Shown: piece by piece, positions 1 through 64,000 of the stretch
Layout of the letters: every line of letters begins with the position of its first letter
How positions within the stretch are numbered: position 1 is the stretch's first letter
NCBI GenBank assembly: GCA_028291985.1
Contig: JAQGNE010000061.1
Location: 9,713 to 73,712 of the forward strand
DNA length: 64,000 nt
Direction: 5' to 3'
Source of the DNA: Polaromonas sp.
GTDB taxonomy: Bacteria > Pseudomonadota > Gammaproteobacteria > Burkholderiales > Burkholderiaceae_C
Position numbers and translations under genes: made by a program
The notes under the pieces: model-generated
What the model was told of the DNA's origin: nothing
The model's database searches: none
What the model saw: the letters and a program-made list of their open reading frames with translations, nothing else

Positions 1-17
1 ATTTCGGCACCACCGCC

Positions 18-1190
18 TTGATGCTGGTGGGCTCTGCACTGGCTTACCTGCGCTCGGTGCGCCGCATTGCACGCAACGCAGCGCTGGCGGCGTGCATATC
101 GGGGTTGTTTGTGGTCTCGTTTCTTGGCGGCCTGCCGCTGGCTGGAGACGACGTCGAGTTTCGCTTTCTGGCGCACTTGGCAACAGCTGCCGCCAGCATT
201 CTTTGTTTTTTGCTGTTAAGCGTGCTGGGGGTGTTGAAAATACGCGCTAACCGACGCCGCGCGCGGCTGTGGCTGGGCCTGTGCTGTGCGATCGTTATCG
301 GCGCTGGTTGGCTGGTCTCACCGATCACGTCGCTGTCGTTGGGTCTTTGCACTGCGTTTTTGGTGGGCGCGGTGGCGGTGGCTTTTAGCGTGCGGAGCGC
401 CATGCGTGGAGACCGGCTGGCATGGGCTGCGGTATTGGCCGTGCTGTGCATGCTGGTCGCCCTTGCAGGGTTGGGCTGGATTGCGCTTGACCGCCGGCAG
501 GCGTCCACGCTGGTCCACGTCGTCAGCGCCGTCGCAGCAACGCTTTACCTGGCGACCATGGCGACCATGCTTTGGGCGCGATATTCCTACCTGATCGTAT
601 TGCACGAAGTCATGTCGCACGGCCCCAGCTACGACGCTGTCACGCGCATGCGTTCGCATGTCGAAACCGAGCGTATGGTCGATTCGGTGTTTGCCAAGAT
701 GCGTGACGACCCGGCCCCGCTAGGTCTGCTGGTCCTGACCATCGTCAACTTTTACGCCCTCAACAAGTTGCATGGCCAGGCTGCGGTCAACCATGCCTTG
801 TTTGTGTCCGGAGGCCGCTTGCGCCGGCTGCTGCCGCCAAACGTGGAAATAGGCCGCCTGGGGCGAAGCGGGTTTGTTCTCATCATGAGAAATTGCCGGG
901 ACAGCGGCACCCTGATTGACCTTGCGCGCCTGGCGTCTTCCCGCCTGAGCCGTCCGGTACAGCTCAAGACCAGCGCAGACGCCAAGCGCCTGGAAGCACG
1001 CTGCACGGCGTGGGCCGCCGACATGGGCGTTGGCGTATTGATGGTCACGAACCGCGCGATGAGCGGGTCGGAAGCCATCGCATCGGCACGCGCCATGTCG
1101 AGAACTGCCGTGAGTTTCACCAGCAGGATCGCCTGGTTGGACCATCCTAGCGGCGAGATTGTGGAGCTGCCGGTGCTTGCGCCTGCCTAG
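18..1190 (+). CDS. Multi-TM membrane protein with degenerate GGDEF-like domain (5' partial; frame is open to the window edge)
   Basis: Several hydrophobic helices, then YDAVTRM...LLVLTIVNFYALNKLHGQAAVNHAL...EIGRLGRSGFVLIM; GGDEF signature reads GRSGF. No in-frame stop between base 3 and 18. Confidence 0.75.
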   Translation: MMLVGSALAYLRSVRRIARNAALAACISGLFVVSFLGGLPLAGDDVEFRFLAHLATAAASILCFLLLSVLGVLKIRANRRRARLWLGLCCAIVIGAGWLVSPITSLSLGLCTAFLVGAVAVAFSVRSAMRGDRLAWAAVLAVLCMLVALAGLGWIALDRRQASTLVHVVSAVAATLYLATMATMLWARYSYLIVLHEVMSHGPSYDAVTRMRSHVETERMVDSVFAKMRDDPAPLGLLVLTIVNFYALNKLHGQAAVNHALFVSGGRLRRLLPPNVEIGRLGRSGFVLIMRNCRDSGTLIDLARLASSRLSRPVQLKTSADAKRLEARCTAWAADMGVGVLMVTNRAMSGSEAIASARAMSRTAVSFTSRIAWLDHPSGEIVELPVLAPA

Positions 1191-1193
1191 CGA

Positions 1194-4100
1194 TTGAAAC
1201 TGCGCCGGCGACAGCCGATAATCGAAAGTTTTGAGCCGCTTTCCTTGTCGCTACAGCCACAACACCCATCCTCGCCATCCAGATTCCCATCACGGCCAGT
1301 GATCGATTTCCCGGAGTCGCTGCCGGTATCGGGCAAGCGGGACGAAATCACCACCGCCATACAGTCGCACCAGGTGGTGATCGTCTGTGGTGAAACCGGC
1401 TCCGGCAAGACAACGCAGTTGCCCAAAATCGCACTGGCTATGGGTCGGGGCAAGCTGAACTACCCGGTGGGTCAGCGTGCAAAGCTCATTGGCCATACGC
1501 AGCCAAGGCGGATAGCGGCCTCCAGCGTGGCCAAGCGTATCGCTGAAGAACTGAAAACGCCGCTGGGCGAGGTAGTGGGCTACAAGGTGCGGTTTCAGGA
1601 CCGCCTGAGCCGCGATGCTTCTGTCAAGCTGATGACGGACGGCATCCTGCTGGCGGAAACACAAACCGATCCGCTGCTCAATGCCTATGACACGCTCATC
1701 ATTGATGAAGCCCATGAGCGCAGCCTGAATATCGACTTTTTGCTGGGCTTTGTGCGGCAGCTGCTACCGCGCCGGCCGGACCTGAAGGTCATCATCACGT
1801 CGGCCACCATCGACGCACAGCGCTTTGCAAATTACTTCGAGTCAGCCAAGGGGCCGGCACCTGTCATCATGGTGTCAGGCCGGATGTTTCCAGTCGAGCA
1901 ACGCTGGCGGCCTTTTGAAGAATCGCGCGACCATGACCTCAACGACGCCATCGCCGACGCTGTGGACGAGTTGTGGGCCAGCCCGCACAACGCGGGCGAT
2001 ATCCTGGTCTTCCTGCCTGGCGAGCGCGAGATCCGCGAAGCTGCCGACCACTTACGAAAGCACCTCGCCCATCAGCCCCTGAATCGCCATGCGGAGGTGT
2101 TGCCACTGTTCGCCCGTCTGAGCCAGGCCGAACAAGACCGAATTTTTGACGGGCACAGCGGGCGCCGGGTTGTGCTGGCCACCAATGTGGCCGAGACCTC
2201 ACTCACTGTTCCGGGTATCCGATTTGTCATTGACGCTGGAACCGCGAGGGTCAAGCGCTACAGTTTCAGGAGCAAGGTCGAGCAGCTGATGGTTGAGCCG
2301 GTGTCGCAGGCAGCGGCCAATCAGCGTGCCGGTCGTTGCGGCCGCGTTGCTGACGGTATCTGCATACGCTTGTACGACGAACAGGATTTTGCCGGCAGGC
2401 CACGTTTCACCGATCCTGAAATCCTGCGCAGCTCGCTGGCTGCCGTCATCTTGAGGATGAAAGCACTGCGCCTTGGCGCGGTTGAAGATTTTGCGTTCAT
2501 CGAGCCGCCACAGCGCCGCGCGATTGCCGACGGTTATCAATTGCTGGCCGAGCTGGGCGCGGTGGATGAGCAGAATGAGCTCACACCCGTTGGCACTAAC
2601 CTGGCAAGGCTGCCACTGGACCCTCGCATCGGTCGCATGATTCTGGAGGCCCGGGACCGTAGCTCCCTCGACGAGGTGCTGGTAATTGCCAGTGCGCTAA
2701 GCGTGCAGGATGTGCGTGACCGGCCGATCGACAAGCAGGCACAGGCCGATCAGCAGCACGCCAAGTTCGATGATGAGAAAAGCGAATTCAGCAGCTATTT
2801 GAAGTTGTGGAAATGGCTGGATGTCAGCCGCGGCGGACACGGCACCGAGCACAAGCTGTCAAACCGCCAGTATGAAAACCTGCTGCGCGAGAACTACGTC
2901 AATATCCGGCGGGTGCGTGAATGGCGCGACATCCATTCGCAGCTGCATGCCGTGGTCGGCGAGCAGAAATGGGTGCTCAATGACAAGCCTGCGAGCTATG
3001 AGCAGCTTCACTTGTCCATGTTGTGCGGCTTGCTGGGCAACATCGGCTGCAAGAGCGAAGAAGCACCCTCAGCCCCGCGCCCCGGTGCCGAGCGGACGAG
3101 CTCGGGACAGGGCGAGTACCTGGGCGCGCGCGGTATCAAGTTTTTCCCGCACCCTGGTGCCAAGCTGAGCAAGAGGCCGGGGCGCTGGATTGTTGCGGCC
3201 GAACTGGTCGAGACCACGCGCCTGTTCGGGCGGGGCATTGCCAACATCGACCCGGCCTGGATCGAACAGGTTGCCGGGCATTTGCTGAAAAAGCAGTTGC
3301 TGGACCCGCACTGGGAAAAGAAGGCGGCCCAGGTCACTGCCCTGGAGAGGGCCACGCTGTATGGCTTGACGGTCTATAGCGGCAGGCGTGCCAATTTTGG
3401 CCGGGTAGACCCCGCCGCCGCGCGAGAAGTCTTCATTCGGGAGGCCCTGGTTGCCGGCAACTGGGACACCCGCCTGCCGTTTCTGGCCGCCAATCAAAAG
3501 CTCGTCGGCAGCGTGCAGGAGCTGGAGCACAAGGCGCGCCGGCAGGATGTACTGGTGGATGAAGAGCTGATCTACGCCTTTTATGACCAACACCTGCCCG
3601 CCAGCATCTGCAGCGGTGTCGGGTGCGAGAGCTGGTACAAGGAAGAAGCCCGGCGCCAGCCGAAACTGCTCTTTATGACGCAAGAAGAGCTGATGCGTCA
3701 TGAAGCGAGCGGCATCACCTCACAGGCGTTTCCGCGCACCTTGCGAATGGGCGGCGTCGATTGCCCGGTGGCCTACCTGCATGAGCCCGGCGACGCGAAA
3801 GACGGCCTCACTGTGGATGTGCCGCTTTTTGCGCTGAACCAGGTCAATGAAGAGCGCTGTGAATGGCTGGTTCCCGGCATGCTGAAGGACAAGGTACAGG
3901 CGTTGCTCAAGACACTGCATCAGCGGCCACGCTCCCGGCTGGTGCCATTGCCTGAAACCGCTGCCCGCATGGCCGAACAGCTCAACCAGCCGCAGACATT
4001 CGGCACCGGCTCGTTGACAGACGCGCTGCTCAAGCTGGTGCGGGATGCCACGTCGGTGGACGTCAAACGCGGCGACATCAAGCTGGAGATGCTTCCCCCG

Positions 4101-5279
4101 CATCTGTTCATGAACGTGCGTGTGGTGGATGACAATGGCCGGCAGATGGGCATGGGCCGCAACATTGGAGCGCTGAAGGCCGAACTGGGCACGCAGGCAA
4201 GAGGTGCATTCCAGGCGCTGGCCGTTTTGAAAGGCGCGACGCCGTCAGGGCCTGTTGATGCCGTCTCTGGTGAGCCAAGCAAGAAAAATGAATCAAATAG
4301 GCCTCTAGCCCAGAACCTGCGAGGGCTAGTAGCTCCTGAAATCGTAGCAAAATCAACATCTGGACCAGCGACCGTCAGCGTACCGAAAGCGCCCGCACGC
4401 TACACCAGCTGGGCCTTCGGGGAGCTGCCCGAACTGATGGAGATACGCAAGGGCAACCAGACGCTGATCGGGTTTCCAGCGCTGATCGACCTGGGATTAG
4501 AGGGTGGTGGCGCCGTCACCATTGAGGTGTTTGACGAGCCGGCGCTTGCCGCGCTGCGTCACCGTACAGGCTTGCGTCGGCTTTTTTCGCTTCAGATCAG
4601 GGAGACGTTGAAGCACCTGGAGAAAAACCTGCCAGAGCTGCAGAAAATGGCGACGCAGTTCATGCTGGTGGGACGCGGCCCGGACAACTCGGGCGGAGGA
4701 ACTCTGGAAGAGCTGCGGGCGCAGATCATCGAGGTCTCACTCGACCGCGCATTTTTAACCGATCCCCTGCCCAGCACTGAGGCCGAATTCAGCAAGCGTG
4801 TGGAAGACGGTCGCGCGCGGCTGACGCTGATCGCGCAGGAAGTGGCGCGTCTCGCGGCTGCGATCCTTGCCGAGCACGCCGTTGCCCAGCGCAAGATCAA
4901 GGAGACGCGTAACGCGGCAGAAGCAGTGACCGACACCGCGCAGCAACTGCAGCGGCTGGTGCCCAAGACATTTTTGACCGCCACGCCTTACGCCCAGCTC
5001 CAGCACTTTCCGCGCTACCTGAAAGCGATTACCTTGCGGCTGGAAAAATGGCGCAGCGACCCCGCCCGAGATACTGCACGCATGGCGGAGGTCAAACCCC
5101 AGGAGCAGCGTTACTGGCGTTTGTTTGCCGAACGCAAGGGCAGGGCAGACGCAAGGATGCAGGAATTTCGCTGGCTGCTGGAAGAACTGCGGGTCAGCCT
5201 CTTTGCGCAAGAGCTAAGGACCCCACAACCAGTTAGCCTGAAGCGACTGGACAAGGTCTGGGCGCAGCTGAGCAGCTAG
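1194..5279 (+). CDS. hrpA: ATP-dependent RNA helicase HrpA
   Basis: GETGSGKTTQLPK, HTQPRRIAA, DEAHERS, SAT, QRAGRCGR motifs; C-terminus ELRVSLFAQEL; 1361 aa. Confidence 0.97.
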   Translation: MKLRRRQPIIESFEPLSLSLQPQHPSSPSRFPSRPVIDFPESLPVSGKRDEITTAIQSHQVVIVCGETGSGKTTQLPKIALAMGRGKLNYPVGQRAKLIGHTQPRRIAASSVAKRIAEELKTPLGEVVGYKVRFQDRLSRDASVKLMTDGILLAETQTDPLLNAYDTLIIDEAHERSLNIDFLLGFVRQLLPRRPDLKVIITSATIDAQRFANYFESAKGPAPVIMVSGRMFPVEQRWRPFEESRDHDLNDAIADAVDELWASPHNAGDILVFLPGEREIREAADHLRKHLAHQPLNRHAEVLPLFARLSQAEQDRIFDGHSGRRVVLATNVAETSLTVPGIRFVIDAGTARVKRYSFRSKVEQLMVEPVSQAAANQRAGRCGRVADGICIRLYDEQDFAGRPRFTDPEILRSSLAAVILRMKALRLGAVEDFAFIEPPQRRAIADGYQLLAELGAVDEQNELTPVGTNLARLPLDPRIGRMILEARDRSSLDEVLVIASALSVQDVRDRPIDKQAQADQQHAKFDDEKSEFSSYLKLWKWLDVSRGGHGTEHKLSNRQYENLLRENYVNIRRVREWRDIHSQLHAVVGEQKWVLNDKPASYEQLHLSMLCGLLGNIGCKSEEAPSAPRPGAERTSSGQGEYLGARGIKFFPHPGAKLSKRPGRWIVAAELVETTRLFGRGIANIDPAWIEQVAGHLLKKQLLDPHWEKKAAQVTALERATLYGLTVYSGRRANFGRVDPAAAREVFIREALVAGNWDTRLPFLAANQKLVGSVQELEHKARRQDVLVDEELIYAFYDQHLPASICSGVGCESWYKEEARRQPKLLFMTQEELMRHEASGITSQAFPRTLRMGGVDCPVAYLHEPGDAKDGLTVDVPLFALNQVNEERCEWLVPGMLKDKVQALLKTLHQRPRSRLVPLPETAARMAEQLNQPQTFGTGSLTDALLKLVRDATSVDVKRGDIKLEMLPPHLFMNVRVVDDNGRQMGMGRNIGALKAELGTQARGAFQALAVLKGATPSGPVDAVSGEPSKKNESNRPLAQNLRGLVAPEIVAKSTSGPATVSVPKAPARYTSWAFGELPELMEIRKGNQTLIGFPALIDLGLEGGGAVTIEVFDEPALAALRHRTGLRRLFSLQIRETLKHLEKNLPELQKMATQFMLVGRGPDNSGGGTLEELRAQIIEVSLDRAFLTDPLPSTEAEFSKRVEDGRARLTLIAQEVARLAAAILAEHAVAQRKIKETRNAAEAVTDTAQQLQRLVPKTFLTATPYAQLQHFPRYLKAITLRLEKWRSDPARDTARMAEVKPQEQRYWRLFAERKGRADARMQEFRWLLEELRVSLFAQELRTPQPVSLKRLDKVWAQLSS
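4295..4349 (+). repeat. 55-bp double-dyad element, copy 1 (in frame within hrpA)
   Basis: AAATAGGCCTCTAGCCC-AGAACCTGCGA-GGGCTAG-TAGCTCCTGAAATCGTAGCA; perfect CTAGCCC/GGGCTAG stem. Confidence 0.85.
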
Positions 5280-5336
5280 CTGGCGGTGCAGGCCGGCGCT
5301 CGAAACGGTAACGTGAAGCTACTGTCGCCAGGCGTC

Positions 5337-5374
5337 AAAAAGGCTTTGCAACGCTGGTTTGCAAAGCCTTTTTT
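5337..5374. terminator. Bidirectional intrinsic terminator between hrpA and the DUF3309 gene
   Basis: AAAAAGGCTTTGCAA-CGCTGGT-TTGCAAAGCCTTTTTT hairpin with A and T tracts. Confidence 0.85.
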
Positions 5375-5411
5375 CATTCCGCCTCAATGGTGAGGCCGAC
5401 GGACCTGACGT

Positions 5412-5570
5412 CTAGATTCGGCCCATCAACAGCAGGACGATCAAAATGATGACCACCAGGCCAAGACCGCCACTAGGACCGTAGCCCCAACTTTTGCTGT
5501 GACCCCAGGTCGGCAGGGCACCCACGAGAATCAAGATAAGCACGATGAGAAGAATGAGGGAAATTGACAT
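5412..5570 (-). CDS. DUF3309 family small membrane protein (52 aa; absent from ORF track)
   Basis: Manual translation MSISLILLIVLILILVGALPTWGHSKSWGYGPSGGLGLVVIILIVLLLMGRI; AGGAG Shine-Dalgarno upstream. Confidence 0.9.
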   Translation of the reverse strand: MSISLILLIVLILILVGALPTWGHSKSWGYGPSGGLGLVVIILIVLLLMGRI

Positions 5571-5670
5571 GAAGGCTCCTTGTTATGTGAGCCTATTGTT
5601 GATGCTGTAGAGGTAGCCCGCCAGCAGGCACAAAGCGCAACGGCTCGTCATCCAAAGCGGACAGCTGTGC

Positions 5671-6927
5671 TTACAGGCTGGAAAGCTTTTGCAGTGCGGC
5701 CTGCAGCGTCTCATCCTTTTTGGCGAAGCAAAAGCGCACGACGCGCTGGTCAAGGCCGCTGCTATAGAAAGCAGACAAAGGGATGGCCGCAACGCCAAGC
5801 TCTGTCGTCAGCCACTTGCAAAAGTCTGCCTCGTTCAGATCGGTCACTTCCGAGATGTCAACGCACTGGAAATAACTGCCCTCACTGGGCAGCAACCTGA
5901 GGCGCGTTTTCGCAAGCCCCTGCCGAAACAGGTCTCTCTTGCGTTGGTAGAAAACGGGCAGGTCCAGGTAAGGGCGCTCATCTGCCATGTAGCTTGCCAG
6001 ACCATGCTGCACGGGTGTGTTGACGGTAAAGACATTGAACTGATGCACCTTGCGGAATTCGGTCGTGAGTTCGACGGGTGCCGCAACATAGCCGACCTTC
6101 CACCCGGTCACGTGATAAGTCTTGCCAAAACTGCTGACGATAAATGCGCGTGCCGCCAAGCCAGGAAATCGAATCGCGCTCTCATGGCGCCGACCCTTGT
6201 CGGCATCAAAAACCATGTGCTCGTACACCTCGTCACTGATGAGGAAAATGTCGGTCGGTGCCAGGATTTCCTGCAGCCTGAGCATGTCGGCTTCGGTCCA
6301 CACGGTTGCACTGGGGTTGTGCGGCGAATTGATCACGATGGCGCGGGTCTTGGACGTGATGGCCGCAGCGATCTTGTCGAAATCGGGCCGGAAGGTGCCC
6401 GGCGTCAGCGGAAGGCTCACCACCACGCCGCCGGCCAGCTGGATGTTCGGGATATAACTGTCGTAGCAGGGCTCCAACACAATGACCTCATCGCCCGGGT
6501 GCACCACGGCCAGTATGGCAGTGATGATGGCCTGCGTGGCGCCTGCGGTGACGGTGATCTCGGTGTTGGCGTTGTAGTGGCGGCCATACATCCTGGAGAG
6601 CTTGGCCGAAATGGCCTCGCGCAACACGGGAACGCCAGCCATTGGCGGGTACTGGTTAAAGCCTTGGCTCATCGCGCTGCTGACAGCCTCAACCAGTTGC
6701 GGGTCACAGTCGAAATCGGGAAAGCCTTGGCCCAGGTTGATCGCGCCTTTCTCCGCCGCCAGCGTTGACATGACGGTGAAGATGGTGGTGCCGACTGCGG
6801 GCAGCTTGCTGATCATTGCAGGCGTCCTTGGCAAGCTACCGGCGGTGCCGTCACTCAGGCCCATGTTTGCGTCATGCCCTTGCGATGATGTGCCGCGGGC
6901 CAGTGAGGCGGAGGTCTGCAGGTTCAT
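5671..6927 (-). CDS. PLP-dependent aminotransferase class I/II (YbdL/methionine aminotransferase-like)
   Basis: INLGQGFPDF, NSPHNP, SDEVYEH, SSFGKTYHVTGWKVG, VRFCFAK; start overlaps the cysB stop (ATGA); true start could be 6864. Confidence 0.92.
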   Translation of the reverse strand: MNLQTSASLARGTSSQGHDANMGLSDGTAGSLPRTPAMISKLPAVGTTIFTVMSTLAAEKGAINLGQGFPDFDCDPQLVEAVSSAMSQGFNQYPPMAGVPVLREAISAKLSRMYGRHYNANTEITVTAGATQAIITAILAVVHPGDEVIVLEPCYDSYIPNIQLAGGVVVSLPLTPGTFRPDFDKIAAAITSKTRAIVINSPHNPSATVWTEADMLRLQEILAPTDIFLISDEVYEHMVFDADKGRRHESAIRFPGLAARAFIVSSFGKTYHVTGWKVGYVAAPVELTTEFRKVHQFNVFTVNTPVQHGLASYMADERPYLDLPVFYQRKRDLFRQGLAKTRLRLLPSEGSYFQCVDISEVTDLNEADFCKWLTTELGVAAIPLSAFYSSGLDQRVVRFCFAKKDETLQAALQKLSSL

Positions 6928-7868
6928 AGGTCAAACTCGTTGAGATGGCCAGCCATGGCCTTGCTGATGAGGGAGCGGTCAAGCTTGTCGCTAAGCAACT
7001 CGGCAAACTTGTAAACAAAATTGCGCAGGTAGGCGCTGCGCTTGAAGGCGATTCGCGCCACATTGGGGCCGAAGAGATGGCCTGCCGGAATAGCCACCAA
7101 GTCGGAGTTGGTGCCATCGTCCCGCATTGCCATTTCAGCCACGATGCCAACACCAAGCCCCAGCCGCACATAGGTCTTGATCACGTCAGAGTCAATTGCT
7201 TCCAGCGCCACACGGGGCTGAAGCCGTCTGGCGGCAAACGCCAGGTCAATCTTGGTGCGGCCTGTGAATGACGGGTGGTAGGTGATCAAGGGTTCTTCAG
7301 CCAGGTCTTCCAGTGTGATGCCGTCCTTTCCACACAAGTGGTGGCCGACCGGGAGCACCAGCATATGCTGCCATTCATAGCAGGGCAAGGTCACCAGTTC
7401 GCTGTATTGCGCAAGTGATTCGGTGGCGATTCCGACCTCAGCGACCTCGTCAATCACCATCTTGGCGACCTGGTCGGGCGACCCCTGATGGAGGCTGACA
7501 TTTACTTTGGGGAAAGTCTCCCGCAACCTTGCAACCGGCTGCGGCAATACATACCGGGCCTGCGTGTGGGTGGTGGCAATGGACAGGGTGCCATTGTCCT
7601 GCGCCGAAAACTGCTCCCCGATCCGCCGCAGGTTGCCGACTTCACGCATGATCAACTCGATGCTTTTGAGCACATGTTCGCCTGGCTCTGTCACCCGTTT
7701 GAGCCGCTTGCCGTGCCGGGCAAAAATCTCTACACCGAGCTCCTCCTCCAGCTCAATGATCGCCTTGGAAACGCCGGGCTGTGAGGTATGTAGCGAGCGG
7801 GCGGTTTCGGTCAGGTTGAGGTTTCGCCGAACGGCTTCCTGAACGAATCGGAATTGATGAAGGTTCAT
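6924..7868 (-). CDS. cysB: CysB/Cbl family LysR-type regulator
   Basis: MNLHQFRFVQEAVRRNLNLTETARSLHTSQPGVSK, IATTHTQARY, DSDVIKTYVRLGLGVGI. Confidence 0.9.
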   Translation of the reverse strand: MNLHQFRFVQEAVRRNLNLTETARSLHTSQPGVSKAIIELEEELGVEIFARHGKRLKRVTEPGEHVLKSIELIMREVGNLRRIGEQFSAQDNGTLSIATTHTQARYVLPQPVARLRETFPKVNVSLHQGSPDQVAKMVIDEVAEVGIATESLAQYSELVTLPCYEWQHMLVLPVGHHLCGKDGITLEDLAEEPLITYHPSFTGRTKIDLAFAARRLQPRVALEAIDSDVIKTYVRLGLGVGIVAEMAMRDDGTNSDLVAIPAGHLFGPNVARIAFKRSAYLRNFVYKFAELLSDKLDRSLISKAMAGHLNEFDL

Positions 7869-7966
7869 ATCAAAAAGCGGCTAATAGTTCTTTTTATTAT
7901 GCATTTTCTTTGGATCTGAGCGTTGGAACCCAATACCGAGAGCAGCCATAGCCACACCCCAGCGGC

Positions 7967-8380
7967 TCAAGCCTCAACCGGTGCCAGCGCAATGTCTGCC
8001 ATCAGAGCGACCAGTGCAGGGTTTTCTCCTGCCGTTGCCATCAATTCGATGTTGACGTCGGGGTAAGCGGCTCGAAGCTCGCCGACCAGCAGGGGCAGGT
8101 CTTCGCGAGCATGCTTGCCCACGCCTAAAAACAATGGAAAAACCCGGATGGAGCGTGAGCCCGTAGCGATCAGATCGGTGGCAGCGGTGCGCAGGTCAGG
8201 TTCGCACAGTTCCAGGTAGGCGCATCTGACGGCGGCATCAGGCTCGCGCTCCCGGATGGTCTGGGCTACCGCTTCAATTGGCAGCCGCCACAGGGCATCG
8301 CGCGAGCCATGTGCAAACAAAACGATACTTTTCTTGCCATGGCTGGCAGGTGTGGCTGGGTGGCCGGCTTGTTCAGGCAT
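7967..8380 (-). CDS. CbiX/SirB-type sirohydrochlorin chelatase (short form)
   Basis: LFAHGSRD, CAYLELCEP, PLFLGVGKHAREDLP. Confidence 0.88.
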   Translation of the reverse strand: MPEQAGHPATPASHGKKSIVLFAHGSRDALWRLPIEAVAQTIREREPDAAVRCAYLELCEPDLRTAATDLIATGSRSIRVFPLFLGVGKHAREDLPLLVGELRAAYPDVNIELMATAGENPALVALMADIALAPVEA

Positions 8381-8424
8381 GGCAAAAATCGAAGTAGACG
8401 ATAAAAAAGTGGCCGCAAATGGCG

Positions 8425-9570
8425 TCAGCGCCGGATAACCAGCCAGCCGAAGGCGCCGAGCGAAATCGCCATGTACAGCATGCCGGGAGCTGCGGCAGCA
8501 AGCCAGGGCTGCCAGTTTTTCAGGTTGCCGATATAACCAAAGACATTGTTGAGCAGGAAGAAACTGATGCCGATCATGACGCCGGCAAAAACATACGCCG
8601 TTATTCCGCCAGACCTGAAGTGTAGGTAGGCAAAAGGCAGGGCCAAAATCACCATGACAAGGCAGCTCAGCGGGTAAAACACTTTCTTCCAGAACTCGAT
8701 TTCATAGCGCTGAGCGCTCTGGTCGTTAGCCTCAAGATGCTGTATGTAATTGAACAGGTCAAGGGTCCCCATGCGGTCTGGCCGTAACAATGCGACGGAG
8801 ACCATTTCTTCCGTGATGTCGGTTGGCCAGCGGAAGGTTTCAAAATCTCCGCGGGTCACCTGAGCGCTGGTGTTGGGTGCAGGCGTTTTGCCCTGACCGG
8901 TGGCGGGCGGAAACTCCGACCGGCTTGCCCGTTGCAGGATCCATGAGTTGTCGTTGCCGAAAGTCGCTGACGGCGCTTGCGTGATCGACACCATCGATCC
9001 GGTGTTATCAAATTCGAAAATACGCACGCCCTGCATCTCGCTGCGTGAAGACAGTACCTTGATGTTGGCCACATAGGTGTTGTAGCGTTGTTTCTCTTTC
9101 AGCCACGCACCGGTTTGTCCCACCGTGATCCGGCTCTGGTAGCGACCTTTCAGTAACTGGGCGGTACGCTCGCTGGCCGGCGCCAGGTATTCGCCAACCG
9201 CAAAGCTCAGCACCACGAAGAAGCCGCCCAATACCAGCAGCAGTGAAAGAGCGCGCCAGGGGTCCAGCCCGCTGGTGCGCAGGATGGTGTATTCAGAGCT
9301 CTGCGCCAGGCGGGACATCACAAAAATGGTGCCAATCAGGACAGAGATGGGTAGCAGCTCGTACAGATGGTTGGGCACCAGCAGCGTCACATACAAAAGG
9401 GCGTGCTTTATTTGATAGGTGTCAGTCGCTCCTGCAAGACCGCTGCTTTTGCCGAGGTATTGCAACTCATCAACCAGATCAAAGAACATGAACAAGGCCA
9501 GAAAGCCAAGCGCCACCAGTGCAATGGAGACTAGTACCTCGCCATAGATCAGGCGCCGTATGGTTTTCAT
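8425..9570 (-). CDS. lptG: LPS export permease LptG
   Basis: ELLPISVLIGTIFVMSRLAQSSEYTILRTSG, RYEIEFWKK; paired with lptF. Confidence 0.93.
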   Translation of the reverse strand: MKTIRRLIYGEVLVSIALVALGFLALFMFFDLVDELQYLGKSSGLAGATDTYQIKHALLYVTLLVPNHLYELLPISVLIGTIFVMSRLAQSSEYTILRTSGLDPWRALSLLLVLGGFFVVLSFAVGEYLAPASERTAQLLKGRYQSRITVGQTGAWLKEKQRYNTYVANIKVLSSRSEMQGVRIFEFDNTGSMVSITQAPSATFGNDNSWILQRASRSEFPPATGQGKTPAPNTSAQVTRGDFETFRWPTDITEEMVSVALLRPDRMGTLDLFNYIQHLEANDQSAQRYEIEFWKKVFYPLSCLVMVILALPFAYLHFRSGGITAYVFAGVMIGISFFLLNNVFGYIGNLKNWQPWLAAAAPGMLYMAISLGAFGWLVIRR

Positions 9571-10682
9571 GCCGCACTCCGCTGAGGGTTGAGAGGGTCG
9601 CTACGTCGCCCCGCCCTGAAAGTCCAGTTCGAGTTGCGCTTGAAAAGCCACGCTACCGCAGCGAGCAGGATGCCGCCGTGTAACGCAAGCAGAAAATGGC
9701 TGAAACTGATGAGGCCAACAAACACCCAGCTTTGACCGAGGCTGAGCAAATTGTTGTACACGACAAACGTCAGCAGCACCAGGATCATGTTTCCGCCGCG
9801 CCCGCCACGCGGGTTGACGCTGGCAAGCGCCACTGCAAGCACCACAAAATTGATGGCTGAAAAAACGAGACCCAGTCGCCATGCCAGCTCGCTCAGGTTG
9901 GCCCGATTTGGATCGCGTATCAGGCTCTGTGTGGACATCAGTTTTGCCGCAGTGAAACCAGCCGCTAGCGGTGCGGTTTCTCCGGTTTTGGCACCGTAGA
10001 CTGCAAATTCGCTGATCTTCAAGGACGGTTTTCCAGCCACGCTCTCGACCCGCTGACCGTTTTCCAGCAGCAGCACCTGGTCACGGCCGTGGGTTTCTAT
10101 GCGCCCTGAACGTGCGGTCGTGACAGAGCTTTTGCCGTTTTCATTGGACGCAATAAACACATTGGTGCTTGCCTTGTCGCCGCCGGAGGTGTCGCGGTCG
10201 ATAAAGAAAACGCGGTTGCCGCTGGAGGACTCCTGAAACTGGCCTGGTGCTATTCGATCGAGGTCACTGCGGCTTTCAAACCGCTCCCGCATATCCTGCG
10301 TTTGCTGGTTGGTCCAGGGCCATACAAAGAGCGAGAGCAATGCAATGATCAGCAGTACGGGCCAGGCAAACCGGAAGAGCGGACGCAGAAAAACGGACAG
10401 CCCCTGGCCGCAGGTGAACCAGACCACCATTTCACTGTCCCTGTACATGCGGGACAACGTACCAACCATGGCAACAAAGAGCGACAACGTGAGAATGGTA
10501 GGGAGACGCCCGAGCCCGGAGTAGGCCATGTACAAAACCACATCCTGCGGGTTGATGTAGCCCCGGGAAGCCTGGCCCAGCGCACGTATCAGCACGATGG
10601 TCATCACGATGGTTATCAAAATAACCAGGGTGGCACCGAAGCTGCGTGCCAGCTCCTTGCGTATGGAAGATTGGAATAACAT
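9567..10682 (-). CDS. lptF: LPS export permease LptF
   Basis: LSRMYRDSEMVVW, IAPGQFQES, ELAWRLG, NPRGGR; divergent from pepA (conserved synteny). Confidence 0.93.
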   Translation of the reverse strand: MLFQSSIRKELARSFGATLVILITIVMTIVLIRALGQASRGYINPQDVVLYMAYSGLGRLPTILTLSLFVAMVGTLSRMYRDSEMVVWFTCGQGLSVFLRPLFRFAWPVLLIIALLSLFVWPWTNQQTQDMRERFESRSDLDRIAPGQFQESSSGNRVFFIDRDTSGGDKASTNVFIASNENGKSSVTTARSGRIETHGRDQVLLLENGQRVESVAGKPSLKISEFAVYGAKTGETAPLAAGFTAAKLMSTQSLIRDPNRANLSELAWRLGLVFSAINFVVLAVALASVNPRGGRGGNMILVLLTFVVYNNLLSLGQSWVFVGLISFSHFLLALHGGILLAAVAWLFKRNSNWTFRAGRRSDPLNPQRSAA

Positions 10683-10764
10683 TGACTAGCGAGGAACCAC
10701 AGCGTTTACGGTTTGGATCTTCATATCGGCGTTCAAATTATTCTTGCAGGAAAAACATTCAATT

Positions 10765-12285
10765 ATGGACTTTGAGCTTAAAACATCGAGCCGTTCCCGC
10801 GTCTGCGCTGAAAAGTACGATGCGCTGATCGTGCTGGTCCCGCAGGATATGGTTGCTGGTGATGATGCGGCGTCCATGCTGGCTGCGTCTGCGGTAAGGG
10901 CTGGCGACCTTGAATGCAAGCCCGGCAAGCTGCTGACCACCTACAAGGCAGTAGGTATCTCTGCAAAACGCGTGGTGCTGGTCGGCGCTGGCGACGCCAG
11001 CCCGAAGAGTCTCCGGTCAGCCATGGCGGCAGCTGTCAACGCCTTGAAAACCGCGAATGTAAAAACGGTACTGGTTTCCCTTAATGCCCTTCATGCGGTG
11101 ACAGACCGGGTGCTGCAGGCTGCGGTAGTCGCCTGTGCCGACGCCGCCTATGCCTACAGCACCACCAAGCCAAGCAGCACCGCTTCAAAGCTTGGCAAGG
11201 TCACCTTTGCTACTTCGGACGCAGCGATGGTTCAGGCCGGGTTTGACAAGGGATTGGCGCTGGTCAAAGGCATTGAGCTTGCAAAAGAATGGGCGAATCG
11301 CCCCGCGAACTACGCCACGCCAGTGCTTTTGGCGGGCGCGGCTAAAGAATTGGGAAAGCTGCCGGGGTTGAAGGCAGAAATACTTGGCTCCAAGGAAATT
11401 GCCAAACTGGGCATGGGCGCTTTCCTGGCAGTATCAAGAGGCTCTGATGAACCGCCACGGTTCATCGTGCTTCGCTACGATGGGTGTGCCAAGGCCGAGG
11501 CGCCTGTGGTGCTGATCGGCAAGGGCATAACGTTCGACACCGGTGGCATCTCAATCAAGCCTGCTGCCGAAATGGACGAGATGAAGTTTGATATGTGCGG
11601 CGCAGCGAGTGTGTTGGGAACGTTCCGCGCGCTGGCAGACCTGAAACCTGCCATCAACGTCGTCGGCCTCATACCCGCTTGTGAAAACATGCCGGACGGG
11701 CGCTCTGTCAAACCTGGCGATGTGGTCACCAGCATGAGTGGACAAACCATCGAAATTTTGAATACCGACGCTGAGGGCCGTCTGGTGCTTTGCGACGCAT
11801 TGACTTACGCCGAACGCTTCAAACCCCGGGCCGTAGTAGACATCGCAACCCTTACCGGCGCGTGCGTCGTCGCACTGGGGGGCGTACGAAGCGGGCTTTT
11901 CGCCGGTGACGATCAACTGGGCCAGGCACTCATGGATGCGGGCGAATCGTCGCTTGACCTGTGCTGGCGCATGCCGCTGGATGATGAGTATGCCGAAGGC
12001 CTGAAAACCAATTTTGCCGACGTTGCGAATGTGGCGGGAAGAGCCGGCGGCGCGGTAACGGCAGCGAAGTTCCTGCAGCGCTTTTCGTCCAAGTTTTCAT
12101 GGGCCCACCTTGATATTGCCGGAACGGCGTGGAAGGGTGGCGCTGCAAAGGGGGCAACTGGCCGTCCGGTGCCATTGCTTGTCGACTATCTGTTGGGCCA
12201 GGCAACGATGCCAGTACCGCTCAATGTCAACGTGAAAGCCCGCGTCGCCAAGACGCGTCCGGTGCCCAAAACCAGGCAGGCATGA
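10765..12285 (+). CDS. pepA: Leucyl aminopeptidase (M17)
   Basis: GKGITFDTGG, DEMKFDMCGA, NTDAEGRL, WAHLDIAGTAW; start taken at MDFELK. Confidence 0.96.
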   Translation: MDFELKTSSRSRVCAEKYDALIVLVPQDMVAGDDAASMLAASAVRAGDLECKPGKLLTTYKAVGISAKRVVLVGAGDASPKSLRSAMAAAVNALKTANVKTVLVSLNALHAVTDRVLQAAVVACADAAYAYSTTKPSSTASKLGKVTFATSDAAMVQAGFDKGLALVKGIELAKEWANRPANYATPVLLAGAAKELGKLPGLKAEILGSKEIAKLGMGAFLAVSRGSDEPPRFIVLRYDGCAKAEAPVVLIGKGITFDTGGISIKPAAEMDEMKFDMCGAASVLGTFRALADLKPAINVVGLIPACENMPDGRSVKPGDVVTSMSGQTIEILNTDAEGRLVLCDALTYAERFKPRAVVDIATLTGACVVALGGVRSGLFAGDDQLGQALMDAGESSLDLCWRMPLDDEYAEGLKTNFADVANVAGRAGGAVTAAKFLQRFSSKFSWAHLDIAGTAWKGGAAKGATGRPVPLLVDYLLGQATMPVPLNVNVKARVAKTRPVPKTRQA

Positions 12286-12722
12286 CCGAGATAGCTTTCC
12301 ATTTCAATGTGAGCGACAAGCTGGCATACAGCTGCCGGCTGATTCGCAAAGCTTATGCGTTCGGCGTAAAAGTCCTGGTGACTGCCGAGACGCCAGATCT
12401 TGTAATGCTTGACGAGCTGCTCTGGACTTTCTCCGCTGCAGAGTTCATTCCACACGCCTTGCTGAATCGAGAGAATTCGCTTGCCGTTGCCCAGACTCCG
12501 GTACTGTTGACGCAAGCGCCGGATGCGTGCCCTCACCATCAAGTTCTTGTCAATTTAAGCCAGGGCCTGCCGGCCACATTTGAACGCTTCGAGAGATTGA
12601 TCGAGGTTGTGAGCAGTGAAAAAGAAGATCGTCTGGCTGCACGTGCGCGGTGGAAGCATTACGCTGACCGCGGCTATGTGCTGGAACGCCATGATCGCTC
12701 GGCCGCACAGGGCGCAGCATGA
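12282..12722 (+). CDS. holC: DNA polymerase III chi subunit
   Basis: MTEIAFHFN, LDELLWTF, FIPHA, FERLIEVV, ARARWKHYADRGY; ATGA overlap with pepA stop. Confidence 0.93.
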   Translation: MTEIAFHFNVSDKLAYSCRLIRKAYAFGVKVLVTAETPDLVMLDELLWTFSAAEFIPHALLNRENSLAVAQTPVLLTQAPDACPHHQVLVNLSQGLPATFERFERLIEVVSSEKEDRLAARARWKHYADRGYVLERHDRSAAQGAA

Positions 12723-13045
12723 GCAACGCATCCATCCCACCGCGCTTTGTCCCGACCTTGACCGAGGTGGTATATGCCTCCGCCCACCCTTCATCGCATC
12801 CTCAGCAGCAGGGCACCAACTCATCGGTGCTCATAGAGGCGGAGCTAGTAGAGCGGCTCATGCAGCGCGTTGACCTGGTGCTTGAAAGGCGTTTGCGCGA
12901 GGTCGTGGGTCAACTGATACTGGCACATACCCAAGCGCTGGGTCCGCAATTACGCGACGAGATTGAACTGGTTGTCAGGGAGTCCGTCCGGCAAGCGGTA
13001 TCCCAAGAGCTCGCCACAGGTCAGACGGGACTTGGCCAGGAGTGA
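12719..13045 (+). CDS. Conserved hypothetical protein downstream of holC
   Basis: PRFVPTLTEVV N-terminus, helical C-terminus; ATGA coupling to holC. Confidence 0.75.
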   Translation: MSNASIPPRFVPTLTEVVYASAHPSSHPQQQGTNSSVLIEAELVERLMQRVDLVLERRLREVVGQLILAHTQALGPQLRDEIELVVRESVRQAVSQELATGQTGLGQE

Positions 13046-13245
13046 CATGTCATCCAGGGATAGATATCGACCGGAACGGCCAGCGGCTTCATAAGCTCGT
13101 CAATTCCTCGGGTAAACGCGCTTATCCGGAATTGACCTAGGGCCGTTGCTAATGGTCTGGGCGCAGAAATTGCGTTAACTTCTCGCCGTTGAGCAAAAAA
13201 ATGATGTTCTCAACCTTTAACGGTAATTTCTAATCGGAGTGATTT

Positions 13246-14376
13246 ATGCAAATGAAATTAAAGCTGACTGTCGCAGCAGCATTGGCAACATTGGCTGGTA
13301 TGGCGTCGGCGCAAGATATGGTCGTCAAAATCGGCCACGTCGCCCCACTGTCCGGATCGCAGGCCCACTACGGGAAGGACAATGAAAACGGCGTGCGCAT
13401 GGCGATTGAAGACCTCAATGCCCAAAATGTGGTGATTGGTGGCAAGAAGGTTAAATTTGAAATCGTTGCCGAAGATGATGCCGCTGATCCAAAGCAGGGC
13501 ACTGCTGCTGCACAAAAACTGTGCGACTCCAAGGTCGCGGGCGTAGTTGGCCATTTGAATTCGGGCACTACCATTCCCGCGTCCAAGGTTTATAACGATT
13601 GCGGCATCCCGCACATCACCGGCGCCGCTACCAACCCCAACCTGACCAAGCCAGGTTACAAAACCACCTACCGCATCATTGCCAATGACAACGCCCTGGG
13701 CGCTGGTCTGGCCTTTTATGCCACTGACGCGCTGAAGCTTAAAAACGTGGCCATCATCGATGACCGCACGGCTTACGGCCAGGGCGTGGCAGATGTATTC
13801 AAGAAAACGGCTCTGTCAAAAGGCATGAAAGTGGTCGATGAGCAATTCACCACCGACAAGGCTACCGACTTCATGGCTATCCTGACTGCCGTCAAATCGA
13901 AGAACCCGGACGCTATTTTCTTCGGCGGCATGGACCCGCAAGCCGGCCCGATGCTTCGCCAGATGGAGCAGCTTGGCATGAGCAACGTCAAGTACTTCGG
14001 CGGTGACGGCATCTGCACCGCAGAGATCGCCAAGCTCGCTGCCGGCGCAAAAACCATCGGTAACGTGGTTTGCGCTGAAGGCGGTGCGTCGCTTTCGAAA
14101 ATGCCTGGCGGTGAAGCCTGGAAGAAGCGTTACGACGCCAAGTACCCCAACCAGTTCCAGGTCTACAGCCCTTACACCTACGACGCCACATTTGTTCTGG
14201 TTGACGCCATGAAGCGCGCCAATTCAACCGATCCAAAGGTCTACACCGCGGAGCTGGCCAAAACCAACCTCAAAGGCGTGACCACCACGATCGCGTTCGA
14301 ACCTACGGGCGAACTGAAAAACCCGGCCATCACCCTGTACGTGTACAAAGACGGCAAGAAGTCTCCTCTGAACTAA
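13246..14376 (+). CDS. Branched-chain amino acid ABC transporter periplasmic binding protein (LivJ/LivK family)
   Basis: Signal peptide, VKIGHVAPLSG, EDDAADPKQG, VVGHLNSGTTIPAS, DDRTAYGQG. Confidence 0.93.
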   Translation: MQMKLKLTVAAALATLAGMASAQDMVVKIGHVAPLSGSQAHYGKDNENGVRMAIEDLNAQNVVIGGKKVKFEIVAEDDAADPKQGTAAAQKLCDSKVAGVVGHLNSGTTIPASKVYNDCGIPHITGAATNPNLTKPGYKTTYRIIANDNALGAGLAFYATDALKLKNVAIIDDRTAYGQGVADVFKKTALSKGMKVVDEQFTTDKATDFMAILTAVKSKNPDAIFFGGMDPQAGPMLRQMEQLGMSNVKYFGGDGICTAEIAKLAAGAKTIGNVVCAEGGASLSKMPGGEAWKKRYDAKYPNQFQVYSPYTYDATFVLVDAMKRANSTDPKVYTAELAKTNLKGVTTTIAFEPTGELKNPAITLYVYKDGKKSPLN

Positions 14377-14402
14377 ATTCGAAACCAGTTTTCAGGTTTC
14401 AG

Positions 14403-14430
14403 AAAAGTCGCCGCAAGGCGGCTTTTTTTT
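14403..14430 (+). terminator. Intrinsic terminator of the Liv-type gene
   Basis: AGTCGCC-GCAA-GGCGGCT followed by T8. Confidence 0.88.
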
Positions 14431-14488
14431 GGGCGAAAACAGCTGCGGCCATAGCAACGAATGGCTATCGGACAAATACGTCGCCCAC

Positions 14489-14514
14489 AAAAAAGCCCAG
14501 GCATGCTGGGCTTT
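14489..14514 (-). terminator. Intrinsic terminator of tRNA-Ser
   Basis: Minus strand AAAGCCCAG-CATGC-CTGGGCTTTTTT. Confidence 0.8.
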
Positions 14515-14560
14515 CAGGAGCGCTTGCTAATGCGTGGAAACTCGCATCAACTCTACTTTT

Positions 14561-14650
14561 TGGCGGAAGAGGCGGGATTCGAACCCGCGGTAGGTTTAAC
14601 CCTACGCACGCTTTCCAGGCGTGTGACTTAAACCGCTCATCCACCCTTCC
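14561..14650 (-). tRNA. tRNA-Ser (anticodon GGA), 90 nt, CCA encoded
   Basis: GGAAGGG/CTCTTCC acceptor stem, CACGC-CTGGAAA-GCGTG anticodon arm, long variable arm, GGTTCGAATCC T-loop, 3' GCCA. Confidence 0.97.
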
Positions 14651-14662
14651 GCGAAGCCTCTG

Positions 14663-14691
14663 ATTGTATCAGTGGAGAAGGGGGTTTTCAA
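14663..14691 (-). promoter_or_regulatory. Sigma70-type promoter for tRNA-Ser
   Basis: Minus strand TTGAAA-N17-TACAAT, ending 12 nt before the tRNA 5' end. Confidence 0.75.
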
Positions 14692-14819
14692 AACAGTTGG
14701 GCAACAGGACGACGAGCGGATCAGGTAGCGGAAGACGAATTTGCAAAAACCCGTCCGGCCATTCGGACATGTCACGCGTTCGTGGTACGACGCCCGGTGC
14801 GGGGTGCTTCAGCGTGATC

Positions 14820-15194
14820 TCAGGTGGCGGGACTTCTGACGCGGTTCTCGCTGAGCTGCTCAAGCGTGACAGAGGACAGTGCTGCCGAATGGGTAGCCTC
14901 CAGCACGACGGGCGGCGCGATGCCTGCCAATAACGCTTCGCGCCAACGATTGACGCAAAGACACCAGCGATCGCCTGACTTCAGGCCCGCGAACCTGTGG
15001 TCGGGACGCGGTGTCACAAGGTCATTGCCGCGGGCTTTCGAAAACGCAAGGAAAGCGCTGGTCACGCGAACGCAGACGAGGTGTGAACCCTGATCAGACG
15101 CATCGGTATTGCAGCATCCGTCACGAAAATACCCGGTGAGTGGATCGTAGGAGCAGGGAACCAGTTCGGTACCCAAAACGTTCATGGCATCCAT
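14820..15194 (-). CDS. DUF2237 family protein
   Basis: NVLGTELVPCSYDPLTGYFRDGCC, LKSGDRWCLCVNRWREA, PPVVLEATH. Confidence 0.9.
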   Translation of the reverse strand: MDAMNVLGTELVPCSYDPLTGYFRDGCCNTDASDQGSHLVCVRVTSAFLAFSKARGNDLVTPRPDHRFAGLKSGDRWCLCVNRWREALLAGIAPPVVLEATHSAALSSVTLEQLSENRVRSPAT

Positions 15195-15221
15195 GTCTAG
15201 ACTTCTGATAGTTGATGCCTG

Positions 15222-16133
15222 TTAAACCTTGTTGGCGCCGACCATCTTCATGGCGGAACTGATGAGGGTTGAAACCTCGGTCATGTTGCTCGGCACAATC
15301 AGCGTCGTGGTCGCGTCAGCAGCAACTTTGGAGAACGCCTCGACCGCTTTTTCGGCCACTTTCAACTGCACCGCCTGTTCGCCACCGGGCTGCCGGATTG
15401 CCGATGCCACGAGCTCGATGGCCTTGGCATTGGCATCAGCTACCGCCATGATGGCAGCGGCTTCGCCCTGGGCATTGTTGATCGCAGCCAGTTTCTCGCC
15501 CTCCGAGCGTGCGATGAAAGCCTCTCTTTCGCCAGTCGCAATATTGATCTGCTCCTGCCGGCGACCTTCGGATGCCGCTATAAGGGCGCGTTTCTCGCGC
15601 TCTGCCGTGATCTGGGACTGCATGGCATGCAGGATTTCTTTCGGGGGCGTAAGGTCCTTTATCTCATAGCGCAAAACTTTGACGCCCCAGTTCAAAGCCG
15701 CCTCGTCGATTGCCGCCACCACTTGCGCGTTGATGATGTCTCGCTCCTCGAACGTCTTGTCCAGTTCAAGCTTGCCGATGACGGAACGCAGCGATGTCTG
15801 CGCCAGCTGCGTTACCGCGACGATGTAGTTTGAAGAACCGTAACTTGCACGCATGGGGTCGGTTACTTGAAAGTACAGGATGCCATCAACCTGTAGTTGG
15901 GTGTTGTCACGGGTGATGCAAACCTGGCTCGGGACATCCAGTGGAATCTCTTTCAAGCTATGTTTATAGGCAACCTTGTCGATAAACGGCACGAGGAAAT
16001 TCAGTCCGGGGGTCAGGGCGCCGTGGTACTTGCCCAGCCGTTCGACCACCCAGGCATTTTGTTGCGGAACCACCTTGACGCTTCGCACAATGAAGATAAC
16101 TGCCACCACAACAATGACAAGGGCTATTTCCAT
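15222..16133 (-). CDS. SPFH/band 7 (stomatin/QmcA-like) protein
   Basis: N-terminal TM, VVERLGKY, CITRDNTQLQVDG, AQTSLRSVIGKLELDKTFEER, AEREKRA. Confidence 0.93.
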   Translation of the reverse strand: MEIALVIVVVAVIFIVRSVKVVPQQNAWVVERLGKYHGALTPGLNFLVPFIDKVAYKHSLKEIPLDVPSQVCITRDNTQLQVDGILYFQVTDPMRASYGSSNYIVAVTQLAQTSLRSVIGKLELDKTFEERDIINAQVVAAIDEAALNWGVKVLRYEIKDLTPPKEILHAMQSQITAEREKRALIAASEGRRQEQINIATGEREAFIARSEGEKLAAINNAQGEAAAIMAVADANAKAIELVASAIRQPGGEQAVQLKVAEKAVEAFSKVAADATTTLIVPSNMTEVSTLISSAMKMVGANKV

Positions 16134-16205
16134 ACAATTTTCTCCAGTTAGTTCGGCAATGGGCGGCGCGATGTGCCTCCGCTTCGGCAGTGGCCAGATG
16201 GCCGA

Positions 16206-16637
16206 TCACAGTTTTTCGAGGATCAGGCGGTTGCCCATCATTTGCTTGATGCGGTAAGCGCCGGTGGGCTGGTATCCACCGGTCGTATCAGCCGGCAGCG
16301 CCGTCCAGTTAGCGCCGCGGTACTTCACCGTTGCCGTCCCATCGCTATTCCAGTGCCCAACCTCTATCGATTCGCCGATATCGATATGGACATCCCGATT
16401 TGCATTGGCCGGCTCTGCCTGTGGTGCCTTGGACTTGAACCAGTGCCACACGGCCACCGCGCCACCGCCCACAACCGCTGCGGTCATCAGCTGGCCGGTC
16501 AACCCCATGCCGAGATGGGCCGCTAGTGCAGCGGCCGCCATGCCGATACTCAGCATCAACAGGTAAAAGGTGCCGGTTGCCAGTTCGATGGCGACCATGA
16601 CACCTGCCGATATCCACCAAAGCGTTGATTCCGCCAT
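16206..16637 (-). CDS. NfeD family protein (SPFH partner)
   Basis: MAESTLWW...IELATGTFYLLM TM segment and C-terminal OB fold VKYRGANWTA; start set at MAEST. Confidence 0.88.
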   Translation of the reverse strand: MAESTLWWISAGVMVAIELATGTFYLLMLSIGMAAAALAAHLGMGLTGQLMTAAVVGGGAVAVWHWFKSKAPQAEPANANRDVHIDIGESIEVGHWNSDGTATVKYRGANWTALPADTTGGYQPTGAYRIKQMMGNRLILEKL

Positions 16638-16786
16638 TGAGTTTCCTTTGTCGAGCTTGTGCGACATTTTGAGGCAATTCGGCAGCCATGCCGGGGCATA
16701 ACGCATTATTTCCGTACACTTCCGACATTCTTGCAAGCCCTGCCTGCTGTTATTGATGCGCACCCGCGTGAAAGTGTCGAGCACCC

Positions 16787-19081
16787 ATGAAATTTCGCTT
16801 CCCAATCGTCATCATCGACGAAGACTTCCGCTCTGAAAATTCCTCCGGCCTGGGCATACGTGCGCTGGCGCAGGCCATCGAAACTGAAGGCTTCGAAGTG
16901 CTAGGCGTGACCAGCTACGGCGACTTGTCGCAGTTTGCGCAACAGCAAAGCCGGGCAAGCGCGTTTATTTTGTCCATCGACGACGAGGAGTTCAGCCCTG
17001 GTCCTGATCTTGACCCCGCTGTGCTCAATCTGCGCAACTTCATCGAGGAAGTGCGGCGGAAAAACCTTGACGTGCCGATTTATGTGTATGGAGAAACGAA
17101 AACTTCCCGTCATATCCCCAATGACATCCTGCGCGAACTGCACGGATTCATTCACATGTTCGAGGACACGCCGGAATTTGTGGCACGGCACATCCTGCGT
17201 GAAGCCAAAAGCTATTTGGAAGGCGTGCAGCCACCATTCTTCAAAGCCTTGCTTGACTATGCTGAGGATGGCTCATATTCGTGGCATTGCCCGGGACACT
17301 CGGGCGGCGTTGCATTCCTGAAAAGCCCTGTCGGCCAGATGTACCACCAGTTCTACGGTGAAAACATGTTGCGGGCCGACGTATGCAATGCTGTTGAAGA
17401 ACTTGGGCAATTGCTTGACCATGACGGTGCCATCGGCGCCAGTGAGCGCAATGCAGCGCGTATTTTCAATGCCGACCACTGCTTTTTTGTGACCAATGGC
17501 ACCTCTACCAGCAACAAGATGGTGTGGCATCACACGGTTGCGCCTGGCGATGTTGTCGTCGTTGACCGCAACTGCCACAAGTCGATCCTGCATGCCATCA
17601 TCATGACGGGCTCGATTCCGGTTTTTCTCAAGCCTACCCGCAACCATTTCGGCATCATCGGCCCGATTCCCCAGAGCGAATTCGAACCTGACGCCATCCG
17701 GGCAAAGATCCGGGCCAATCCGCTGCTCGCCCATGTCGATGCCGAGACCGTGATGCCTCGCGTGCTGACACTCACCCAGTCAACCTATGACGGCGTGCTG
17801 TACAACACCGAAACCATCAAGGGCATGCTCGACGGCTATGTAGACAACCTGCATTTTGATGAGGCATGGCTTCCGCATGCGGCCTTTCATCCGTTTTATG
17901 GCACCTACCATTCGATGGGAAAAAAGCGCATACGGCCGAAGGATGCGGTGGTCTATGCCACCCAGTCCATCCACAAGCTGCTGGCCGGCATCAGCCAGGC
18001 CAGCCATGTGCTGGTGCAGGACTCGCAAAACTTCAAGCTCGACAGGCACCTCTTCAACGAGGCATACCTGATGCACACCTCTACCTCGCCTCAGTACAGC
18101 ATCATCGCCAGCTGCGATGTGGCCGCCGCGATGATGGAGCCGCCCGGGGGCACCGCGCTGGTAGAAGAAAGCATTGCCGAAGCACTGGACTTTCGCCGGG
18201 CCATGCGCAAGATTGACGAGGAATACGGCACCGACTGGTGGTTCAAGGTCTGGGGTCCTGACAAGCTGGTGGAAGAGGGCATTGGAGAAGCCAAGGACTG
18301 GATCATCAAAGGCGAGTCACGCAGCGCCAAGACCGCCAAAAACGGCGCGAACAACTGGCACGGGTTCGGCCAGATGGCAACCGGATTCAACATGCTGGAC
18401 CCGATCAAGTCCACCATCGTCACGCCGGGTCTGGACCTGAATGGCAAGTTTGCCAAGTCGGGCATTCCTGCCAGCATCGTGACCAAATTTCTGGCCGAGC
18501 ATGGTGTGATCGTGGAAAAGACGGGGCTTTACAGCTTCTTCATCATGTTCACCATCGGCATCACCAAAGGCCGCTGGAACACCTTGCTGACCGGATTGCA
18601 ACAGTTCAAGGACGATTACGCCAAGAACCAGCCGATGTGGCGCATCCTGCCAGAGTTCTGCCAGAAGTTTCCCCGCTACGAGCGTATGGGCCTGGCCGAC
18701 CTTTGCCAGCATATTCATACCCTGTATGCCAAATACGACATCGCGCGCCTCACCACCGAGGTTTACCAAAGCGATCTGAAGCCGGCGATGAAACCCAGCG
18801 ATGCCTATGCCTATATCGCGCAACGCAAGACCGAAAGGGTTGAAATCGACCAGCTGGAAGGCCGCATCACGGTGGGACTGGTCACGCCTTACCCGCCTGG
18901 TATTCCGCTGCTGATTCCGGGTGAGGTTTTCAACCGAAAAATTGTTGACTACCTTAAATTTGCGCGCGAGTTCAATATGCAGTGCCCGGGTTTTGAAACC
19001 GATATTCATGGCCTTGTCGAAATGGTCGATGCCAAGGGGAAAACCCGTTACTACGCTGACTGTGTAGCCAAAGACGCGTGA
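16787..19081 (+). CDS. Orn/Lys/Arg decarboxylase (fold type I with N-terminal wing domain)
   Basis: WHCPGHSGG, FVTNGTSTSNK, DRNCHKS, HFDEAW, ATQSIHKLLAG (PLP Lys), PYPPGIP. Confidence 0.96.
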   Translation: MKFRFPIVIIDEDFRSENSSGLGIRALAQAIETEGFEVLGVTSYGDLSQFAQQQSRASAFILSIDDEEFSPGPDLDPAVLNLRNFIEEVRRKNLDVPIYVYGETKTSRHIPNDILRELHGFIHMFEDTPEFVARHILREAKSYLEGVQPPFFKALLDYAEDGSYSWHCPGHSGGVAFLKSPVGQMYHQFYGENMLRADVCNAVEELGQLLDHDGAIGASERNAARIFNADHCFFVTNGTSTSNKMVWHHTVAPGDVVVVDRNCHKSILHAIIMTGSIPVFLKPTRNHFGIIGPIPQSEFEPDAIRAKIRANPLLAHVDAETVMPRVLTLTQSTYDGVLYNTETIKGMLDGYVDNLHFDEAWLPHAAFHPFYGTYHSMGKKRIRPKDAVVYATQSIHKLLAGISQASHVLVQDSQNFKLDRHLFNEAYLMHTSTSPQYSIIASCDVAAAMMEPPGGTALVEESIAEALDFRRAMRKIDEEYGTDWWFKVWGPDKLVEEGIGEAKDWIIKGESRSAKTAKNGANNWHGFGQMATGFNMLDPIKSTIVTPGLDLNGKFAKSGIPASIVTKFLAEHGVIVEKTGLYSFFIMFTIGITKGRWNTLLTGLQQFKDDYAKNQPMWRILPEFCQKFPRYERMGLADLCQHIHTLYAKYDIARLTTEVYQSDLKPAMKPSDAYAYIAQRKTERVEIDQLEGRITVGLVTPYPPGIPLLIPGEVFNRKIVDYLKFAREFNMQCPGFETDIHGLVEMVDAKGKTRYYADCVAKDA

Positions 19082-19169
19082 CATGCCGGGCGACCGGCCG
19101 CCGTCGCCCCGTCGTTAGCGGGTTTGGCTCAACTGGCGCGCCCGACTTTCAAACCAGCCTTATGTCCGC

Positions 19170-20069
19170 CTAAACAGCCTCGCGCATGAAGCTGGCAAAA
19201 CGCGGAACGCCGCTTTCATTCAAGCCCCTGAAGCGGTAAGTCACCCGGCTGCCCAAGGCAGGCGGACGTCGGCGCAACTCGTCGCTCAGGCCAGTACCCA
19301 GCTTGAAGCGCAGCGGCGGCTTGCCGCTGGCGCCGGGAATTTCCACCAGCAGCGCGCCCAGCTGACCGGCGTATTTTCCTTTGCCGGGAATGTGGCCAAC
19401 AACATGTGCTTCCGCGTCATCATGGGTTTTCACCTTGATGAGGTCGTCACTGCGTCCTGCCTGGTACAGCGACGCGCCGCGGTGGAGCATCAGGCCTTCC
19501 GCGCCCGATCTGACGATTTTTTGAAGCTGACGCTGAAGGGCCGCATCGTCAGTGGCGCGCCACTGCGGTACTGCTTGCACCCACGGCTTGGCGATAGACG
19601 TGACCTGCCGTGCGATATGGGGAATCCGGCTGCTGAAAGAACCAGCTTGCGCGGGCAGGTCAAAAACCATGAAGCGCATGGTTTGCCAGTCGGCGTCACT
19701 GCTTGCGTCCAAACTTTGAGTGCGCACGGTCGAGACAGCATGGGCGAACCGGCCTCGGCCTGCCCATAGCTCGCCGTCCATCGCCACCGCCGGCCAACCG
19801 GCGGTAAACCATGCTGGCGCGATGACCGCCTCGCCGCCTCGGGTAAACAGTTTTCGGCCATCCCAGTAACCGCGAACCCCGTCATACTTTTCACTCACCC
19901 AGTAGTCATCCAGCGAAATGCCAGAGCGGTAGACCTTGGCCAGCATCAGTCCTGGCGCCTCTTGGGCGAACGCGGCTGCGGATGCCAAGGCCATCACCAG
20001 CACTGCCGATGACAGCAACAGCCATGTCGCTATACGGTTGACAGCAAGCTCTGCAGCAACAGGCTTCAT
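19170..20069 (-). CDS. Minimal ATP-dependent DNA ligase with N-terminal signal peptide (Lig E type)
   Basis: SEKYDGVRGYWDG adenylation motif, DGELW, FMVFDLP, EGLML, KVK..DAE, OB domain FKLGTG; hydrophobic leader ending AFA-QE. Confidence 0.9.
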   Translation of the reverse strand: MKPVAAELAVNRIATWLLLSSAVLVMALASAAAFAQEAPGLMLAKVYRSGISLDDYWVSEKYDGVRGYWDGRKLFTRGGEAVIAPAWFTAGWPAVAMDGELWAGRGRFAHAVSTVRTQSLDASSDADWQTMRFMVFDLPAQAGSFSSRIPHIARQVTSIAKPWVQAVPQWRATDDAALQRQLQKIVRSGAEGLMLHRGASLYQAGRSDDLIKVKTHDDAEAHVVGHIPGKGKYAGQLGALLVEIPGASGKPPLRFKLGTGLSDELRRRPPALGSRVTYRFRGLNESGVPRFASFMREAV

Positions 20070-20093
20070 CGGTCCACCTAATGAAATTTAAGT

Positions 20094-20148
20094 AAAAAAA
20101 GCTCCAGCCCATTGAACATAAGCGTTTATAGCTATCGATTAAGTAGCA
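20094..20148 (+). repeat. 55-bp double-dyad element, copy 2 (intergenic)
   Basis: AAAAAAAGCTCCAGCCC-ATTGAACATAA-GCGTTTA-TAGCTATCGATTAAGTAGCA. Confidence 0.8.
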
Positions 20149-20375
20149 TCAATCAATGTTGCAGCCATGTTAACTGATCAGCTTTCAGCGTAAAAGGATG
20201 TGACCGTCCTTGACGGCCACACGCTTGTCTGGGGAGACTGTCGCCTTCCTGCCACGTCGGCAGCTTCGACATACGTTTTCATTTCGCCTAAACCACACGC
20301 TCACAAATCAGGTTCGTCAACGGAGCGCCCGCCCGGCCGCTCCTGCTGCTCAGGCCGTGCCTGGGCGGGCTGCCG

Positions 20376-22304
20376 ATGCAAGAGCCCCAAACTTCTGACC
20401 CGCGCGCCAGGCGACCTAACCGCTCGCGTCGATGGTTCGTCGACTGGCGCAACACATCCACCCCCAAGCCGGCATTGCCAGGCAAGTCTGCCGCCGGCCA
20501 TCTGAAGGAGAAGCATTTGGATTTCGCTTACCCCCGTCCCCAGCTCGAACGTTCTCAATGGACCAGCTTGAATGGAACCTGGCGTTTTTGCTACGACGAC
20601 ACCGCATCGCTGATCACGCCTCAGCAGATTGAGGATTGGCCTATGGAGATAGTTGTGCCATTTCCCCCGGAATCGCGCGCCAGCGGTATCGGAGACCAGG
20701 GCTTTCACAAGGTCTGCTGGTATGAGCGTGACTTCGACCTCCAGCCCAACGGCGACCGCGTCATTCTGCGGTTTGGTGCGGTTGACTATGCGGCCAAGGT
20801 CTGGGTCAATGGCCAGCTTGCCGTGACGCACGAAGGCGGGCATACCCCTTTTTCGGCCGACATTACCCATCTGCTGAACCCCGAAGGCACGCAAACCGTT
20901 ACGGTGCGTGCAGAAGATGACCCGGCCGACCTGACCAAGCCGCGCGGCAAGCAGGACTGGCAACTCGAGCCACATGCCATCTGGTACCCGCGTACCTCCG
21001 GCATCTGGCAAACCGTGTGGCTTGAAGAAGTTGGAAACACCTATATCGACAAGCTCCGCTGGACGCCCAAGGTCGAAGGCTACGCCATCGGCTTTTACGG
21101 CCGCATTGGCGGCGATCCGAGCGACAACCTGCTGATCGAGGTCACGCTGTCGGTGGGGGACCGGCTCCTCGCCTGCGACCGCTACCAAGTGGTGGACGGC
21201 GAGGTAGACCGCTCGATTTCGCTGTCCGACCCCGGGATTGACGACTTTCGCAATGAGCTGTTGTGGAGCCCCGAGCGGCCCACGCTGCTGGACGCCAGGA
21301 TTCGCCTGCTGCGCGGCGGCGTCGTGCTGGACGAATTCAAGTCTTACACCGCGTTGCGCTCTGTCAACATCATGCGCGAGCGCTTCATGCTCAACGGCAG
21401 GCCCTACATGCTGCGCATGGTGCTGGACCAGGGTTACTGGCCCGACACCCTGCTCGCCGCGCCCAGTGATGAGGCGCTGCGCAAAGATGTCGAACTGGCC
21501 AAGGCGATGGGTTTCAATGGCGTGCGCAAGCATCAGAAGGTGGAAGACCCGCGCTATTTGTATTGGGCCGACAAGCTCGGCCTGCTGGTATGGGAAGAGA
21601 TGCCCTCGGCCTACCGCTTCACCCGTACCGCGATCAAGCGCACCGTCAAGGAATGGGGCGAGGTGATCGAGCGGGACTACAGCCACCCATGCATCATCGT
21701 GTGGGTGCCGTTCAACGAGTCGTGGGGCGTGCCCGAGCTGACCTCGCAGGGCACACAGCGCAACGCGGTGCAGGCGCTGTACCACCTGACCAAAACGCTG
21801 GACGCAACCCGGCCGGTGATTGGAAACGACGGCTGGGAGTCTGGCGCGACCGACATCATTGGCATTCATGACTACGACAACAACATCGAGCATATTCGCC
21901 AGCGCTACGGTGCCGAAATCGAGCCTGCGCAATTGATTGACCGGCGCCGGCCGGGGGGCAGGGTGCTCACGCTGGACGGCTTTCCGCACCGCGGCCAGCC
22001 CATCATGCTCACCGAGTTTGGCGGCATCAAGTTTCAGAAAAAATCGAAGAAGGAAGCCGGCGTCAAAAAGATCTGGGGTTATTCCGACGCCAAGACCGAC
22101 GAGGAATTTGCCACCACCTATGAGGTGCTGCTGCACACGGTTATTCATACCGCGCTATTCAGCGGGTTCTGCTACACCCAGTTTGCCGATACCTTCCAGG
22201 AAGCCAATGGCCTGCTCAACGCAGACCGCACGCCAAAAATCCCGCTCAAGCGCATTTCGGCAGCCAACTCGGTGTCGCGCACCTGGATTCCGGGGGGCGT
22301 CTGA
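20376..22304 (+). CDS. Glycoside hydrolase family 2 (beta-galactosidase/glucuronidase-like)
   Basis: SLNGTWRF, LRFGAVDY, HEGGHTPF, SGIWQTVWLE, RKHQKVE, WVPFNESWG, LTEFGG. Confidence 0.93.
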   Translation: MQEPQTSDPRARRPNRSRRWFVDWRNTSTPKPALPGKSAAGHLKEKHLDFAYPRPQLERSQWTSLNGTWRFCYDDTASLITPQQIEDWPMEIVVPFPPESRASGIGDQGFHKVCWYERDFDLQPNGDRVILRFGAVDYAAKVWVNGQLAVTHEGGHTPFSADITHLLNPEGTQTVTVRAEDDPADLTKPRGKQDWQLEPHAIWYPRTSGIWQTVWLEEVGNTYIDKLRWTPKVEGYAIGFYGRIGGDPSDNLLIEVTLSVGDRLLACDRYQVVDGEVDRSISLSDPGIDDFRNELLWSPERPTLLDARIRLLRGGVVLDEFKSYTALRSVNIMRERFMLNGRPYMLRMVLDQGYWPDTLLAAPSDEALRKDVELAKAMGFNGVRKHQKVEDPRYLYWADKLGLLVWEEMPSAYRFTRTAIKRTVKEWGEVIERDYSHPCIIVWVPFNESWGVPELTSQGTQRNAVQALYHLTKTLDATRPVIGNDGWESGATDIIGIHDYDNNIEHIRQRYGAEIEPAQLIDRRRPGGRVLTLDGFPHRGQPIMLTEFGGIKFQKKSKKEAGVKKIWGYSDAKTDEEFATTYEVLLHTVIHTALFSGFCYTQFADTFQEANGLLNADRTPKIPLKRISAANSVSRTWIPGGV

Positions 22305-23401
22305 TGATGCACAGCCTGGAGCTCACCAAGCCCGACGGACGTCGGCTGACGCTGTATTCGCGCCAGCCGATTGACCCGGCGCTGGTGGCACCCAGCCCGT
22401 TTGCCGAGCCGCTGAACGCCAGCGCGCACCTGCGGTGGCATCCGCTGCGCGGCGAATGGGTGACCTACGCGGCATTCCGGCAGGGTCGCACCTTTTTGCC
22501 ACCGCCGGAATACAACCCGCTGGCCGCCACAACCCGCGCGGACAATCCTACGGAGGTACCCGCTGGCGCCTGGGACGTGGCTGTGTTCGACAACCGGTTC
22601 CCGTCGCTGGCGGCGCTAGTGCCCGGCGCAAACCCGCCGCCACAGATGATCGTCGCGACTGCACCAGGGGCTGGACATTGCGAGGTAGTGGTCTTCACGC
22701 AGGACCCCAAAGCCTCGCTCGGAGGTTTGCCGCTGCCGCATATCGAGCTGCTGATGCAGGTGTGGGGAGACCGCACACAGCAGGTAGGTTCGCGCGATGG
22801 TATTGAATATGTATTGCCGTTTGAAAACCGTGGCGCCGAGGTTGGCGTGACGCTGCACCATCCGCACGGCCAGATCTACGCTTACCCGGTGGTGCCGCCA
22901 GTGCCAGCACGCATGCAGCAGGTCGCGCAGGAGCACTTTCAACAAGCGGGTCGTGGCGTGCTTGATCTGATGATCGAGAACGAACGCCGGGACGGCAAGC
23001 GCATGCTGTATGAAGGCCCCCATGCGGTCGCCTTTGTTCCGGTCTGCGCACGCTACCCCTATGAGGTGTGGATTGCGCCGATCAAGCCTGTGGCTGGTTT
23101 TGCCCAGTTGGGTGATGAAGAGCGCGCCGACCTGGCGCGCGCGCTCAAGACCGTGCTGTTGAAATACGACGGCTTGTGGGATCGCCCATTGCCTTACCTG
23201 ATGGCCTGGTACCAGGCGCCGACCGATGGTCAGCCCCACCCCGAGTCGCATTTGCATGCACAGCTGTACCCGCCGTACCGCACCAAAGACCGGCTGAAGT
23301 ACCTGGCTGGCACCGAAATCGCCGCCGGGTTCTTCGCGATGGATGCGCTTCCTGAAGAAAAAGCGCTTGAGCTGCAACAGGTTCAGGTGGTGCTCTCATG
23401 A
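22304..23401 (+). CDS. galT: Galactose-1-phosphate uridylyltransferase
   Basis: [38 protein letters not shown] (HPH catalytic motif); TGATG coupling. Confidence 0.93.
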
Positions 23402-24471
23402 TGAGTGCTTTTGAAAGCGTTTTTGGCGCACAGCCCCAGGCGGTAGCCCAGGCGCCGGGCCGGGTCAATCTGCTGGGCGAGCACACCGACTACAACGACG
23501 GGTTTGTGCTGCCGATTGCCATACCGCAGCAAACTACTGTAGCCATGCGCGCGAATGGCACCGGCAGCTTCAGGCTCCATGCAGCGGAACTCGGCTCCAC
23601 CGTAAGCTTCAAGCTGGGCCAGCCGCCGGCAGAGCATTTTGCAAGCTATGTGTATGGCTGCCTGGTGCTCGGCCAGGCTGAAGGGGCAGCGATCGCCCCA
23701 CTGGACATTCATGTGGCGTCCGAGGTTCCCATGGGCGTTGGACTTTCCTCCAGCGCGGCCCTGGAGGTAGCGACGCTGCGCTGCCTGCGGCAGTTGCTCG
23801 ACATGCGGCTGGATGATGTTCAGATCGCCCGGCTGGCCCAACGCGCCGAGATCGAATTTGCGGGCGTGCGCTGCGGCATCATGGACCAGATGGCATCCAG
23901 CCTTGCCGACACCCGGCTTGCGCTGCTGCTGGACACCCGCACGCTGGTCAGGCGGTTCGTAGCCTTGCCACCGGGCAGCACGGTACTGGTACTTGACTCG
24001 GGTATCTCTCGCTCGCTTGCCAGCAGTGGCTACAACGAGCGGCGCGCGGAATGCGAGCAGGCCGCGCAACTTATCGGCGTGCCGTCGCTGCGCGATGTGC
24101 AAACCCTTGGCGACTTGCAGCAATTGCCCGACCGGCTGATGCGCCGCGCACGGCATGTCATCACCGAAAACGAGCGAGTGCTGCGTGCGGTGGACTGTGG
24201 TGACGCGGCCGCTTTCGGACACCTGATGAACGCGTCACACCAAAGCCTGCGGGATGATTACGAGGTGTCGACGCCCGGGCTTGACTTGCTGGTCGACCTG
24301 CTGCAGGCGCATCCGGCTGTTTTTGGTGCTCGCCTGACGGGCGCCGGTTTTGGTGGCGCCTGCGTGGCGCTGTGCCGCAGCGATGCCGCACATGAGGTGG
24401 GGCGCGAGGTATTGAGCAGCTACAGCCGCGCCGGTCAGTCGGGCAGACAACTGGTGCCGCCTGTCCTGTAG
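23398..24471 (+). CDS. galK: Galactokinase
   Basis: [45 protein letters not shown]. Confidence 0.96.
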
Positions 24472-24548
24472 ATCAGTGATACTCAGCCGGCCGCAGCACC
24501 CGGCCTTTAGATGCCCACGGCAGGCTCTGCCTGCCTCATCGTTTTTTC

Positions 24549-25297
24549 ATGCAACCCAGCGACATCGAAACCATTGAGCGTGCAACCCTTGCAGCCTTAT
24601 CGCCTGACGCAGTGGAGGATGCCTGGGGCTGGTTACTGCCTTTTGATGGCGGAAAAATCAGCCGCTCCAGAACTGCGGTGCCCCTGGCGCATGACTTGCT
24701 GATGTGACGGACGTGGCGGTTATTGAAAACATCGAAGATCGTTACCGACGCCGTGGTCTGCTGCCTGTTTTTCGCTTGCCGTCGGCCCCAGGCTTTGACG
24801 CAATTGCGGCAGGCGCTCCAGCGAAAGGGCTACTGCGCCGACCGTGCGGTCCCGGTGCAGGTGGCACCCGCCCAGATGGTGCGCCGCATTTGCGCGTCGC
24901 CAAGGGATGAACTGGCAGACGCACCCGACACCGCATGGGCCGCGCTATTTTTAGGCGATGGAATTGACCCGGTTGATGGGGCCAAACGGGTACGGTCCAT
25001 GAGTCGCGCCGAAGGCTCTCTTTTTGCATGCCTGCGCGAGCATGGCCAGACGGTGGCTGCAGGCGCCGGCGCTTTCAGCCATGGCTGGGCCAGCGTCCAC
25101 GGCGTGCGCACGGCCACGGCCAACCGGGGCAAAGGCTACGCTTCGCAAGTGCTGGCCGCACTGGCACAGGCAGCGCTCGGCAAACAACTGGAGCGCATCT
25201 TCCTGCAGCTAGAGGAAGGAAACACCGCCGCCGAGGTTTGTACCGCCGCGCTGGTTTTGAAACCGTGTGGCGCTATGCCTACTGGCGATGCGCGTAA
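24549..25297 (+). pseudogene. GNAT family acetyltransferase broken by three frameshifts
   Basis: MQPSDIETIERATLAALSP...GWLLPFD (stop at 24705), then IEDRYRRRGLLPVFRLP, then LRQALQRKGY...HGVRTATANRGKGYAS...FLQLEEGN, then GLYRRAGFETVWRYAYW*, each in a different frame from the previous block. Confidence 0.85.
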
Positions 25298-25346
25298 CCG
25301 GGCCGTGCGGCCCTCGCTCGCCGGGGTGGTCTTCAGACCCACCGTA

Positions 25347-25402
25347 TGCTATTAACATCATAGCTTACAGTCCATGTCTTATAAGGGCTGTAGCCCTACT
25401 TT
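25347..25402 (-). repeat. 55-bp double-dyad element, copy 3 (intergenic, convergent gap)
   Basis: Minus strand AAAGTAGGGCTACAGCCC-TTATAAGACAT-GGACTGT-AAGCTATGATGTTAATAGCA; stem ACAG/CTGT covaries with CTAG/CTAG of copy 1. Confidence 0.85.
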
Positions 25403-25451
25403 TCTTAAAAAACAACGTCAAGACTGTTTTTGGCGGCTCCGGCTTCCAAGC

Positions 25452-26261
25452 CTAAGTCCGCAGGCCAATCTCAGCGGATGGCTCGGCAATGCCGCCGACG
25501 ACATGGCTAAAGCCGCCATCGACATAGGTGATCTCCGCGCTAACGCCGCCGGCCAGGTCACTCATCAAAAACGCCGCCACGTTGCCCACATCTTCGATAG
25601 TCACATTGCGACGGATCGGTGACGCCTCGGCCACCACGCTCAGGATTTTTCCAAAGCCCTTGATGCCGCTGGCCGCCAGCGTCTTGATCGGCCCTGCGCT
25701 GATGCCGTTGACACGCATGCCCTTGGGGCCCAACGACTCCGCCAGGTAGCGCACCGAGGCCTCCAGGCTGGCCTTGGCCAGGCCCATGGTGTTGTAGTTG
25801 GGCACCGTGCGAATCGCACCCAGGTAAGTCAGCGTCAGCAGGGCCGACTTTGGGTTCAGAAAGGGCAGGGCAGCTTTGGCCATGGCCGGGAAGCTGTAAG
25901 CGCTGATGTCATGCGCGATCTTGAAGCCTTCACGGCTCAGGCCGTCGAGAAAATCACCGGCAATTGCCTCGCGCGGTGCGTAGCCAATGCTGTGGACAAA
26001 GCCGTCGAAGGTCGGCCACGTGGCAGACAAATCAGTGAACAATCTGTCGATCTGCTCGTCGCTGCCCACATCGCAATCAAAAATCAGTGTGGATCCAAAG
26101 TCCGCGGCAAACTCGGTGATCCTGTCCTTGAAACGTTCGCCCACATAACTGAAGGCAAGCTCGGCGCCCTGTGCGTGGCAGGCCTTGGCGATGCCGTAGG
26201 CAATGGAGCGGTTGGACAGAACACCCGTGATCAGCAGTTTTTTGCCGGAAAGAAAACCCAT
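25452..26261 (-). CDS. fabI: Enoyl-ACP reductase FabI
   Basis: [52 protein letters not shown]. Confidence 0.97.
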
Positions 26262-26351
26262 GTTGTTGCTCCAGTGTGGGGTCAGCCGGCATGATGGCGC
26301 CGGCTCGCAAAGACGGCCAAAAGGCCAACTCAAGTAGGGCAGAATTGTCGC

Positions 26352-28178
26352 ATGCGGGATTTTTCAACTTTGTGCGTACTGGTGGTTGCAGGTCTGCTCT
26401 TCAGTGCGCCTAGCAGCTGGGCCGCGCATGCTTATGCCCAGTTTGGTGATGTGAAGTACCCGGCCGGCTTCAGCCACTTCAGTTATGCGAACCCGGTCGC
26501 ACGCAAAGGCGGTGAAATCCGGATGGTGCCACCTACCCGGCCGACCAATTTCGACAAGTTCAATCCCTTCACGCTACGCGGCACGGCCCCTTACGGCATC
26601 GGCGCGCTGATGATCGAAACGCTGTTGACAGGCAACTCGGAAGAACCCACCACCGCGTATGGGCTGCTGGCTGACGATGTAGAAGTGGCCGTCGACCGGC
26701 TTTCGGCTACTTTCAGGCTGAATGAAAAGGCCCGGTTTCATGACGGATCGCCGGTGCTTGCCGCCGATGTGCTGCATTCGTACACACAGCTGACCAGCAA
26801 GTTGGCGGCGCCGCAGTACCGTACGCTGTATGCCGAGGTCTCGTCTGTGACAGTGGTGTCCGAGCGGATAGTGCGTTTCAACTTTGCAACCCCCAACCCG
26901 GAGCTTCCGCTGGTCGTGGGCGGTATGCCGGTTTTCAGCCGCAACTGGGGGCAGTCCAGCGGGGTAAGCAAACCGTTTGACAAGATTGTGGCCGACGTGC
27001 CGATAGGTTCCGGGCCCTACAAGCTGCCGTCGGCCAATATGGGCCGCGACATCACCTATGTGCGTGACCCGGCCTACTGGGGCCAGGACATTCCTGTACG
27101 CAAGGGGCAGTTCAACTTCGACCGCATCACGTTCAAGATCTATCTGGACGAGACCTCGCGGTTCGAAGGGCTCAAGGCAGGCGAATATGACTTCCTGCGT
27201 GAGTTCATTTCCCGCAACTGGGCACGTCAGTACGTCGGCAAGCAGTTCACATCCGGCGAAATCGTCAAGCGCGCTTTTGAAAACGGTAACCCGGGAGACT
27301 TTCAGGGTTACGTCTTCAACTTGCGCAACCCGAAATTTCAGGACGCGCGGGTGCGGCAGGCTATCGGCCTGGCGATGGATTTCGAGTGGATGAACCGCCA
27401 GCTGTTCTACGGCATCTACAAGCGCGTCAATGGCTACTTTCCCAACAGCGACTTTCATGCTGAAGGCCTGCCCAAGCCGGACGAGCTGGTCTTGCTGGAG
27501 GCTATGCGAGACAAGCTCCGGCCAGAGGTTTTCGGCCCGGTTCCCGTGGCGCCCAGTACCGATCCACCCGGCAGTCTGCGCGAGAACCTGAGGCGCGCCC
27601 AGGCGTTGCTCAAAGACGCTGGCTGGACCTACCGCGACGGCGCTCTGCGCAACGCCAGGGGTGAAGCCTTCACCATCGAGTTTTTGAATGACCAGCCCTC
27701 TCTGATCCGCATCGTCGGCCCTTTTCAAAAGTCGCTCGAGAAGCTCGGCATCACCATGACCTACCGGGTGGTCGACTTTTCGTTGTCCAAGCAAAAGATG
27801 GACGCTTTTGATTTTGAAATGACAACGCTGCGCTTGCCCGGCAGCACGGCGCCAGGCGGTGAACTGTTCGAAATCTTCGGCTCGAAAGCGGCTGAAACGC
27901 CTGGCTCATCCAATATCTGGGGCATCAAGGACCCGGCGGTGGATGCGCTTTTGCAAAAGGTCGTGAGCGCCAAGACCCGGGCAGAGCTGGGTACTGCCAT
28001 GCGTGCGCTGGACCGGGTGCTGACGCACGGTTTTTACTCGGTGCCGCAGTACTACGGTGACGCTTTTCTAATAGGCTATCGACCTGCAGGCTTCGTACTG
28101 CCGCCGACGATTCCGCCGTATTACCAGCCTGATGACTGGGCCATGCGCACCTGGTCGGCTTCGCCCGCCAATCCGTAG
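26352..28178 (+). CDS. yejA: Peptide ABC transporter substrate-binding protein (YejA family)
   Basis: [55 protein letters not shown]. Confidence 0.88.
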
Positions 28179-28189
28179 AGCGACAAATC

Positions 28190-29224
28190 ATGGCCAGCTA
28201 TATTCTCAAGCGCCTGTTGCTGATGATCCCTACCCTGTTCGGCGTCCTGCTGCTGGTGTTTGCAATGGTGCAGTTTGTACCGGGCGGGCCGGTAGAGCAG
28301 ATGGTGGCCCAGCTGCAGGGGCGTGATTCCGGCGGCGAGCGCGCTGCCACTTCGGGCGCAGGCTACCGCGGCCGGCAAGGGGTGGATGCGCAGCGCATTG
28401 AGGAAATCAAGGTCTTGTATGGTTTTGACAAGCCGGTGCATGAGCGTTTTATGCAGATGCTGGGCCAGTTCGCCCGATTCGATCTGGGCAAGAGCTTTTA
28501 TCAGCACAAGGATGTTTGGCAGCTCGTCAAGGAAAAACTGCCAGTCTCGATCAGTCTCGGCTTGTGGACGTTTTTCATCAGCTACCTGATAGCGGTGCCG
28601 CTGGGCGTTGCCAAGGCGGTGAGGGCGGGCTCGCGCTTTGATGTTGTCACCACGCTGCTGGTACTGGTGGGCTACGCCATACCCGGCTTTGTGCTGGGCG
28701 TTGCGTTGCTGGTGGTGTTTGGTGGCCAGTTGCAATGGTTTCCGCTACGCGGGCTGACTTCGGCCAACTGGCAGTCGCTGGGCTGGGGAGCTCGCATTGT
28801 GGACTATCTCTGGCACATCACCCTGCCTGTGGTTGCCATGGTGCTGGGCAGCTTTGCCGTAACGTCGGTGCTGACAAAAAACTCGTTTCTGGAAGAGATC
28901 AGAAAGCAGTATGTGCTGACCGCGCGCGCCAAGGGGCTGAGCGAGCGGCAGGTGCTCTGGAAGCATGTGTTTCGCAACGCGCTCATACCCATCATCACTG
29001 GCTTCCCGGCGGCTTTTATTGGCGCTTTCTTTACCGGCTCTCTGCTCATCGAAACGCTTTTTTCGCTGGATGGCCTGGGCCTTCTCAGTTACGAAAGCGT
29101 CATCCGGCGTGACTACCCCGTTGTGCTGGGTACGCTTTACCTCTTCACGCTGATTGGTCTGTTGACCAAGCTGATCAGCGACCTTTGCTATGTCTGGGTG
29201 GATCCGCGTGTACGGTTTGACTAA
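28190..29224 (+). CDS. yejB: Peptide ABC transporter permease YejB
   Basis: YILKRLLLMIPTL, QFVPGGPVEQ, KNSFLEEIRKQYVLTARAKG, RRDYPVV. Confidence 0.92.
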   Translation: MASYILKRLLLMIPTLFGVLLLVFAMVQFVPGGPVEQMVAQLQGRDSGGERAATSGAGYRGRQGVDAQRIEEIKVLYGFDKPVHERFMQMLGQFARFDLGKSFYQHKDVWQLVKEKLPVSISLGLWTFFISYLIAVPLGVAKAVRAGSRFDVVTTLLVLVGYAIPGFVLGVALLVVFGGQLQWFPLRGLTSANWQSLGWGARIVDYLWHITLPVVAMVLGSFAVTSVLTKNSFLEEIRKQYVLTARAKGLSERQVLWKHVFRNALIPIITGFPAAFIGAFFTGSLLIETLFSLDGLGLLSYESVIRRDYPVVLGTLYLFTLIGLLTKLISDLCYVWVDPRVRFD

Positions 29225-30362
29225 AGATAGCGGTACCCAGCCGGAGACGGTCGTTGACGGTTTGCCAGCCGGGCAGACGCCTGGCGCGGAGAGACAAAAC
29301 GCGGCTGGCGACGATACACCCGACGCAGCGGCTACCGTCAGTCTCAGCCCCGGCCGCAGAGCCTGGCAGCGCTTTCGGCGCAACAAACTGGGCTTTTCCA
29401 GCCTGGTCATGTTCACGGTTTTGGTGGTGTTCAGCCTGTTTGCGGAAGTGATTTCCAACGACAAGCCATTGGTTGTCAATTACCAGGGCACGTTTTACTT
29501 TCCGCTGGTCAAGGATTATTCCGAAAAGACCTTTGGTGGCGACTTCGACACGCCTGCAGACTACCTCGACCCGTTCATCCGGAGCAGGCTGAACCAGGAC
29601 GATAACTGGGCGCTGTATCCGCCCAATCCTTATGGTCCCAGAACCATCAACTACTTTGCCAAAGAGCCGAACCCGTCCGCACCCTCGCGCGACAACCTGT
29701 TTGGCACCGACGATCGCGGGCGCGACCTGCTGGCGCAACTGATCTACGGCTTTCGCCTGAGCGTGCTGTTCGGCCTGGCCTTGACTGCCATCGGCGTGGT
29801 GATCGGCATTGCCACCGGGGCTATGCAGGGCTATGCCGGTGGCAAAACAGACCTGTTTGTTCAGCGCTTCATGGAAATCTGGGGCGCCATGCCAGAGCTG
29901 TACCTGTTGATCATTTTCAGCGCCATGTTTGCGCCCAGCGTTGGCCTGCTGCTGTTCCTGCTCAGCCTCTTTGGGTGGATGGGCCTGTCGGACTATGTGC
30001 GGGCAGAGTTTCTGCGCAACCGCCAGCTGGACTATGTCCGCGCCGCCAAGGCGCTTGGCGTCAGCAACCTGAGCATCATGCGCCGGCACATTCTGCCCAA
30101 CAGCATGACGCCGGTGGTGACTTTTTTGCCCTTTCGAATGAGTGCAGCGATTCTGGCGCTGACCTCGCTCGATTTTCTGGGGCTGGGTGTGCCGCCGGGT
30201 ACGCCATCGCTTGGCGAGTTGCTGAATCAGGGCAAAGCCAACATTGATGCATGGTGGATTTCGCTGTCAACATTTGCCGTGCTGGTCGTGACCTTGCTTC
30301 TGCTGACCTTTATGGGCGATGCACTGCGCGACGCACTGGATCCGCGAAAGGTCGATGCATGA
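29190..30362 (+). CDS. yejE: Peptide ABC transporter permease YejE (start uncertain)
   Basis: AWQRFRRNKLG, NDKPLVV, GTDDRGRD, EFLRNRQLDYVRAA, LRDALDPR. Confidence 0.9.
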   Translation: MSGWIRVYGLTKDSGTQPETVVDGLPAGQTPGAERQNAAGDDTPDAAATVSLSPGRRAWQRFRRNKLGFSSLVMFTVLVVFSLFAEVISNDKPLVVNYQGTFYFPLVKDYSEKTFGGDFDTPADYLDPFIRSRLNQDDNWALYPPNPYGPRTINYFAKEPNPSAPSRDNLFGTDDRGRDLLAQLIYGFRLSVLFGLALTAIGVVIGIATGAMQGYAGGKTDLFVQRFMEIWGAMPELYLLIIFSAMFAPSVGLLLFLLSLFGWMGLSDYVRAEFLRNRQLDYVRAAKALGVSNLSIMRRHILPNSMTPVVTFLPFRMSAAILALTSLDFLGLGVPPGTPSLGELLNQGKANIDAWWISLSTFAVLVVTLLLLTFMGDALRDALDPRKVDA

Positions 30363-30429
30363 TGCCGTTAGCAATTTCCCGGGCGGCATGCTACAGGCGT
30401 GCAAGGCTTCTCCGCGGGCAGACAAGCTC

Positions 30430-32034
30430 ATGAATCAGCCGCTTCTGGAGGTCAGCAACCTGCGCATTTCGTTTGCCGGAAAAGAGGTTGTTCACGGCAT
30501 TGATTTTTCAATCGCACCGGGCGAAAAGCTTGCGCTGGTCGGCGAGTCGGGGTCCGGAAAAACCGTCACGGCCTTAAGCCTGTTGCGGCTGGCGCAGGAT
30601 GCATCCGTCAGCGGAAGTGCGGTCTTTCAGGGTCAGGCCGGCCCGAGCGATTTGCTGGCTCTGTCGGAGCGCCAATTGCGCGGTATTCGCGGCCAGGACA
30701 TCTCGATGATTTTTCAGGAGCCGATGACGGCCCTGAATCCGCTGTTCAGCGTGGGTGATCAGATTGCCGAGGTTTTAGAGCTAAAAACAGGCCTAGCACG
30801 CATATCTGCTTGGAATGAAGCTATTGAATTGCTAGCAAGCACCGGTATTGCAGAACCCGCGCGGCGCGCGCGCTCGTTTCCGCATCAGCTCTCGGGCGGC
30901 CAACGCCAGCGCGCCATGATTGCGATGGCCCTGGCCTGCAAGCCCAGGCTGCTGCTGGCTGACGAGCCCACCACGGCGCTGGATGTCACCGTGCGGAGCC
31001 AGATCCTGGACGTGCTGGCCAACCTGCAGCGGCAAACCGGCATGGCGGTGTTGATGATCACGCATGACCTCAACCTGGTGCGCCGCTTTGCCACACGGGT
31101 GGCCGTGATGGAAAACGGCCATATCGTGGAGCAAGGAACGGTCGACGATGTCTTCCAGCGTCCGCAGCACGCCTACACACGCAAGCTGATCGACAGCACG
31201 CCAACCCGTGACGAGCATGAAGCCCGGCCTGACGCCTCGCTCCCGCCGGTGATGAAAGCCCGGGCGCTTCGCGTCAGCTATCCGGTACGTACGCCCGGCT
31301 TCAAAGGCTGGTTCAAGGCCGGGCAGTTTGTGGCGGTGCAGGATGCCAGCTTTGAGATTCCGGCTGGCCAAACGCTGGGCGTGATCGGCGAATCAGGCTC
31401 TGGCAAGTCCAGTCTTGCACTGGCGGCTTTGGGCTTGCATCCGCACAGCGGCCAGCTTGAAGTTGTCGGCAAGGGCTGGAGCGGCAGCACAGCCGCCAAC
31501 AAGGCCTTGCGACGCGCAGTGCAGGTGGTGTTTCAGGATCCCTTTTCATCGCTGTCGCCACGGATGACGATCGGTGAAATCGTCGGCGAGGGGCTTGATG
31601 TGCATCAGCCGGGGCTTTTGTCTGCCGAGCGCCGTCAGCGCGTCGTACGGGCGCTTTCCGATGTCGGCATGCATCAGACGCTCTTTCCTGGCCTGCTTCA
31701 ACGCTATCCGCATGAGTTTTCAGGCGGGCAGCGTCAGCGGATTGCGATTGCCAGAGCCTTGATCGTTGAACCTCAACTGCTGGTATTGGACGAACCCACC
31801 AGCGCACTTGACGTGACCATCCAAAAGCAGGTTCTGCAATTGCTGCAGCGCTTGCAACGGGAGCGCGGCCTGAGCTATCTGCTGATCACCCACGATGTCG
31901 ATGTGATTCGCGCCATGGCTCACCGGGTGCTGGTGATGAAAAGCGGCAAGGTCATAGAAAGCGGCACTGCGGCAGAGGTGCTGCGATCGCCGCAGCAGGC
32001 CTACACCCGTATCCTTGTGGCTGCTCCGGGCTGA
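30430..32034 (+). CDS. yejF: Peptide ABC transporter ATPase with two NBDs (YejF)
   Basis: Two Walker A (GESGSGKT, GESGSGKS), two LSGGQRQR/FSGGQRQR, two DEPT motifs. Confidence 0.93.
   Translation: MNQPLLEVSNLRISFAGKEVVHGIDFSIAPGEKLALVGESGSGKTVTALSLLRLAQDASVSGSAVFQGQAGPSDLLALSERQLRGIRGQDISMIFQEPMTALNPLFSVGDQIAEVLELKTGLARISAWNEAIELLASTGIAEPARRARSFPHQLSGGQRQRAMIAMALACKPRLLLADEPTTALDVTVRSQILDVLANLQRQTGMAVLMITHDLNLVRRFATRVAVMENGHIVEQGTVDDVFQRPQHAYTRKLIDSTPTRDEHEARPDASLPPVMKARALRVSYPVRTPGFKGWFKAGQFVAVQDASFEIPAGQTLGVIGESGSGKSSLALAALGLHPHSGQLEVVGKGWSGSTAANKALRRAVQVVFQDPFSSLSPRMTIGEIVGEGLDVHQPGLLSAERRQRVVRALSDVGMHQTLFPGLLQRYPHEFSGGQRQRIAIARALIVEPQLLVLDEPTSALDVTIQKQVLQLLQRLQRERGLSYLLITHDVDVIRAMAHRVLVMKSGKVIESGTAAEVLRSPQQAYTRILVAAPG
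30783..30837 (+). repeat. 55-bp double-dyad element, copy 4 (in frame within yejF, degenerate first stem)
   Basis: AAAAACAGGCCTAGCAC-GCATATCTGCT-TGGAATG-AAGCTATTGAATTGCTAGCA; local burst of A/T-ending codons. Confidence 0.65.
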
Positions 32035-32071
32035 AAGCGCTCACGAAATAAGATTCAAGCAGGCCTCGGGC

Positions 32072-32100
32072 TTGCTTCGACGCGTTTTACGGCATATAAT
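32072..32100 (+). promoter_or_regulatory. Sigma70 promoter of the rimP-nusA-infB operon
   Basis: TTGCTT-N17-TATAAT. Confidence 0.75.
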
Positions 32101-32115
32101 CCCATCTTCACGACC

Positions 32116-32147
32116 AAATGGGCGGGTTCACACCGCCCATTTTTTTT
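32116..32147 (+). promoter_or_regulatory. Leader terminator hairpin upstream of rimP (rimP-leader-like attenuator)
   Basis: AAATGGGCGG-GTTCACA-CCGCCCATTTTTTTT located between the promoter and the rimP start. Confidence 0.8.
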
Positions 32148-32218
32148 GGGCGTTTGTTTTTGGTGCCTGTATTTTTTTAAAATTCGATTTTCCCGCTGAA
32201 GAAACACTGCCGAGCTGA

Positions 32219-32905
32219 ATGACCATTCAAAGTACGCCTCACACCACTGATGAAACGATCAGCCAGACCGTTACCGGACTGGGGTATGAGCTTGTTGATA
32301 TTGAGCGAACCGCCGGCGGCCTGCTGCGTGTCACGATTGACATGCCCTACACGCCAGAGGCCGAGCAGTTCATCAATGCGGAAGATTGCGAGAAGGTCAC
32401 GCGCCAGCTTCAGTTTGTGCTCGAAGTCGAAGGCGCTGCTTATTCCCGGCTTGAGGTGAGTTCGCCCGGCATCGACAGGCCGTTGCGTAGCGAAAAAGAT
32501 TTCGAGCGATTTGCCGGCGAGTTGATCGACATCACCCTGAAGGCGCCGATTGGCGCGGCGGCTGTTGCCGGATCCACCATTTCGGCCAATCAGAAAAAGT
32601 TTCGCGGCACACTGGGGCGCCCGGAGCCGGACGACAAGAACACCGACCCTGCTGTTGCGGCAACCAGCGGCTGGCAGATCGTCTGGAGGGACGAGCCTGC
32701 CGTCAAGCCCGGGCAAAAAGTCAGCAAAAAACGGGTCGCCGCACCGCTGCAGGCACTTGGCTTCACGCTCGACGAAGTCCAGTCAGCGCGTCTGGCGCCG
32801 GTGGTGGACTTTAAAGGTCGCAAACCCAAAAGCGCCAGGTCCGCTGATGTGCTTACAGATGCAGAGGCAGAGGCAGATGCATCAGACGCCGGCGCGAACG
32901 AATAA
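32219..32905 (+). CDS. rimP: Ribosome maturation factor RimP
   Basis: GYELVDIE, LLRVTID, EDCEKVTRQL, RLEVSSPGIDRPL. Confidence 0.95.
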   Translation: MTIQSTPHTTDETISQTVTGLGYELVDIERTAGGLLRVTIDMPYTPEAEQFINAEDCEKVTRQLQFVLEVEGAAYSRLEVSSPGIDRPLRSEKDFERFAGELIDITLKAPIGAAAVAGSTISANQKKFRGTLGRPEPDDKNTDPAVAATSGWQIVWRDEPAVKPGQKVSKKRVAAPLQALGFTLDEVQSARLAPVVDFKGRKPKSARSADVLTDAEAEADASDAGANE

Positions 32906-32944
32906 TCAGAATATGTTGAAAAATTTGAGTGAAAGGCTTGTGAA

Positions 32945-34501
32945 ATGAACCGCGAAATGTTGATGTTGGTTGATGCCATCTCGCGCGAGAAAAATGTCGA
33001 ACGCGACGTGGTTTTCGGCGCCGTTGAGCTCGCCCTTGCGCAAGCCACCAAAAAGGTCTATTCCGGCGAGGTGGACATCCGCGTTGCGGTGGACCGCGAC
33101 AGCGGCAATTACGAGACTTTTCGCCGCTGGCTGGTAGTCCCCGACGAAGCGGGCCTGCAAAACCCGGAAGCTGAAGAACTGGTCAGCGATGCACGGGACG
33201 AAATTCCCGATATCGAGGAAGGGGACTTCATCGAAAAGCCGGTTGAAAGCCTGCCCATCGGACGCATCGGCGCACAGGCCGCCAAGCAGGTGATCCTGCA
33301 AAAGATTCGCGATGCCGAACGGGAAATGCTGCTGACCGAATTCATGTCGCGTGGCGACAAGATATTTGTCGGCACCGTCAAACGCATGGATAAGGGCGAC
33401 ATCATTGTGGAGTCGGGCAGGGTTGAAGGTCGCCTCCGCCGCAGCGACATGATCCCGAAGGAAAACCTGCGCTCGGGCGACCGGGTGCGCGCCATGATCA
33501 TGGAAGTCGACACGACCCTGCGTGGCGCGCCCATCATCCTGTCGCGCACAGCTCCCGAGTACATGATCGAGCTGTTTCGCCAGGAAGTTCCCGAAATCGA
33601 GCAGGGCCTGCTTGAGATCAAGTCCTGCGCACGCGACCCTGGCTCGCGCGCCAAGATCGCCGTGCTGTCGCATGACAAGCGGGTCGACCCTATCGGTACC
33701 TGCGTCGGCGTACGTGGCACCCGCGTCAACGGCGTTACCAATGAACTGGCTGGCGAGCGTGTGGATATCGTGCTGTGGAGCGAAGACCCAGCCCAATTTG
33801 TGATTGGTGCGCTGGCGCCGGCCAATGTCTCATCCATCGTCGTTGATGAAGAACGCCACGCGATGGACGTGGTGGTCGATGAAGAAAACCTGGCGATTTC
33901 AATCGGACGCGGCGGACAGAATGTGCGCCTGGCTGCTGAACTGACAGGCTGGAAGATCAACATCATGACGGCTGACGAGTCAGCCGAAAAGCAGGCTACC
34001 GAAACCGATAGCAGCCGCAAGCTCTTCATGGCGAAGCTGGATGTCGATGAAGAAATCGCCGACATTCTGATTTCGGAAGGCTTCACCAGCCTGGAAGAAG
34101 TGGCTTATGTGCCTATCCAGGAAATGCTAGAGATCGAGTCTTTTGATGAAGACACCGTGAACGAGCTGCGCACGCGCGCCAAGGACGCCTTGCTGACGAT
34201 GGAGATCGCCAAGGAAGAAAACGCTGAAGGCGTTTCGCAGAAACTGCGCGATGTCGAGGGCTTAACCCCCGAGCTGATCGAAAAATTGATAGCAGCGGGC
34301 ATCAACACCCGCGACGACCTGGCCGACCTGGCCGTGGACGAACTCACCGATATCACCGGCCAGTCTGCGGACGAGGCCAAGGCCCTGATCATGACTGCGA
34401 GAGCGCATTGGTTTACCGATGACGCAGCATCTCCTGATGCTGATGCGACTGCAGCAGCGAACTCGAACACCGCTGCGACCGCAGCGGTGAACGAGCAATG
34501 A
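32945..34501 (+). CDS. nusA: Transcription factor NusA
   Basis: [52 protein letters not shown]. Confidence 0.97.
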
Positions 34502-34528
34502 TCATGAAGGCCAGTCAGGAAACCAAAT

Positions 34529-37474
34529 ATGTCCAGTACCACTACCGTCGCTGAATTCGCAGCTGAACTGAATAAATCAACCAACACCCTGATCGAGCAA
34601 TTGACCAGTGCGGGGGTGGCCCAGGTGCAGGCGGGTGACCGCCTGTCCGAGGCCGACAAGCAAAAACTGCTGGGATATCTCCAGGCCAGCCATGGAACGG
34701 TTGCGCCCGAGCGCAAAAAGATCACGCTGGTCAAGAAATCCACTAGCGAGATCAAGCAGGCCGACTCCACCGGCAAGGCGCGCACGATCCAGGTCGAGGT
34801 GCGCAAAAAACGTACTTTTGTCAAACGCGACGACGGCTCGGATGGGTCGGTCGAAGACGTCCAGCCTGAACCGGCAGCCGCGCCTGCAGCGCCGGCTATC
34901 GACCGCGCTGAATTGTTGCGCCGCGAAGAAGAAGCCAACCGCCATGCCGAGCTGCTTCGCCGCCAGGAACAGGAGCTTTCTGAAAAGCGCCGTCTGCGCG
35001 AAGAGCACGACGCCCGCGAAACCGCACGTGAACAGGCCGAAGCTGCTGCTGCCGAAAAAGCGCAGGTAGAACAGAAGGCGATTGCGGACGCGGCGGCAAC
35101 AGCGGCCGCTGCTGCCGCATTGGCGGCTCCGGTTGTCAAGCCGACCATAGGGAAGATATTCAAGCCAGCGCCCGTCGTTGATGCAAAAGCGGTTCAGGCG
35201 GCCGAAGCTGCCGCCGCAGCGCAAGCCCAGAAAACCGCTGACGCTGCCACCGCACAAGCCGCAGCCCAGGTTGCAGCCAAGGCCAAGGCCACCGCCGAGT
35301 TTCAGGCTGATGCCGTAAAGGCGCAGGATTTGCAGGATCGTCGACGCAAGGCCGAGGCTGAAGCTGCTGGCATACGGGCGATGATGTCCGCGCCAAAACG
35401 TGTTTTGGTGCCGCATGTCGACCCGAAGGCTGCCATCAAGGGCACACTGCACAAGCCAGCGGTGGTTCCCGGCGCTATCAGGCCCGGAGCGGCGGGCGCT
35501 ACTGCAGCGGCACCAGGCGCTGCGGGCAAAAAAGAAGTCAAGTCGGAAAACCTGTCCTCGACCTGGAAAGATGACGCCGCCAAGAAGAAGGCGCTGCCCA
35601 CGCGTGGTGCAACAGCGACGCCCGGACGGGGCAACTTCCGGGGCGGCCCTCGTGGGCGCCGTACCAACGACCGCGATGCGCGCCCTGAATCCAGCTTTGT
35701 GGCGCCATCCGAGTTCAAGGTCATCGAGGTGCATGTGCCTGAAACCATCACGGTTTCGGAGCTGGCCCACAAGATGAGCGTGAAATCGTCAGAGGTTATC
35801 AAGCACCTGATGAAGCTCGGCCAGATGGTCACCATCAACCAGCCACTGGACCAGGACACCGCGATGATCGTGGTGGAAGAGATGGGTCACAAAGCAGTGA
35901 CGGCAGCGCTGGACGATCCGGAAGCCTTTACTGACGAAGACGTGCAGGGCGCACAGGCAGAAGCCCTGCCGCGCGCGCCGGTGGTGACCGTCATGGGCCA
36001 CGTCGACCACGGCAAAACCTCTTTGCTGGACTACATTCGCCGGGCCAAGGTGGCTTCGGGCGAGGCTGGCGGCATTACGCAGCACATCGGCGCCTATCAC
36101 GTCGAGACACCGCGCGGGATGGTGTCCTTTCTGGACACGCCGGGCCACGAAGCGTTTACCGCCATGCGTGCCCGCGGCGCGCAGGCCACCGACATCGTGA
36201 TTCTCGTGGTCGCGGCAGATGACGGCGTAATGCCGCAAACCCGCGAGGCGATCAAGCATGCCAAGGCGGCAGGCGTTCCGATCGTCGTTGCCATCAACAA
36301 GATAGACAAGCCCGGCGTCAACCTGGAGCGGATCAAGGGTGAACTGGTAACAGAGCAGGTGGTGCCTGAAGAATTCGGCGGTGATTCGCCTTTTGTACCA
36401 GTCTCCGCTCATACTGGCGCTGGCATCGACACACTGCTGGAGCAGGTCTTGCTGCAGGCTGAAATACTGGAACTTCGCGCTCCGGTTGATGCGCTGGCCA
36501 AGGGCCTGGTGATCGAGGCCCGGCTGGACAAGGGACGCGGTCCGGTTGCAACCGTGCTGGTGCAGTCCGGCACGCTGAAAGCAGGCGATGTGGTGCTCGC
36601 AGGATCGACTTATGGCCGCGTGCGCGCGATGCTGGACGAAAACGGCAAGCCGATCAAGACTGCAGGCCCGTCAATCCCGGTTGAAATCCAGGGTCTGACA
36701 GATGTTCCGCAAGCTGGTGACGACTTCATTGTCATGCTGGACGAGCGCCGCGCACGTGAGGTTGCCACTTACCGCGCGGGCAAGTTCCGCAATACCAAGC
36801 TGGCCAAGCAGCAGGCGTCCAAGCTGGAAAACATGTTTTCCGACATCAATGCCGGCGAGGTCAAGATGCTGCCGATCATCATCAAGGCCGATGTGCAGGG
36901 TTCGCAGGAAGCGCTGTCGCAGTCGCTGCTCAAGCTGTCGACCGAAGAGGTAAAAGTCCAGCTGGTCTACTCGGGCGTCGGCGGCATTTCCGAGTCCGAT
37001 GTCAACCTGGCTATTGCATCGAAGGCAGTTCTGATCGGCTTCAATACCCGTGCAGACGCTCAGGCGCGCAAGCAGGCTGAAAACAACGGCATTGACATTC
37101 GTTACTACAACATCATTTATGACGCTGTGGACGAACTCAAGGCTGCGATGTCGGGCATGCTGACGCCAGACAAGAAGGAAGAGATCATCGGCACAGCCGA
37201 AATTCGCACCATCTTCAAGGTCAGCAAGATTGGCTCGATTGCGGGTTGCATGGTCACGGCCGGCGTGGTTCGCCGCGCTGCACGCCTGCGCCTCCTGCGC
37301 CAGAACGTCGTGGTTTTCACCGGCGAACTCGATTCGCTCAAGCGCTTCAAGGACGATGTCCGCGAAGTGAAGGAAGGCTTCGAATGCGGTTTGAATATCA
37401 AGAACTACAACGACATCCACGAAGGTGATGTACTGGAATTCTTCGAGATCAAAGAGGTTGCACGTACGCTTTAA
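34529..37474 (+). CDS. infB: Translation initiation factor IF-2
   Basis: [43 protein letters not shown]. Confidence 0.98.
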
Positions 37475-37574
37475 AGAGCAGAGCTGAGCGGTGTGTTGCA
37501 GCGCAAGCCCTGGCCTGAAAAGGTCAGGCGCAGCGCCACCCACACCGTTTTTGCAACGCTTGCGATGTAATCCC

Positions 37575-37946
37575 ATGGCCAAAAAAAAATCTTCAACACC
37601 GAACCGCGGCTTTCGCGTTGCCGATCAGATCCAGCGTGATTTGACGGAGCTGATCGCACGCGAGCTGAAGGACCCCCGCGTGGGCATGGTCACTGTGCAA
37701 TCTGTCGAGGTGACTGCAGACTACGCCCATGCCAAGGTGTATTTCAGCGTGCTGGTGGGTGACCCGCAAGCCTGCGAGGAAGCACTCAACCAGGCGGCAG
37801 GGTTCTTGCGCAACGGCCTCTTCAAGCGGCTGATGACACACACCGTTCCAACCCTTCACTTTCATTTTGACCGCACCACCGAACGGGCGGCAGACATGAA
37901 TGCCTTGATCGCCAAGGCAGTTTCCTCCCGCGCTCAAGACGACTGA
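37575..37946 (+). CDS. rbfA: Ribosome-binding factor A
   Basis: [27 protein letters not shown]. Confidence 0.95.
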
Positions 37947-37949
37947 AGC

Positions 37950-38029
37950 GTACCGTTCCCCTTTGACAGGCTCGGGGTGAACGGTACCCCCTGCGAGCGG
38001 TGTGTCCGTTCGCGTTGAGCTTATCGAAA
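37950..38029. repeat. REP-like imperfect inverted repeat between rbfA and truB
   Basis: Arms CTTTGACAGGCTCGGGGTGAACGG (37961-37984) and CCGTTCGCGTTGAGCTTATCGAAA (38006-38029); alternative GTACCGTTC/GAACGGTAC stem. Confidence 0.7.
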
Positions 38030-38034
38030 CGCTT

Positions 38035-39063
38035 ATGCCGCCATCCACTGTTTCCCGCCAGAAAATTCAGCGACGTCCCGTTCACGGCGTGCTGCTGCTC
38101 GACAAGCCGCTGGGCTTATCGAGCAACCAGGCGCTGCAAAAGGCAAAGTGGCTGTTGCGCGCTGAAAAAGCTGGCCATACCGGCACGCTGGACCCGCTTG
38201 CAACCGGCGTGTTGCCGCTGTGTTTTGGAGCCGCCACGAAGTTCAGCCAGATGCAACTGGAGGCCGACAAGACCTATGAAGCCCTACTGATCCTGGGCGT
38301 TAAAACCACCACCGCTGACGCCGAGGGCGACGTGATCGAGAGGCGGGCAGTGCCGCCCATCACGCCGGAGTTGCTGGCGGATCTGACGCACCGTTTCACC
38401 GGCCCGCTGAAGCAGGTTCCGCCGATGTACTCCGCGCTGAAGAAGGACGGCAAGGCGCTGTACGAATATGCCAGGGCTGGCCGTGAAGTAGAGCGTGAGG
38501 CACGTCATATCACCGTTTTTAAGCTAAATATGACTTCAGCCCAGGATCCACTTGGGCTGGTAGCTATTAAAATCATAGTGTCATGTAGCAAGGGGACCTA
38601 TATCCGCACGCTCGGTGAAGACATCGGCGAGGCGATCGGTTGCGGCGCGCATTTGGGTTCGCTGCGCCGGATTGAAACCGGCGGCTTTACAGCCAGCCAG
38701 TGCATCAGCCTGGCCGCACTTGAAGCCATGACCGAAGCCGAACGCGATGCCCAGCTGCTACCGCCACAGTCACTGGTATCGGCTTTCCCGGTTGTCACAT
38801 TGGATGCCGACAATGCAGGACGTTTTTTAAGCGGGCTACGCCGCAGGGGCGAAGCCGGCCAGTTTGGCGACGATGCGCCACTGGTGCAGGTTTATGGCTC
38901 TGAGCCACGGGCGTTCCTGGGTTCAGCTCACATCACGGCCAATGAATTGATACCGCAACGTCTACTGAGCCCGGTTGAGGTGCAGGCGATCTGGCAGGCC
39001 GGCATGCAAAACATGCCGCCGGGCCTGCCCGTCTCGCATGCACAGCCCGCCTTGTCGGGCTAG
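38035..39063 (+). CDS. truB: tRNA pseudouridine(55) synthase
   Basis: GVLLLDKP, GHTGTLDPLATG, PMYSALK, CSKGTYIR. Confidence 0.96.
   Translation: MPPSTVSRQKIQRRPVHGVLLLDKPLGLSSNQALQKAKWLLRAEKAGHTGTLDPLATGVLPLCFGAATKFSQMQLEADKTYEALLILGVKTTTADAEGDVIERRAVPPITPELLADLTHRFTGPLKQVPPMYSALKKDGKALYEYARAGREVEREARHITVFKLNMTSAQDPLGLVAIKIIVSCSKGTYIRTLGEDIGEAIGCGAHLGSLRRIETGGFTASQCISLAALEAMTEAERDAQLLPPQSLVSAFPVVTLDADNAGRFLSGLRRRGEAGQFGDDAPLVQVYGSEPRAFLGSAHITANELIPQRLLSPVEVQAIWQAGMQNMPPGLPVSHAQPALSG
38526..38580 (+). repeat. 55-bp double-dyad element, copy 5 (in frame within truB)
   Basis: AAATATGACTTCAGCCC-AGGATCCACTT-GGGCTGG-TAGCTATTAAAATCATAGTG. Confidence 0.87.
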
Positions 39064-39144
39064 CACCGTCACTGTCGATCTTTTTCAGTTTTTATCTTTT
39101 CCCAGCTTCGAAGTTTTCCAGTTTCCAGTTCCAGAAAGCCAACC

Positions 39145-40968
39145 ATGAGTCACAAACAAATCCGCAATATTGCCATCATCGCCCACGTTGACCACGGCAA
39201 AACCACCATGGTTGACCAGCTCCTGCGCCAGTCCGGCACCTTTGCCGAGCACGAAAAAATGGTCGATACCGTGATGGACAACAACGCCATCGAAAAAGAG
39301 AGGGGCATCACCATCCTGGCCAAAAATTGCGCCGTAACCTGGGAAGGCACACACATCAACATCGTGGATACGCCTGGTCACGCCGACTTTGGCGGAGAGG
39401 TAGAGCGCGCACTGTCCATGGTTGACGGTGTTGTGCTGCTGATCGATGCCCAGGAAGGTCCAATGCCGCAAACCCGTTTTGTGACGAAAAAGGCGCTGGC
39501 TCTTGGTCTCAAGCCCATTCTGGTGGTCAACAAGGTCGACAAGCCCGGCGCTCGCCCTGATTACGTGGTCAATGCGGCCTTCGATCTGTTCGACAAGCTC
39601 GGCGCCACCGACGAACAGCTGGACTTTCCGGTCGTGTATGCATCCGGTATCAATGGCTGGTCTTCGCTGGAGGAGGGTCCGCCCAACGAACAGTGGGGCC
39701 CTGACATGTCGGCACTCTTCAACACCATCCTCAAGCATGTGCCTGCGCAAAAAGGTGATCCGGAAGCGCCTTTGCAGTTGCAGATATCCGCGCTGGACTT
39801 TTCAACCTTTGTGGGCCGTATCGGCGTGGGCCGCATCAGCCAGGGCACTATCAAACCGATGATGGACGTCGTGGTTATGGAAGGCCCGGACGGCAAGGCA
39901 GTGAAAGGCCGTATCAATCAGGTACTGACCTTTCAGGGCCTTGAGCGTGTACAAGCCACCGAGGCCGGCCCGGGCGAGATCGTACTGATCAACGGCCTCA
40001 CCGACATCGGCATCGGCGTCACCATCACCGACCCGATCAACCCAGCGCCGCTACCGATGCTGAAGGTTGATGAGCCAACCCTCACGATGAACTTTTGCGT
40101 CAACACCAGCCCGCTGGCTGGCCGTGAAGGCAAGTTCGTTACCAGCCGCCAGATCTGGGACCGTCTGCAAAAAGAGCTGCAGCACAACGTGGCGCTGCGG
40201 GTCAAGGAAACTGACGAGGAAGGTATTTTTGAAGTAATGGGCCGCGGCGAACTGCACCTGACCATTCTTCTCGAAAACATGCGCCGGGAAGGCTATGAGC
40301 TGGCGGTTTCCAAGCCCCGCGTGGTGATGAAGGACGTCAACGGTGAAAAGCATGAGCCTATTGAGCTCGTGACAGCCGACATCGAAGAGCAGCACCAGGG
40401 TGGCGTGATGCAGGCACTGGGCGAGCGCAAGGGCGACCTGAACAGCATGGAGCCGGACGGCCGTGGCCGGGTCCGGCTGGAGTACCGCATTCCTGCGCGG
40501 GGCCTGATCGGTTTCACCAACGAGTTTTTGAACCTGACGCGCGGCTCGGGGCTGATTTCCAACATCTTCGACAGCTATGAGCCGCACCGCGGCGAGATTG
40601 GTGGCCGCAAGAATGGTGTGCTGATCTCGATGGACGCTGGTGAAATTTTCACCTACGCCCTGGGCAAGCTCGACGACCGGGGCCGCATGTTCGTGCGCGC
40701 CAATGATCCGGTGTATGAGGGCATGATCGTCGGCATCCATTCACGGGACAACGATCTGGTGGTCAATGCCACGCGCACCAAGCAGCTTACCAACTTCCGC
40801 GTCAGTGGCAAGGAAGACGCGATCAAGATCACACCGCCTATCGAGCTGACGCTGGAATACGGTGTTGAGTTCATTGAGGACGACGAACTGGTCGAGATCA
40901 CGCCGAAATCGGTGCGGCTGCGCAAGCGCCATCTGACCGAAAGCGAGCGCAAGCGGGCAGGTCGCTAA
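39145..40968 (+). CDS. typA: Translational GTPase TypA/BipA
   Basis: [52 protein letters not shown]. Confidence 0.98.
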
Positions 40969-40994
40969 GTCGTTTTAGCCGGCCATTCTTAACG

Positions 40995-41049
40995 AAATAG
41001 CGCTACAGCCCTTGTAGAGCAAGGGCGAGGTGCTATACAAAAAAGAGCG
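40995..41049 (+). repeat. 55-bp double-dyad element, copy 6 (intergenic, overlaps the typA terminator)
   Basis: AAATAGCGCTACAGCCC-TTGTAGAGCAA-GGGCGAG-GTGCTATACAAAAAAGAGCG. Confidence 0.8.
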
Positions 41050-41072
41050 ACTTTACCGTCGCTCTTTTTTTT
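41039..41072 (+). terminator. Intrinsic terminator after typA
   Basis: AAAAAAGAGCGAC-TTTACC-GTCGCTCTTTTTTTT. Confidence 0.88.
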
Positions 41073-41475
41073 GACCTGCGATTACAGCCAGGGCGCCATG
41101 GAAGACGTTGTTTCAACGGTGCCAAGGTGTGTGATGTCAAGCATCGCCCAACGCGTCGGCAGCCGCTACCCTTCACCTCACTGGCCGCCTGACAAAAACG
41201 CAGGAATTTCGCCACCATTTGGCTGCCCGTTCCTCAAAATCAAAACAATTAGCCCCATCCTTTGTAGCCAAAAGCAATAGTCTGTTCGGGTGTTTCTGAA
41301 GCATTGACCGGTCTGATGTTCGATGCTTGAATGGCAAGAATTCAGGACCAGCAGGCCGGCAACAGATGAGCCAGGCAGGCGGCATGCGAATGTGCTGGGG
41401 GCAGCGCGAGGGGTTGATGAGCCGTCTTGGATCGACAACTCAGCAACCGTTGGGAACACAGACGAAAGGCGATTT

Positions 41476-42168
41476 ATGTCTATTGCACGTGTGGTGGCAG
41501 GGTGGTTTTCGAACTACGACAGCCAAAAGTCGGTTGGCTCAAAAATGAGGGCCAAGCGTATTGCACCCCTGCTGGACATGATCGAGGAGGCGTGTAAAAA
41601 GCACGGTTTGGCCAACGTGATTGATATCGGAGGGTCGGAGCAATACTGGGGAATCGTTCCCATGCAATATCTACTGGAGCACCGGGTCAGTATTACGGTG
41701 GTGAATGTTCCCGGCAGCTATTTGCCCAAGGACCACGGGCCTTTCAGGTTTGTCGAAGGCGACGGCTGCAAGCTTTCACAGTTTGGCGATGAGGCATTTC
41801 ATATCGCCCACTCGAACTCGGTGGTCGAACATGTCGGCGACTGGAGCCGCATGATCGAGTTTTCCAGGGAAGTCAAACGAGTCTCCAACGCCTATTTCGT
41901 GCAGACGCCCAACTTCTGGTTTCCGATCGAACCCCACTTCATGACCCCATTTTTTCATTGGCTACCCCGGCCCTTTCGGATAGGTCTGGTCAGGCACTTT
42001 CGCCTGGGGACCTTCGAGAAGGCAAGCTCGGTCAGTGAAGCCGTTTTCTTTGTCGAACATGCACGGCTGTTGACATTCGACATGTTCGAATACCTCTTCA
42101 AGGATGCGCGTATCCTGAAGGAGCGTTTCTTCGGACTGACCAAGTCATTTGTCGCCATCAAGAAATGA
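41476..42168 (+). CDS. Class I SAM-dependent methyltransferase-like protein
   Basis: VIDIGGS motif I variant, EGDGCKL, SNSVVEHVG, FVQTPNFWFPIEPHF; GAAAGG upstream of ATG 41476. Confidence 0.82.
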   Translation: MSIARVVAGWFSNYDSQKSVGSKMRAKRIAPLLDMIEEACKKHGLANVIDIGGSEQYWGIVPMQYLLEHRVSITVVNVPGSYLPKDHGPFRFVEGDGCKLSQFGDEAFHIAHSNSVVEHVGDWSRMIEFSREVKRVSNAYFVQTPNFWFPIEPHFMTPFFHWLPRPFRIGLVRHFRLGTFEKASSVSEAVFFVEHARLLTFDMFEYLFKDARILKERFFGLTKSFVAIKK

Positions 42169-43167
42169 CTGCTGCGGTGCACGGCCTTCTGTTGCGCCGG
42201 TGAAAATATCAAGGTATTCCTGGTCCATCTGAGGAACACCACTCGACATATGCACGGGCGCCCGAACGCCTGGCGCTTGCGCCCGATCTCTCTGGTATGA
42301 CCAGTACGAGAGCCGCCCGATCTGGCGTTGCCGCGCAAAACGTGTAATCGTTCTTGCGTCTTCGAGGGTAAAGACCGAGCCGTCATCGTTGGTGCCGATC
42401 ATGGGTGTGATAGCCATCATCCGGTGCACATCGTCGCGCGATTTATCGGGGTAAAGCGTCGCCAGTTGATCCGCCGCCGCGTTGAAGCTCATGATTGACG
42501 CCTGGGCCAGTGTGGGCGGTGTCACCTGGGTGCGAAGATTTTCAAGTCCGAACGTCATGGTCATCACGTTGACGCGGTCTATCCTCACGCCCGCGGCACG
42601 GGTTGTCTGCAACAGCCTGACCGAATCAGCGCCGAGACCCCGCAACCATCCCGGCAGGGTAAACGACACGCGAAGGTCGGGGTATTCGGTTTGCAGCCTG
42701 GTGAGCACGCGCGCCCTGCGCGCGGTAGCTTCCACGTTCTGGAGGTTCTTGCCTTCGACGTCCCAGTCAAGCCATTGAGCGCTGGAGTCGATAACCAATT
42801 CCTGCAGCAGGACGAACAACTGCTCTTCGTCCTGACAGGCGGCCTCCGCGTAAACGCCGTTCTGTCCGCCTAGCGAAACCGTGAGCTGACCGCCATCCGC
42901 GACGTACTGCCGTGCATCTGGCAAACGGGCCAGGAATGCAGAGGTGAAACTGCAGCTTCCACGCGTGATGGCAAATGCGAGGGTGGCGTTGTTCAGGCCT
43001 GCGACTCGCTTCGCTTGTGCTAGCGACTCGGCGCTCCACGCTTGAAAGTAGGGTGAAACTTCCAGTGCTTGTGCCCTTTGTACCAGGCAAGCCACAAAGC
43101 ATCCCGCTAAGACATGGCTTAGCGATAAAAGCCACGTTCTGCAACGAATCATTGATTTCAAGTGCAT
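42145..43167 (-). CDS. Secreted GH18 chitinase-like glycoside hydrolase
   Basis: Signal-like leader (AQA-LEVSPYF), LAFA, VSLGGQNG, WLDWDVEG (DxDxE), VNVMTMTFG, TPMIGTND, SYWSYQRD; start uncertain. Confidence 0.85.
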   Translation of the reverse strand: MHLKSMIRCRTWLLSLSHVLAGCFVACLVQRAQALEVSPYFQAWSAESLAQAKRVAGLNNATLAFAITRGSCSFTSAFLARLPDARQYVADGGQLTVSLGGQNGVYAEAACQDEEQLFVLLQELVIDSSAQWLDWDVEGKNLQNVEATARRARVLTRLQTEYPDLRVSFTLPGWLRGLGADSVRLLQTTRAAGVRIDRVNVMTMTFGLENLRTQVTPPTLAQASIMSFNAAADQLATLYPDKSRDDVHRMMAITPMIGTNDDGSVFTLEDARTITRFARQRQIGRLSYWSYQRDRAQAPGVRAPVHMSSGVPQMDQEYLDIFTGATEGRAPQQSFLDGDK

Positions 43168-43498
43168 GTAATAGCGCCATCGGTGTCGAACTTCTGCGCC
43201 ACCGCCAACCGCACATGATGCGCGGAGGCAGGCAAGCGCACCGCCCTGTGTAAGCTGGCAAACGCCTTTTATCTGCCAAACGCCTGAGATCTTGCCTTCG
43301 GCGCGCACGCTAATACGTAGGACAGCGACGAAACACGTGGGCTAAACTCTGCGGCTCTTCGAAACATGCAGCCGACCTTTCCCGCCTCCTCATGCCTGAC
43401 CGTCATTTGACATCGATCTTTTCCGATTTTTTTCCGGTGCATCAATGGGGAGGCAATTGCCAAGGCAGTCATACCAGCACCGGCCCGCGGGGCAGGGC

Positions 43499-44383
43499 AT
43501 GACGAAAAACGTGTTGACCCATCGCCGAGCCGTCATGCTAATGGTGGTGGTAACCCTGCTATGGTCCATGGCTGGCGTTGTGACCCGGCATCTGGAATCC
43601 GCACGCAGCTTTGAGGTGACTTTCTGGAGAAGCTTTTTCACCGTCGTATCTCTGCTGATCATCCTGCCATTTTTTCAGGGTCGCATGGTTTTCACCCGCA
43701 TACGTCAGGCAGGCTCAGCGCTGTGGCTGTCGGGACTGTGCTGGAGCATCATGTTTACAGCATTCATGGTGGCGCTGACTTTGACGACAGTTGCGAACGT
43801 ACTGGTCACCATGGCAATCGGTCCCTTCATTACCGCTTTGCTGGCCCGGATATTCATAGGCCACCGGATTCCGGGCCGCACCTGGCTTGCGATTGCGCTG
43901 GCTGGCGCCGGAATAGCCTGGATGTACGGTGGGCAAGTTGATCTGTCGAGCCAGATTGCCGGCACCCTGGTGGCGTTGCTGGTGCCCTTTGCGGCAGCAA
44001 CCAACTGGACAGTGGTGCAATACAGCCGAACCCACGGACAGAATGTTGACCTGGTCCCAGCCGTGCTGGTAGGCGCGGTGATGTCATCGGCAATCACCTT
44101 GCCACTGGCTTTTCCGTTGTCGGCGACACCACACGACATCGGTCTGCTGGCTCTGCTCGGTTTATTTCAACTCGCCATACCCTGCGTGCTCTCCGTGTTG
44201 TGTGCCGGTATTCTGAAAGCACCGGAAGTCTCATTGCTGGGGCTGCTGGAGGTGATTTTTGGTATTTTGCTGGCTTGGCTGGGCGCAGGAGAGGAGCCTG
44301 GCGCCCATGTATTGACCGGCGGGGCGCTGGTGATTGGCGCACTGGTCCTGAACGAAATAATTGCTTGGAGACAAAAATCGTGA
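43499..44383 (+). CDS. DMT/EamA family transporter
   Basis: Ten hydrophobic segments, FWRSFF, TTVANV, LLGLLEVIFG. Confidence 0.9.
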   Translation: MTKNVLTHRRAVMLMVVVTLLWSMAGVVTRHLESARSFEVTFWRSFFTVVSLLIILPFFQGRMVFTRIRQAGSALWLSGLCWSIMFTAFMVALTLTTVANVLVTMAIGPFITALLARIFIGHRIPGRTWLAIALAGAGIAWMYGGQVDLSSQIAGTLVALLVPFAAATNWTVVQYSRTHGQNVDLVPAVLVGAVMSSAITLPLAFPLSATPHDIGLLALLGLFQLAIPCVLSVLCAGILKAPEVSLLGLLEVIFGILLAWLGAGEEPGAHVLTGGALVIGALVLNEIIAWRQKS

Positions 44384-45576
44384 ACACATCCACTTTGCCT
44401 GGCGACAGGTCCGGTGCACCTGACGACATCACCGAGGTCATCGCGGAACGCCGCGGCAACGCCGGGCTGATCACCTTGAACCGGCCCAAGGCATTGAACG
44501 CCCTGAACCTGCCCATGATCCGGGCTCTCACGGCGACGCTCCTTGCATGGCGCGACGACGCTGCCGTGCAGCTGGTGGCGATTAGGGGCACCAACAAAGC
44601 GGGGCGACCTGGCACGCCGGACGCCCTGTTTGGTGGTTTTTGCGCCGGCGGAGACATTCGGTTTTTTCACCAGGCCGCACTGGCCAACGATGCACTGCTG
44701 GAAGCTTTTTTCACCGAAGAGTACACACTTAACTACCTCATACAAACCTACCCGAAGCCCTATATCGCCTTCATGGACGGCGTGGTGATGGGTGGCGGCA
44801 TGGGTTTATGCCAGGGCGAATCGCATTCGGCTCATCGTGCGGGCAAGGTCCGCATCGTGACCGAACACACCAAGATGGCGATGCCCGAAACCAATATCGG
44901 GCTTTTCCCGGATGTCGGCGGCGGTTATTTCTTGAGCCGCTGCCCGGGTCATGCGGGGGAATACCTTGCGCTGACGGGTGAGGCCATCGGCGCACAGGAC
45001 GCCATTGGTTTTGGACTCGCTGACGTCCAAAGACCCGCTGCCTCGCTGCCAGAACTGTGGGATAAGTTAGGTACTCACCGGACTGAGACACAAAATGCCG
45101 CAAACGCATGGGTTGCTACTGAATTCATAGCTGAAGCCCCTGGTACAACCAAGGACACCGGCACGATTGATCAATATTTTGGGCTTTTGCGAGTCAAGCA
45201 TATCGTTGACGCCCTTGAAAAGTCACCCGACCCGTGGGCCGTCAAGATGGGCGCGGTTTTACGCAAGCGCTCCCCGCTCATGCTGCACGTCGCGCTAGAG
45301 CAGATTCGCAGGGCGCGCGGCATGTCCCTGGCGGACAACCTGTGCATGGAGCGCAAGATGGTGCACCAGTGCTTTAACCTGCGCCCGGGAACAGCCAGCG
45401 AAACGGTCGAAGGTATCCGCGCACTGGCGGTTGACAAAGACTACACACCAAAGTGGTCCCCCGGACGTATCGAAGATGTCAAACCCGGCATGGCCGATGC
45501 GTTTTTCGCCAGTCCATGGGCACCCGATGCGCATCCCTTGAAAGACCTGCACGACCCGGGTCAGACGCGTCTATAA
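44380..45576 (+). CDS. 3-hydroxyisobutyryl-CoA hydrolase-like crotonase
   Basis: TLNRPKALNAL, FCAGGD, FFTEEY, GVVMGGGMG, AMPETNIGLFPDVGG, EGIRALAVDKD; GTG start overlapping the DMT stop. Confidence 0.9.
   Translation: MNTSTLPGDRSGAPDDITEVIAERRGNAGLITLNRPKALNALNLPMIRALTATLLAWRDDAAVQLVAIRGTNKAGRPGTPDALFGGFCAGGDIRFFHQAALANDALLEAFFTEEYTLNYLIQTYPKPYIAFMDGVVMGGGMGLCQGESHSAHRAGKVRIVTEHTKMAMPETNIGLFPDVGGGYFLSRCPGHAGEYLALTGEAIGAQDAIGFGLADVQRPAASLPELWDKLGTHRTETQNAANAWVATEFIAEAPGTTKDTGTIDQYFGLLRVKHIVDALEKSPDPWAVKMGAVLRKRSPLMLHVALEQIRRARGMSLADNLCMERKMVHQCFNLRPGTASETVEGIRALAVDKDYTPKWSPGRIEDVKPGMADAFFASPWAPDAHPLKDLHDPGQTRL
45114..45168 (-). repeat. 55-bp double-dyad element, copy 7 (antisense, inside the crotonase ORF)
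   Basis: Minus strand AATCGTGCCGGTGTCCT-TGGTTGTACCA-GGGGCTT-CAGCTATGAATTCAGTAGCA. Confidence 0.75.
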
Positions 45577-45585
45577 AAACCCGGT

Positions 45586-46026
45586 TCAGTAGCCGTCCGC
45601 AGAACCTGCAGGCACCACAGTGATGGGGCCTTTTGAGGTGATCAGGCGCCACAGGTTGTTGTAACCGTCACCGTATTTGTCGCCGGGCTCCTGGTCTTCA
45701 GGCCAGAAGTAAAGCGGCTTGCCCTTGAAGGCCCACTGTGACTTGCCGTCGTCCCGGGTGATGATCTGATAGTCGGCGTTGGCGCGTGCGCCGGCAGGTG
45801 CGTAAAAAGGCAGCCAGTTGCGCGCGCACTCATCGTGGCAGACAGACTTTCCGCTGGCTTCCACATCTCGGTCAAAAGTGTAGAGGGTCATGTCCTTGAA
45901 GTCGGTCAGGACACCGTTTTTCAGCTTGGCGGGTGCAGTTGCCATGGCCGGAGGTGCGCTGGCGCAGCCATAGGCAAGAAAAGCGGTCAACGCAATGACC
46001 AGGTAGGTGCGGAAACAGGTGTGCAT
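45586..46026 (-). CDS. Lipoprotein with Y-X4-D repeats (COG4315/Lipoprotein_15-like)
   Basis: Lipobox-like AYGC, MTLYTFDRD, C...CARNW, QWAFKGKPLYFW..D..PGD..GDG...W. Confidence 0.88.
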   Translation of the reverse strand: MHTCFRTYLVIALTAFLAYGCASAPPAMATAPAKLKNGVLTDFKDMTLYTFDRDVEASGKSVCHDECARNWLPFYAPAGARANADYQIITRDDGKSQWAFKGKPLYFWPEDQEPGDKYGDGYNNLWRLITSKGPITVVPAGSADGY

Positions 46027-46153
46027 CGGCGGGCGTGCTGGTTGATGACGACAGGGACGCGACCTCGGCTGCCAAAAGATCAGCAAGCCCCGAGGCCAGA
46101 CGGGGAGGCTCAAGTATGGCGCAGCCGCGGATTTCTTGCAGACGTTAGTCGGT

Positions 46154-46723
46154 TTAGCGGCTTCTCGACTTCATGGCGCGTTCGACTTCACGCTTGCCTT
46201 CCCGGTCTTTGATGGTGTCCCGCTTGTCGTGCTCACCCTTGCCCTTGGCAAGGCCGATCTCGCATTTGACGCGGCCGGCTTTCCAGTGCATGTTGAGCGG
46301 GACCAGCGTGAAGCCTTTCTGCTCGACTTTTCCCATCAAACGTTTGATTTCTGCCTTGTGCATCAACAGTTTTTTGGTGCGCACCGAGTCCGGACGTACA
46401 TGGCTCGAAGCAGTGCCCAGCGGATTGATCTGGCAGCCGATAACAAAAATTTCGCCACTCCGTATCACCACATAGCCGTCCGTCAGTTGCACCTTGCCCT
46501 CGCGCACCGACTTGACTTCCCAGCCCTCGAGTACCATGCCCGCCTCAAACCGCTCTTCAATGTGATAGTTGTAGAGCGCCTTCTTGTTATCCGCAATACG
46601 CACAGCAGCGGCCGCAGCCTTGGCGCTGAGTTTGTTGATCGTGCCGTCGCTGATCTTTCCGGCTGGCTTTCCCGAGCTGGAAGCGGCGGTTTTCTGAACA
46701 AGGGATGCTGCTTTGGTGGCCAT
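46154..46723 (-). CDS. smpB: SsrA-binding protein
   Basis: [39 protein letters not shown]. Confidence 0.97.
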
Positions 46724-46777
46724 AGGTAACAGTTAGGGTCGTCAGGGGCTAATACAATCGGCCGAGCCTTCGATTGT

Positions 46778-47224
46778 ATGAAAACCGTTCACAAAACCGT
46801 CCTGATCTGGTACAGCGCCGCAGAAATGTTTGCGCTGGTCACCGATATTCCGAGCTATCCCGAGTTTTTGCCCTGGTGTGACGAGGCCGAGATAGTAAGC
46901 AGCAATGCGAACGGCATGGAGGCGCGGATCGGCCTGGCATTCGCCGGAATCAAGCAAAGCTTCACGACCCGGAACACCCATGAAGCAGACCGCAAGGTGT
47001 GCCTCAAGCTGGTCGATGGACCGTTCTCGAAGCTCGACGGGCAATGGGATTTTGTTCCGGTGGGCGCGGGCGGTGAGCGGGCCTGCAAGATTGAACTCAA
47101 CCTGCGTTACGACTTCGATAATGCAGCGCTTGCCACGCTCGTCGGCCCAGTGTTCGACAAGATTGCCGGCAGCCTTGTAGATGCTTTTGTCAAGCGTGCA
47201 GGCAAGGTATATGGCGAGCCTTGA
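46778..47224 (+). CDS. ratA: RatA/PasT (START-fold) protein
   Basis: YSAAEMFALVTDIPSYPEFLPWC, QSFTTRN, LVDGPFSKLDGQWDF; divergent from smpB. Confidence 0.92.
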   Translation: MKTVHKTVLIWYSAAEMFALVTDIPSYPEFLPWCDEAEIVSSNANGMEARIGLAFAGIKQSFTTRNTHEADRKVCLKLVDGPFSKLDGQWDFVPVGAGGERACKIELNLRYDFDNAALATLVGPVFDKIAGSLVDAFVKRAGKVYGEP

Positions 47225-47284
47225 GCATTTGGCAGTCTCCCAGAAGCTGGCGCCTTAACGGGCCATGCCAAAACCATCCTGACT

Positions 47285-47614
47285 GTGAAAATCGTTGTTG
47301 TCCATTCCCCAGCGCCGCGCCAGGTGCGGCAGTGGACGCTTGACTTCGCAGCCGGAGGCACGCTGCTTGATGCCTTGCATGCAAGTTCCATCTTTGACGA
47401 ATTTCCGGAGCTGGCTGCCTCGCCGCTGACGGTGGGGGTGTGGGGAAGGCGCGCCGATGAGCGCTACCGCTTGCACGACGGAGACCGCGTTGAAATTTAC
47501 CGTGCTCTCAAAGTTGATCCGAAGCTGGCGCGCCGGCAACGGTTCATCAAACAGGGAAGCAGGAGCGCCGGTTTGTTTGCAGGTACACGGCCAGGCGCCA
47601 AAGCGGGTTACTGA
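47285..47614 (+). CDS. RnfH/RatB ubiquitin-like protein
   Basis: VGVWGR, LHDGDRVEIYRALKVDPKLARRQR. Confidence 0.9.
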   Translation: MKIVVVHSPAPRQVRQWTLDFAAGGTLLDALHASSIFDEFPELAASPLTVGVWGRRADERYRLHDGDRVEIYRALKVDPKLARRQRFIKQGSRSAGLFAGTRPGAKAGY

Positions 47615-47647
47615 AATCTTTTTGATGCCAGCGCAAGGCGCGAGACC

Positions 47648-48181
47648 CTACTTGCAGTTGGAATCGATGATCTCTTGCACCCGCTTGGTTTCAGCGGCAC
47701 GCCTCGCATCGTCAAAGACTTCCTGCTCGCCTTTGGCATTGGTTCCGACCATACGCACGCCTGACTTCAGGGTGGCCATACCGCTTTTCGCACGGTCGCA
47801 ATTCTCAGCCCTGGCCTTGGCAATCTTGTCTTCCTGGGCCTTCTTGGCGGCGGCTTCCTGATCTTCCGCCTGCTTCTTTTTGGCTTCCAGTTCGGCATCC
47901 TTACCGGTCAACTTGGGCGCACTGGCTTTCGCAAGCGGTGCGGACCCTGCCGGCGCCGGCTTTGCCATGGTCTCGTCAGCCGCCGGCTGGGCTGTAGGGC
48001 GAACGCTTCCCGCGGGACGCTTGAGAATGTTCTTTTCCTGGATGTCGGCAGGCGGAGACCGGTCGCTGAATACCTTGCGTCCGTCCTTGTCTATCCATTG
48101 CCACTGCGCCATGGCAGACAAGGAAAACGCGGTTCCGGCAATCATCAGAACCAGGGATTTTGATGCGAGTTTGAAGTGCAT
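47648..48181 (-). CDS. DUF4124 domain secreted protein
   Basis: Signal peptide AMA-QWQWIDKDGRKVFSDRSPP; C-terminal ENCDRAK. Confidence 0.85.
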   Translation of the reverse strand: MHFKLASKSLVLMIAGTAFSLSAMAQWQWIDKDGRKVFSDRSPPADIQEKNILKRPAGSVRPTAQPAADETMAKPAPAGSAPLAKASAPKLTGKDAELEAKKKQAEDQEAAAKKAQEDKIAKARAENCDRAKSGMATLKSGVRMVGTNAKGEQEVFDDARRAAETKRVQEIIDSNCK

Positions 48182-48331
48182 CTTCGCAGTGTACTGTTGT
48201 GTCACCCGCATTTATTGGGTGTGCCGTGCAAGGGCGGCATCAATACAACGCGGCGCGGGCAAAACGCACGTTCAGGCAGGCCCCGAGCGTAACTTGTGCA
48301 AGGGTACAATCCGATTTTTGGAGCTTTCCCT

Positions 48332-49801
48332 ATGCGCCTACTAGGCAAAGCGCTCACCTTCGACGACGTATTGTTGGTGCCAGCGTTCTCCCAGGTCCTG
48401 CCAAAGGACACCTCGCTTTCTACCCAGTTTTCCCGAAATATCCGCCTGAATCTGCCGCTGGTTTCCGCTGCCATGGACACCGTGACCGAGGCCAGACTCG
48501 CCATCGCCATCGCGCAGGAAGGCGGCATTGGCATCGTGCACAAGAACCTGACGCCCCAGCAGCAGGCAGCCGAAGTGGCACGTGTCAAGCGATATGAAAG
48601 CGGTGTTTTGCGTGACCCGGTTGTCATCACACCCACCCATACGGTACGCCAGGTCATGGCACTTAGCGAGCAGCTGGGCATATCTGGCTTTCCAGTCATA
48701 GACGGGGGCCGCGTGGTGGGCATCGTGACAGGGCGGGACATGCGCTTCGAGTCGCGCATGGACGTGCCGGTCAGCACCATCATGACGCCGCGTGAACGCC
48801 TGATCACTATTTCTGAAACCGCATCCCTTGAAGACGCCAAGGCGCTGCTGAACAAGCACCGGCTAGAGCGCGTTCTGCTAATCAATGACAACTTCGAGCT
48901 CAAGGGTCTGATCACCGTCAAGGACATCACCAAACAGACAACATTTCCAAACGCTGCCCGTGATGCGCGCGGCCAGCTGCGCGTGGGCGCAGCGGTTGGC
49001 GTGGGCGACGGCACAGAAGAGCGTGTCGACGCGCTGGTCAAGGCAGGCGTCGATGCCATCGTGGTCGACACTGCCCACGGACATAGCAAGGGCGTGCTCG
49101 ACCGTGTTCGCTGGGTCAAGCAGAACTACCCGCAAATCGATGTCATTGGCGGAAACATTGCCACCGGTGCAGCAGCGCTGGCGCTGGTTGAGGCCGGCGC
49201 AGACGGCGTGAAAGTAGGTATCGGCCCGGGCAGCATTTGCACCACCCGCATCGTCGCCGGCGTGGGTGTGCCGCAGATCATGGCAATCGACAACGTGGCT
49301 ACTGCACTGCGCGGTACCGGTGTGCCCCTCATTGGTGACGGTGGCATTCGCTACAGCGGCGACATCGCGAAGGCAATCGCCGCAGGCGCCAACACCGTCA
49401 TGATGGGCGGCATGTTTGCGGGCACCGAAGAAGCCCCGGGCGAAGTCATCCTGTACCAGGGCCGTAGCTACAAAAGCTATCGCGGCATGGGGAGCATTGG
49501 CGCCATGCAGCAGGGCAGTGCTGACCGTTACTTTCAGGAGTCGAGTACCGGCAATCCCAACGCCGACAAACTCGTTCCCGAAGGTATCGAGGGCCGCGTT
49601 CCTTACAAGGGTTCGATGATCGCCATTGTTTTCCAGATGGCTGGCGGGCTGCGAGCCAGCATGGGCTATTGCGGCTGCGCCACCATTGACGAGATGCGCG
49701 ACCGCGCTGAATTTGTCGAAATTACGTCAGCCGGCATTCGCGAAAGCCATGTCCATGATGTACAGATCACCAAGGAAGCGCCGAACTACCGCGCTGAATA
49801 G
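48332..49801 (+). CDS. guaB: IMP dehydrogenase
   Basis: [21 protein letters not shown] pair, [18 protein letters not shown]. Confidence 0.98.
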
Positions 49802-49928
49802 TGACGCCGGGTTTTGTGACTGCGTGTCATTGCGCTGCCCGCCAGGTGGCGCATTTTTTATGCGGCGTCACTGCAAAAACTGCTGTTTCCCCAAACTCAT
49901 TGTGATCCGGTAGCAATTTTTCTATTCC

Positions 49929-51551
49929 ATGCAACACCAGAAAATCCTCATTCTCGATTTTGGCTCCCAGGTCACGCAGCTCATTGCGCGCCGCGTCCGT
50001 GATGCACATGTCTTTTGTGAGGTGCACCCCTGCGATGTGACGGATGACTGGGTGCGCGAATATGCCAAAGATGGCAGCCTGAAAGGCGTCATTCTGTCCG
50101 GCAGCCACGCCAGTGTTTACGAAGAAGCAACCGACAAGGCGCCACAGGCCGTATTCGATCTGGGACTTCCCGTCCTGGGTATCTGCTACGGCATGCAGGC
50201 CATGGCCCACCAATTGGGTGGCGTGGTCGAAGGCGGCCACAAGCGCGAATTTGGTCCGGCGGATGTCCGCGCGCGCGGCCACACGGAGTTGCTCAGAGAT
50301 ATATCCGACTACACCACCGCCGACGGCCACGGCATGCTGGATGTGTGGATGAGCCATGGCGACAAGGTCACACAAATGCCGCCCGGCTTCAAGCTCATGG
50401 CGTCGACCGAGTCCTGCCCGATTGCCGGCATGGCCGACGAGGCGCGCCGTTTTTACGCACTGCAGTTTCACCCCGAGGTCACTCACACCCGTCAGGGAAA
50501 TGCGATCCTCAAACGATTTGTGCTCGATATCTGCGGCACCCGGCCTGACTGGATCATGGGCAACTACATCAGTGAAGCGGTTGAAAGGATTCGTGCCCAG
50601 GTAGGCGACGAGGAAGTCATCCTGGGCCTGTCCGGCGGGGTTGATTCATCGGTGGCGGCAGCGCTTATTCACCGCGCCATTGGCGACCAGCTCACTTGTG
50701 TCTTTGTCGACCACGGACTGTTGCGGCTTGATGAAGGCGACATGGTCATGGACATGTTTGTTGGCAAGCTCCACGCCCGGGTAATCCGCGTTGATGCAGT
50801 GGACCAATTTCTGGGGCAGCTGGCCGGCGTGAGCGAACCGGAAGCCAAGCGCAAGATCATCGGGCGCGAGTTTGTTGAGGTATTCAAGGCAGAGGCCGCG
50901 CGGCTCAAGGCCGGACTGGACGGCGCCTACAAAGGCGCCAAGTGGCTTGCACAGGGAACGATTTACCCCGACGTCATCGAGTCGGGCGGTGCCAAAAGCA
51001 AAAAAGCGGTCGTCATCAAAAGCCACCACAACGTGGGTGGCCTGCCCGAACAGCTTGGCCTGAAGTTGCTGGAACCCCTGCGCGAGTTGTTCAAGGATGA
51101 AGTACGTGAACTGGGTGTAGCGCTCGGGTTGCCGCATGACATGGTCTACCGCCACCCGTTTCCTGGCCCAGGTTTGGGGGTGCGTATTCTGGGTGAGGTC
51201 AGGAAAGAATATGCCGATCTTTTGCGACGGGCAGATGCGATTTTTATCGAGGAATTGCGCAACTTCAAGGACGCTGAAAGTGGCAAAAGCTGGTACGACT
51301 TGACGAGCCAGGCTTTTACGGTGTTTTTGCCGGTAAAAAGCGTGGGTGTCATGGGCGATGGCCGCACCTACGACTATGTCGTGGCTTTGCGCGCGGTTCA
51401 AACCAGCGACTTCATGACAGCAGACTGGGCGGAGCTGCCGTATGCGCTACTCAAGAAAGTATCGAGCCGGATCATCAACGAAGTGCGTGGCATCAACCGG
51501 GTGACCTACGACGTCAGCAGCAAGCCGCCAGCAACGATCGAGTGGGAATAA
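49929..51551 (+). CDS. guaA: GMP synthase (glutamine-hydrolysing)
   Basis: [48 protein letters not shown]. Confidence 0.98.
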
Positions 51552-51768
51552 GTCACGACCGGCACGCGCGATGCCGGTTGACAGGCATGCTCCTTACTTC
51601 CAACCTGATTGCTATGGCGCTCCAGGTCAAGCGTACCGGGCCGTCATGGGATTTCGCGTGAGCAGCTATGCTGTCGCCACGACATATTCAATGGCGTTTG
51701 CATCCGCTCGGAAAATTGCTGCGTAACCGTTTGTCAGACAGTTTTCCTGACACGAGGATCGAGGCTCC

Positions 51769-52352
51769 ATGCTTGCCGCACCTGTTCCTGACAACGACGA
51801 CGAGCGACTGAGCGCCTTGCGCGGCAGTTTCTGCGCCTATGCGCCACGTGAAGAGCGGTTTGACCGGATCACCCGCACCGCCAAGTGGTTGCTGGAAGTT
51901 CCGATTTCACTGATCTCGGTCATCGAGCAGGACGAACAGGGATTTCGATCGATACAGGGAGTGGAGATTGACCACATGTCGCCTCAGGTGTATCCGGATC
52001 TGGCACGCGTGCCGACCTGGAACTATGTGGCCGTGCACTGCACGGCCAAGGCCGGGTTGATCGAGGATGCCAGTGCGAACGATGCGCTGCTCAAACAACT
52101 GACTGGCGACCACGAGCCGGCATACGCCGAACAGTGGCGTGCCATCGGGCCGGATTTTGCCGACAAGATGCTGGCAGGCATCGTGGCTTTCAGCCTGGAA
52201 GTCGTCTCGCTGCAATGCAATGCAAGGTCAAAATCAACCAGCACCGGCCCGAAGCGCGCGTGGACTTGAGAGCCCTGTATGCGGCTGGGGACGACCATCA
52301 GCGCGATCTCGTCAGCTGGATGGACACTATTGAGGAAAGCAGGGGGCGCTGA
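51769..52352 (+). pseudogene. Chimeric remnant: GAF-domain N-terminus fused to the C-terminal half of a PaiB-like FMN-binding protein, with a frameshift
   Basis: DERLSAL...EERFDRIT...PISLISVI (GAF) switches at about 51976 to SPQVYPD..RVPTWNYVAVH (PaiB); TGCAA x3 at 52211-52225 shifts frame before KVKINQHRPE. Confidence 0.8.
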
Positions 52353-52353
52353 T

Positions 52354-52605
52354 ATGCGATCGTTGTTTGGGGTCTTGAGTCTTCTCGTGGTGCTGGCGCT
52401 TGTGGGCGCCCTGGTCAAAAAGCAGCTGGCTTCATCGCGCCAGGCCGTGCCGGCTCTTGCGGTTCCCGCCCACGCGGCTGGCAGTGACGCTTCAGCGCCC
52501 GCTGCGGCAACGGTGCGCGAGCAATCCCAGCAGATTCAGCAGCAGTACAAGCAGGCGCTGGAGCAGGCCATGCAGCAACCGCGCGCGGTTCCCGACGAAA
52601 AATAA
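52354..52605 (+). CDS. Small hypothetical protein with N-terminal membrane anchor
   Basis: MRSLFGVLSLLVVLALVGALVKKQL...QQQYKQALEQAMQQPR. Confidence 0.75.
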   Translation: MRSLFGVLSLLVVLALVGALVKKQLASSRQAVPALAVPAHAAGSDASAPAAATVREQSQQIQQQYKQALEQAMQQPRAVPDEK

Positions 52606-52610
52606 GAGTC

Positions 52611-54082
<1,472 letters not shown>

Positions 54083-54211
54083 CGGCAACAACCGCGGACC
54101 GCAGCTTCCTACAAACGGCTGTGAGCATGTCCCACGTGGCCTCAGCTTGCCTAGCATAGCGTGCCTATTGTCCGCATCACGGTCTCGCTCCGCCCAAGCC
54201 AACACATACCC

Positions 54212-55075
54212 ATGAAGGTCCATCACCTCAACTGCATATCAACCTGTCCGCTGGGTGGCCGCCTGATGGACGGGCGGACGACCTCGCTGTTGCGCCGTGG
54301 CCAGCTGTGCTGCCATTGCCTGCTGCTTGAAACTGCTGACGGCTTGGTTCTGGTGGACACCGGGCTGGGGCTGGAGGATGTCCGTCATCCCAAAAGTCGT
54401 TTGAGCGGCTTTTTCCTTGCCTTGCTGAGCCCGGACTTCCGGGAAGAGATGACGGCGGTCCGCCAGATCGAACGGCTCGGGTTTTCGGCGCAGGATGTCC
54501 GCCACATTGCGCTGACCCACCTGGACTTTGATCATGCCGGCGGCCTGGATGACTTTCCGCTGGCCACTGTTCATATGCTGCAGCTGGAACGCGACCACGC
54601 CGTGCTGCAGAAGACCTGGCTGGACCGGCAACGGTTTCGCCCGCAACAATGGTCTGGCCGCGCCCGATGGCAGGTTTATCCGGCAGAGGGCGGCGGCGAC
54701 TGGTTCGGCTTCAGTGGCGTGCAGCAGCTCAATGGTTTGCCGCTCGAGATCGTGATGGTGCCCTTGATCGGGCATACGCTGGGACACGCCGGTGTCGCGG
54801 TGCGCAAGGGCGACAGGTGGCTTTTGCAGGCGGGTGATGCCTATTTTTATCACCAGGAAATGAACCTTGCCCACCCGCACTGCACGCCCGGCCTGCAGAT
54901 GTATCAGGTGATGATGCAAAAGGACCGATCGGCACGATGGGCCAATCAACGGCGTCTGCGCGAGCTGAAACGCAACTACTCGGCGATGGTGGATGTCATC
55001 TGTGCGCACGATCCCACCGAGTTCGAGCGGGTTGCCCGACGCGCGTTGCAGGCACCCGTTTCAGGCAAGGGCTAG
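54212..55075 (+). CDS. MBL-fold metallo-hydrolase
   Basis: LVDTG, THLDFDHAGG, GHTLGH, AGDAY, CAHD; start set at MKVHHLNC. Confidence 0.88.
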   Translation: MKVHHLNCISTCPLGGRLMDGRTTSLLRRGQLCCHCLLLETADGLVLVDTGLGLEDVRHPKSRLSGFFLALLSPDFREEMTAVRQIERLGFSAQDVRHIALTHLDFDHAGGLDDFPLATVHMLQLERDHAVLQKTWLDRQRFRPQQWSGRARWQVYPAEGGGDWFGFSGVQQLNGLPLEIVMVPLIGHTLGHAGVAVRKGDRWLLQAGDAYFYHQEMNLAHPHCTPGLQMYQVMMQKDRSARWANQRRLRELKRNYSAMVDVICAHDPTEFERVARRALQAPVSGKG

Positions 55076-55144
55076 CCTTGACGCCTGATAAGTCCTGCTG
55101 CTACCAGATAAAACCTAAGCAGCAAGATCGCTTTACCCCAGTCT

Positions 55145-55477
55145 TCAGGGCAGCTCCGAATGACCCCTGGCCGCCTCCAGCTCCCATGGGCTTGCCTCAA
55201 TATTGGGTCCGTCCGGATACGCCTCCGGATTCACTGGCACGCCGCCCGATGGCACCGGCTGAAGTGCTGGGCCAGGCGTCACCAGAGACTCCACCTGCGG
55301 CAGGTTTGCCGCATCGTTATCGAAGCGCAGTTTCTCTCCAGAGGCTGCTTGCGGCTCATCTGCCGCATCGCTGTGCCCACCGGCTTCCGCGCCCAGCGTC
55401 TTGCTTGGGTTGCTGTCACGCGGATGGTTTTCATTGCTATCGTCGGCCGTCCCTGGCCCTATGCTGGCGTTGCTCAT
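55145..55477 (-). CDS. Acidic, Pro-rich hypothetical protein (110 aa)
   Basis: GAGGA Shine-Dalgarno before MSNASIGPG; fills the gap between the MBL gene and ldcA. Confidence 0.55.
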   Translation of the reverse strand: MSNASIGPGTADDSNENHPRDSNPSKTLGAEAGGHSDAADEPQAASGEKLRFDNDAANLPQVESLVTPGPALQPVPSGGVPVNPEAYPDGPNIEASPWELEAARGHSELP

Positions 55478-55612
55478 GGGTGTCCTCGTAAAGGTTTGCA
55501 TGTAGGGACACAACGCTAGGCAGCCATCCACGTCAGTAGCGTCGGCCTCTCTGCGCTCAAGATGTAGGACGAACCGGCAGGTGGCAGGCGTGGCCGATGG
55601 GATACTCGGGAG

Positions 55613-56605
55613 GTGAAAAAGCATATTTACATTTATTCCCCTTCCAGCGCCGTGCGGGACAAAAGTGGCTTCAAGCGGGGCGTGGTGCGTTTGAAGTCCA
55701 TGGGTTATGAGGTTGAGGTCGATCCGGACGCGCTTGCGGTTCATCAGCGATTTGCCGGTACCGACGAGACACGCCTGGCGGCGATTCACCGCGCTGCCGC
55801 TAGCGGCGCCGACATCGCGCTCATCTCGCGCGGTGGATACGGCCTGAGCCGAATCCTTGGCGCCATCAACTACAAGGCAGTGTCCAAGGCCGCAGCTGGC
55901 GGAACCCGGTTTGTGGGCTTCAGTGATTTCACTGCGTTGCAGCTGGCACTGCTGGCCAAGACTGGGGCGACAAGCTGGGCCGGCCCTGCGCTGGCGGAGG
56001 ACCTGGGTGCAGAAGACGGGCCGGACGACATCATGCAGGCCTGCTTTGAGGACCTGGTGTCAGGTCAGGCAGAAGGCACCGGCTGGCGCCTGCCCAAGAT
56101 TCGCGCGATGACGCCAACCGACAACGGCAAAACTTCAGTTGATGCTAGTTTTTCGATAGCAAAAACCGCAGCAGCGACAAGACGAACCGGCGATTTTCAG
56201 GTCAAAAATGCAACCTTGTGGGGTGGCAGCCTGGCGATGCTGTCCTCTCTGGTCGGCACGCCTTATTTGCCGGCAGTCAAAGGTGGCATTCTGTTTTTGG
56301 AAGATGTGGCTGAGCATCCCTACCGCGTTGAACGCATGTTGACCCAATTGCTGCATGCCGGTGTGCTCGCGCAGCAAAAAGCAATCATCTTCGGCCAGTT
56401 CACGCATTACAAATTGCAACCACATGACAAGGGTTTCAAGATGAGCAGTGTCGTGGAATGGCTACAACAGCGGGTGAAGGCCAGGGTATTAACAGGCCTT
56501 CCGTTCGGTCATGTGCCAACCAAGGTCCTGCTTCCGGTAGGCGCTACCGTCAGCCTGGTGGTTGAAGAACGTGACGCCTTTGTACTGTGGGGTCATCAGC
56601 ACTAG
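55613..56605 (+). CDS. ldcA: Muramoyltetrapeptide LD-carboxypeptidase (S66)
   Basis: SPSS, SRGGYG, GFSDFTA, LWGGSL, FLEDVAEHPYRVERML, FGHV. Confidence 0.93.
   Translation: MKKHIYIYSPSSAVRDKSGFKRGVVRLKSMGYEVEVDPDALAVHQRFAGTDETRLAAIHRAAASGADIALISRGGYGLSRILGAINYKAVSKAAAGGTRFVGFSDFTALQLALLAKTGATSWAGPALAEDLGAEDGPDDIMQACFEDLVSGQAEGTGWRLPKIRAMTPTDNGKTSVDASFSIAKTAAATRRTGDFQVKNATLWGGSLAMLSSLVGTPYLPAVKGGILFLEDVAEHPYRVERMLTQLLHAGVLAQQKAIIFGQFTHYKLQPHDKGFKMSSVVEWLQQRVKARVLTGLPFGHVPTKVLLPVGATVSLVVEERDAFVLWGHQH
56143..56197 (-). repeat. 55-bp double-dyad element, copy 9 (antisense, degenerate, inside ldcA)
   Basis: Minus strand AAAATCGCCGGTTCGTC-TTGTCGCTGCT-GCGGTTT-TTGCTATCGAAAAACTAGCA; head and tail in the same register as other copies. 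Confidence 0.55.
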
Positions 56606-56665
56606 CTGCAAATTTCGATTTTTGCGGCTGGGGACAGGTCTTACCGACCAGGCATGCAACGGGAA

Positions 56666-57007
56666 TCAACGTCGCCTGCTGGCTGGAGTGGCTGTCAGGC
56701 TTTCGGGCAGCAGATGCTGAAAGAGGTTGGTGATGTCGGCTATCTTTCGGCTGGCAATCGTTTCGCCATGCGCGCTGGACAACACCGCCATCAACTCGCT
56801 TCGTACGTACCAGAGGCCTTGTGCGTCGAGGGCATAACGCACACGGCGCGCAATCCCGGACTGCATGTCGGCGTCGCACTGGCTCAGCTCCATCAGCATG
56901 CGATCGCGTATGTGCTCGGTGCGGTCGCTCATGAACTGCGGTGTAATCTCGGCTCGACCGAGCAGCGACATGCAGCTGCTTTTGAGATTCGGGAAAAATG
57001 AGATCAT
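56666..57007 (-). CDS. Hypothetical protein (113 aa)
   Basis: EHIRDRML...IARRVRYALDAQGLWYVRSELMAVLSSAHGETIA; plausible helical domain; start uncertain. Confidence 0.7.
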   Translation of the reverse strand: MISFFPNLKSSCMSLLGRAEITPQFMSDRTEHIRDRMLMELSQCDADMQSGIARRVRYALDAQGLWYVRSELMAVLSSAHGETIASRKIADITNLFQHLLPESLTATPASRRR

Positions 57008-57280
57008 GGAAGCGACCTGTTGAAGATTTTGTCCTAGGCAGCAGTGATGCATTCGAACCCTGTAGTACGTCTTGCCTGATGACTGCGTACTGCACCATAT
57101 AAGTCTTACGTTCATGCTCACTTACAGATGAGCCGCAGGCGTCACTTCTGGTAACAAAATGTGAAGTCTTTTAGTGCCGAATTCTCTGCACAGGCACGGA
57201 GATGCCACCGACAGCATGACGTGAGCCGCCCGTCAAGCGGCATCATTTACCATGTTTCAACTCCTTAACCCAGGCCAGCC

Positions 57281-58741
57281 ATGAGCAGTATCAGCCAGAC
57301 CAGTACCACCGCTTTTCCGTCCCACTACATCAACGGCAAGTGGGTGCAAGCCGCTTCAGGGCAGTTGTTGCCGGTGCATGATTCCAGTACCGAGGAACTC
57401 ATGGCCACGGTGCCCGCCGGCACGGCAGAAGAAACAAACAGCGCCATCGCGGCGGCGCGGACCGCTTTTGAGGGCTGGTCGCAGCTGCCGGTCGAAACGC
57501 GCGCCGCCTATCTGGACAAGATTGCGGCTGGCGTCAAGGCTCGTACCGATGACCTGGCCATGGCCATAGCCCGCGAGGTTGGCATGCCGTTGAAGATGGC
57601 CCGCGCCATTCAGGTAGGTGGGCCTGCCTGGCATTGGGGTAACTTTGCCAAGGTAGCCAGGGCATTCGAATGGGAGAAAACCGTTGCCGGGCCGACGGGG
57701 AGCTCATTGGTTGTACGTGAGGCGATAGGTGTCGTGGGTTGCATCACGCCGTGGAACTTTCCCCTGAGCCAGATCACTCTCAAGATTGCCCCGGCAATGG
57801 TGGCGGGCTGCACCGTGGTGTTAAAGCCCAGCGAGATTGCCCCGGTCAATGCGCTGATACTGGCTGAAATCATCGACGAAGCAGGGCTTCCGCCGGGCGT
57901 GTTCAACCTGGTCAACGGCCTCGGCCCCGTGGTCGGCGAGGTCCTGGCCACCCATGCTGACGTTGACATGGTGAGCTTTACCGGATCAACCCGCGCCGGC
58001 AAGCGTGTAGCCGAGCTGGCAAGTCAGTCGGTGAAGCGGGTGACGCTGGAGCTCGGCGGGAAATCCGCAAGTGTGATTTTGGAGAGCGCCAACCTGGAGG
58101 CAGCGGTTAAGGGCACAGTGGCTGCCTGCATGCTGAACAGCGGGCAAACCTGCTCGGCACATACCCGGATGCTGGTGCCGGCCAGCCGGTATGACGAGGC
58201 GAAAGCATTGGCGCGCGCTGCAGTAGAGCGCTTCAGCGTTGGCCCGAGCCTGGCTGATACCAGCAAGCTGGGACCGCTGGTCAGCGCCGCGCAGCGCGAC
58301 CGGGTGCTGGGATTCATCAACACCGGCATACAGGAGGGTGCAGACGTGATAGCGGGCGGCCCACAAACGCCGCCGGGCAAAGGCTACTTTGTGCAACCCA
58401 CCATTTTGGGCATCAAGCCGGGGGACACCCTGGCGCAGGAAGAGATCTTTGGGCCTGTGCTGGTGGTGATTGCTTTTGATGACGAAGAACAAGCCGTTGC
58501 CATCGCCAACAACACCATTTATGGCCTGGGCGGCGCGGTGTGGGCAGGAAGTGACGAGGCCGCGATCAAGGTGGCGAGGCGCATTCGCACCGGGCAGGTT
58601 GACATCAATGGCGGTCCGTTCAATGCCAGCGCACCATTCGGTGGCTACAAGCAGTCAGGCAACGGACGGGAAAACGGCGTTTATGGACTTGAAGAGTTTC
58701 TTGAATTCAAGTCGCTCCAGCTTAGGCCGGCGCCCGCCTGA
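57281..58741 (+). CDS. Aldehyde dehydrogenase family protein
   Basis: [49 protein letters not shown]. Confidence 0.96.
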
Positions 58742-58844
58742 GATACGACGCTGTTGCAGCGCCCCAGCCACATACCGATGTATCAAAGCCCCCGATTTGA
58801 AAGGTGTGTGATTTAATTCATTAAAAAGGACACTGCAGCACTCA

Positions 58845-59759
58845 ATGGCCGAAGCTACCGTCGTATTTGCCGACCTCAATGGAAGTACCGGCGTTTTTGA
58901 ATTGCTCGGCAATGCGAAGGCGACGCAGGCCATCACCCGGCTGACAGGATGGATGGGCCGGGTCTGCACCCTGAACAATGGTCAGGTTGTTAAAAACCTG
59001 GGTGACGGCGTGCTGATGGTGTTTACCGAAAACACCGATGCCATCGACGCGGTGATGGAAATGCAGCGGGTCCACACCGAGCGTATCAAGACTTGGCCTG
59101 AGTCATTTAAGATGCGCCTGCAAATCGGGCTTTCACGCGGCGAGGTGATAGAGCAGGGCGGTGACTTTTTTGGCGATGCGGTAAACGTCGCCGCGCGTCT
59201 TTCTGATCTTTCAGGTCCAGACCAGATTCTGGGCACCGAGACAGTCATCCATGAACTCGAACCCAACGGGCCAGTGCGTTTCAGAAGCCTTGGTAGCATG
59301 GACATCAGGGGCCGTAACGAGGCCTGCTTGGTGTACCGCGTTGAATGGCAGAACGAGTTTGGCAGCGAATTTTTCACACTGCCTGCCAGCCTGAATGCGA
59401 TGTATCCGATGAAGACGACATCTAACACTGCTGCCATCCGCCTGTCATGGCTGGATGTCAACGCGACCTTCACGCCAGCGCAACTGCCCATTCATATCGG
59501 ACGCGATACAGAAACCCAGTTTGTCATCAATGATCCGCGCGTGTCGCGCCTTCATGCCAAGATATCGTGGCGCGCTGGGAAGTATCACCTGGAAGATGTC
59601 AGCAGCTACGGCACCTGGCTTCGTTTTGCTGAAAACCAGGCCGTAATCAACCTCAGGCGCCAGGAATGTCCGCTGCTGGTCAAAGGCGAGATGGCCATGG
59701 GCGCACCGTTTGAGGACTTCACCGTGCCGACTGTAGTGTTCACTTTTCAGGCGACTTGA
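58845..59759 (+). CDS. Class III adenylate cyclase domain fused to a C-terminal FHA domain
   Basis: VFADL, VKNLGDGV, DFFGDAVNVAARL; IGRD...SRLHAKI...LEDVSSYGT. Confidence 0.9.
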   Translation: MAEATVVFADLNGSTGVFELLGNAKATQAITRLTGWMGRVCTLNNGQVVKNLGDGVLMVFTENTDAIDAVMEMQRVHTERIKTWPESFKMRLQIGLSRGEVIEQGGDFFGDAVNVAARLSDLSGPDQILGTETVIHELEPNGPVRFRSLGSMDIRGRNEACLVYRVEWQNEFGSEFFTLPASLNAMYPMKTTSNTAAIRLSWLDVNATFTPAQLPIHIGRDTETQFVINDPRVSRLHAKISWRAGKYHLEDVSSYGTWLRFAENQAVINLRRQECPLLVKGEMAMGAPFEDFTVPTVVFTFQAT

Positions 59760-59905
59760 TGCGGTGACGGGAAAGCCGGTGGTCTGCGGGTGGTAATAGC
59801 TGGCGGGAGGGCTGCTACATGTCGCCGGACCGTTACCGCTAACCGCCTATCTCTGATCGTTGACCGCTACGTGCTACGCGAAACCCTGAGGTACGAAGCT
59901 GTGAC

Positions 59906-59960
59906 TGCTATGCATTAGATAGCTATAGGCCCTTGCGTTCAATGGGCTACAGCCACTTTT
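59906..59960 (-). repeat. 55-bp double-dyad element, copy 10 (intergenic, convergent gap)
   Basis: Minus strand AAAAGTGGCTGTAGCCC-ATTGAACGCAA-GGGCCTA-TAGCTATCTAATGCATAGCA. Confidence 0.87.
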
Positions 59961-60048
59961 TCTGTAAATTTCATCGGTATGGATCGTCAGCCGGGGTTAG
60001 CGGTCGACATCATCCGGTCTGCTGCGCTGTCCGCAGGCGAGATGGCGA

Positions 60049-62223
60049 TCAGGCTGCTATGCCTTCAACGTCAAGCCTTTCCCAATGGCGATGCAGCGCC
60101 ACGGCTGCAATAAAGTCCTGAGACACCTGCCCGTCGATCACTTTTCGGGAATCGGCAATCACCATGCCGGCTGCTGGTGTTGCCACCACTTCCAGGTTTT
60201 TGCCCAGCGCAAAACCAAGCGCTGCAAACAGCTCCACACCCTCGTTGATGGCGCATATCGGCTTGCAATGCTTGTAGGCTTCCATGACAAAGTGCATGGC
60301 ACTGCCCATGCCGCGCAGGGCTTCAATATGCGGCGCACCACCGGGAACGATGACCGCGTCGAACATCACCGAAGGCATGGTGCAAAACGTATGGTCCACT
60401 GGCATCTGGCGGCCGCCGGCGGTGCTCACGCTGCCGAGCTGGTGACTGACAGTCTTGCACACGGCCCCCGCACTGGCCAGGTCCAGCATCAGGCGTTTGA
60501 CACTGGCGGGTTCGACCCCGTCAGCGACCAGCACGGCTACCCGGCGTGTTTTCACATGGGTTCCAGGCTTGCTCGCCATGCGCAGGCTGGGCTCTTCGTC
60601 CAGCTTGTTGGCGATGCGGTGATCGCGAAAGCCCAGACGACCCGCTGCGGCCTTGGGGTCGGGTGTACCAATGCCCAAAGGCGCTGCCACACGCGAGGCC
60701 AGCTTCATGTCGACATGTGCCAGGTTGTCAACGACACGCTGGCGAATGTTCACCTGCTCCACACGCGACAACTCAAATCGGAAGGCTGCGACGATATGGT
60801 CTTTTTCAGCGTTGCTCTGGCTGTTCCAAAACAGCGTGGCCTGCGAAAAGTGATCATCAAACGACGGACTTCTACCGCGACTTTTTGAGGAGTCGGTCAC
60901 CTCCGGCGACTCCTTGAAGCCCTGCGCAGCGCCGTCAATCCGAAACTCCGAGCCATTGCCCAGGGTGTTTGGCTCATACGCCACACGACCTTTCAGGATA
61001 GTCTGGCGATGGGTTCCATCGCGCTGGAAATTGTGCATCGGACACACGCTGCGGTTAATAGGAATCTCGTGAAAGTTGGCCCCGCCCAATCGCGAGCGCT
61101 GGGTTTCGCTGTACGCGAAAAGCCGGCCCTGCAGCAAAGGGTCATTTGAGAAATCGATACCAGGCACCAAATGGCCCGGATTGAAGGCAATCTGCTCCGT
61201 CTCGGCAAAAAAGTTGTCCGGGTTCCGGTTCAGGGTCAGCCTGCCAATCAACTGCACAGGTACCTGTGACTCGGGAATGAGTTTGGTCGGATCCAAAATA
61301 TCGAAGCCGAGCTCTCCCTCTTTTCCGGCGTCGATGATCTGAACGCCCAACTCCCACTCAGGAAAGTGTCCGCTCTCGATAGCTTCCCATAAATCACGCC
61401 GATGAAAATCAGGGTCCTTACCAGCAATCTTCTGGGCCTCATCCCAGGCCAGTGCGTGTACGCCCAGCTTTGGTTTCCAGTGAAACTTCACAAAGTGCGC
61501 ATCCCCGCCCGCGTTGATGAATTTGAAGGCGTGAACCCCAAAACCCTCCATCATGCGAAAGCTTCGCGGAATTGCGCGATCGGACATCGTCCACATCAGC
61601 ATGTGGGTCGACTCCGGCATCAACGATGCAAAGTCCCAAAAGGTGTCGTGCCCGGTGCTAGCCTGCGGCATGCCGCAGTTCGGCTCAGGTTTGAGCGCAT
61701 GCATCAGGTCTGGAAACTTGATCGCATCCTGAACGAAAAACACCGGCATGCTGCAGCCGACAAGGTCGTAGTTGCCTTCCTGGGTATAAAACTTGACCGC
61801 AAAGCCGCGCGCATCCCTTACGGTGTCGGCCGAGCCGGCCTGACCGGTCGTCGTCGAGAACCTGACGAATACTGGTGTTTCAACACCGGGATCCTGCAGA
61901 AAACCTGCTGTGGTGTAGGGCGCCATCGACTTGTAGGGCTTGAAGAAACCGTGAGCGCCAGAGCCTCTTGCGTAAACCGCGCGTTCAGGAATGCGTTCGT
62001 GGGCAAAGTGGGCAAGCTTTTCCCTCAGTATGAAGTCTTCCATCAGGGTAGGTCCGCGCGGGCCTGCCTTCAGGGAATTGTGGTTGTCGGTAATCTGCAA
62101 GCCCTGATTGGTCGTCAACAGGTTGCTGGACTCTTCCCGGCTCGACTCCAGCTGATGGAGTTTGTTTTTTGCGCTGTCGTTGTTTTTGGCACTGCCAGCG
62201 ACCTTGCGCTTGGTTGTTAGCAT
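60049..62223 (-). CDS. katE: Large-subunit (HPII/KatE-type) catalase homologue with C-terminal DJ-1-like domain; distal catalytic residues substituted
   Basis: [38 protein letters not shown]-terminal [11 protein letters not shown]; but VYARG replaces VHARG and VGCS replaces VGNN. Confidence 0.92.
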
Positions 62224-62294
62224 GTAATTTCCGCTTCGTAAATGGGTAGAGCCAGGGCGGCTGCTTGGGCATCGCCGGTCAACGCCTTGGCTAT

Positions 62295-62561
62295 TTATTG
62301 TTCGGGCGTGCCCTGCAGTAGCCGGGCTAGCACCAGCACCGCCATGAGCGACAGGGCGCTTAAAAAGACCCAGCCAATCATGTCTTGCGCCAGACTGGCT
62401 ACTGCATCAGGCAAAAGGAGTGAGAAAGCCAGCGACGCTGCGGTGGCCATCAGCAACACCAGAAATAACTCCAGGTAGTCACTGCGTGGTCCGGTGTCGG
62501 GCTGACAGAAATCGCGGTCGTCACATGCCGGTTCCGACATGCCCTCCACCGCAGATTTCAT
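62295..62561 (-). CDS. Small two-TM hypothetical protein
   Basis: YLELFLVLLMATAASLAFSLLLP...IGWVFLSALSLMAVLVLARLL; start uncertain. Confidence 0.55.
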   Translation of the reverse strand: MKSAVEGMSEPACDDRDFCQPDTGPRSDYLELFLVLLMATAASLAFSLLLPDAVASLAQDMIGWVFLSALSLMAVLVLARLLQGTPEQ

Positions 62562-62797
62562 GGTGTTGCCCGATACTGAAATTGGAGTTGACGAAATCCC
62601 GAGCCGTAATCGGGCGAATGCACCTAGGGTAGAGCCTGCTGGCCGAAAGTGGGTGGCAAAAACGCCGGCACGACTGTAAGGTCCTGCTGTACTTGATGTA
62701 AGACATTGCTTACTGCTGTCGAGCGCCAGCAGGTGTTGATCTCTTTGTATGGGATACCAGCGCAAGACTGGTGGCCGATACTGGGTGAAGGTGCGGC

Positions 62798-63757
62798 CTA
62801 GCCAGCGCCCAAGCCTGTCCGCAACTGCCTTTGGTATTCCGCCTTTTTCATCTGGAGATAAGCGTTTCGATCTACTTCATGGAGCTGCAGTTTGTAGCGC
62901 TCAGTCGCGTCAAACCAGTGTTCGAAGCGGGCTTCCGGCACTTGCAACGGCGGTTTATTCGGTGACGCAAGGTAGGCTTCAATAGCCAGGTAATAACGCA
63001 TGGTGTTGCGCTCGACCGCGCCGCGCATTCCCCCCACATAAGGCGATTTTTTGTCGGCGCCGTTGACTGTGAAGCCAACTTTGCCGTTACCAACCGTGGC
63101 CAGGTATCCCTGCATGGCCAATCGTCCAGCAACGCCGTAGCCATAGGAATAGCGCAAATGCATGAAAGTCTTACCGCCTGCCACGGGTATTGCCTCGAAC
63201 TCTATGCGGTAATCGCTTGTGCCAACCGGGCCTTGCGCCGCATTCAGTTGGATAGCCAGATAATCCGGCGCTGAAGCGGCGAGCTTCATGGCAAATTCAA
63301 GCGCAAAGGTGTCGTCAATGGCTTGCGGCGTTTTCTTGCCGATATTGACCCGAAGCATTGACGGGGTCGCCTGCGCGCCAGCCTTGCAGTACTTGGTGTT
63401 GATATGCAAGATCATGACCTCGCACCATTGCACTGGGCTTTTGAAGGCAACTGCTACGGTTTCGAACGGCGCGTTCAGCACGGCGTAAGCGTCGCCGCTG
63501 ACTGTCGATCGGCTCTCGGCAGACTCCAGAAACAAAGGCCGGCTGAAATCATTTTTGGCAAGTCGATCTTTCAGTTCGGCATACCGAAGCTGCAGCGCCC
63601 CGGAAGCGGCCGACGACGGGGCGGGAGAGGGCAGTTGTGCGGAGGCCAGCGAATGGGTGCAAGCCAAAGCCAATGCGCCTGATGCTTTCACGACCGCCAG
63701 CGCAAAGCGTCCGTATCGCCTAGCCACAGTTGCTTGCCTGTCGTGCCCCCATCGCAT
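62798..63757 (-). CDS. Secreted hypothetical protein (start uncertain)
   Basis: Signal-like ALALACTHSLASA-QLP, Pro/Ser linker, globular domain with WCEVMILHINTKYC, GPVGTSDYRI, GAVERNTMRYYLAIEAYL. Confidence 0.75.
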   Translation of the reverse strand: MRWGHDRQATVARRYGRFALAVVKASGALALACTHSLASAQLPSPAPSSAASGALQLRYAELKDRLAKNDFSRPLFLESAESRSTVSGDAYAVLNAPFETVAVAFKSPVQWCEVMILHINTKYCKAGAQATPSMLRVNIGKKTPQAIDDTFALEFAMKLAASAPDYLAIQLNAAQGPVGTSDYRIEFEAIPVAGGKTFMHLRYSYGYGVAGRLAMQGYLATVGNGKVGFTVNGADKKSPYVGGMRGAVERNTMRYYLAIEAYLASPNKPPLQVPEARFEHWFDATERYKLQLHEVDRNAYLQMKKAEYQRQLRTGLGAG

Positions 63758-64000
63758 TGCTGTTGGACTGATGACGAAATCATGGATGTGCATGCAGCCA
63801 GTTTGACAGCTGAAGCGGTCTTTCAATTCACCAATTCCGGACAAGCTCTGCCGTCCTACAGCAATACAGGCCATCAAGCGTGCTGTAGGCTCACTGCCTG
63901 TAACTGCCAGCAGCTAGCGATTCAAGCAACTACTGGACTTTTGCACGCGCGGGCCGCGTCACGCCTTTTTTAGCGGGTGCGGCCGGTGCAACACCTTGTG

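What the first reader, a model, noticed from the sequence alone, without database searches (positions are those of the whole stretch)
4295..59960. Dispersed 55-bp fixed-geometry double-dyad element, 10 copies in 64 kb, with no mobilising gene nearby
Seen in sequence: copies start at 4295, 20094, 30783, 38526, 40995 and 52611 (+) and 25347, 45114, 56143 and 59906 (-). All share the register AAA-N~10-AGCCC / 11-nt variable spacer / GGGC-N3 / xAGCTAT-N7-RTAGCA. Spacers change sequence but not length. Stem 1 covaries (CTAGCCC/GGGCTAG, ACAGCCC/GGACTGT, CAGCCCA/TGGGCTG, GCCCTTG/CAAGGGC). Dyad 2 (GCTAT-N7-RTAGC) is the most conserved part. The element is AT-rich against a GC-rich background and no transposase lies in the window. 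Inference, three competing models: (a) a non-autonomous ssDNA element (REP/MITE-like, mobilised in trans by a HUH nuclease); (b) a structured RNA module; (c) a selected DNA signal bound by a dimeric protein, like chromosome-organisation sites or Neisseriaceae DNA uptake sequences, which also occur in coding regions and terminators. I do not recognise it as a named family.
Basis: partly seen in the sequence, partly recalled or inferred. Interest (0 to 1): 0.85.

Follow-up and report, generated by a model that had tools for sequence, protein, structure and literature searches.

The report
In-place-evolving 64-bp genomic DNA signal
This is a roughly 64-bp DNA motif present about 500 times in a Polaromonas genome and in many related genera; it is written into existing sequence, even essential genes, by point substitution rather than insertion, and resident copies change "dialect" along with the rest of their genome, so it behaves like the DNA uptake sequences of Neisseria and Haemophilus rather than a mobile element or an RNA.

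Summary
The motif is real. Eight of the ten listed copies are strong (38-65 bits), 30783 is marginal and 56143 is unsupported. The whole 3.58-Mb Polaromonas genome holds about 514 copies, and 501 of them have no indel.

It is not a mobile element:
- No two copies are more than 82% identical.
- There are no target-site duplications or doublets.
- At three coding sites (truB, an enoyl-CoA hydratase, hrpA), species with and without the motif show no element-sized length difference.
- The truB copy sits at the same codons in at least five named genera.

It is not a structured RNA or ssDNA hairpin:
- Folding is barely better than shuffled sequence (z about -0.6).
- There is no stem covariation within the genome.
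- A-tracts swap with T-tracts, which points to shape readout on duplex DNA.

The single Y1/RAYT-like gene does not track the motif and is not flanked by it.

The decisive result is a species dialect. P. naphthalenivorans-type genomes use TTGCGC-N11-GCGCAA where this genome uses TAGCCC-N11-GGGCTA. The orthologous truB copy carries its own genome's dialect, and TruB residues change to fit.

Copies are spaced more evenly than chance, show no strand bias, and are densest between convergent genes.

Best reading: a duplex DNA signal read by a protein and maintained by genome-wide drive or selection, as USS/DUS are. Its function is untested.

The parts
4283..4354 (+). Motif copy inside hrpA (ORF 1194-5279), in the hypervariable linker; read in the same-orientation frame 1 as ...ESNRPLAQNLRGLVAPEIVA...
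   Evidence: Model score 62.2 bits. Host ORF is HrpA by Pfam. The motif peptide is shared by most Polaromonas species; G001, G010 and G043 lack it, and G001 and G010 have a linker of similar length.
20083..20153 (+). Intergenic copy between divergent genes (ATP-dependent DNA ligase on the minus strand, GH2 glycosidase on the plus strand)
   Evidence: Model score 56.0 bits; flanking ORFs.
25342..25413 (-). Copy between convergent genes; its first bases overlap the 3' end of ORF 24723-25355
   Evidence: Model score 51.1 bits; ORFs.
30771..30842 (+). Marginal, degenerate or nascent copy inside a YejF-like ABC ATPase ORF (30319-32034)
   Evidence: Only 15.2 bits, E 0.07; not found by nhmmer at E below 0.01. 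Host ORF.
38514..38585 (+). Copy inside truB (ORF 38002-39063), encoding ...FKLNMTSAQDPLGLVAIKIIV... just before the CSKGTYIR motif; an ancient orthologous site
   Evidence: Model score 57.2 bits. Orthologues have the same length with or without the motif. The copy is at the same codons in 41 of 80 named truB loci, including Rhodoferax, Simplicispira, Giesbergeria and Ottowia. It carries each genome's own dialect.
40983..41054 (+). Intergenic copy just downstream of typA/bipA (ORF 39145-40968)
   Evidence: Model score 41.4 bits. The region downstream of typA is not syntenic across species.
45109..45180 (-). Copy in antisense orientation inside the ECH_2 enoyl-CoA hydratase ORF (44200-45576)
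   Evidence: Model score 38.4 bits. It lies at the same orthologous site in about 21 of 30 Polaromonas species. Species lacking it align codon for codon, within 3 nt.
52599..52670 (+). Copy filling the whole 61-nt gap between ORF 52279-52605 and ORF 52667-54082
   Evidence: Model score 57.0 bits; ORFs.
59901..59972 (-). Best copy in the window, between convergent genes (ORF 58845-59759 on the plus strand, catalase-like ORF 60049-62223 on the minus strand)
   Evidence: Model score 64.6 bits; ORFs.
56143..56197 (-).
   Evidence: No model hit with filters off at E up to 10. It has only TGCTAT-N8-TAGC with one mismatch.

Best explanation
WHAT IS SHOWN. The element is a composite signal of about 64 bp: a T-run, an A/T-tract, dyad 1 (AGCCC-N11-GGGCT), dyad 2 (GCTAT-N7-ATAGC) and a trailing A. 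Its geometry is rigid. It is written into pre-existing sequence by point substitutions, not inserted. At a given chromosomal position, including positions inside essential genes, it persists across genera. Resident copies change in step with a lineage-specific 'dialect'.

WHAT IS INFERRED. The reasons are that the two dyads look like half-site pairs for dimers, that A-tracts and T-tracts are interchangeable, and that single-strand folding is negligible.

WHAT I COMMIT TO. The pressure is most likely a molecular drive of the USS/DUS kind. Diminishing returns for a second tag on the same fragment would explain why copies avoid each other and are evenly spaced.

ODDS. About 0.8 that this is a protein-read duplex signal evolving in place. 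About 0.4 that the pressure is specifically an uptake or recombination drive.
For: - No insertion. At truB, 7 species carry the motif, 1 has a degenerate version and 4 lack it; all are 129 nt except the degenerate one (126), and another family is only 12 nt shorter. At the hydratase site, 18 species with the motif and 7 without align codon for codon. TruB has the same length across genera of the family, apart from small deletions in one Variovorax and a Ramlibacter.
- Long persistence. The truB copy is at the same codons in 41 of 80 named loci across at least five named genera. The hydratase copy is present in about 21 of 30 species at 65-72% protein identity.
- Dialects. G149 has 125 copies of CTTTTG-N22-AGCTAT, with dyad 1 reading TTGCGC/GCGCAA. 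The orthologous truB copy in G149, G139 and G047 carries that dialect at the same codons (G037 and G137 read TGGCGC). The peptide changes from MTSAQDPLGLVAIK to MVLAHDPRAKVAIK.
- No recent copying. The most similar pair shares 53 of 65 positions among about 125,000 pairs.
- Duplex readout. MFE z is about -0.6, and stem 1 appears in the MFE fold of only 22-24% of copies. There is no pairing excess. The top mutual-information pairs are adjacent positions where AAA swaps with TTT.
- USS-like distribution. Strands are 260 to 254, with no link to GC skew (p = 0.12). Spacing is more even than a class-respecting null (variance/mean 0.716 against 0.949, 0 of 300 simulations). Close neighbours are depleted (5 observed against 18 expected within 300 bp). 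Between 12% and 29% of copies lie in ORFs, with frame bias beyond stop avoidance. Copies are fewer in compositionally atypical DNA (rho = 0.35).
- Published USS/DUS properties match: point-mutation origin, no orientation bias, many copies in ORFs, even spacing (PMC1939737) and dialects (PMC3630211).
- A ComP_DUS-type minor pilin is encoded here and in 74 of 81 genera of the family, against 0 of 14 control genomes.
Against: - No uptake or transformation data exist for this motif, and I found no report of sequence-specific uptake in Comamonadaceae.
- The signal is about five times longer and more complex than any known USS or DUS. It has two dyads, which suggests cytoplasmic dimeric binders rather than a pilin.
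- Its density (1 per 7 kb) is about seven times lower than that of USS or DUS.
- The ComP-type pilin does not track motif presence.
- Even spacing of about 7 kb and enrichment between convergent genes fit a chromosome-architecture site equally well.
- The polarity of gain versus loss at each site was not resolved with a species tree.
Confidence: 0.4

Rival explanations
1. The motif is a chromosome-architecture or supercoiling site under direct selection. A dimeric nucleoid-associated protein or a topoisomerase complex binds the two dyads and wraps the A/T-tracts. Sites are kept roughly one per 7 kb (about the size of a supercoil domain), preferentially where positive supercoils build up between convergent genes. 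Dialects reflect co-evolution between the protein and its site. Functionally this resembles REP/BIME, but the sites arise in place.
For: - Two dyads, phased A/T-tracts and rigid geometry.
- A-tracts swap with T-tracts, indicating shape readout.
- Spacing is significantly more even than a class-respecting null, and copies avoid each other.
- Density per kb is 1.17 in convergent, 0.64 in tandem and 0.34 in divergent intergenic regions.
- Orthologous positions are conserved.
- Symmetric changes in both half-sites are what a dimer with altered specificity would require.
Against: - Several Polaromonas species (G001 and G013 with none; G002, G007 and G010 with 1-4 copies) and most genera of the family do without the motif.
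- Placing sites inside essential coding sequence, and altering residues to keep them, is costly for a site that could sit in a nearby intergenic region.
- Following a dialect change at about 500 sites by selection on each site individually is demanding.
- No candidate binding protein was identified.
Confidence: 0.3
2. The motif is a REP-like sequence serviced by the domesticated Y1 (RAYT-like) HUH enzyme. The single-copy Y1 gene recognises the motif on single-stranded DNA and maintains or homogenises copies, for example by nicking and templated repair, without classical transposition.
For: - The genome has one Y1_Tnp gene (C48:33982-34680; 28.5-30 bits in Pfam), with a sub-threshold match to NCBIfam REP_Tyr_transpos (57 bits against a cut-off of 80).
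- It is single-copy in most genomes and vertically inherited in 75 of 81 genera, and every motif-rich genome that is reasonably complete has it.
- The consensus reads GTAG directly before dyad 2. By recollection, this resembles the GTAG head of REPs.
- The motif is enriched at gene 3' ends, as REPs are.
Against: - The gene is present in motif-free species and genera (G001, G013, G127, G118, G078 and others).
- It is flanked by a motif copy in only 2 of 19 Polaromonas species, and in opposite relative orientations.
- The hairpins are weak and AT-rich.
- Many copies lie inside ORFs.
- There are no REPIN doublets and no identical copies.
- The spacers are unique to each site, so any conversion tract would have to skip them.
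Confidence: 0.12
3. The motif is a non-autonomous mobile element (a MITE, or an RPE-like in-frame inserter) whose copies are ancient insertions.
For: - It is dispersed, AT-rich and has a palindromic consensus.
- In-frame copies in ORFs with a frame bias superficially resemble Rickettsia palindromic elements.
Against: - No length gain at truB or the hydratase; the hrpA copy lies in a length-variable linker, with no clean ~64-nt presence/absence indel.
- No target-site duplications or conserved flanks.
- No similar pairs beyond 82% identity.
- The dialect switches in place.
- Conservation is motif-like, with cores at 99% and spacers near random, not uniform decay.
Confidence: 0.04
4. The motif is a structured RNA module, such as a terminator, a stabiliser or a small RNA.
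For: - The consensus can draw two short hairpins.
- The motif is enriched downstream of genes.
Against: - No Rfam family matches.
- The consensus alifold energy is -0.5 kcal/mol.
- There is no covariation.
- Orientation relative to host or neighbouring genes is roughly balanced: 107 to 94 and 85 to 63.
- There is no T-run after the hairpins.
- AAA swaps with TTT.
Confidence: 0.03

Closest known systems
DNA uptake sequences (USS of Pasteurellaceae, DUS of Neisseriaceae)
   Same: - Hundreds of copies on both strands with no replichore bias.
- They arise by point mutation in existing sequence rather than by insertion.
- Many copies lie inside ORFs in preferred frames.
- They are stable at homologous positions and spaced more evenly than random.
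- They have lineage-specific dialects (PMC1939737, PMC3630211, compared).
   Different: - This motif is about 64 bp with two dyads and A/T-tracts, against a 9-12 bp asymmetric core.
- Its density is 1 per 7 kb against about 1 per kb.
- No uptake bias has been demonstrated.
- The host family is not known to have uptake specificity.
- The ComP-type pilin does not track the motif.
REP/BIME and REPIN-RAYT systems
   Same: - Hundreds of short sequences with a palindromic consensus.
- Enriched at gene 3' ends and between convergent genes, and rare in divergent promoter regions.
- A single-copy Y1/RAYT-like gene is present in the genome.
   Different: - The hairpins are AT-rich and weak.
- 12-29% of copies lie inside ORFs.
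- There are no doublets.
- The Y1 gene is not flanked by the motif and does not track it.
- There are no identical copies.
Rickettsia palindromic elements (RPE; from my own knowledge)
   Same: A repeat with a palindromic consensus found in frame inside conserved protein genes without breaking them.
   Different: RPEs add extra residues as insertions. Here the host proteins keep their length and the motif overwrites homologous codons.
Spaced motif ATAGCT(N)22CAAAAG of P. naphthalenivorans CJ2 (PMC5217627, Table 7)
   Same: Almost certainly part of this same signal in another dialect. In this element's orientation it is CTTTTG-N22-AGCTAT, which falls exactly on positions 17-22 and 45-50. G149 has exactly the published 125 copies. 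The published split between intergenic, genic and convergent locations is similar to the one found here.
   Different: The paper reports only a pair of hexamers as a 'potential novel motif'. It gives no full anatomy, no comparison between species and no mechanism.
BRE, the beta-proteobacterial repeat element (PMC3110155)
   Same: A repeat reported in Polaromonas and other Comamonadaceae, occasionally inside coding sequence.
   Different: BRE is about 90 bp, GC-rich (69%) and tandemly arrayed as a VNTR. It is a different sequence.
HIP1 octamer of cyanobacteria (from my own knowledge)
   Same: An over-represented palindrome that arises by substitution, occurs in coding regions, and has no settled function.
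   Different: HIP1 is 8 bp and far more frequent. It is not a composite signal with fixed geometry.

Membership tests
USS/DUS-type uptake signal | Strong genomic over-representation on both strands, with no replication-strand bias | tested here: met
   About 514 copies; 260 on the plus strand and 254 on the minus; no association with GC skew, p = 0.12; 11 matches against 1.2 expected in the window.
USS/DUS-type uptake signal | Copies arise by point substitution at homologous positions, not by insertion | tested here: met
   The truB and hydratase sites; the hrpA linker is consistent with this.
USS/DUS-type uptake signal | Lineage-specific dialects shared by all copies in a genome | tested here: met
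   The CJ2-type dialect has 125, 70, 39 and 21 copies in G149, G047, G139 and G037, against 2 in G000. The resident truB copy follows its genome's dialect.
USS/DUS-type uptake signal | DNA carrying the motif is preferentially taken up or transforms better | not testable with these tools
   This needs uptake or transformation assays.
USS/DUS-type uptake signal | A short (9-12 bp) asymmetric core read by a surface receptor | tested here: not met
   The signal is about 64 bp, with two dyads and at least 25 informative positions. A ComP_DUS-type pilin exists but does not discriminate: it is in 74 of 81 genera.
REP/REPIN-RAYT | The cognate RAYT gene is flanked by its REPs, and RAYT presence tracks the REP population | tested here: not met
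   A motif copy lies next to the Y1 gene in 2 of 19 species, in opposite orientations. The gene is present in motif-free species and genera.
REP/REPIN-RAYT | A stable GC-rich hairpin; extragenic location; frequent inverted doublets | tested here: not met
   MFE z is about -0.6. Between 61 and 148 copies lie in ORFs. Only 4 inverted pairs lie within 300 bp.
MITE | Terminal inverted repeats, target-site duplication, and insertion polymorphism with an element-sized indel | tested here: not met
   The flanks carry no information. Presence and absence occur without an indel. No two copies are similar beyond 82%.
RPE-like in-frame inserter | The element adds residues to the host protein compared with orthologues | tested here: not met
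   No length gain in TruB or the hydratase.
Structured RNA family (Rfam) | A match to a curated model, or covariation that supports a fold | tested here: not met
   Only a tRNA matches at gathering score. Pairing is 64.9% against 64.1% shuffled. Consensus alifold energy is -0.5 kcal/mol. No stem pairs appear in the mutual-information ranking.
BRE (PMC3110155) | A GC-rich unit of about 90 bp, often in tandem | tested here: not met
   The motif is 64 nt with 32-46% GC, and copies are single, compared with the BRE description read.

The most novel reading that the evidence does not exclude
Comamonadaceae may carry a third, independently evolved self-DNA recognition system. It would use a long bipartite (two-dyad) duplex tag with species dialects that governs DNA uptake or recombination between conspecifics, and that is strong enough to rewrite codons of essential genes such as truB. 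Alternatively, and equally novel, this could be a previously unknown chromosome-organising site system whose sites are born in place.
Probability: 0.4. Interest if true: 0.9.

Novelty: new variant of a known kind. Interest (0 to 1): 0.8.

Why it matters
- If this is an uptake or recombination tag, it extends sequence-specific 'self' recognition beyond Neisseriaceae and Pasteurellaceae to a large environmental family. Its architecture would be very different, and it would give a direct handle on species barriers to gene flow in Polaromonas, Rhodoferax and their relatives.
- If it is an architectural site, it reveals a new nucleoid protein-site system with about 500 evenly spaced positions.
- Either way, it shows that a constraint at the DNA level can override codon usage and even amino-acid identity in essential proteins, since TruB residues change with the dialect.
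- In practical terms, these copies should not be annotated as MITEs or REPs.
- Motif density and dialect can flag horizontally acquired DNA and assign metagenomic contigs.
- The question is now experimentally tractable with a defined 64-bp duplex and natural dialect variants.

Tried and rejected
- The intergenic site downstream of typA was compared across species to look for an insertion indel, but the region is not syntenic and was uninformative.
- A first gene caller based on GC3 covered only 71% of the genome and mis-called genes. I replaced it with a codon log-odds caller that covers 84%. Its gene starts are the longest ORFs, so counts of copies 'inside' genes are upper bounds. The strict test gives 61 as the lower bound.
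- Rfam at gathering threshold matched only a tRNA.
- BRE (PMC3110155) was considered and rejected as a different repeat.
- Earlier notes of this scan, searched by sequence and by words, returned nothing.
- A literature search for uptake sequences or sequence-specific competence in Comamonadaceae or Polaromonas found none.
- Loci from other genomes cannot be read in the Python box, so no blind gene-content comparison between motif-bearing and motif-free genomes was possible.
- RNA-seq and read-level tools were not used.

Full report
OBSERVATION

The core AGCTAT-N8-TAGC with up to one mismatch occurs 11 times in the window against 1.2 expected, and none of 100 dinucleotide shuffles reaches 11. 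The window is C66:9713-73712 of a 3.58-Mb, 94-contig genome with 60.5% GC.

An nhmmer profile iterated from the ten copies converges on about 514 copies, 260 on the plus strand and 254 on the minus. Its consensus is TTTAAGTCAAATAGGCCTCTAGCCCATTAAATACAAGGGCTTGTAGCTATTAATTTAATAGCAA.

A covariance model built from 100 copies scores eight window copies at 38-65 bits. The copy at 30783 scores only 15 bits (E 0.07), and the copy at 56143 is not detected.

In 501 of 514 copies there is no indel. Conservation is motif-like. GCT at positions 46-48 is 99-100% conserved, AG at 60-61 is 98-99%, and AGCCC at 21-25 is 85-97%, while the spacers are close to random. Window copies have 32-46% GC against 59% for the window.

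NOT A FOLDED SINGLE STRAND

Rfam at gathering score gives only a tRNA. On 100 copies, 64.9% of cells in the two proposed stems pair, against 64.1% after shuffling columns. Stem 1 pairs in only 51% of cells. RNAalifold gives -0.5 kcal/mol.

Across 501 copies the MFE is only about 0.6 SD below dinucleotide shuffles with either RNA or DNA parameters. Stem 1 appears in the MFE fold of 22-24% of copies.

Mutual information finds no long-range pair. The strongest couplings are between adjacent positions where whole tracts swap: AAA or TTT at 9-11, and AA or TT at 26-27 and at -1/0. This makes sense for minor-groove or bending readout on duplex DNA and not for a hairpin.

COPIES INSIDE GENES

Pfam shows that 4283-4354 lies in hrpA, 38514-38585 in truB and 45109-45180 (antisense) in an ECH_2 enoyl-CoA hydratase. 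All three ORFs are intact.

Genome-wide, at least 61 copies sit in long open frames with high GC3 on both sides, and up to 148 lie inside genes called by a codon log-odds model.

Frame use is strongly biased. Of the same-orientation copies, 28 of 34 use the frame that reads GCT-ATx as Ala-Ile. Of the opposite-orientation copies, 19 of 27 use one frame. Stop avoidance explains only part of this, because same-orientation frames 0 and 1 are stop-free about equally often (29% and 34% of intergenic copies) yet are used 4 and 28 times.

INSERTION OR OVERWRITE?

This was the turning point. At the truB site, seven Polaromonas species carry the motif, one has a degenerate version and four lack it. All have a 129-nt segment except the degenerate one, which has 126. 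A different family is only 12 nt shorter. TruB length through this segment is the same in Variovorax paradoxus, Rhodoferax, Comamonas, Simplicispira, Ottowia and Giesbergeria; V. humicola and a Ramlibacter are 3-4 residues shorter.

At the hydratase site, 18 species with the motif and 7 without align codon for codon, within 3 nt. In hrpA the motif lies in a hypervariable linker. Most species share the motif peptide, and the motif-free species G001 and G010 have a diverged but alignable linker of similar length.

So the motif is gained or lost by substitution. It overlays structurally required residues instead of adding a loop. This excludes MITE-style or RPE-style insertion at these sites.

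AGE AND DISTRIBUTION

The organism is a Polaromonas species. The model finds the family at the scoring cap (149-150 hits) in 12 of 18 other Polaromonas species. It finds 43 copies in G003, 1-4 in G002, G007 and G010, none in G001 and G013, and none in 12 other families of the order.

The truB copy sits at the same codons in 41 of 80 named truB loci, including Rhodoferax, Simplicispira, Giesbergeria and Ottowia. The hydratase copy is orthologous in about 21 of 30 Polaromonas species at 65-72% protein identity. AT-ending codons such as ATA persist there in a genome rich in GC3. The DNA motif itself is therefore under long-term constraint.

Within this genome no two copies share more than 53 of 65 positions. 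There is no sign of recent copying.

THE HUH/RAYT IDEA

The genome has one Y1_Tnp homologue, at C48:33982-34680 (about 30 bits in Pfam; 57 bits against a cut-off of 80 for NCBIfam REP_Tyr_transpos). It is single-copy in nearly all (two hits in G005) of the 19 Polaromonas species, including the motif-free ones, and is present in 75 of 81 genera.

A motif copy lies beside it in only two species, and in opposite relative orientations. Copies are single: only 5 neighbour pairs lie within 300 bp, against 18 expected. The defining features of a REP-RAYT system are therefore not met, although the gene cannot be excluded as a factor.

DIALECTS

PMC5217627 lists ATAGCT(N)22CAAAAG in P. naphthalenivorans CJ2 as an uncharacterised 'potential novel motif'. 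It reports 125 copies, of which 101 are intergenic, 18 are in genes and 34 lie between convergent genes.

In this element's orientation that pattern is CTTTTG-N22-AGCTAT, which falls exactly on positions 17-22 and 45-50. Genome G149 has exactly 125 matches, while this genome has 2. The G149 copies read CTTTTGCGCA...GGCGCAAGCAGCTAT. Dyad 1 is thus TTGCGC-N11-GCGCAA instead of TAGCCC-N11-GGGCTA. Pairs 21/41 and 24/38 have changed symmetrically, and the geometry and dyad 2 are unchanged.

The orthologous truB copy in G149, G139 and G047 carries this dialect (G037 and G137 read TGGCGC) at the same codons with no indel. G000 reads ATGACTTCAGCCCAGGATCCACTTGGGCTGGTAGCTAT, and G149 reads ATGGTTCTTGCGCACGACCCACGGGCGAAAGTAGCTAT. 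The TruB peptide changes from MTSAQDPLGLVAIK to MVLAHDPRAKVAIK.

Resident copies therefore follow a genome-wide recognition specificity by point substitution. The spacers remain site-specific, which argues against long-tract gene conversion between copies.

DISTRIBUTION ALONG THE GENOME

Density per kb of intergenic DNA is 1.17 in convergent, 0.64 in tandem and 0.34 in divergent regions. Orientation relative to genes is 107 to 94 in tandem regions and 85 to 63 inside genes. Strand is not associated with GC skew (p = 0.12), and hits in the complete genome G074 show no replichore pattern.

Spacing is more even than a null that respects how many copies fall in each class of location. There are 10 gaps longer than 20 kb against 19.8 +/- 3.3 expected. 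The variance-to-mean ratio per 10 kb is 0.716 against 0.949 +/- 0.077, and 0 of 300 simulations are as regular.

Copy number per 10 kb rises with GC content (rho = 0.35) and with native codon usage (rho = 0.26), so the motif is scarcer in atypical DNA.

INTERPRETATION

Shown:
- The signal is born in place and conserved at fixed positions.
- It comes in dialects, and resident copies follow their genome's dialect.
- It therefore depends on a trans-acting reader with lineage-specific specificity.

These properties match those published for USS and DUS: point-mutation origin, no orientation bias, many copies in ORFs, even spacing (PMC1939737) and dialects (PMC3630211).

I therefore commit, at about 0.4, to an uptake or recombination-mediated molecular drive acting on a 'self' tag. 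Diminishing returns for a second tag on one fragment would explain why copies avoid each other. A ComP_DUS-type minor pilin is encoded at C4:13270-13734 and occurs in 74 of 81 genera, against 0 of 14 control genomes, but it does not track the motif.

The main rival, at about 0.3, is an architectural or supercoiling site bound by a dimeric protein. That reading fits the dyads, the 7-kb regularity and the enrichment between convergent genes. The Y1-serviced REP variant stands at about 0.12. MITE/RPE and RNA models are each at or below 0.04.

Against the uptake reading:
- The signal is about five times longer than any known USS or DUS, and it is dyad-symmetric.
- Its density is lower.
- No competence data exist for it.

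NOVELTY

The motif is unnamed. Only a hexamer pair from it was listed statistically in 2017. It is not BRE. I rate it a new variant of a known kind: USS/DUS-like evolutionary behaviour with a very different, long bipartite architecture, in a family with no known uptake specificity.

Noticed in passing
G016, several contigs (for example C24:8820-8853, C135:632-665, C182:11275-11308): One Polaromonas species has several near-identical copies reading CTTTTGACCAATGGATAT(A/G)TGCGCGAGCAGCTAT, unlike G000, where no two copies are close. This suggests a larger repeated unit, such as an IS or a duplicated gene, that carries a motif copy.
   Followed up: no
Hydratase site orthologues in L191, L199 and L196 (G038, G004, G042): A 12-nt insertion (CTAAAA(T/C)A(C/A)CC(T/C)) lies directly beside the motif in three species only. 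This is a clade-specific indel adjacent to the motif, not the motif itself.
   Followed up: no
G000 C48:33982-34680 (outside the window): A single-copy Y1/RAYT-like gene is conserved in 75 of 81 genera of the family without flanking REPs. It looks like a domesticated HUH enzyme with no known partner sequence.
   Followed up: partly
G000 C4:13270-13734 (outside the window): A type IV minor pilin with an N_methyl domain and a partial ComP_DUS domain (model positions 1-42 of 87, 43 bits) lies directly after a 1658-aa ORF. ComP_DUS pilins are near-universal in this family but absent from all 14 control genomes.
   Followed up: partly
window 52599-52670: This copy fills the entire 61-nt gap between ORF 52279-52605 and ORF 52667-54082, so the stop codon of one gene and the start codon of the next abut or overlap the motif's ends.
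   Followed up: no
window hrpA, around 4500-4520 (residues LGLEGGGAVT): A 4-residue indel (xEGG or DGGG) in the HrpA DUF3418 region is shared by G000, G009 and G042 only. It is unrelated to the motif.
   Followed up: no
window 14564-14650 (-): A tRNA gene; this is the only Rfam hit in the window at gathering score.
   Followed up: no
L095:982-1053 and L120:1041-1112 (Ottowia truB loci): Both Ottowia loci carry a second motif copy about 900 nt upstream of the truB copy, at similar positions. This may be another conserved intragenic site specific to that genus.
   Followed up: no

Follow-up and report, generated by a model that had tools for sequence, protein, structure and literature searches.

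A bipartite motif of about 55 bases (45–56 bp) is present in 479 copies in the 3.58 Mb genome of this Polaromonas (G000), and 116 of the copies (24%) lie inside called genes, where 99 are read in one favoured frame per strand. The motif is probably a DNA recognition signal for a putative factor, superimposed on the proteins that carry it, and not a sign of ongoing transposition. Copies were collected by iterative nhmmer at a threshold of E<0.01, and genes were called with our own codon-usage caller (84% coverage). The unit has the form AAA..GCC..AGCCC-N11-GGG-N5-AGCTAT-N7-RTAGCA, with an optional left flank, ATTTTTAAG, and its 18 invariant letters fall in four boxes across 42 bp at fixed spacing. 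Most Polaromonas carry it, as do several further genera of the Comamonadaceae; the genomes compared comprise 14 Polaromonas and six other genera with the motif, and four of 18 congeners (G001, G002, G010 and G013) and eight other genera without it. Copies are equally divided between the strands (240 and 239; orientation 104 versus 92) and are solitary, with only 4 neighbouring pairs less than 300 nt apart among 404 neighbour distances. They are overrepresented downstream of genes: spacers between convergent genes have 1.35 copies per kb, those between tandem genes 0.61 and those between divergent genes 0.25.

The window, which is the whole 64-kb stretch of DNA that was analysed, includes the following copies.

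4294..4349, + strand: copy in hrpA (ORF 1299-5279, sense phase 0); peptide SNRPLAQNLRGLVAPEIVA, 4293-4349.
20101..20148, + strand: intergenic copy, left edge of a 5-kb block missing in G018 and G015; E=1.5e-8.
25347..25398, - strand: copy at this block's right edge, overlapping the end of ORF 24804-25355; E=7.5e-6.
30782..30837, + strand: degenerate copy in a yejF-like ABC ATPase gene (30355-32034, sense phase 0); peptide LKTGLARISAWNEAIELLA, 30781-30837.
38526..38578, + strand: copy in truB (38089-39063, sense phase 0); peptide LNMTSAQDPLGLVAIKIIV, 38524-38580; 35.0 bits.
40995..41048, + strand: intergenic copy 27 nt past the stop of gene 39145-40968; E=4.4e-5.
45114..45168, - strand: copy in a crotonase-family gene (44365-45576, antisense phase 1); peptide VATEFIAEAPGTTK, 45112-45141; 23.3 bits.
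52610..52663, + strand: intergenic copy between genes 52387-52605 and 52667-54082; E=4.5e-11.
56143..56198, - strand: decayed copy in ldcA (55613-56605, antisense phase 1); peptide DASFSIAKTA, 56141-56170; 10.1 bits.
59906..59960, - strand: intergenic copy, flanked by the convergent genes 58845-59759 and 60049-62223; E=1.8e-10.

The five peptides named in a preliminary description of this DNA were all located in the window at the genes given for them, and the identities of these genes are backed by NCBIfam and Pfam. As described there, the three sense copies share one phase (xxA GCT ATx) and the two antisense copies share one with GCT ATx on the opposite strand. The hrpA copy (nhmmer 42.9 bits, E=1.4e-10) is located in a variable linker within the DUF3418 region and carries a perfect CTAGCCC/GGGCTAG dyad, the 7-bp stem that had been pointed out. 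In truB the copy encodes a beta-hairpin that runs into CSKGTYIR, and the crotonase-family product, which is 3-hydroxyisobutyryl-CoA hydrolase-like, differs from its G037 orthologue by -1 residue in length. The two weakest copies, in the yejF-like gene and ldcA, score under the genome-wide E=1 level. By hand alignment, the former has 16 of the 18 invariant letters in register, the HMM aligning dyad 2 only (6.5 bits), and the latter retains dyad 2 (GCTATCGAAAAACTAGCA), the AAA..GCC box and an ATTTTT left flank in register, with dyad 1 gone. An Rfam scan of the window returned no copy of the element at the gathering score, the sole match being one tRNA.

Genome-wide, the 116 coding copies are distributed over sense phases 0, 1 and 2 as 62/7/2 and over antisense phases 0, 1 and 2 as 8/37/0, which excludes uniform use of the six frames (chi-square p=1e-32). 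Unevenness of phase had thus been anticipated correctly, but the confinement of all coding copies to two frames holds in the window and drops to 85% (99/116) in the genome, with the other 17 copies spread over three frames. The tally also holds for matches at E<1e-3, and when limited to genes that score strongly as coding both before and after the copy it is 38/5/0/6/27/0. The bias had been attributed to the GCTA/TAGC dyad, which places TAG in another frame. TAG does close one frame per strand, and all eight antisense phase 0 copies have TAG changed to GAG, breaking an invariant letter. However, stop codons alone do not account for the distribution, as they predict 29.5/26.9/1.3/1.3/39.2/17.7 (p=2e-20). 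Among full-length intergenic copies, the frames that read Ser-Tyr from AGC-TAT are stop-free in 47% for sense and 28% for antisense, but in genes they are used only 7 and 0 times, respectively.

What appears to separate the favoured from the avoided open frames is the amino acids they specify. A model based on amino-acid frequencies and the 18 invariant letters only predicts 73/1.9/30/1.2 copies in sense phases 0 and 1 and antisense phases 1 and 2, against 62/7/37/0 observed; the fit has p=4.5e-4, with sense phase 1 above prediction (7 versus 1.9). A codon-usage model gives the reverse, 9.8/43/9.1/44. The composition log-likelihood per residue is -2.82 for sense phase 0 and -2.91 for antisense phase 1, close to that of the proteome (-2.83), and falls to -3.04 and -3.16 in the avoided frames. 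On each strand, the TAGC/GCTA cores read as TAG in one frame, a second frame encodes Ser-Pro...Ser-Tyr...Ser (or Tyr/Cys/Ser), and the remaining one encodes Ala...Gly...Ala-Ile...(Ile/Leu/Val)-Ala; coding copies would gather in one frame per strand because only the Ala/Gly/Ile set is common and well tolerated. The resulting patterns, xA[HLPQR]xxxGxxA[IM]xx[ILV]A in sense and A.xxIAxxPxxx[GRW]A in antisense, recur in about 100 unrelated proteins, which agrees with the related peptide predicted in the preliminary description, and peptides encoded by the motif are enriched in the proteome.

The view that copies are insertions that add this peptide to their hosts would fit only some of the copies. 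Length changes were measured against orthologues without the motif, using orthologue searches with chimeric queries; paralogues within the genome were discarded for this purpose, being only 25–38% identical and giving unreliable alignments near the copies. The sample comprised 38 coding copies: the length gain is 5 residues or fewer in about 18, 6–14 or variable in about 11, and 15 or more in 7. TruB and RsmB are equal in length to the E. coli proteins, with TruB showing only a 4-residue gap against 1R3F, and the truB copy causes no indel relative to 80 Comamonadaceae TruB sequences. In rsmB, the spacer of the motif still codes for the native QYLQ, through AT-rich synonymous codons. At the other extreme, the metH copy is a clean addition of 20 codons that 6 of the 8 Polaromonas tested have and that G015, G018 and other genera lack, and further unit-sized insertions are found in a GlcD-like gene (+22), C38_40272 (+19-21), C54_47257 (+22-23) and C4_34338 (+20-24). 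Seven clean unit-sized insertions in 38, with about 11 intermediate cases, indicate that copy-and-paste exists or once existed. Coding copies would have two origins: either the whole unit is inserted, as in metH, or codons already present are overwritten and the length changes little or not at all, as in truB, rsmB and a dapF-like gene.

The DNA of the motif appears to be kept as such. Coding copies retain 15.75 of the 18 invariant letters on average and intergenic copies 16.05. Coding copies use the rare codons ATA, GCT, AGA and CTA against the usage of their host genes. At the truB site GCT, ATA and AAT are retained across genera, contrary to the codon usage of the gene; of the codons at the motif sites in all 81 sequences covered, GCT makes up 40 of 61 for Ala and ATA 28 of 35 for Ile. 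At each locus the invariant letters are kept, at above 90%, while the spacers have fully diverged. Such maintenance would be due to selection or drive on the DNA sequence, and a genic copy would have to satisfy this constraint and the protein together. Against this reading, the spacers of coding copies are still AT-rich (38.5% GC), nearer to other spacers of the element than to native coding DNA, and some coding copies have lost the motif at the DNA level in otherwise motif-rich genomes, as metH has in G006 and G008.

The hrpA copy had been taken for a younger event. It is instead found at the identical site in at least 10 congeners, with the derived GCTCCTGAAA in common, and no clean empty site was seen among the hrpA orthologues. 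A check for target-site duplication was therefore made at metH, where comparison of filled and empty sites revealed none. The 7-bp stem of the hrpA copy is an outlier in the family: perfect stems average 1.8 bp, and stems of 7 bp or more occur in only 4 of the 479 copies. At none of the candidate pairs does Watson-Crick pairing depart from what column shuffling yields, so that covariation is absent, and the folding z-scores of the consensus and three copies are weak (-1 to -3.3). The reading of the motif as a structured hairpin was dropped on these two grounds.

Copies also differ between species in a consistent manner. Model positions 31 and 37 differ between this genome and other species; position 31 is G in 70% of copies here and C in 88% of those in other species, the latter being a pooled sample of 26 partly non-independent sites. 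The hrpA and truB copies match the dialect of their own genome, and HrpA and TruB both read GLVA in this genome and RA(P/Q)A in relatives. A shift of dialect would carry the encoded residues along with it, and the change from RA(P/Q)A to GLVA in the two proteins is an example of what such parallel rewriting would look like.

Among the alternatives, random insertion of a mobile REP- or MITE-like repeat, which would add a peptide of about 19 residues and lose only the copies that bring in stops, is an unlikely source of the family. The clean insertions in metH and other genes would be expected of it, as would the position of the copies, since genes hold 24% of them but make up about 85% of the genome, 3' ends are enriched, and 35 copies provide the stop codon of the host gene. 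Turnover is also evident in the spacer of the copy at 20101..20148, where G015, G018 and G009 have a copy too but in reversed orientation in G015 and G018. Against this stand the failure of the stop-only expectation, the roughly one half of sampled coding copies that add 5 residues or fewer, with native residues surviving in the spacer, and the retention of invariant letters despite complete spacer divergence. No near-identical copies were found in the genome, where any two copies match at 24 of 31 variable positions at most. The ends of the consensus, AAATAGG... and ...ATAGCA, do not form an inverted repeat, metH has no target-site duplication, and copies are single, not paired. A search for a parent element, which covered Y1 transposases only, identified a single-copy RAYT-like gene with a motif copy 120 nt upstream; its product is above the Pfam Y1_Tnp cut-off but below that of NCBIfam REP_Tyr_transpos. 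However, this gene is single-copy in 18 of 18 congeners, including the four motif-free ones, and a motif copy is next to it in only 2 of 12 orthologous loci. The link was rejected because the gene does not co-vary with the motif and is not flanked by it.

Somewhat less probable again is that the family is a selfish or neutral repeat without host function that is made uniform by gene conversion, the phase bias then reflecting the conversions that proteins survive. This would explain overwriting without length change, dialect changes occurring in step at old copies common to several species, and the integrity of the unit, as 370 of 404 dyad 2 sites fall within full copies and dyad 2 is almost never seen without the rest, which also argues against piecemeal build-up of the motif. 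There is a slight excess of similar pairs (64 with at least 22 of 31 matches, 16.6 expected). However, conversion should homogenise spacers, yet mean identity between copies at variable positions equals the column expectation, no pair is near-identical, and the rsmB spacer retains its native QYLQ. Conversion events normally begin at 20–30 bp of identity, which native coding DNA would not offer to the motif. Conversion alone also leaves unexplained the total loss of the motif in four congeners that keep the peptides.

It is most improbable that composition or the HMM search produced the coding matches artefactually and made the phase bias circular, even though the weakest coding matches have E values of 1e-3 to 1e-2, the yejF-like and ldcA copies fall under the E=1 score and the genes come from our own caller. 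About 1 million codons would contain, after rounding, zero full-invariant matches by chance, dyad 2 has 404 sites where reversed-pattern controls have 12, invariant letters are retained nearly as well in coding as in intergenic copies, rare codons are used against the habit of the genes, and the tally is stable at E<1e-3 and in robustly called genes.

A recognition signal superimposed on genes has counterparts in the uptake signals of Pasteurellaceae (USS) and Neisseriaceae (DUS), and by this analogy the motif looks closer to uptake-signal sequences than to a jumping repeat. Like them it has hundreds of copies in both orientations, many of them genic without a change in length, with a strong reading-frame bias, encoded peptides enriched in the proteome, lineage dialects and frequent location just downstream of genes. 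It differs in being 45–56 bp, bipartite and fixed in its spacers, whereas uptake signals have a core of 9–12 bp; to our knowledge this length is far beyond that of any uptake signal. Some copies are unit-sized insertions, unlike uptake signals. Frame choice in the motif tracks amino-acid frequency and opposes codon preference, whereas the frames of USS and DUS correlate better with codon preference (Findlay and Redfield 2009, PMC2817400). A long bipartite signal of this kind could be read by a putative uptake, segregation or repair factor, dialect shifts rewriting the same residues in more than 100 unrelated proteins, though this fuller version is offered only tentatively. No factor reading the motif was found, and a link to competence via ComEC (PF03772) was set aside as uninformative, since the gene is in nearly all genomes whatever their motif status.

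Rickettsia palindromic elements (RPE) resemble the motif in bearing a palindrome, in lying in frame in unrelated housekeeping genes and in encoding a conserved peptide that is seemingly compatible with protein function. According to the summary of Ogata et al. 2000 given in PMC10969869, RPE are insertions of about 150 bp that add a peptide. The motif, in contrast, is about 55 bp, replaces existing residues in about half of the sampled copies, occurs in both orientations with one frame each, is kept at the DNA level across genera and has dialects that shift in step. REP/REPIN-RAYT systems (Bertels and Rainey, PMC3116915, PMC3337134) share with it short, palindrome-containing, abundant and vertically persistent sequences, enrichment at 3' gene ends and a single-copy RAYT-like gene in the genome. 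Unlike these, the motif shows neither inverted doublets nor stem covariation, 24% of its copies are genic, and the RAYT-like gene persists in copy-free congeners and is not consistently flanked. It also lacks the terminal inverted repeats and near-identical recent copies of a MITE, and at metH the target-site duplication.

Part of the family has probably been glimpsed before, through two of its boxes. [quoted passage not shown] 2017, PMC5217627). That report describes a statistical hexamer pair only, without the full geometry, reading frames, orthology, overwriting or dialects (PMC5217627). The beta-proteobacterial repeat element BRE is found in Bordetella and Comamonadaceae, with a maximum of 29 copies in Polaromonas sp. 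JS666 (Hot et al. 2011, PMC3110155). It is 75–91 bp, 69% GC and often in tandem arrays, with some copies wholly within coding sequences (PMC3110155), and was rejected as the same element on its described GC content, length and tandem habit, the motif being AT-rich and solitary.

The motif thus allows two constraints on the same bases to be told apart. The one at the DNA level has the strength to keep ATA, GCT, AGA and CTA, all rare codons, in essential genes across genera, and the one at the protein level determines the frame in which surviving copies are read. The invariant letters and amino-acid frequencies suffice to predict the two-frame rule, which accounts for the recurring A-I-x-x-I-A and G-L-V-A signature that could be mistaken for a protein motif or for homology. 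If the motif is a true recognition signal, it would exceed in length all known signals that overprint genes, and would provide, in a non-pathogenic bacterium, a system for studying the joint evolution of genome-wide DNA signals and proteomes. Should the dialect reading also be true, evolution of a DNA signal would directly drive evolution of the proteome, with the two-frame rule as the recorded compromise between them.

Iterative nhmmer searches of the 3.58-Mb assembly recovered 577 matches to the element at E ≤ 1, of which 479 pass E < 0.01 and 301 pass E < 1e-5; the consensus is (ATTTTTAAGT.)AAATAGGCCTCTAGCCC-AATAAATACAA-GGGCTTGT-AGCTAT-TAATTTA-ATAGCA. Conservation reaches 70–100% at 18 letters (AGCCC, GGG, AGCTAT and TAGC) and the letters between these boxes are near random. 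The box distance is fixed, exactly 23 nt separating model positions 16 and 39 in 467 of 476 copies. No Rfam family matched the motif. Copies occur singly, show no bias of strand (240 vs 239) or of orientation relative to flanking genes (104 vs 92), and are densest in convergent spacers (1.35 per kb; tandem, 0.61; divergent, 0.25). Gene prediction with a codon-usage caller of our own yielded 3074 genes (84% coverage). Against these, 116 copies are entirely within genes, 51 lie across a gene end and the other 312 fall between genes. Since 35 copies include a predicted gene's stop codon, the motif also sets some C-termini. The commonest source of these stops is an antisense-strand TAG from positions 40-42, followed by a sense TAG at 13-15.

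All five peptides quoted in the preliminary description were found in the window, in HrpA, TruB, a YejF-like ABC ATPase, a crotonase-family hydrolase and LdcA. Features of the window are as follows.

4294-4349 (+), hrpA copy of the element, CAAATAGGCCTCTAGCCCAGAACCTGCGAGGGCTAGTAGCTCCTGAAATCGTAGCA
1299-5279, 1326-codon ORF hosting that copy, HrpA by TIGR01967
14564-14650 (-), tRNA gene, the sole match in the window at the Rfam gathering score
20101 (+) and 25347 (-), element copies flanking a ~5.4-kb block on both sides
20101-25398, the ~5.4-kb block (genes 20475-24471 and an ORF at 24804-25355), missing from the syntenic regions of related genomes G018 and G015
45114-45168, copy inside the crotonase-family gene

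At the place of the ~5.4-kb block, relative G009 carries two copies together with a spacer of 1.2 kb. In G018, a copy is located directly past the stop of the crotonase-family gene (near 45560), the copies in two spacers, those around 20.1 kb and around 52.5 kb, have the opposite orientation, and the spacer near 59.9 kb carries two copies rather than one.

Phase was defined as the codon position of G39 within AGCTAT. The preliminary description had all coding copies in two frames; the bias is strong, with 85% of the 116 coding copies there, but it is not absolute. Even phase use is rejected (p=1e-32), and so is a model in which copies insert at random and a stop filter is then applied (p=2e-20), which had been offered as the explanation of the phases.

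Reading frames of element copies. Values are, in order: all 116 coding copies; 76 copies in genes with a strong coding score on both sides; expectation from the stop-codon filter alone; stop-free fraction of full-length intergenic copies; translation of the invariant letters.
Sense 0: 62; 38; 29.5; 0.48; xA[HLPQR]xxxGxxA[IM]xx[ILV]A
Sense 1: 7; 5; 26.9; 0.47; SPxxx[GRW][ADEGV]xSYxxxS
Sense 2: 2; 0; 1.3; 0.01
Antisense 0: 8; 6; 1.3; 0.03
Antisense 1: 37; 27; 39.2; 0.67; A[IKMNRST]xxIAxxPxxx[GRW]A
Antisense 2: 0; 0; 17.7; 0.28; [CGRS]Yxx[DHNY]S[CFLSWY]xPxxxxG[CFLSWY]

Two frames meet a TAG made by invariant letters: positions 52-54 supply it in sense 2, and positions 40-42 in antisense 0. All eight antisense 0 copies have TAG changed to GAG, breaking an invariant letter. 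The third frame of each strand, read AGC-TAT, has no stops at the invariant letters yet is almost unused. When proteome amino-acid frequencies were multiplied over the four translated patterns, 73, 1.9, 30 and 1.2 copies were predicted for sense 0, sense 1, antisense 1 and antisense 2, compared with 62, 7, 37 and 0 observed, whereas a codon-frequency model predicts the opposite (9.8, 43, 9.1 and 44). A per-residue composition likelihood ranks the frames identically to the amino-acid model. The frames are therefore set by stop codons together with how ordinary the forced residues are.

Thirty-eight robust coding copies were sized using chimeric queries (the copy plus 60 residues on each side) against motif-bearing and motif-free genera, and selected copies were re-examined by codon alignment.

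Size classes of 38 coding copies; sizes are local-alignment spans and are approximate in loops.
Overwrite of existing codons, net change of five residues or fewer: ~18 copies
Intermediate or variable loop, +6 to +14: ~11 copies
Unit-sized insertion, +15 or more: 7 copies
Size class not resolved: 2 copies

TruB, for which the best relatives are Polaromonas genomes (80–84% identical), has no indel over the copy among 80 Comamonadaceae orthologues and aligns there to E. coli TruB (1R3F) with only one gap, of 4 residues. In many Polaromonas and some other genera, its hairpin uses codons that are rare for truB.

Codons at TruB hairpin sites.
Ala159: GCT in 40 of 61 Ala codons at the site; gene-wide 11.6%
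Ile163: ATA in 28 of 35 Ile codons at the site; gene-wide 8.3%
Asn147: AAT in 30 of 31 Asn codons at the site; gene-wide 51.6%

Likewise, RsmB has the same length as in motif-free congeners and E. coli Sun (1SQF), and its motif spacer still encodes the native QYLQ via AT-rich synonymous codons. The clearest insertion is in MetH, where a stretch of exactly 20 codons separates FVAPK from the SG.ADY motif in the genome under study and in G006, G008, G009, G001 and G010 but not in G015, G018 or other genera; the site has no target-site duplication. In insertion cases too, the motif end is partly spelled through recoded native codons, as in a GlcD-like gene (KLLR as AAG TTG CTA CGA) and pgi (FLLR as TTC TTG TTA AGA). 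The GlcD-like gene (C62:86580-90521, loci L155 and L156) has a 22-codon copy-bearing segment that is also present in G006, G008, G009, G015, G018 and two other genera and is cleanly missing from motif-free Polaromonas G001 and G010, a pattern that implies precise loss or else repeated gain at a single site.

Near-identical copies were not found among 334 full-length copies, any pair sharing at most 24 of 31 variable positions. Over those positions the mean identity is what the columns predict, apart from a slight surplus of pairs with moderate similarity. The family has thus undergone no recent copying burst, and despite this the invariant letters are still 70–100% conserved. Dialects are also apparent, as position 31 is G in 70% of copies here vs C in 88% in other species, and position 37 is predominantly T (55%) vs C (84%), though the other-species sample is small and partly one copy seen across several species. 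Copies in hrpA and truB, at the same sites across species, match the dialect of their own genome and as a result the protein residues differ from those of relatives (HrpA, ..RGLVAPE.. vs ..GRAQxAPE..; TruB, ..LGLVAIK.. vs ..RAPAAIK..). We infer that the motif is maintained by selection on a binding site, an uptake-type drive or gene conversion.

The hrpA copy had been suggested to be a younger event, partly for its perfect 7-bp stem. However, at least 10 genomes of the genus carry it at the same site, where the HMM still detects it, and all these copies have the derived GCTCCTGAAA (Ala-Pro-Glu) instead of GCTATT; the copy is therefore old. The stem is unusual (7 bp or more in just 4 of 479 copies), but pairing at every candidate stem position across the 479 copies equals the column-shuffle expectation, and hence the stem is uninformative on age.

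In-gene behaviour is closest to that of uptake signal sequences, for which a biased reading frame, unchanged length, enrichment of encoded peptides and dialects are described (PMC2817400); all are also seen here. This motif differs in being several times longer, in a frame choice that opposes codon preference, and in that part of its copies were inserted as whole units. Rickettsia RPEs similarly place in-frame peptides in unrelated genes but are described as insertions (PMC10969869). The P. naphthalenivorans pattern ATAGCT(N)22CAAAAG, listed as a statistical novelty with 125 copies, 18 in genes (PMC5217627), is probably part of this motif, while the GC-rich BRE (PMC3110155) appears to be a different element.

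No trans-acting factor was found among the candidates examined, a RAYT-like gene and ComEC. ComEC is present in nearly all genomes, motif or not; comEC here (Competence, PF03772) carries an antisense phase-1 copy at C29:14070-14124. The RAYT-like Y1 transposase gene is single copy and outside the window (C48:33982-34683, +), scoring 28.5 bits to Pfam Y1_Tnp and 57 bits, under the cut-off, to NCBIfam REP_Tyr_transpos. One element copy lies 120 nt upstream, but across congeners the gene is seldom flanked by a copy, and it is found in 18 of 18 (59–69% identity), motif-free ones included. With copies solitary and stems lacking covariation, REPIN-RAYT identity was rejected. A MITE is likewise rejected, as MetH has no target-site duplication and near-identical copies are lacking.

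The exact dyad-2 pattern (dyads being GCTA/TAGC inverted-repeat pairs in the motif) has 48–214 sites in 14 of 18 congeners, 8 in one and zero in four, and 0–2 sites in twelve genomes of other Burkholderiales families. A looser pattern has 64–607 sites in 6 of 14 other same-family genera and 2–8 in the remaining eight. Polaromonas genomes of 2.8–3.0 Mb with zero dyad-2 motifs (G001, G002, G010 and G013) keep the element-derived TruB and MetH peptides in GC-rich codons, which looks like lineage-wide loss of the DNA constraint. In motif-free genomes of other genera (G033, G038, G040, G043 and G044), GCTA-N9-TAGC is 20–90 times rarer than its reversed control (2–8 vs 151–249 sites). This rarity probably reflects CTAG/TAG avoidance; set against it, the copies in motif-bearing genera, which number in the hundreds, stand out all the more.

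Follow-up and report, generated by a model that had tools for sequence, protein, structure and literature searches.

Copy of a dispersed DNA repeat within the codons of a yejF-like gene in Polaromonas

Dispersed repeats of bacterial genomes are usually seen as intergenic, either as structural RNA or DNA hairpins or as mobile relics. How, then, does a run of rare codons inside a transporter gene come to spell such a repeat, and what keeps it there? The question is raised by the genome of a Polaromonas sp. (GCA_028291985.1), in which a stretch of 64,000 nucleotides (JAQGNE010000061.1:9713-73712), hereafter the window, contains the following gene:

30430-32034, plus strand: gene for a YejF-like fused double ABC ATPase, 534 aa from the ATG at 30430 (from the ORF list and its translation)

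An alternative upstream start lies at 30319. The best NCBIfam match of the ORF is YejF at 588.7 bits, which is below the equivalog cut-off of 834, and the product is therefore named YejF-like. Identity to Escherichia coli K-12 YejF is 48% over the full length. Both the architecture of the protein and its operon context fit YejF, the ATPase of a microcin C/oligopeptide ABC transporter, since the window holds a yejABEF-type operon with yejB/yejE-like permease genes upstream of yejF and rimP-nusA downstream. Alignment to PDB 8j5q, the solved structure of Mycobacterium tuberculosis Rv1281c, places the segment of interest in the helical subdomain between the Q-loop (FQEP) and LSGGQ.

A preliminary description of this DNA had read the codons TTA GAG ... 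CTA GCA as an A/T-ending island in register with a repeated element. These are indeed codons 116-136 of the ORF, and the island bears scrutiny. At codons 115-135, 16 of 21 codons end in A or T, the maximum for the gene, with the next best stretch at 12. When codon usage was scored against the rest of the gene, 15 of the 21 codons from 118 ended in A or T, compared with a rate of 0.28 elsewhere (P=5e-5). CTA supplies three of the five leucine codons of the segment and 2.2% of leucine codons genome-wide (P=1e-4). Comparable A/T3 islands occur 87 times in the genes of this genome, and 41 of them overlap copies of the repeat family. Codon-usage islands here can thus be DNA signals, and not marks of horizontal transfer or translational pausing.

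A dispersed repeat and its copy in yejF

The family comprises 383 nhmmer matches at E<1e-3, or 424 at E<0.01, in a genome of 3.58 Mb. Derived from 143 seeds, none of them the yejF site, its 70-nt consensus reads tTTT.agt.AAAtagGcCTcTAGCCCA.ta.atacaAGGGcTt.TAGCTATtaATt.aATAGCAaa. A repeat of about 65 nt thus combines T/A-rich arms, a TAGCCC box and a GCTAT-N7-ATAGC dyad. With up to one mismatch, the pattern AGCTAT-N7-CTAGCA occurs six times in the window against 0.08 expected. If any base is allowed in front of TAGCA (AGCTAT-N8-TAGCA), the genome yields 175 matches, and none for the control pattern read in reverse. At the gathering threshold, Rfam reported only a tRNA in the window, with no model for the repeat. 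The following nhmmer copies in the window range from 48.5 to 18.2 bits:

59904-59968, minus strand: well-preserved reference copy
52604-52663, plus strand: further copy
20093-20150, plus strand: further copy
38517-38578, plus strand: further copy, in truB
25343-25409, minus strand: further copy
4289-4334, plus strand: further copy
45112-45176, minus strand: further copy
40986-41026, plus strand: further copy

Placement of 386 copies, for which crude gene calls were used, gave about 217 intergenic copies, 76 over a gene end and 93 within genes. The family is therefore depleted in genes, which contain 24% of the copies and make up 82% of the genome. Intergenic copies are enriched between convergent genes (61 convergent versus 36 divergent). 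No strand bias with respect to transcription was found among copies in genes (50 sense, 43 antisense) or in the comparison of co-oriented with anti-oriented copies (63 and 52), and copy orientation shows no bias relative to GC skew (127:102). Copies occur once per 8-9 kb and are mostly single, with two pairs less than 300 nt apart. None of 378 copies are near-identical, the closest pair sharing 0.8 of the 30 variable positions. As a separate observation, synteny downstream of yejF differs in the genomes that carry an intergenic copy there.

The yejF copy is composed of the following parts:

30774-30837, plus strand: decayed repeat copy inside yejF, from the third base of codon 115 through codon 136 (LELKTGLARISAWNEAIELLA)
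30774-30788, plus strand: 5' T/A-rich arm TTTAGAGCTAAAAAC; family consensus tTTT.agt.AAAta, with the matrix positive at TTT, AG and AAAAA
30794-30799, plus strand: TAGCAC box, the 5' arm of dyad 1; consensus TAGCCC in the 143 seeds, same register
30819-30824, plus strand: left arm of dyad 2, AGCTAT, exact; from GAA GCT ATT
30825-30831, plus strand: spacer of dyad 2, TGAATTG, 7 nt; variable across the family
30832-30837, plus strand: right arm of dyad 2, CTAGCA; consensus ATAGCA; from CTA GCA

The match in register that had been claimed for the element is borne out: AGCTAT-N7-CTAGCA is exact at 30819-30837, TAGCAC is one mismatch from TAGCCC, and register 0 scores best among 13 shifts (+/-6). 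A fixed-register matrix gives the copy +19.8 bits in total, with +22.8 for the dyad and -2.6 for the upstream 45 nt. The latter value lies within the top 0.05% of positions (genome mean -45 +/- 12.6) and stands out from shuffles of the same 45 nt (p=0.0025). The first 22 nt of the copy are the same in the closest relative, L073. On the other hand, the 3' arm of dyad 1 (GGGC) is missing in this genome, so that the GCCC...GGGC pairing is absent, and C precedes TAGCA, a position at which A or G is usual in the family. With TAGCAC, the lost GGGC arm and the CTAGCA right arm, the copy in this genome is weak, and it may already be decaying.

Judged by itself, the copy is borderline. A local HMM aligns the dyad alone, at 8.8 bits and a genome-wide E of 4.9, and membership in the family would be decided by the orthologous copies, which reach 29.6 bits under a profile from which yejF was left out. 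The preliminary description had asked whether the segment scores above background, and the outcome is divided along this line: the model score is marginal in this genome and well above background in other species. With both lines of evidence together, the observation of a repeat in the codons of yejF is confirmed.

Orthologues, peptide and the fate of the site

The same codons were read in a same-genus set of 29 orthologues at 70-79% amino-acid identity. In 18 of them the fixed-register matrix returns a positive score (+9 to +48), and the remaining 11 lie at background level (-28 to -76); L004, L008 and L006, at 47-48, fall among true copies. With an nhmmer profile trained on the other copies of this genome, 14 orthologues give a hit at the site (15.5-29.6 bits, E 1e-7 to 3e-3). 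TAGCCC is intact in L003, L006, L010, L026, L036, L039 and L063, and the GCCC...GGGC pairing is kept in L004, L005 and L008. All four of the nearest metagenome relatives (82-86% aa identity) carry GCTAT-TAAATTr-CTAGCA. A search at the level of the taxonomic family found the site in 10 of 29 orthologues, nine of them from other genera, with states graded from +48 through -7, -12, -24 and -28 to background. That the same codons carry the repeat in dozens of related species indicates that the DNA motif is preserved on top of the protein code. As for the length of the whole protein, about 40 extra residues in the YejF orthologues of G031 and G007 form a low-complexity linker between the ATPase halves, and were ruled out as a repeat copy on that ground.

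Codon choice in the carriers follows the motif. GC3 of the orthologous genes is 0.67-0.86, and the segment is the window of lowest GC3 in the gene when averaged over 28 orthologues. CTA encodes Leu118 in 10 of 17 carriers, Leu122 in 7 of 12 and Leu135 in 13 of 17 (about 77%), compared with 0.9% of leucine codons elsewhere in the gene. Likewise, Ala131 is GCT in all 17 carriers against 8.9% usage elsewhere. Because codon bias alone yields about 0.55 identical codons or third bases, plain identity is uninformative and a rare-codon measure was used: same-residue pairs sharing one rare codon amount to 20.5% in the segment and 0.7% in the rest of the gene. Third-position conservation tracks the information content of the element in carriers (rho 0.57, p 0.004) and does not in non-carriers, these orthologue statistics being uncorrected for phylogeny and the rest of the gene falling short of full saturation, with an identical-codon fraction of 0.54 against a permutation null of 0.46. 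Carriers were partly assigned by the same matrix, which makes some of the tests partly circular; the upstream half still separates carriers from non-carriers if only the dyad is used to assign them. Synonymous variants among orthologues (ATT/ATC, TTG/TTA) sit in the dyad spacer, where the family profile is variable too. Three genera encode Ile (ATA) in place of Leu135, and their right arm thereby reads ATAGCA, as in the consensus. In the derived clade L004-L008, the match is better than in relatives, and GCCC...GGGC was completed via residue changes. The improved match in this clade implies that the site is also gained, or that alleles recombine over short tracts.

The preliminary description had offered two interpretations, namely that the element overwrote an equal length of yejF or that the motif evolved in place under selection at the DNA level. 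The peptide speaks to the first. No gaps or indels were found in the segment among 63 orthologues, and E. coli YejF aligns ungapped over the same 27 residues; its K-12 segment, EVLSLHRGMRREAARGEILNCLDRVGI, as given in the preliminary description, was checked and is correct. Peptide identity in the segment is 0.48 between carriers and non-carriers and 0.51 among non-carriers. The pattern LKxGL...AW..A(I/V)xLLAxTGI is common to non-carriers and outgroups and, in outline, to E. coli and M. tuberculosis, to which the A(I/V)xLL..(V/T)GI part extends; the ancestral Ala-Trp, found in non-carriers and other genera, is kept by the copy in this genome. This shared ancestry implies that the peptide is older than the motif. 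Moreover, of the 11 fixed dyad bases, 7 already follow from G-L-A and x-A-I-x-L-L-A, which leaves about four to be supplied by synonymous changes. The ancestral peptide and the lack of indels argue against an insertion and against recent replacement by a foreign block in this genome. As an event in this genome, the overwrite is consequently unsupported, and the state of the element is common to many species and genera. The half of the interpretation that held up is the motif held in place: rare codons are conserved exactly at the informative positions of the element, L135I in three genera improves the dyad, and the yejF copy is lost together with the family of the genome. As read from these alignments, the motif sits in synonymous and conservative positions and is old.

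A gene tree was built with the segment masked. It requires at least 12 state changes, of which at least 5 are forced by well-supported branches, and their direction cannot be read from the tree. Non-carriers are nested within carrier clades, and the outgroups as well as the two most basal rows are non-carriers. Losses of the site are clearly frequent. The state of the site is also coupled to the abundance of the family. Same-genus carrier genomes contain 41-373 exact dyads each, and the genomes of the genus with 0-7 are all non-carriers. Over 59 genomes, the median number of exact dyads is 90 in carriers versus 7 in non-carriers (Mann-Whitney p 1.5e-6), and carrier state is associated with family abundance (Fisher p 3.5e-7), neither value being corrected for phylogeny. 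One carrier, G190, has a single exact dyad; core dyads number 118 there, compared with 21 matches to the control pattern, and this genome therefore has a dialect of the family. Conversely, six family-rich genomes (79-302 exact dyads) have no yejF copy, which indicates that the individual site is dispensable and that turnover is common. In the genomes compared, the yejF site decays to ordinary GC-rich codons where a lineage has no family in its genome.

What may keep the motif in place

How the motif acts can be approached through its folding and distribution. RNA or single-strand folding of yejF copies is no better than that of shuffles (z +0.25 to +0.76), and moderate stability is seen in intergenic copies (z -1.7 and -2.2). 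Across the family, the arms of the dyads hardly vary, no compensatory changes or covariation were found in them, and wobble asymmetry disagrees between the two dyads of the repeat. The lack of a folding excess, the invariant arms without covariation and the lack of transcription or replication bias together point to recognition as duplex sequence by a putative trans-acting factor.

Two genes were examined as candidate readers of the motif; neither fits, and no binding factor was found among them. A RAYT hypothesis was rejected because the sole Y1_Tnp-like gene (C48:33982-34680) occurs regardless of the family: 40 of 41 genus genomes have it, element-free ones included. In this genome, a repeat copy lies about 120 nt upstream of it, an adjacency that is not kept in relatives. 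A small HNH nuclease gene (C54:15578-15916) with two flanking copies was likewise rejected as the trans-acting factor, since only 13 of 41 genomes have it and its presence does not follow that of the family.

On balance, we think it probable, with some reserve, that the segment is a decayed copy of an old repeat laid over the ancestral YejF peptide and kept as a putative duplex-DNA recognition motif. The non-preferred synonymous codons TTA, CTA, AAA, GCT and GCA, with a few conservative residues, spell the motif, and protein length and helix pattern remain unchanged. A lineage-specific, putative trans-acting factor would recognize the motif as duplex DNA, and this recognition would keep it. 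The yejF copy would then be one of about 80 such sites in genes, located where the local peptide can encode the motif, and the same force that maintains the other roughly 400 sites would keep this one. The preliminary description had added that evolution in place would favour a protein-binding site over transposition, and this corollary agrees with the lack of near-identical copies, of length polymorphism and of folding in the yejF copies.

A more general formulation is put forward tentatively. The repeat could represent a bipartite recognition signal of about 60 nt that has been recoded into genes, is held across genera of the Polaromonas/Rhodoferax group and is read by a putative trans-acting system. 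We find this plausible, but would stop short of calling it probable. Such a system might serve, for example, chromosome organization, self-marking or DNA uptake. If this is true, losing the reader system lets hundreds of sites, that of yejF included, decay together.

The main rival is molecular drive, in which motif-bearing DNA would be favoured during transfer or repair, for example through an uptake bias in natural transformation, of the USS/DUS type, or through biased gene conversion. Short homologous tracts with the motif would replace motif-free alleles, and length would not change. Recombination- or uptake-type drive would yield much the same pattern as functional selection, including copies in place within genes, in both orientations and without indels, and the graded states from +48 to background. 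It would also account for sister lineages in opposite states (L002/L003, L036/L037, L043/L047 and L013/L019) and for the derived clade L004-L008, with its better match and its pairing completed by residue changes. Copies are further spaced more evenly than random (CV 0.71 versus 0.93), an agreement with drive that is tempered by the fact that even spacing arises in part because copies occupy separate intergenic regions. In addition, the motif is about 60 nt long, bipartite, depleted in genes and present once per 8-9 kb, whereas USS/DUS cores have 9-12 nt at about one per kb. We regard drive as rather unlikely, if worth serious attention.

Less probable again is a mobile relic, that is, a MITE-, REP- or RPE-like element that integrated in frame in an ancestor, displaced an equal length of yejF and is now decaying, with the apparent conservation reflecting shared ancestry. 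Such an origin would explain a dispersed, palindromic repeat with an excess between convergent genes, the copy near a Y1-transposase-like gene of this genome, and the lack of the site in the outgroups and in the two most basal members of the taxonomic family. It is at odds with the equal length of the 63 orthologues, with a peptide continuous with that of non-carriers and distant homologues, and with rare codons kept across lineages in which other synonymous sites are largely randomized. Near-identical copies are absent among 378, and the Y1 gene, found in element-free genomes too, has no conserved adjacency to the repeat. We judge this origin improbable.

It is very improbable that the segment is an RNA or translational feature of yejF itself, such as a rare-codon pause or an mRNA hairpin, with a coincidental resemblance to the repeat. 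A rare-codon cluster does lie at a subdomain boundary and the copy is in sense orientation, but folding is at the level of shuffles, specific bases match in the register of the family, the state of the site tracks genome-wide abundance, and the islands that overlap family copies (41 of 87) do so in both orientations. Finally, chance resemblance in a variable, A/T-tolerant helix is scarcely credible and is refuted by the orthologue data: a background-level local HMM score here and a peptide, A-I-x-L-L-A, that gives 7 of 11 dyad bases can be cited for it, whereas the other four bases need codons of a joint usage of about 1e-5, the upstream register has p=0.0025, and more than 30 lineages show the same state.

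Comparison with known systems

In the literature searched, the repeat family appears as a statistical motif only, and both the codon overlay and the conservation across species seem to be undescribed. Tong, Schliekelman and Mrazek (2017, PMC5217627) reported a motif pair of unexplained function, ATAGCT(N)22CAAAAG, in Polaromonas naphthalenivorans CJ2; of its 125 copies, 101 are intergenic and 18 lie within genes, and 34 are located between convergent genes. The published ATAGCT is the complement of the AGCTAT arm described here, and with two mismatches the spaced motif lands on three family copies of the window in the same register. The distal half differs, with CAAAAG in the published motif and CTnnAG here. 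The CJ2 motif is likely of the same family. By contrast, the "BRE" repeat (Hot et al. 2011, PMC3110155) was rejected as an identity for the family, as it is GC-rich, about 90 bp long and tandem.

The uptake signals of Pasteurellaceae (USS) and Neisseriaceae (DUS) have a core of 9-12 nt and occur about once per kb. The repeat resembles them in being dispersed in both orientations, with many copies in genes that arose through substitution without indels. As in USS/DUS, the motif constrains codons and sometimes a residue, related genera share the motif in different dialects, and copies are old and not recently transposed. Unlike these signals, the repeat is about 60 nt long and bipartite, with a box and a dyad at fixed spacing, recurs every 8-9 kb and is enriched between genes.

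Like REP, BIME and REPIN sequences, the family consists of short imperfect palindromes, present in hundreds and enriched at gene ends and between convergent genes; its copies diverge at unconstrained positions, and the intergenic ones fold moderately well. It departs from REP and REPIN-RAYT systems in that about a quarter of the copies lie in genes over codons, and in that copies are single, without covariation and without a transposase that tracks them. The yejF copy itself is intragenic and forms no stable stem-loop. Rickettsia palindromic elements offer a further parallel, as dispersed palindromic repeats that lie in frame inside intact functional genes. These elements, in the work of Ogata and colleagues, are said to be insertions that add residues. 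Unlike such elements or an in-frame MITE insertion, the segment has the same length in 63 orthologues and an ancestral peptide, and the lack of near-identical copies (closest 0.8 at variable positions, 378 copies) sets the family apart from MITEs.

What distinguishes the yejF copy is its setting at a defined orthologous position of a well-understood protein, which makes it a clear counter-example to the intergenic-only view of dispersed repeats. Here, rare codons have long been kept only for spelling a repeat, at least one residue change (L135I) serves the DNA motif, and the copy vanishes when the genome-wide family vanishes.

Codon islands inside genes

A second run of codons ending mostly in A or T lies in the window:

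56123-56186 (contig C66 of the Polaromonas genome G000, 65835-65898), A/T-ending codon island within a predicted gene, 16/21 codons ending in A or T

Pattern searching places a one-mismatch dyad, TGCTATCGAAAAACTAGCA, at window positions 56143-56161 on the minus strand, coinciding with this island. The nhmmer repeat search did not pick up the island, and it likewise missed the copy within yejF. The island is probably a further decayed in-gene copy of the repeat. Across G000, recognised repeat copies overlap 41 of the 87 islands of this kind.

The repeat around YejF orthologues

In one clade of orthologues (L004, L005, L006, and L008), a repeat copy in inverted orientation adjoins the yejF stop codon, with GCTAT beginning within 2-5 nt after the TAG or TGA. 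In these four genomes, rimP-nusA does not follow yejF. Two same-genus YejF proteins, L034 (G031, contig C21) and L035 (G007, contig C277), carry a low-complexity expansion of about 40 residues, rich in Ala, Gly, Ser, Pro, and Val, in the linker joining the ATPase halves. This expansion has no relation to the repeat.

Spacing and possible avoidance of the repeat

Repeat copies in G000 are spaced more evenly than random. Taking every contig that is 30 kb or longer, the coefficient of variation of inter-copy distances is 0.71, against 0.93 +/- 0.045 under random placement, and gaps below 1 kb number 12 where 29 are expected. This evenness arises partly because copies occupy separate intergenic regions. 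The repeat-free genome G204 (3.1 Mb, same family) contains no match to the core dyad GCTAT-N8-TAGC, compared with 11 for the reversed control; the dyad may be avoided there rather than merely absent.

Candidate associated genes

Two further genes of G000 were considered:

contig C54, 15578-15916, HNH nuclease gene (L077), 113 aa, with a repeat copy on either side, both in the same orientation
contig C48, 33982-34680, IS200/Y1-transposase-like gene (L066), 233 aa, PF01797 at 30 bits

The nuclease gene is patchy across the genus, and its presence (13/41 genomes) does not track the repeat family. Of the 41 genomes of the genus, 40 keep one conserved copy of the transposase-like gene, which looks like a domesticated housekeeping gene rather than a mobile one.

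What the first reader, a model, noticed from the sequence alone, without database searches (positions are those of the whole stretch)
38526..38580. The element supplies the strand leading into the CSKGTYIR motif of TruB
Seen: copy 5 is translated as LNMTSAQDPLGLVAIKIIV, directly before SCSKGTYIR, with both stems intact at DNA level and rare A/T-ending codons (CTA, ATT, ATA). Established, recalled from E. coli TruB: [25 protein letters not shown] has 17 residues in this interval against 21 here. Inference: 55 nt of element coincide with only about 12 nt of net gain, so native core sequence was replaced and the element's AIKIIV took over a structural beta strand. This resembles Rickettsia palindromic elements in coding genes, but as substitution rather than clean insertion.
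Basis: partly seen in the sequence, partly recalled or inferred. Interest (0 to 1): 0.8.

Follow-up and report, generated by a model that had tools for sequence, protein, structure and literature searches.

The report
Genome repeat written into truB hairpin
A 64-base repeat that occurs about 450 times in this Polaromonas-like genome sits in frame inside the tRNA-modifying gene truB and encodes a whole 21-residue beta-hairpin of the enzyme core; it replaced native codons without lengthening the protein, and in other genera the same site carries that genus's own version of the repeat.

Summary
Window 38517-38580 (+) lies inside truB (38035-39063). It is a high-scoring member (48.5 bits, E 2e-12) of a ~63-nt interspersed repeat with ~450 copies in this 3.58-Mb genome, and 93 of the 414 copies with E<=1e-3 lie inside ORFs. 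The copy encodes FKLNMTSAQDPLGLVAIKIIV, the whole hairpin before CSKGTYIR. E. coli and other families have a 17-aa hairpin. The whole Comamonadaceae-type clade has 21 aa, including lineages with a native-looking GC-rich hairpin (..APFLRLRV). The element therefore overwrote an equal-length native segment, with net change 0. The event is old, because 38 sampled genomes carry the element at this site. Their AT-rich synonymous codons are retained (hairpin GC3 0.45 against 0.79 elsewhere in the gene). In at least four genera the truB copy carries that genus's own dialect of the repeat. In this genome a 12-nt patch differs from all congeners and completes stem 1. Of 12 gene-internal copies compared with solved homologues, 8 change length by no more than 4 aa. 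The stems show no covariation. The GTAG tag and the doublet arrangement of REP/REPIN elements are absent. How the rewriting happens is unresolved; it could be templated conversion or an uptake-sequence-like drive.

The parts
38035..39063 (+). truB (tRNA pseudouridine-55 synthase), 342 aa, intact; catalytic motif HTGTLDPLATG is present
   Evidence: ORF and translation; 4e-67 to E. coli TruB 1R3F/1K8W; PF01509, PF16198 and PF09157 on record for the protein
38517..38580 (+). In-frame copy of the ~63-nt interspersed element; encodes (V)FKLNMTSAQDPLGLVAIKIIV, which is the whole beta-hairpin (residues 162-182)
   Evidence: nhmmer 48.5 bits, E 2e-12, model positions 1-63; 37.3 bits with the family-wide profile; GC 0.40
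38521..38545 (+). 5' conserved block (AAGC-AAAT-..-CAGCCCAGG), including the 5' arm of stem 1; encodes strand 1 (KLNMTSAQ)
   Evidence: Family consensus and per-position information content; fold
38551..38562 (+). Lineage-specific rewritten patch CTTGGGCTGGTA (congeners: CGAGCGCAAGCA or similar); it is the 3' arm of stem 1 and changes the peptide from PRAQAA to PLGLVA
   Evidence: Only 1 of 120 TruB homologues has DPLGLVA; DNA of congeners; this copy has the highest profile score among all orthologous truB copies
38563..38579 (+). 3' dyad block GCTATTAAAATCATAGT (stem 2); encodes AIKIIV, the strand that leads into CSKG
   Evidence: GCT..AGC is invariant in the family; Lys AAA in 29/29 and Ile ATA in 21/21 element-type orthologues
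38584..38607 (+). CSKGTYIR motif of TruB, directly 3' of the element (one Ser codon lies between)
   Evidence: Translation; invariant in 45 homologues
4293..4348 (+). Family copy in frame inside hrpA (SNRPLAQNLRGLVAPEIVA)
   Evidence: nhmmer E 6.6e-10
45115..45164 (-). Family copy, antisense, in frame inside a crotonase-like gene; present at the same site and with the same length in congener G006
   Evidence: nhmmer E 5.7e-4; pairwise alignment without gaps
52607..52664 (+). Intergenic family copy just after a stop codon; an orthologous copy is present in G006 with that genome's variant of the dialect block
   Evidence: nhmmer E 1.3e-10; alignment
59907..59968 (-). Intergenic family copy
   Evidence: nhmmer E 1.4e-10
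20087..20147 (+). Intergenic family copy
   Evidence: nhmmer E 9.4e-9
25348..25410 (-). Intergenic family copy; an orthologous copy is present in G006
   Evidence: nhmmer; alignment

Best explanation
Window 38517-38580 is a bona fide, translated copy of a Comamonadaceae-wide ~63-nt interspersed DNA element with conserved sequence blocks AAGC-AAA-GGCC-TAGCCC ... dialect block-AGCTAT ... ATAGCA.

Shown. In an ancestor of a large sub-clade of the family, the element overwrote the native 21-residue beta-hairpin that precedes the CSKG motif of TruB without changing its length. The element-encoded peptide (alternating hydrophobic strands, xLNMxxAQ ... AIKIIV) stands where the native hairpin stood, and the enzyme is otherwise intact. 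The copy is not a decaying relic. Across genera it keeps AT-rich, locally rare codons, and it carries the genus-specific version (dialect) of the element's central block. It has therefore been rewritten in place several times. This genome's lineage changed a 12-nt patch, which completes stem 1. Where the family has been lost from a genome (G001), the truB segment has drifted to GC-rich synonymous and conservative codons at the same length.

Inferred. The element behaves as a DNA-level recognition sequence that is kept uniform within a genome by an in-place rewriting process. Candidates are templated patch conversion from other copies, possibly involving the conserved single-copy HUH/Y1 (RAYT/TIRYT-like) protein, or an uptake-sequence-like molecular drive. 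Cut-and-paste insertion is not the mode of spread. Reading frames are restricted only by the stop codons in the element.
For: - Family membership: 48.5 bits, E 2e-12.
- Family size and boundaries: ~450 copies with sharp boundaries.
- Gene-internal copies: 93 copies inside ORFs, 45 in one sense frame and 35 in one antisense frame. Hosts include HrpA, PurL, PutA, ProA, NadE, UvrD, RarA and PCC-alpha.
- Orthology: element-like DNA at the same truB site in 38 of 127 sampled genomes, plus a further VSKG group.
- Polarity: on a TruB tree built without the hairpin, outgroups and clade A have 17 aa and clade B (support 97) has 21 aa. The basal rows of clade B and sub-clade B1 carry LELL..Q..G.APFLRLRV, which shares APFL.L.V in register with outgroups L040 and L046. 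Element-type rows are confined to the Polaromonas clade and clade B3.
- Synonymous constraint: hairpin GC3 0.45 against 0.79; AAA 29/29, ATA 21/21, AAT 20/20.
- Dialect tracking: the truB copy scores best on its own genus profile in G087 (22.4 against at most 9.3 bits), G115 (29.0 against at most 6.8) and G096 (11.6 against 4.7). G064 matches its dialect CCCGCnGAATATGCGT..CAGCTAT by eye.
- Loss and amelioration: G001 has 1 pattern match genome-wide against 246 here, and its hairpin is GC-rich ALRAIV.
- Length-neutral overwriting is general. Against solved homologues: RarA -3, PCC-alpha +2, PutA 0, +1 and +13, ProA 0 and +4, NadE +3, PurL +11, TruB +4.
- Orthologous intergenic and genic copies are shared with G006.
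- Structure: predicted strands 158-170 and 176-184, pLDDT 73-91.
Against: - The rewriting mechanism is not observed. No pair of closely related genomes (closest TruB 87% identical) was available to catch an event.
- Polarity rests on a FastTree gene tree with polytomies. B1 is not resolved as basal to the element-type clades.
- Two lineages (L106, L112) have 32- and 29-aa hairpins with native strand 1 retained, and GluQRS shows about +40 aa around its copy. Length gain does therefore occur sometimes.
- Dialect tracking fails for G157 and G006, whose truB copies fit their own profiles poorly.
- The AF2 model is poor overall (mean pLDDT 56).
- The Y1 gene is also present in genomes without the element. 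The partial element at its 3' flank could be just one more conserved orthologous copy.
- My gene calls are a crude ORF and codon-usage caller.
Confidence: 0.65

Rival explanations
1. Classical RPE/MITE-like event. A ~63-nt mobile element was inserted cleanly into the truB hairpin, and later deletions trimmed native residues until the hairpin length was tolerable. Similarity between genera reflects common descent plus purifying selection on the peptide.
For: In-frame repeats that arose by insertion are documented for Rickettsia RPEs and for GTAG/CGTC REPs (PMC3733652). L106 and L112 keep native strand 1 plus a full element, for +11 and +8 aa. PurL +11, PutA +13 and GluQRS about +40 show net gains.
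Against: The highest-scoring genic copies are length-neutral: PCC-alpha 44 bits at +2, RarA 39 bits at -3, PutA 33 bits at 0. Exact 21 to 21 replacement in truB would need two precisely compensating deletions. Selection on the peptide cannot explain AAA/ATA/AAT at synonymous sites or genus-specific dialect blocks in the truB copy.
Confidence: 0.12
2. Uptake-sequence-like molecular drive. The element is a long recognition signal, for example for DNA uptake or another biased recombination step. It accumulates in place by point mutation plus biased transmission, as USS and DUS do. Copies inside genes therefore arise through codon choice, and all sites follow when the receptor's specificity changes.
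For: Zero-length copies occur in genes, some where the native peptide already resembled the element peptide: ProA copy 2 has 10/20 residues identical to Burkholderia ProA, and PutA AIESIAKTA sits against AIETIGKAA. There are genus dialects at orthologous sites. Blocks are invariant next to hypervariable loops within one genome. Stems show no covariation. Profile scores form a continuum among orthologous truB copies.
Against: At 60+ nt and over 40 bits, the element is far longer than any known uptake sequence. Its density, about 1 per 8 kb, is lower than that of USS or DUS. Competence and uptake bias are untested. The 7-of-11-nt clustered change in this genome looks more like a templated patch than independent point changes.
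Confidence: 0.2
3. Chance or convergence. The hairpin simply encodes a peptide whose codons happen to resemble the repeat, or the segment is an assembly artefact.
For: Exact-pattern searches find no second copy in the window. This genome is a 94-contig assembly.
Against: E 2e-12 against a profile that does not contain the truB copy. AT-rich rare codons are used in a gene with GC3 of 0.79. The same feature occurs in dozens of independently assembled genomes, including complete ones.
Confidence: 0.01
4. The truB hairpin is the progenitor of the family. A 63-nt piece of truB was captured and amplified, which would explain why truB shows no length change.
For: The element length (~63 nt) equals the hairpin length (21 codons). 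The truB site is among the most widely shared copies.
Against: Native-type hairpins (APFLRLRV) have no DNA similarity to the element, about 33% identity codon by codon. Other genes also show length-neutral copies. Dialect information flows from the family into truB and not the other way.
Confidence: 0.02

Closest known systems
Rickettsia palindromic elements (RPE-1 and relatives; Ogata et al. 2000, recalled from memory; summarised in PMC3733652)
   Same: A short interspersed repeat is translated in frame inside housekeeping genes that remain functional. truB itself hosts an RPE-1 in R. conorii (PMC3733652).
   Different: RPEs are described as insertions that add residues. Here most copies are length-neutral overwrites. 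No sequence relationship was tested. No stem covariation is seen. Copies sit at orthologous sites across genera and follow genus dialects.
REP/BIME and REPIN elements with RAYT transposases; GTAG-tagged REPs surveyed by Di Nocera et al. 2013 (PMC3733652)
   Same: High copy number. Located mostly downstream of genes: 23% of convergent, 10% of tandem and 7% of divergent intergenic regions carry a copy. Some copies lie inside ORFs, including truB in other taxa. A single-copy Y1/HUH gene is flanked by GGGGTCAG-type TIRs that fit their TIRYT consensus GGGGWSAS.
   Different: The GTAG tag is present in only 18% of copies. There are no inverted doublets. The second dyad is AT-rich. About a fifth of the copies are intragenic. 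The Y1 gene is present in 76 of 80 genomes, including element-free ones.
DNA uptake sequences (USS of Pasteurellaceae, DUS 'dialects' of Neisseriaceae; from general knowledge)
   Same: Copies are written into coding sequence without length change and in preferred frames. Lineage-specific dialects occupy orthologous positions. Blocks are conserved as sequence and not as structure.
   Different: The element is five times longer and has a lower density. No evidence on competence or uptake is available. The changes are clustered and patch-like.

Membership tests
The ~63-nt Comamonadaceae interspersed element (unnamed; defined here by profile) | Significant match over the full length to a profile built from other genomic copies | tested here: met
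   48.5 bits, E 2e-12, model positions 1-63; 37.3 bits with the iterated profile
The ~63-nt Comamonadaceae interspersed element (unnamed; defined here by profile) | Conserved blocks in order: AAGC/AAA/GGC, TAGCCC, dialect block, AGCTAT, ATAG(C) | tested here: met
   AAGCTAAATATGACTTCAGCCCAGG..CTTGGGCTGGTAGCTATTAAAATCATAGT against the consensus. The final C is T because the codon is GTG.
TruB pseudouridine synthase (PF01509) | Full-length similarity including the catalytic Asp motif and CSKGTYIR | tested here: met
   4e-67 to 1R3F over residues 7-310; Pfam domains on record
Rickettsia palindromic elements (RPE) | In-frame presence inside functional ORFs | tested here: met
Rickettsia palindromic elements (RPE) | Arises as an insertion that adds the element's full length to the host protein | tested here: not met
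   Net +4 aa against E. coli and 0 against same-clade native hairpins; 8 of 12 genic copies are within +/-4 aa
Rickettsia palindromic elements (RPE) | Sequence relatedness to RPE families | not tested
   No RPE sequences were fetched. Rfam has no match in 37000-40000.
GTAG-tagged REP / REPIN-RAYT systems | GTAG tetranucleotide at one end of the palindrome | tested here: not met
   GTAG precedes the dyad in 63 of 352 copies; the rest have ATAG, GCAG, TTAG and others
GTAG-tagged REP / REPIN-RAYT systems | Copies arranged as inverted doublets (REPIN) | tested here: not met
   Only 2 pairs lie within 300 nt of each other
GTAG-tagged REP / REPIN-RAYT systems | Cognate RAYT gene flanked by the repeat | tested here: inconclusive
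   One PF01797 gene at C48:33982-34683, with a copy 125 nt upstream. Partial copies carrying the genus dialect lie between its stop codon and right TIR in G157, G087, G055, G047 and G064. The gene also occurs in element-free genomes.
GTAG-tagged REP / REPIN-RAYT systems | Predominantly extragenic, downstream of genes | tested here: met
   Copies sit in 23% of convergent, 10% of tandem and 7% of divergent intergenic regions. About 22% of copies are nevertheless genic.
DNA uptake sequences (USS/DUS) | Short core (9-12 bp) at about 1 per kb | tested here: not met
   About 63 nt, about 1 per 8 kb
DNA uptake sequences (USS/DUS) | Lineage dialects at orthologous positions; genic copies without length change | tested here: met
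DNA uptake sequences (USS/DUS) | Biased uptake of element-bearing DNA by competent cells | not testable with these tools
   Needs transformation or uptake assays

The most novel reading that the evidence does not exclude
The element is a long DNA recognition signal that is rewritten in place. Excised or copied single-stranded element DNA, perhaps produced by the conserved Y1/HUH protein, or an uptake-type drive, converts resident and look-alike sites to the current genus dialect. If so, the amino-acid sequence of a core beta-hairpin of TruB, and of segments of dozens of other housekeeping proteins, is dictated by a genome-wide DNA dialect and not by the protein's own history.
Probability: 0.35. 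Interest if true: 0.9.

Novelty: new variant of a known kind. Interest (0 to 1): 0.68.

Why it matters
Translated repeats inside bacterial genes are known, but they are treated as surface insertions. Here a repeat encodes both strands of a core hairpin next to a conserved motif of a conserved enzyme, with no length change. The same site has been rewritten in step with the repeat family in several genera. truB therefore offers a clean, alignable and experimentally tractable case for three questions. How is a dispersed repeat family kept uniform? How much protein sequence can a DNA-level signal dictate? Is a RAYT-like protein or an uptake-type drive responsible? I found no paper in the searchable library that describes this family.

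Tried and rejected
- Exact and 3-mismatch pattern searches and direct-repeat finding in the window found no other copy. The family became visible only through a whole-genome BLAST and then profiles.
- Rfam has no match.
- Column-wise covariation and a real-versus-chimera folding test gave no evidence that the stems are selected for pairing. I dropped the RNA-structure reading.
- Orientation relative to GC skew is weak (OR 2.2, p 0.006) and is matched by the bias of genes. It is not the strong strand polarity expected of IS200/IS605-type transposition.
- Presence or absence of the Y1 gene does not separate element-rich from element-free genomes.
- Comparison with congener G006 was too distant (70-80% nt identity) to show gain or loss events. 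It showed shared orthologous copies instead.
- AF2 with 45 close homologues gave a poor global model. Only the hairpin region was used.
- nhmmer did not detect the YejF look-alike flagged by another first-stage note.
- Literature searches by taxon, by repeat terms and by sequence strings found no description of this family.

Full report
**Observation.** truB occupies window 38035-39063 (+) and is intact at 342 aa. Codons 38524-38580 read LNMTSAQDPLGLVAIKIIV and are followed by S-CSKGTYIR. The segment is the GC minimum of the gene, 0.40 against about 0.6. It folds into two hairpins: 10 pairs with two G.U, and 5 pairs with one G.U, at z = -2.9. Alignment to E. coli TruB (1R3F, 1K8W) puts a 4-residue gap in E. 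coli at exactly this place: [25 protein letters not shown] against ITVFKLNMTSAQDPLGLVAIKIIVSCSKG. The recalled count of 17 against 21 residues is therefore right.

**Is it an element copy?** Pattern and repeat searches within the window found nothing. A BLAST of the 70-mer against the window's own 3.58-Mb, 94-contig genome gave 27 weak collinear hits, and their flanks show a sharply bounded family. A profile built from 8 of those copies, without the truB copy, scores the truB segment at 48.5 bits, E 2e-12, rank 8 of 342. After two iterations the family has 452 hits at E <= 0.01, and truB scores 37.3 bits. The consensus is AAGCaAAAtAGGCCTCTAGCCCAAtaaATACAAGGGCTTGTAGCTATtaAtt.aATAGCAaa, and the flanks carry no information. 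Rfam has no match. The organism is a Polaromonas-like member of the Comamonadaceae, judging from the names of the closest TruB homologues.

**Family behaviour in this genome.**
- With a crude ORF and codon-usage gene caller, 260 of the 414 copies with E<=1e-3 are intergenic, 55 overlap gene ends and 99 lie wholly inside ORFs.
- Of 93 copies well inside ORFs, 45 use one sense frame (..AQ...G.VAI.SIA), 35 use one antisense frame (AI.SIA..P...RA.G.F) and 7 use a second sense frame. This is consistent with avoidance of the element's TAG and TAA triplets.
- Hosts are ordinary housekeeping genes: HrpA, PurL, PutA (3 copies), ProA (2 copies), NadE, UvrD, CobN, TamB, DnaX, RarA, PCC-alpha and GluQRS.
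- Intergenic copies favour convergent gaps. They occupy 23% of convergent, 10% of tandem and 7% of divergent gaps.
- The stems are complementary conserved sequence, but they show no covariation. Column counts equal the expectation, and real copies fold no better than chimeras of different copies.
- GTAG precedes the dyad in only 18% of copies, and copies are not arranged in doublets.
- Orientation follows GC skew only weakly, and about as much as genes do.

**The truB site across relatives.** All 120 closest TruB proteins have a segment of the same length, typically KLNMALAQDPRAQAAIKIIVSCSKG. Only this genome has DPLGLVA. At DNA level the congeners keep element-like sequence (GCAGCTATCAAAATAATAGTG and similar), but they score lower on the profile, 10-30 bits against 48.5 here.

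Sampling 127 genomes of the family and of neighbouring families shows three groups:
- Other families and the more divergent half of the family have a distance of 37 residues from the YEYAR anchor to CSKG, which is a 17-aa hairpin.
- One large clade has 41 residues, a 21-aa hairpin.
- Within that clade, 38 genomes have the AT-rich element-type DNA (GCTATYAAAATNATAGT) and 34 have GC-rich forms.

A further group with VSKG in place of CSKG also carries element-type hairpins, and these have an even more complete 3' end..GTAGCAAAA.

**Polarity.** I built a TruB tree with the hairpin columns removed. The 21-aa clade has support 97. Its basal rows (L139, L140, L087, L144) and a 14-genome sub-clade (B1) carry LELLxxQLxGxAPFLRLRV. 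This shares the APFL.L.V register with 17-aa outgroups (L040 LLELISYEAPFLTLNVR, L046 ..ESPFLKVVV) and has no DNA resemblance to the element. Element-type rows are confined to the Polaromonas clade and a 39-genome clade. The most economical reading is that a native hairpin grew from 17 to 21 aa first and was later overwritten by the element at unchanged length. GC-rich forms nested among element-type rows (ALRAIV, AIRVIV, AVKIRV, AIKMRV with GCGATCAAGATGCGCGTC) look like ameliorated copies. Two lineages, L106 and L112, keep native strand 1 and add a full element in the same 3' register, for +11 and +8 aa.

**The copy is maintained at DNA level.** I compared the 38 element-type orthologues, which were selected only on GCTAY at codons -7 and -6. 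Hairpin GC3 is 0.45 against 0.79 for the rest of the gene. Lys -5 is AAA in 29/29, whereas Lys +2 is AAG in 71%. Ile -3 is ATA in 21/21 and Asn -19 is AAT in 20/20.

**Dialects.** A specific pattern (246 matches here against 3 for the reversed control) was counted in 80 genomes. Counts were 296, 214, 486, 330, 161, 160, 131 and 125 in G157, G006, G087, G115, G096, G098, G045 and G092, and background level in many genera. Each genus has its own central block:
- G087: ..ACTGCTCAAGCAGCTA
- G115: ..ATATCGCGGGAGCAGCTA
- G096: ..ATATGCGCGAGCAGCTA
- G064: ..GAATATGCGT...CAGCTA
- This genome..ACAAGGGCTTGTAGCTA

Scored against profiles built from non-truB copies, the truB copy fits its own genus best in G087 (22.4 bits against at most 9.3), G115 (29.0 against at most 6.8) and G096 (11.6 against 4.7). 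G064 matches by eye. The copy of this genome fits the Polaromonas profiles (11.2 and 5.0 bits), but the copies of G157 and G006 fit theirs poorly.

Orthologous intergenic and genic copies shared with G006 also differ in this block. G001, a congener with 1 pattern match genome-wide, has the GC-rich ALRAIV hairpin. In this genome the patch 38551-38562 (CTTGGGCTGGTA, against CGAGCGCAAGCA in congeners) changes 7 of 11 bases and completes stem 1.

**Insertion or overwrite in other genes.** Net length change against solved homologues:

| Host protein | Net change (aa) |
|---|---|
| TruB | +4 |
| PurL | +11 |
| ProA | +4 and 0 |
| PutA | 0, +13 and +1 |
| NadE | +3 |
| RarA | -3 |
| GluQRS | about +40 around the copy |
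| PCC-alpha | +2 |

Each copy encodes 16-20 aa. Eight of the twelve copies are within +/-4 aa, and these include the highest-scoring genic copies (44, 39 and 33 bits). Length-neutral overwriting is therefore the rule for this family, which argues against insertion followed by trimming.

**Candidate machinery.** The genome has one PF01797 (Y1/HUH) gene at C48:33982-34683, with a family copy 125 nt upstream. Single-copy orthologues exist in 76 of 80 family genomes, including element-free ones. In other genera the gene is flanked by inverted repeats (AATTGGGGTCAGATTCCAATTA / TAATTGGAATCTGACCC) that fit the GGGGWSAS consensus given for TIRYT genes in PMC3733652. In at least five genera a partial element carrying that genus's dialect lies between the stop codon and the right repeat. 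This is suggestive. Because copies persist at orthologous sites in general, it is not independent proof of a functional link.

**Structure.** AF2 on 45 close homologues gave a poor global model (mean pLDDT 56). It predicts strands at 158-170 and 176-184 joined by DPLGL, with block pLDDT of 91, 83 and 73. This agrees with the alignment, which places AIKIIV on the LELEI strand of E. coli TruB.

**Literature and earlier notes.** PMC3733652 records REPs inside genes in several taxa. These include truB of S. maltophilia (residues 10-16, a different site), E. litoralis and S. alaskensis, as well as RPE-1 in R. conorii truB. I found no paper on this Comamonadaceae family. Earlier notes of this scan on other genomes describe the same family and reach similar views, namely overprinting without length change and conservation of sequence and not of hairpin. 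They are leads and not evidence. Here I tested the frame rule, the lack of covariation and the length neutrality myself.

**Verdict.** The mechanism of rewriting remains inferred.

Noticed in passing
own genome C48:33760-34800 (outside the window); loci L201-L220: A single-copy Y1/HUH (PF01797) gene is flanked by inverted repeats AATTGGGGTCAGATTCCAATTA / TAATTGGAATCTGACCC that are conserved across genera (a TIRYT-like 'TIRtron'). In this genome the left repeat is degenerate. The G023 orthologue has an in-frame TAG.
   Followed up: partly
window 30783-30837: A YejF segment (ELKTGLARISAWNEAIELLAS; TTTTAGAGCTAAAAACAGGCCTAGC...GAAGCTATTGAATTGCTAGCAAG) looks like the element by eye, but nhmmer gives no hit even at E 100.
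   Followed up: partly
L106 (G062) and L112 (G140) truB loci: Two genera have 32- and 29-residue hairpins. Native strand 1 is retained and is followed by a complete element in the same 3' register. These look like independent events with a different left boundary.
   Followed up: partly
L060, L064, L065, L069, L075, L090, L095, L116, L122, L158: A group of genera has VSKGTYIR in place of CSKGTYIR in TruB. In several of them the element's ATAGCA end is complete (AIKIVA-T-VSKG).
   Followed up: no
own genome C59:4991-8227 (PutA) and C77:7061-8353 (ProA): Single genes carry two or three family copies in different frames and orientations. PutA has one copy in each of three frame classes.
   Followed up: partly
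L027 (G016) truB locus: The truB match in congener G016 is reported with 1 TGA and 1 TAG inside. This may be a pseudogene or an assembly error.
   Followed up: no
L039 (G013, same genus by GTDB): Its TruB is only 63% identical to the query and groups with the APFLRLRV sub-clade, not with Polaromonas. This suggests bin contamination or horizontal replacement of truB.
   Followed up: no
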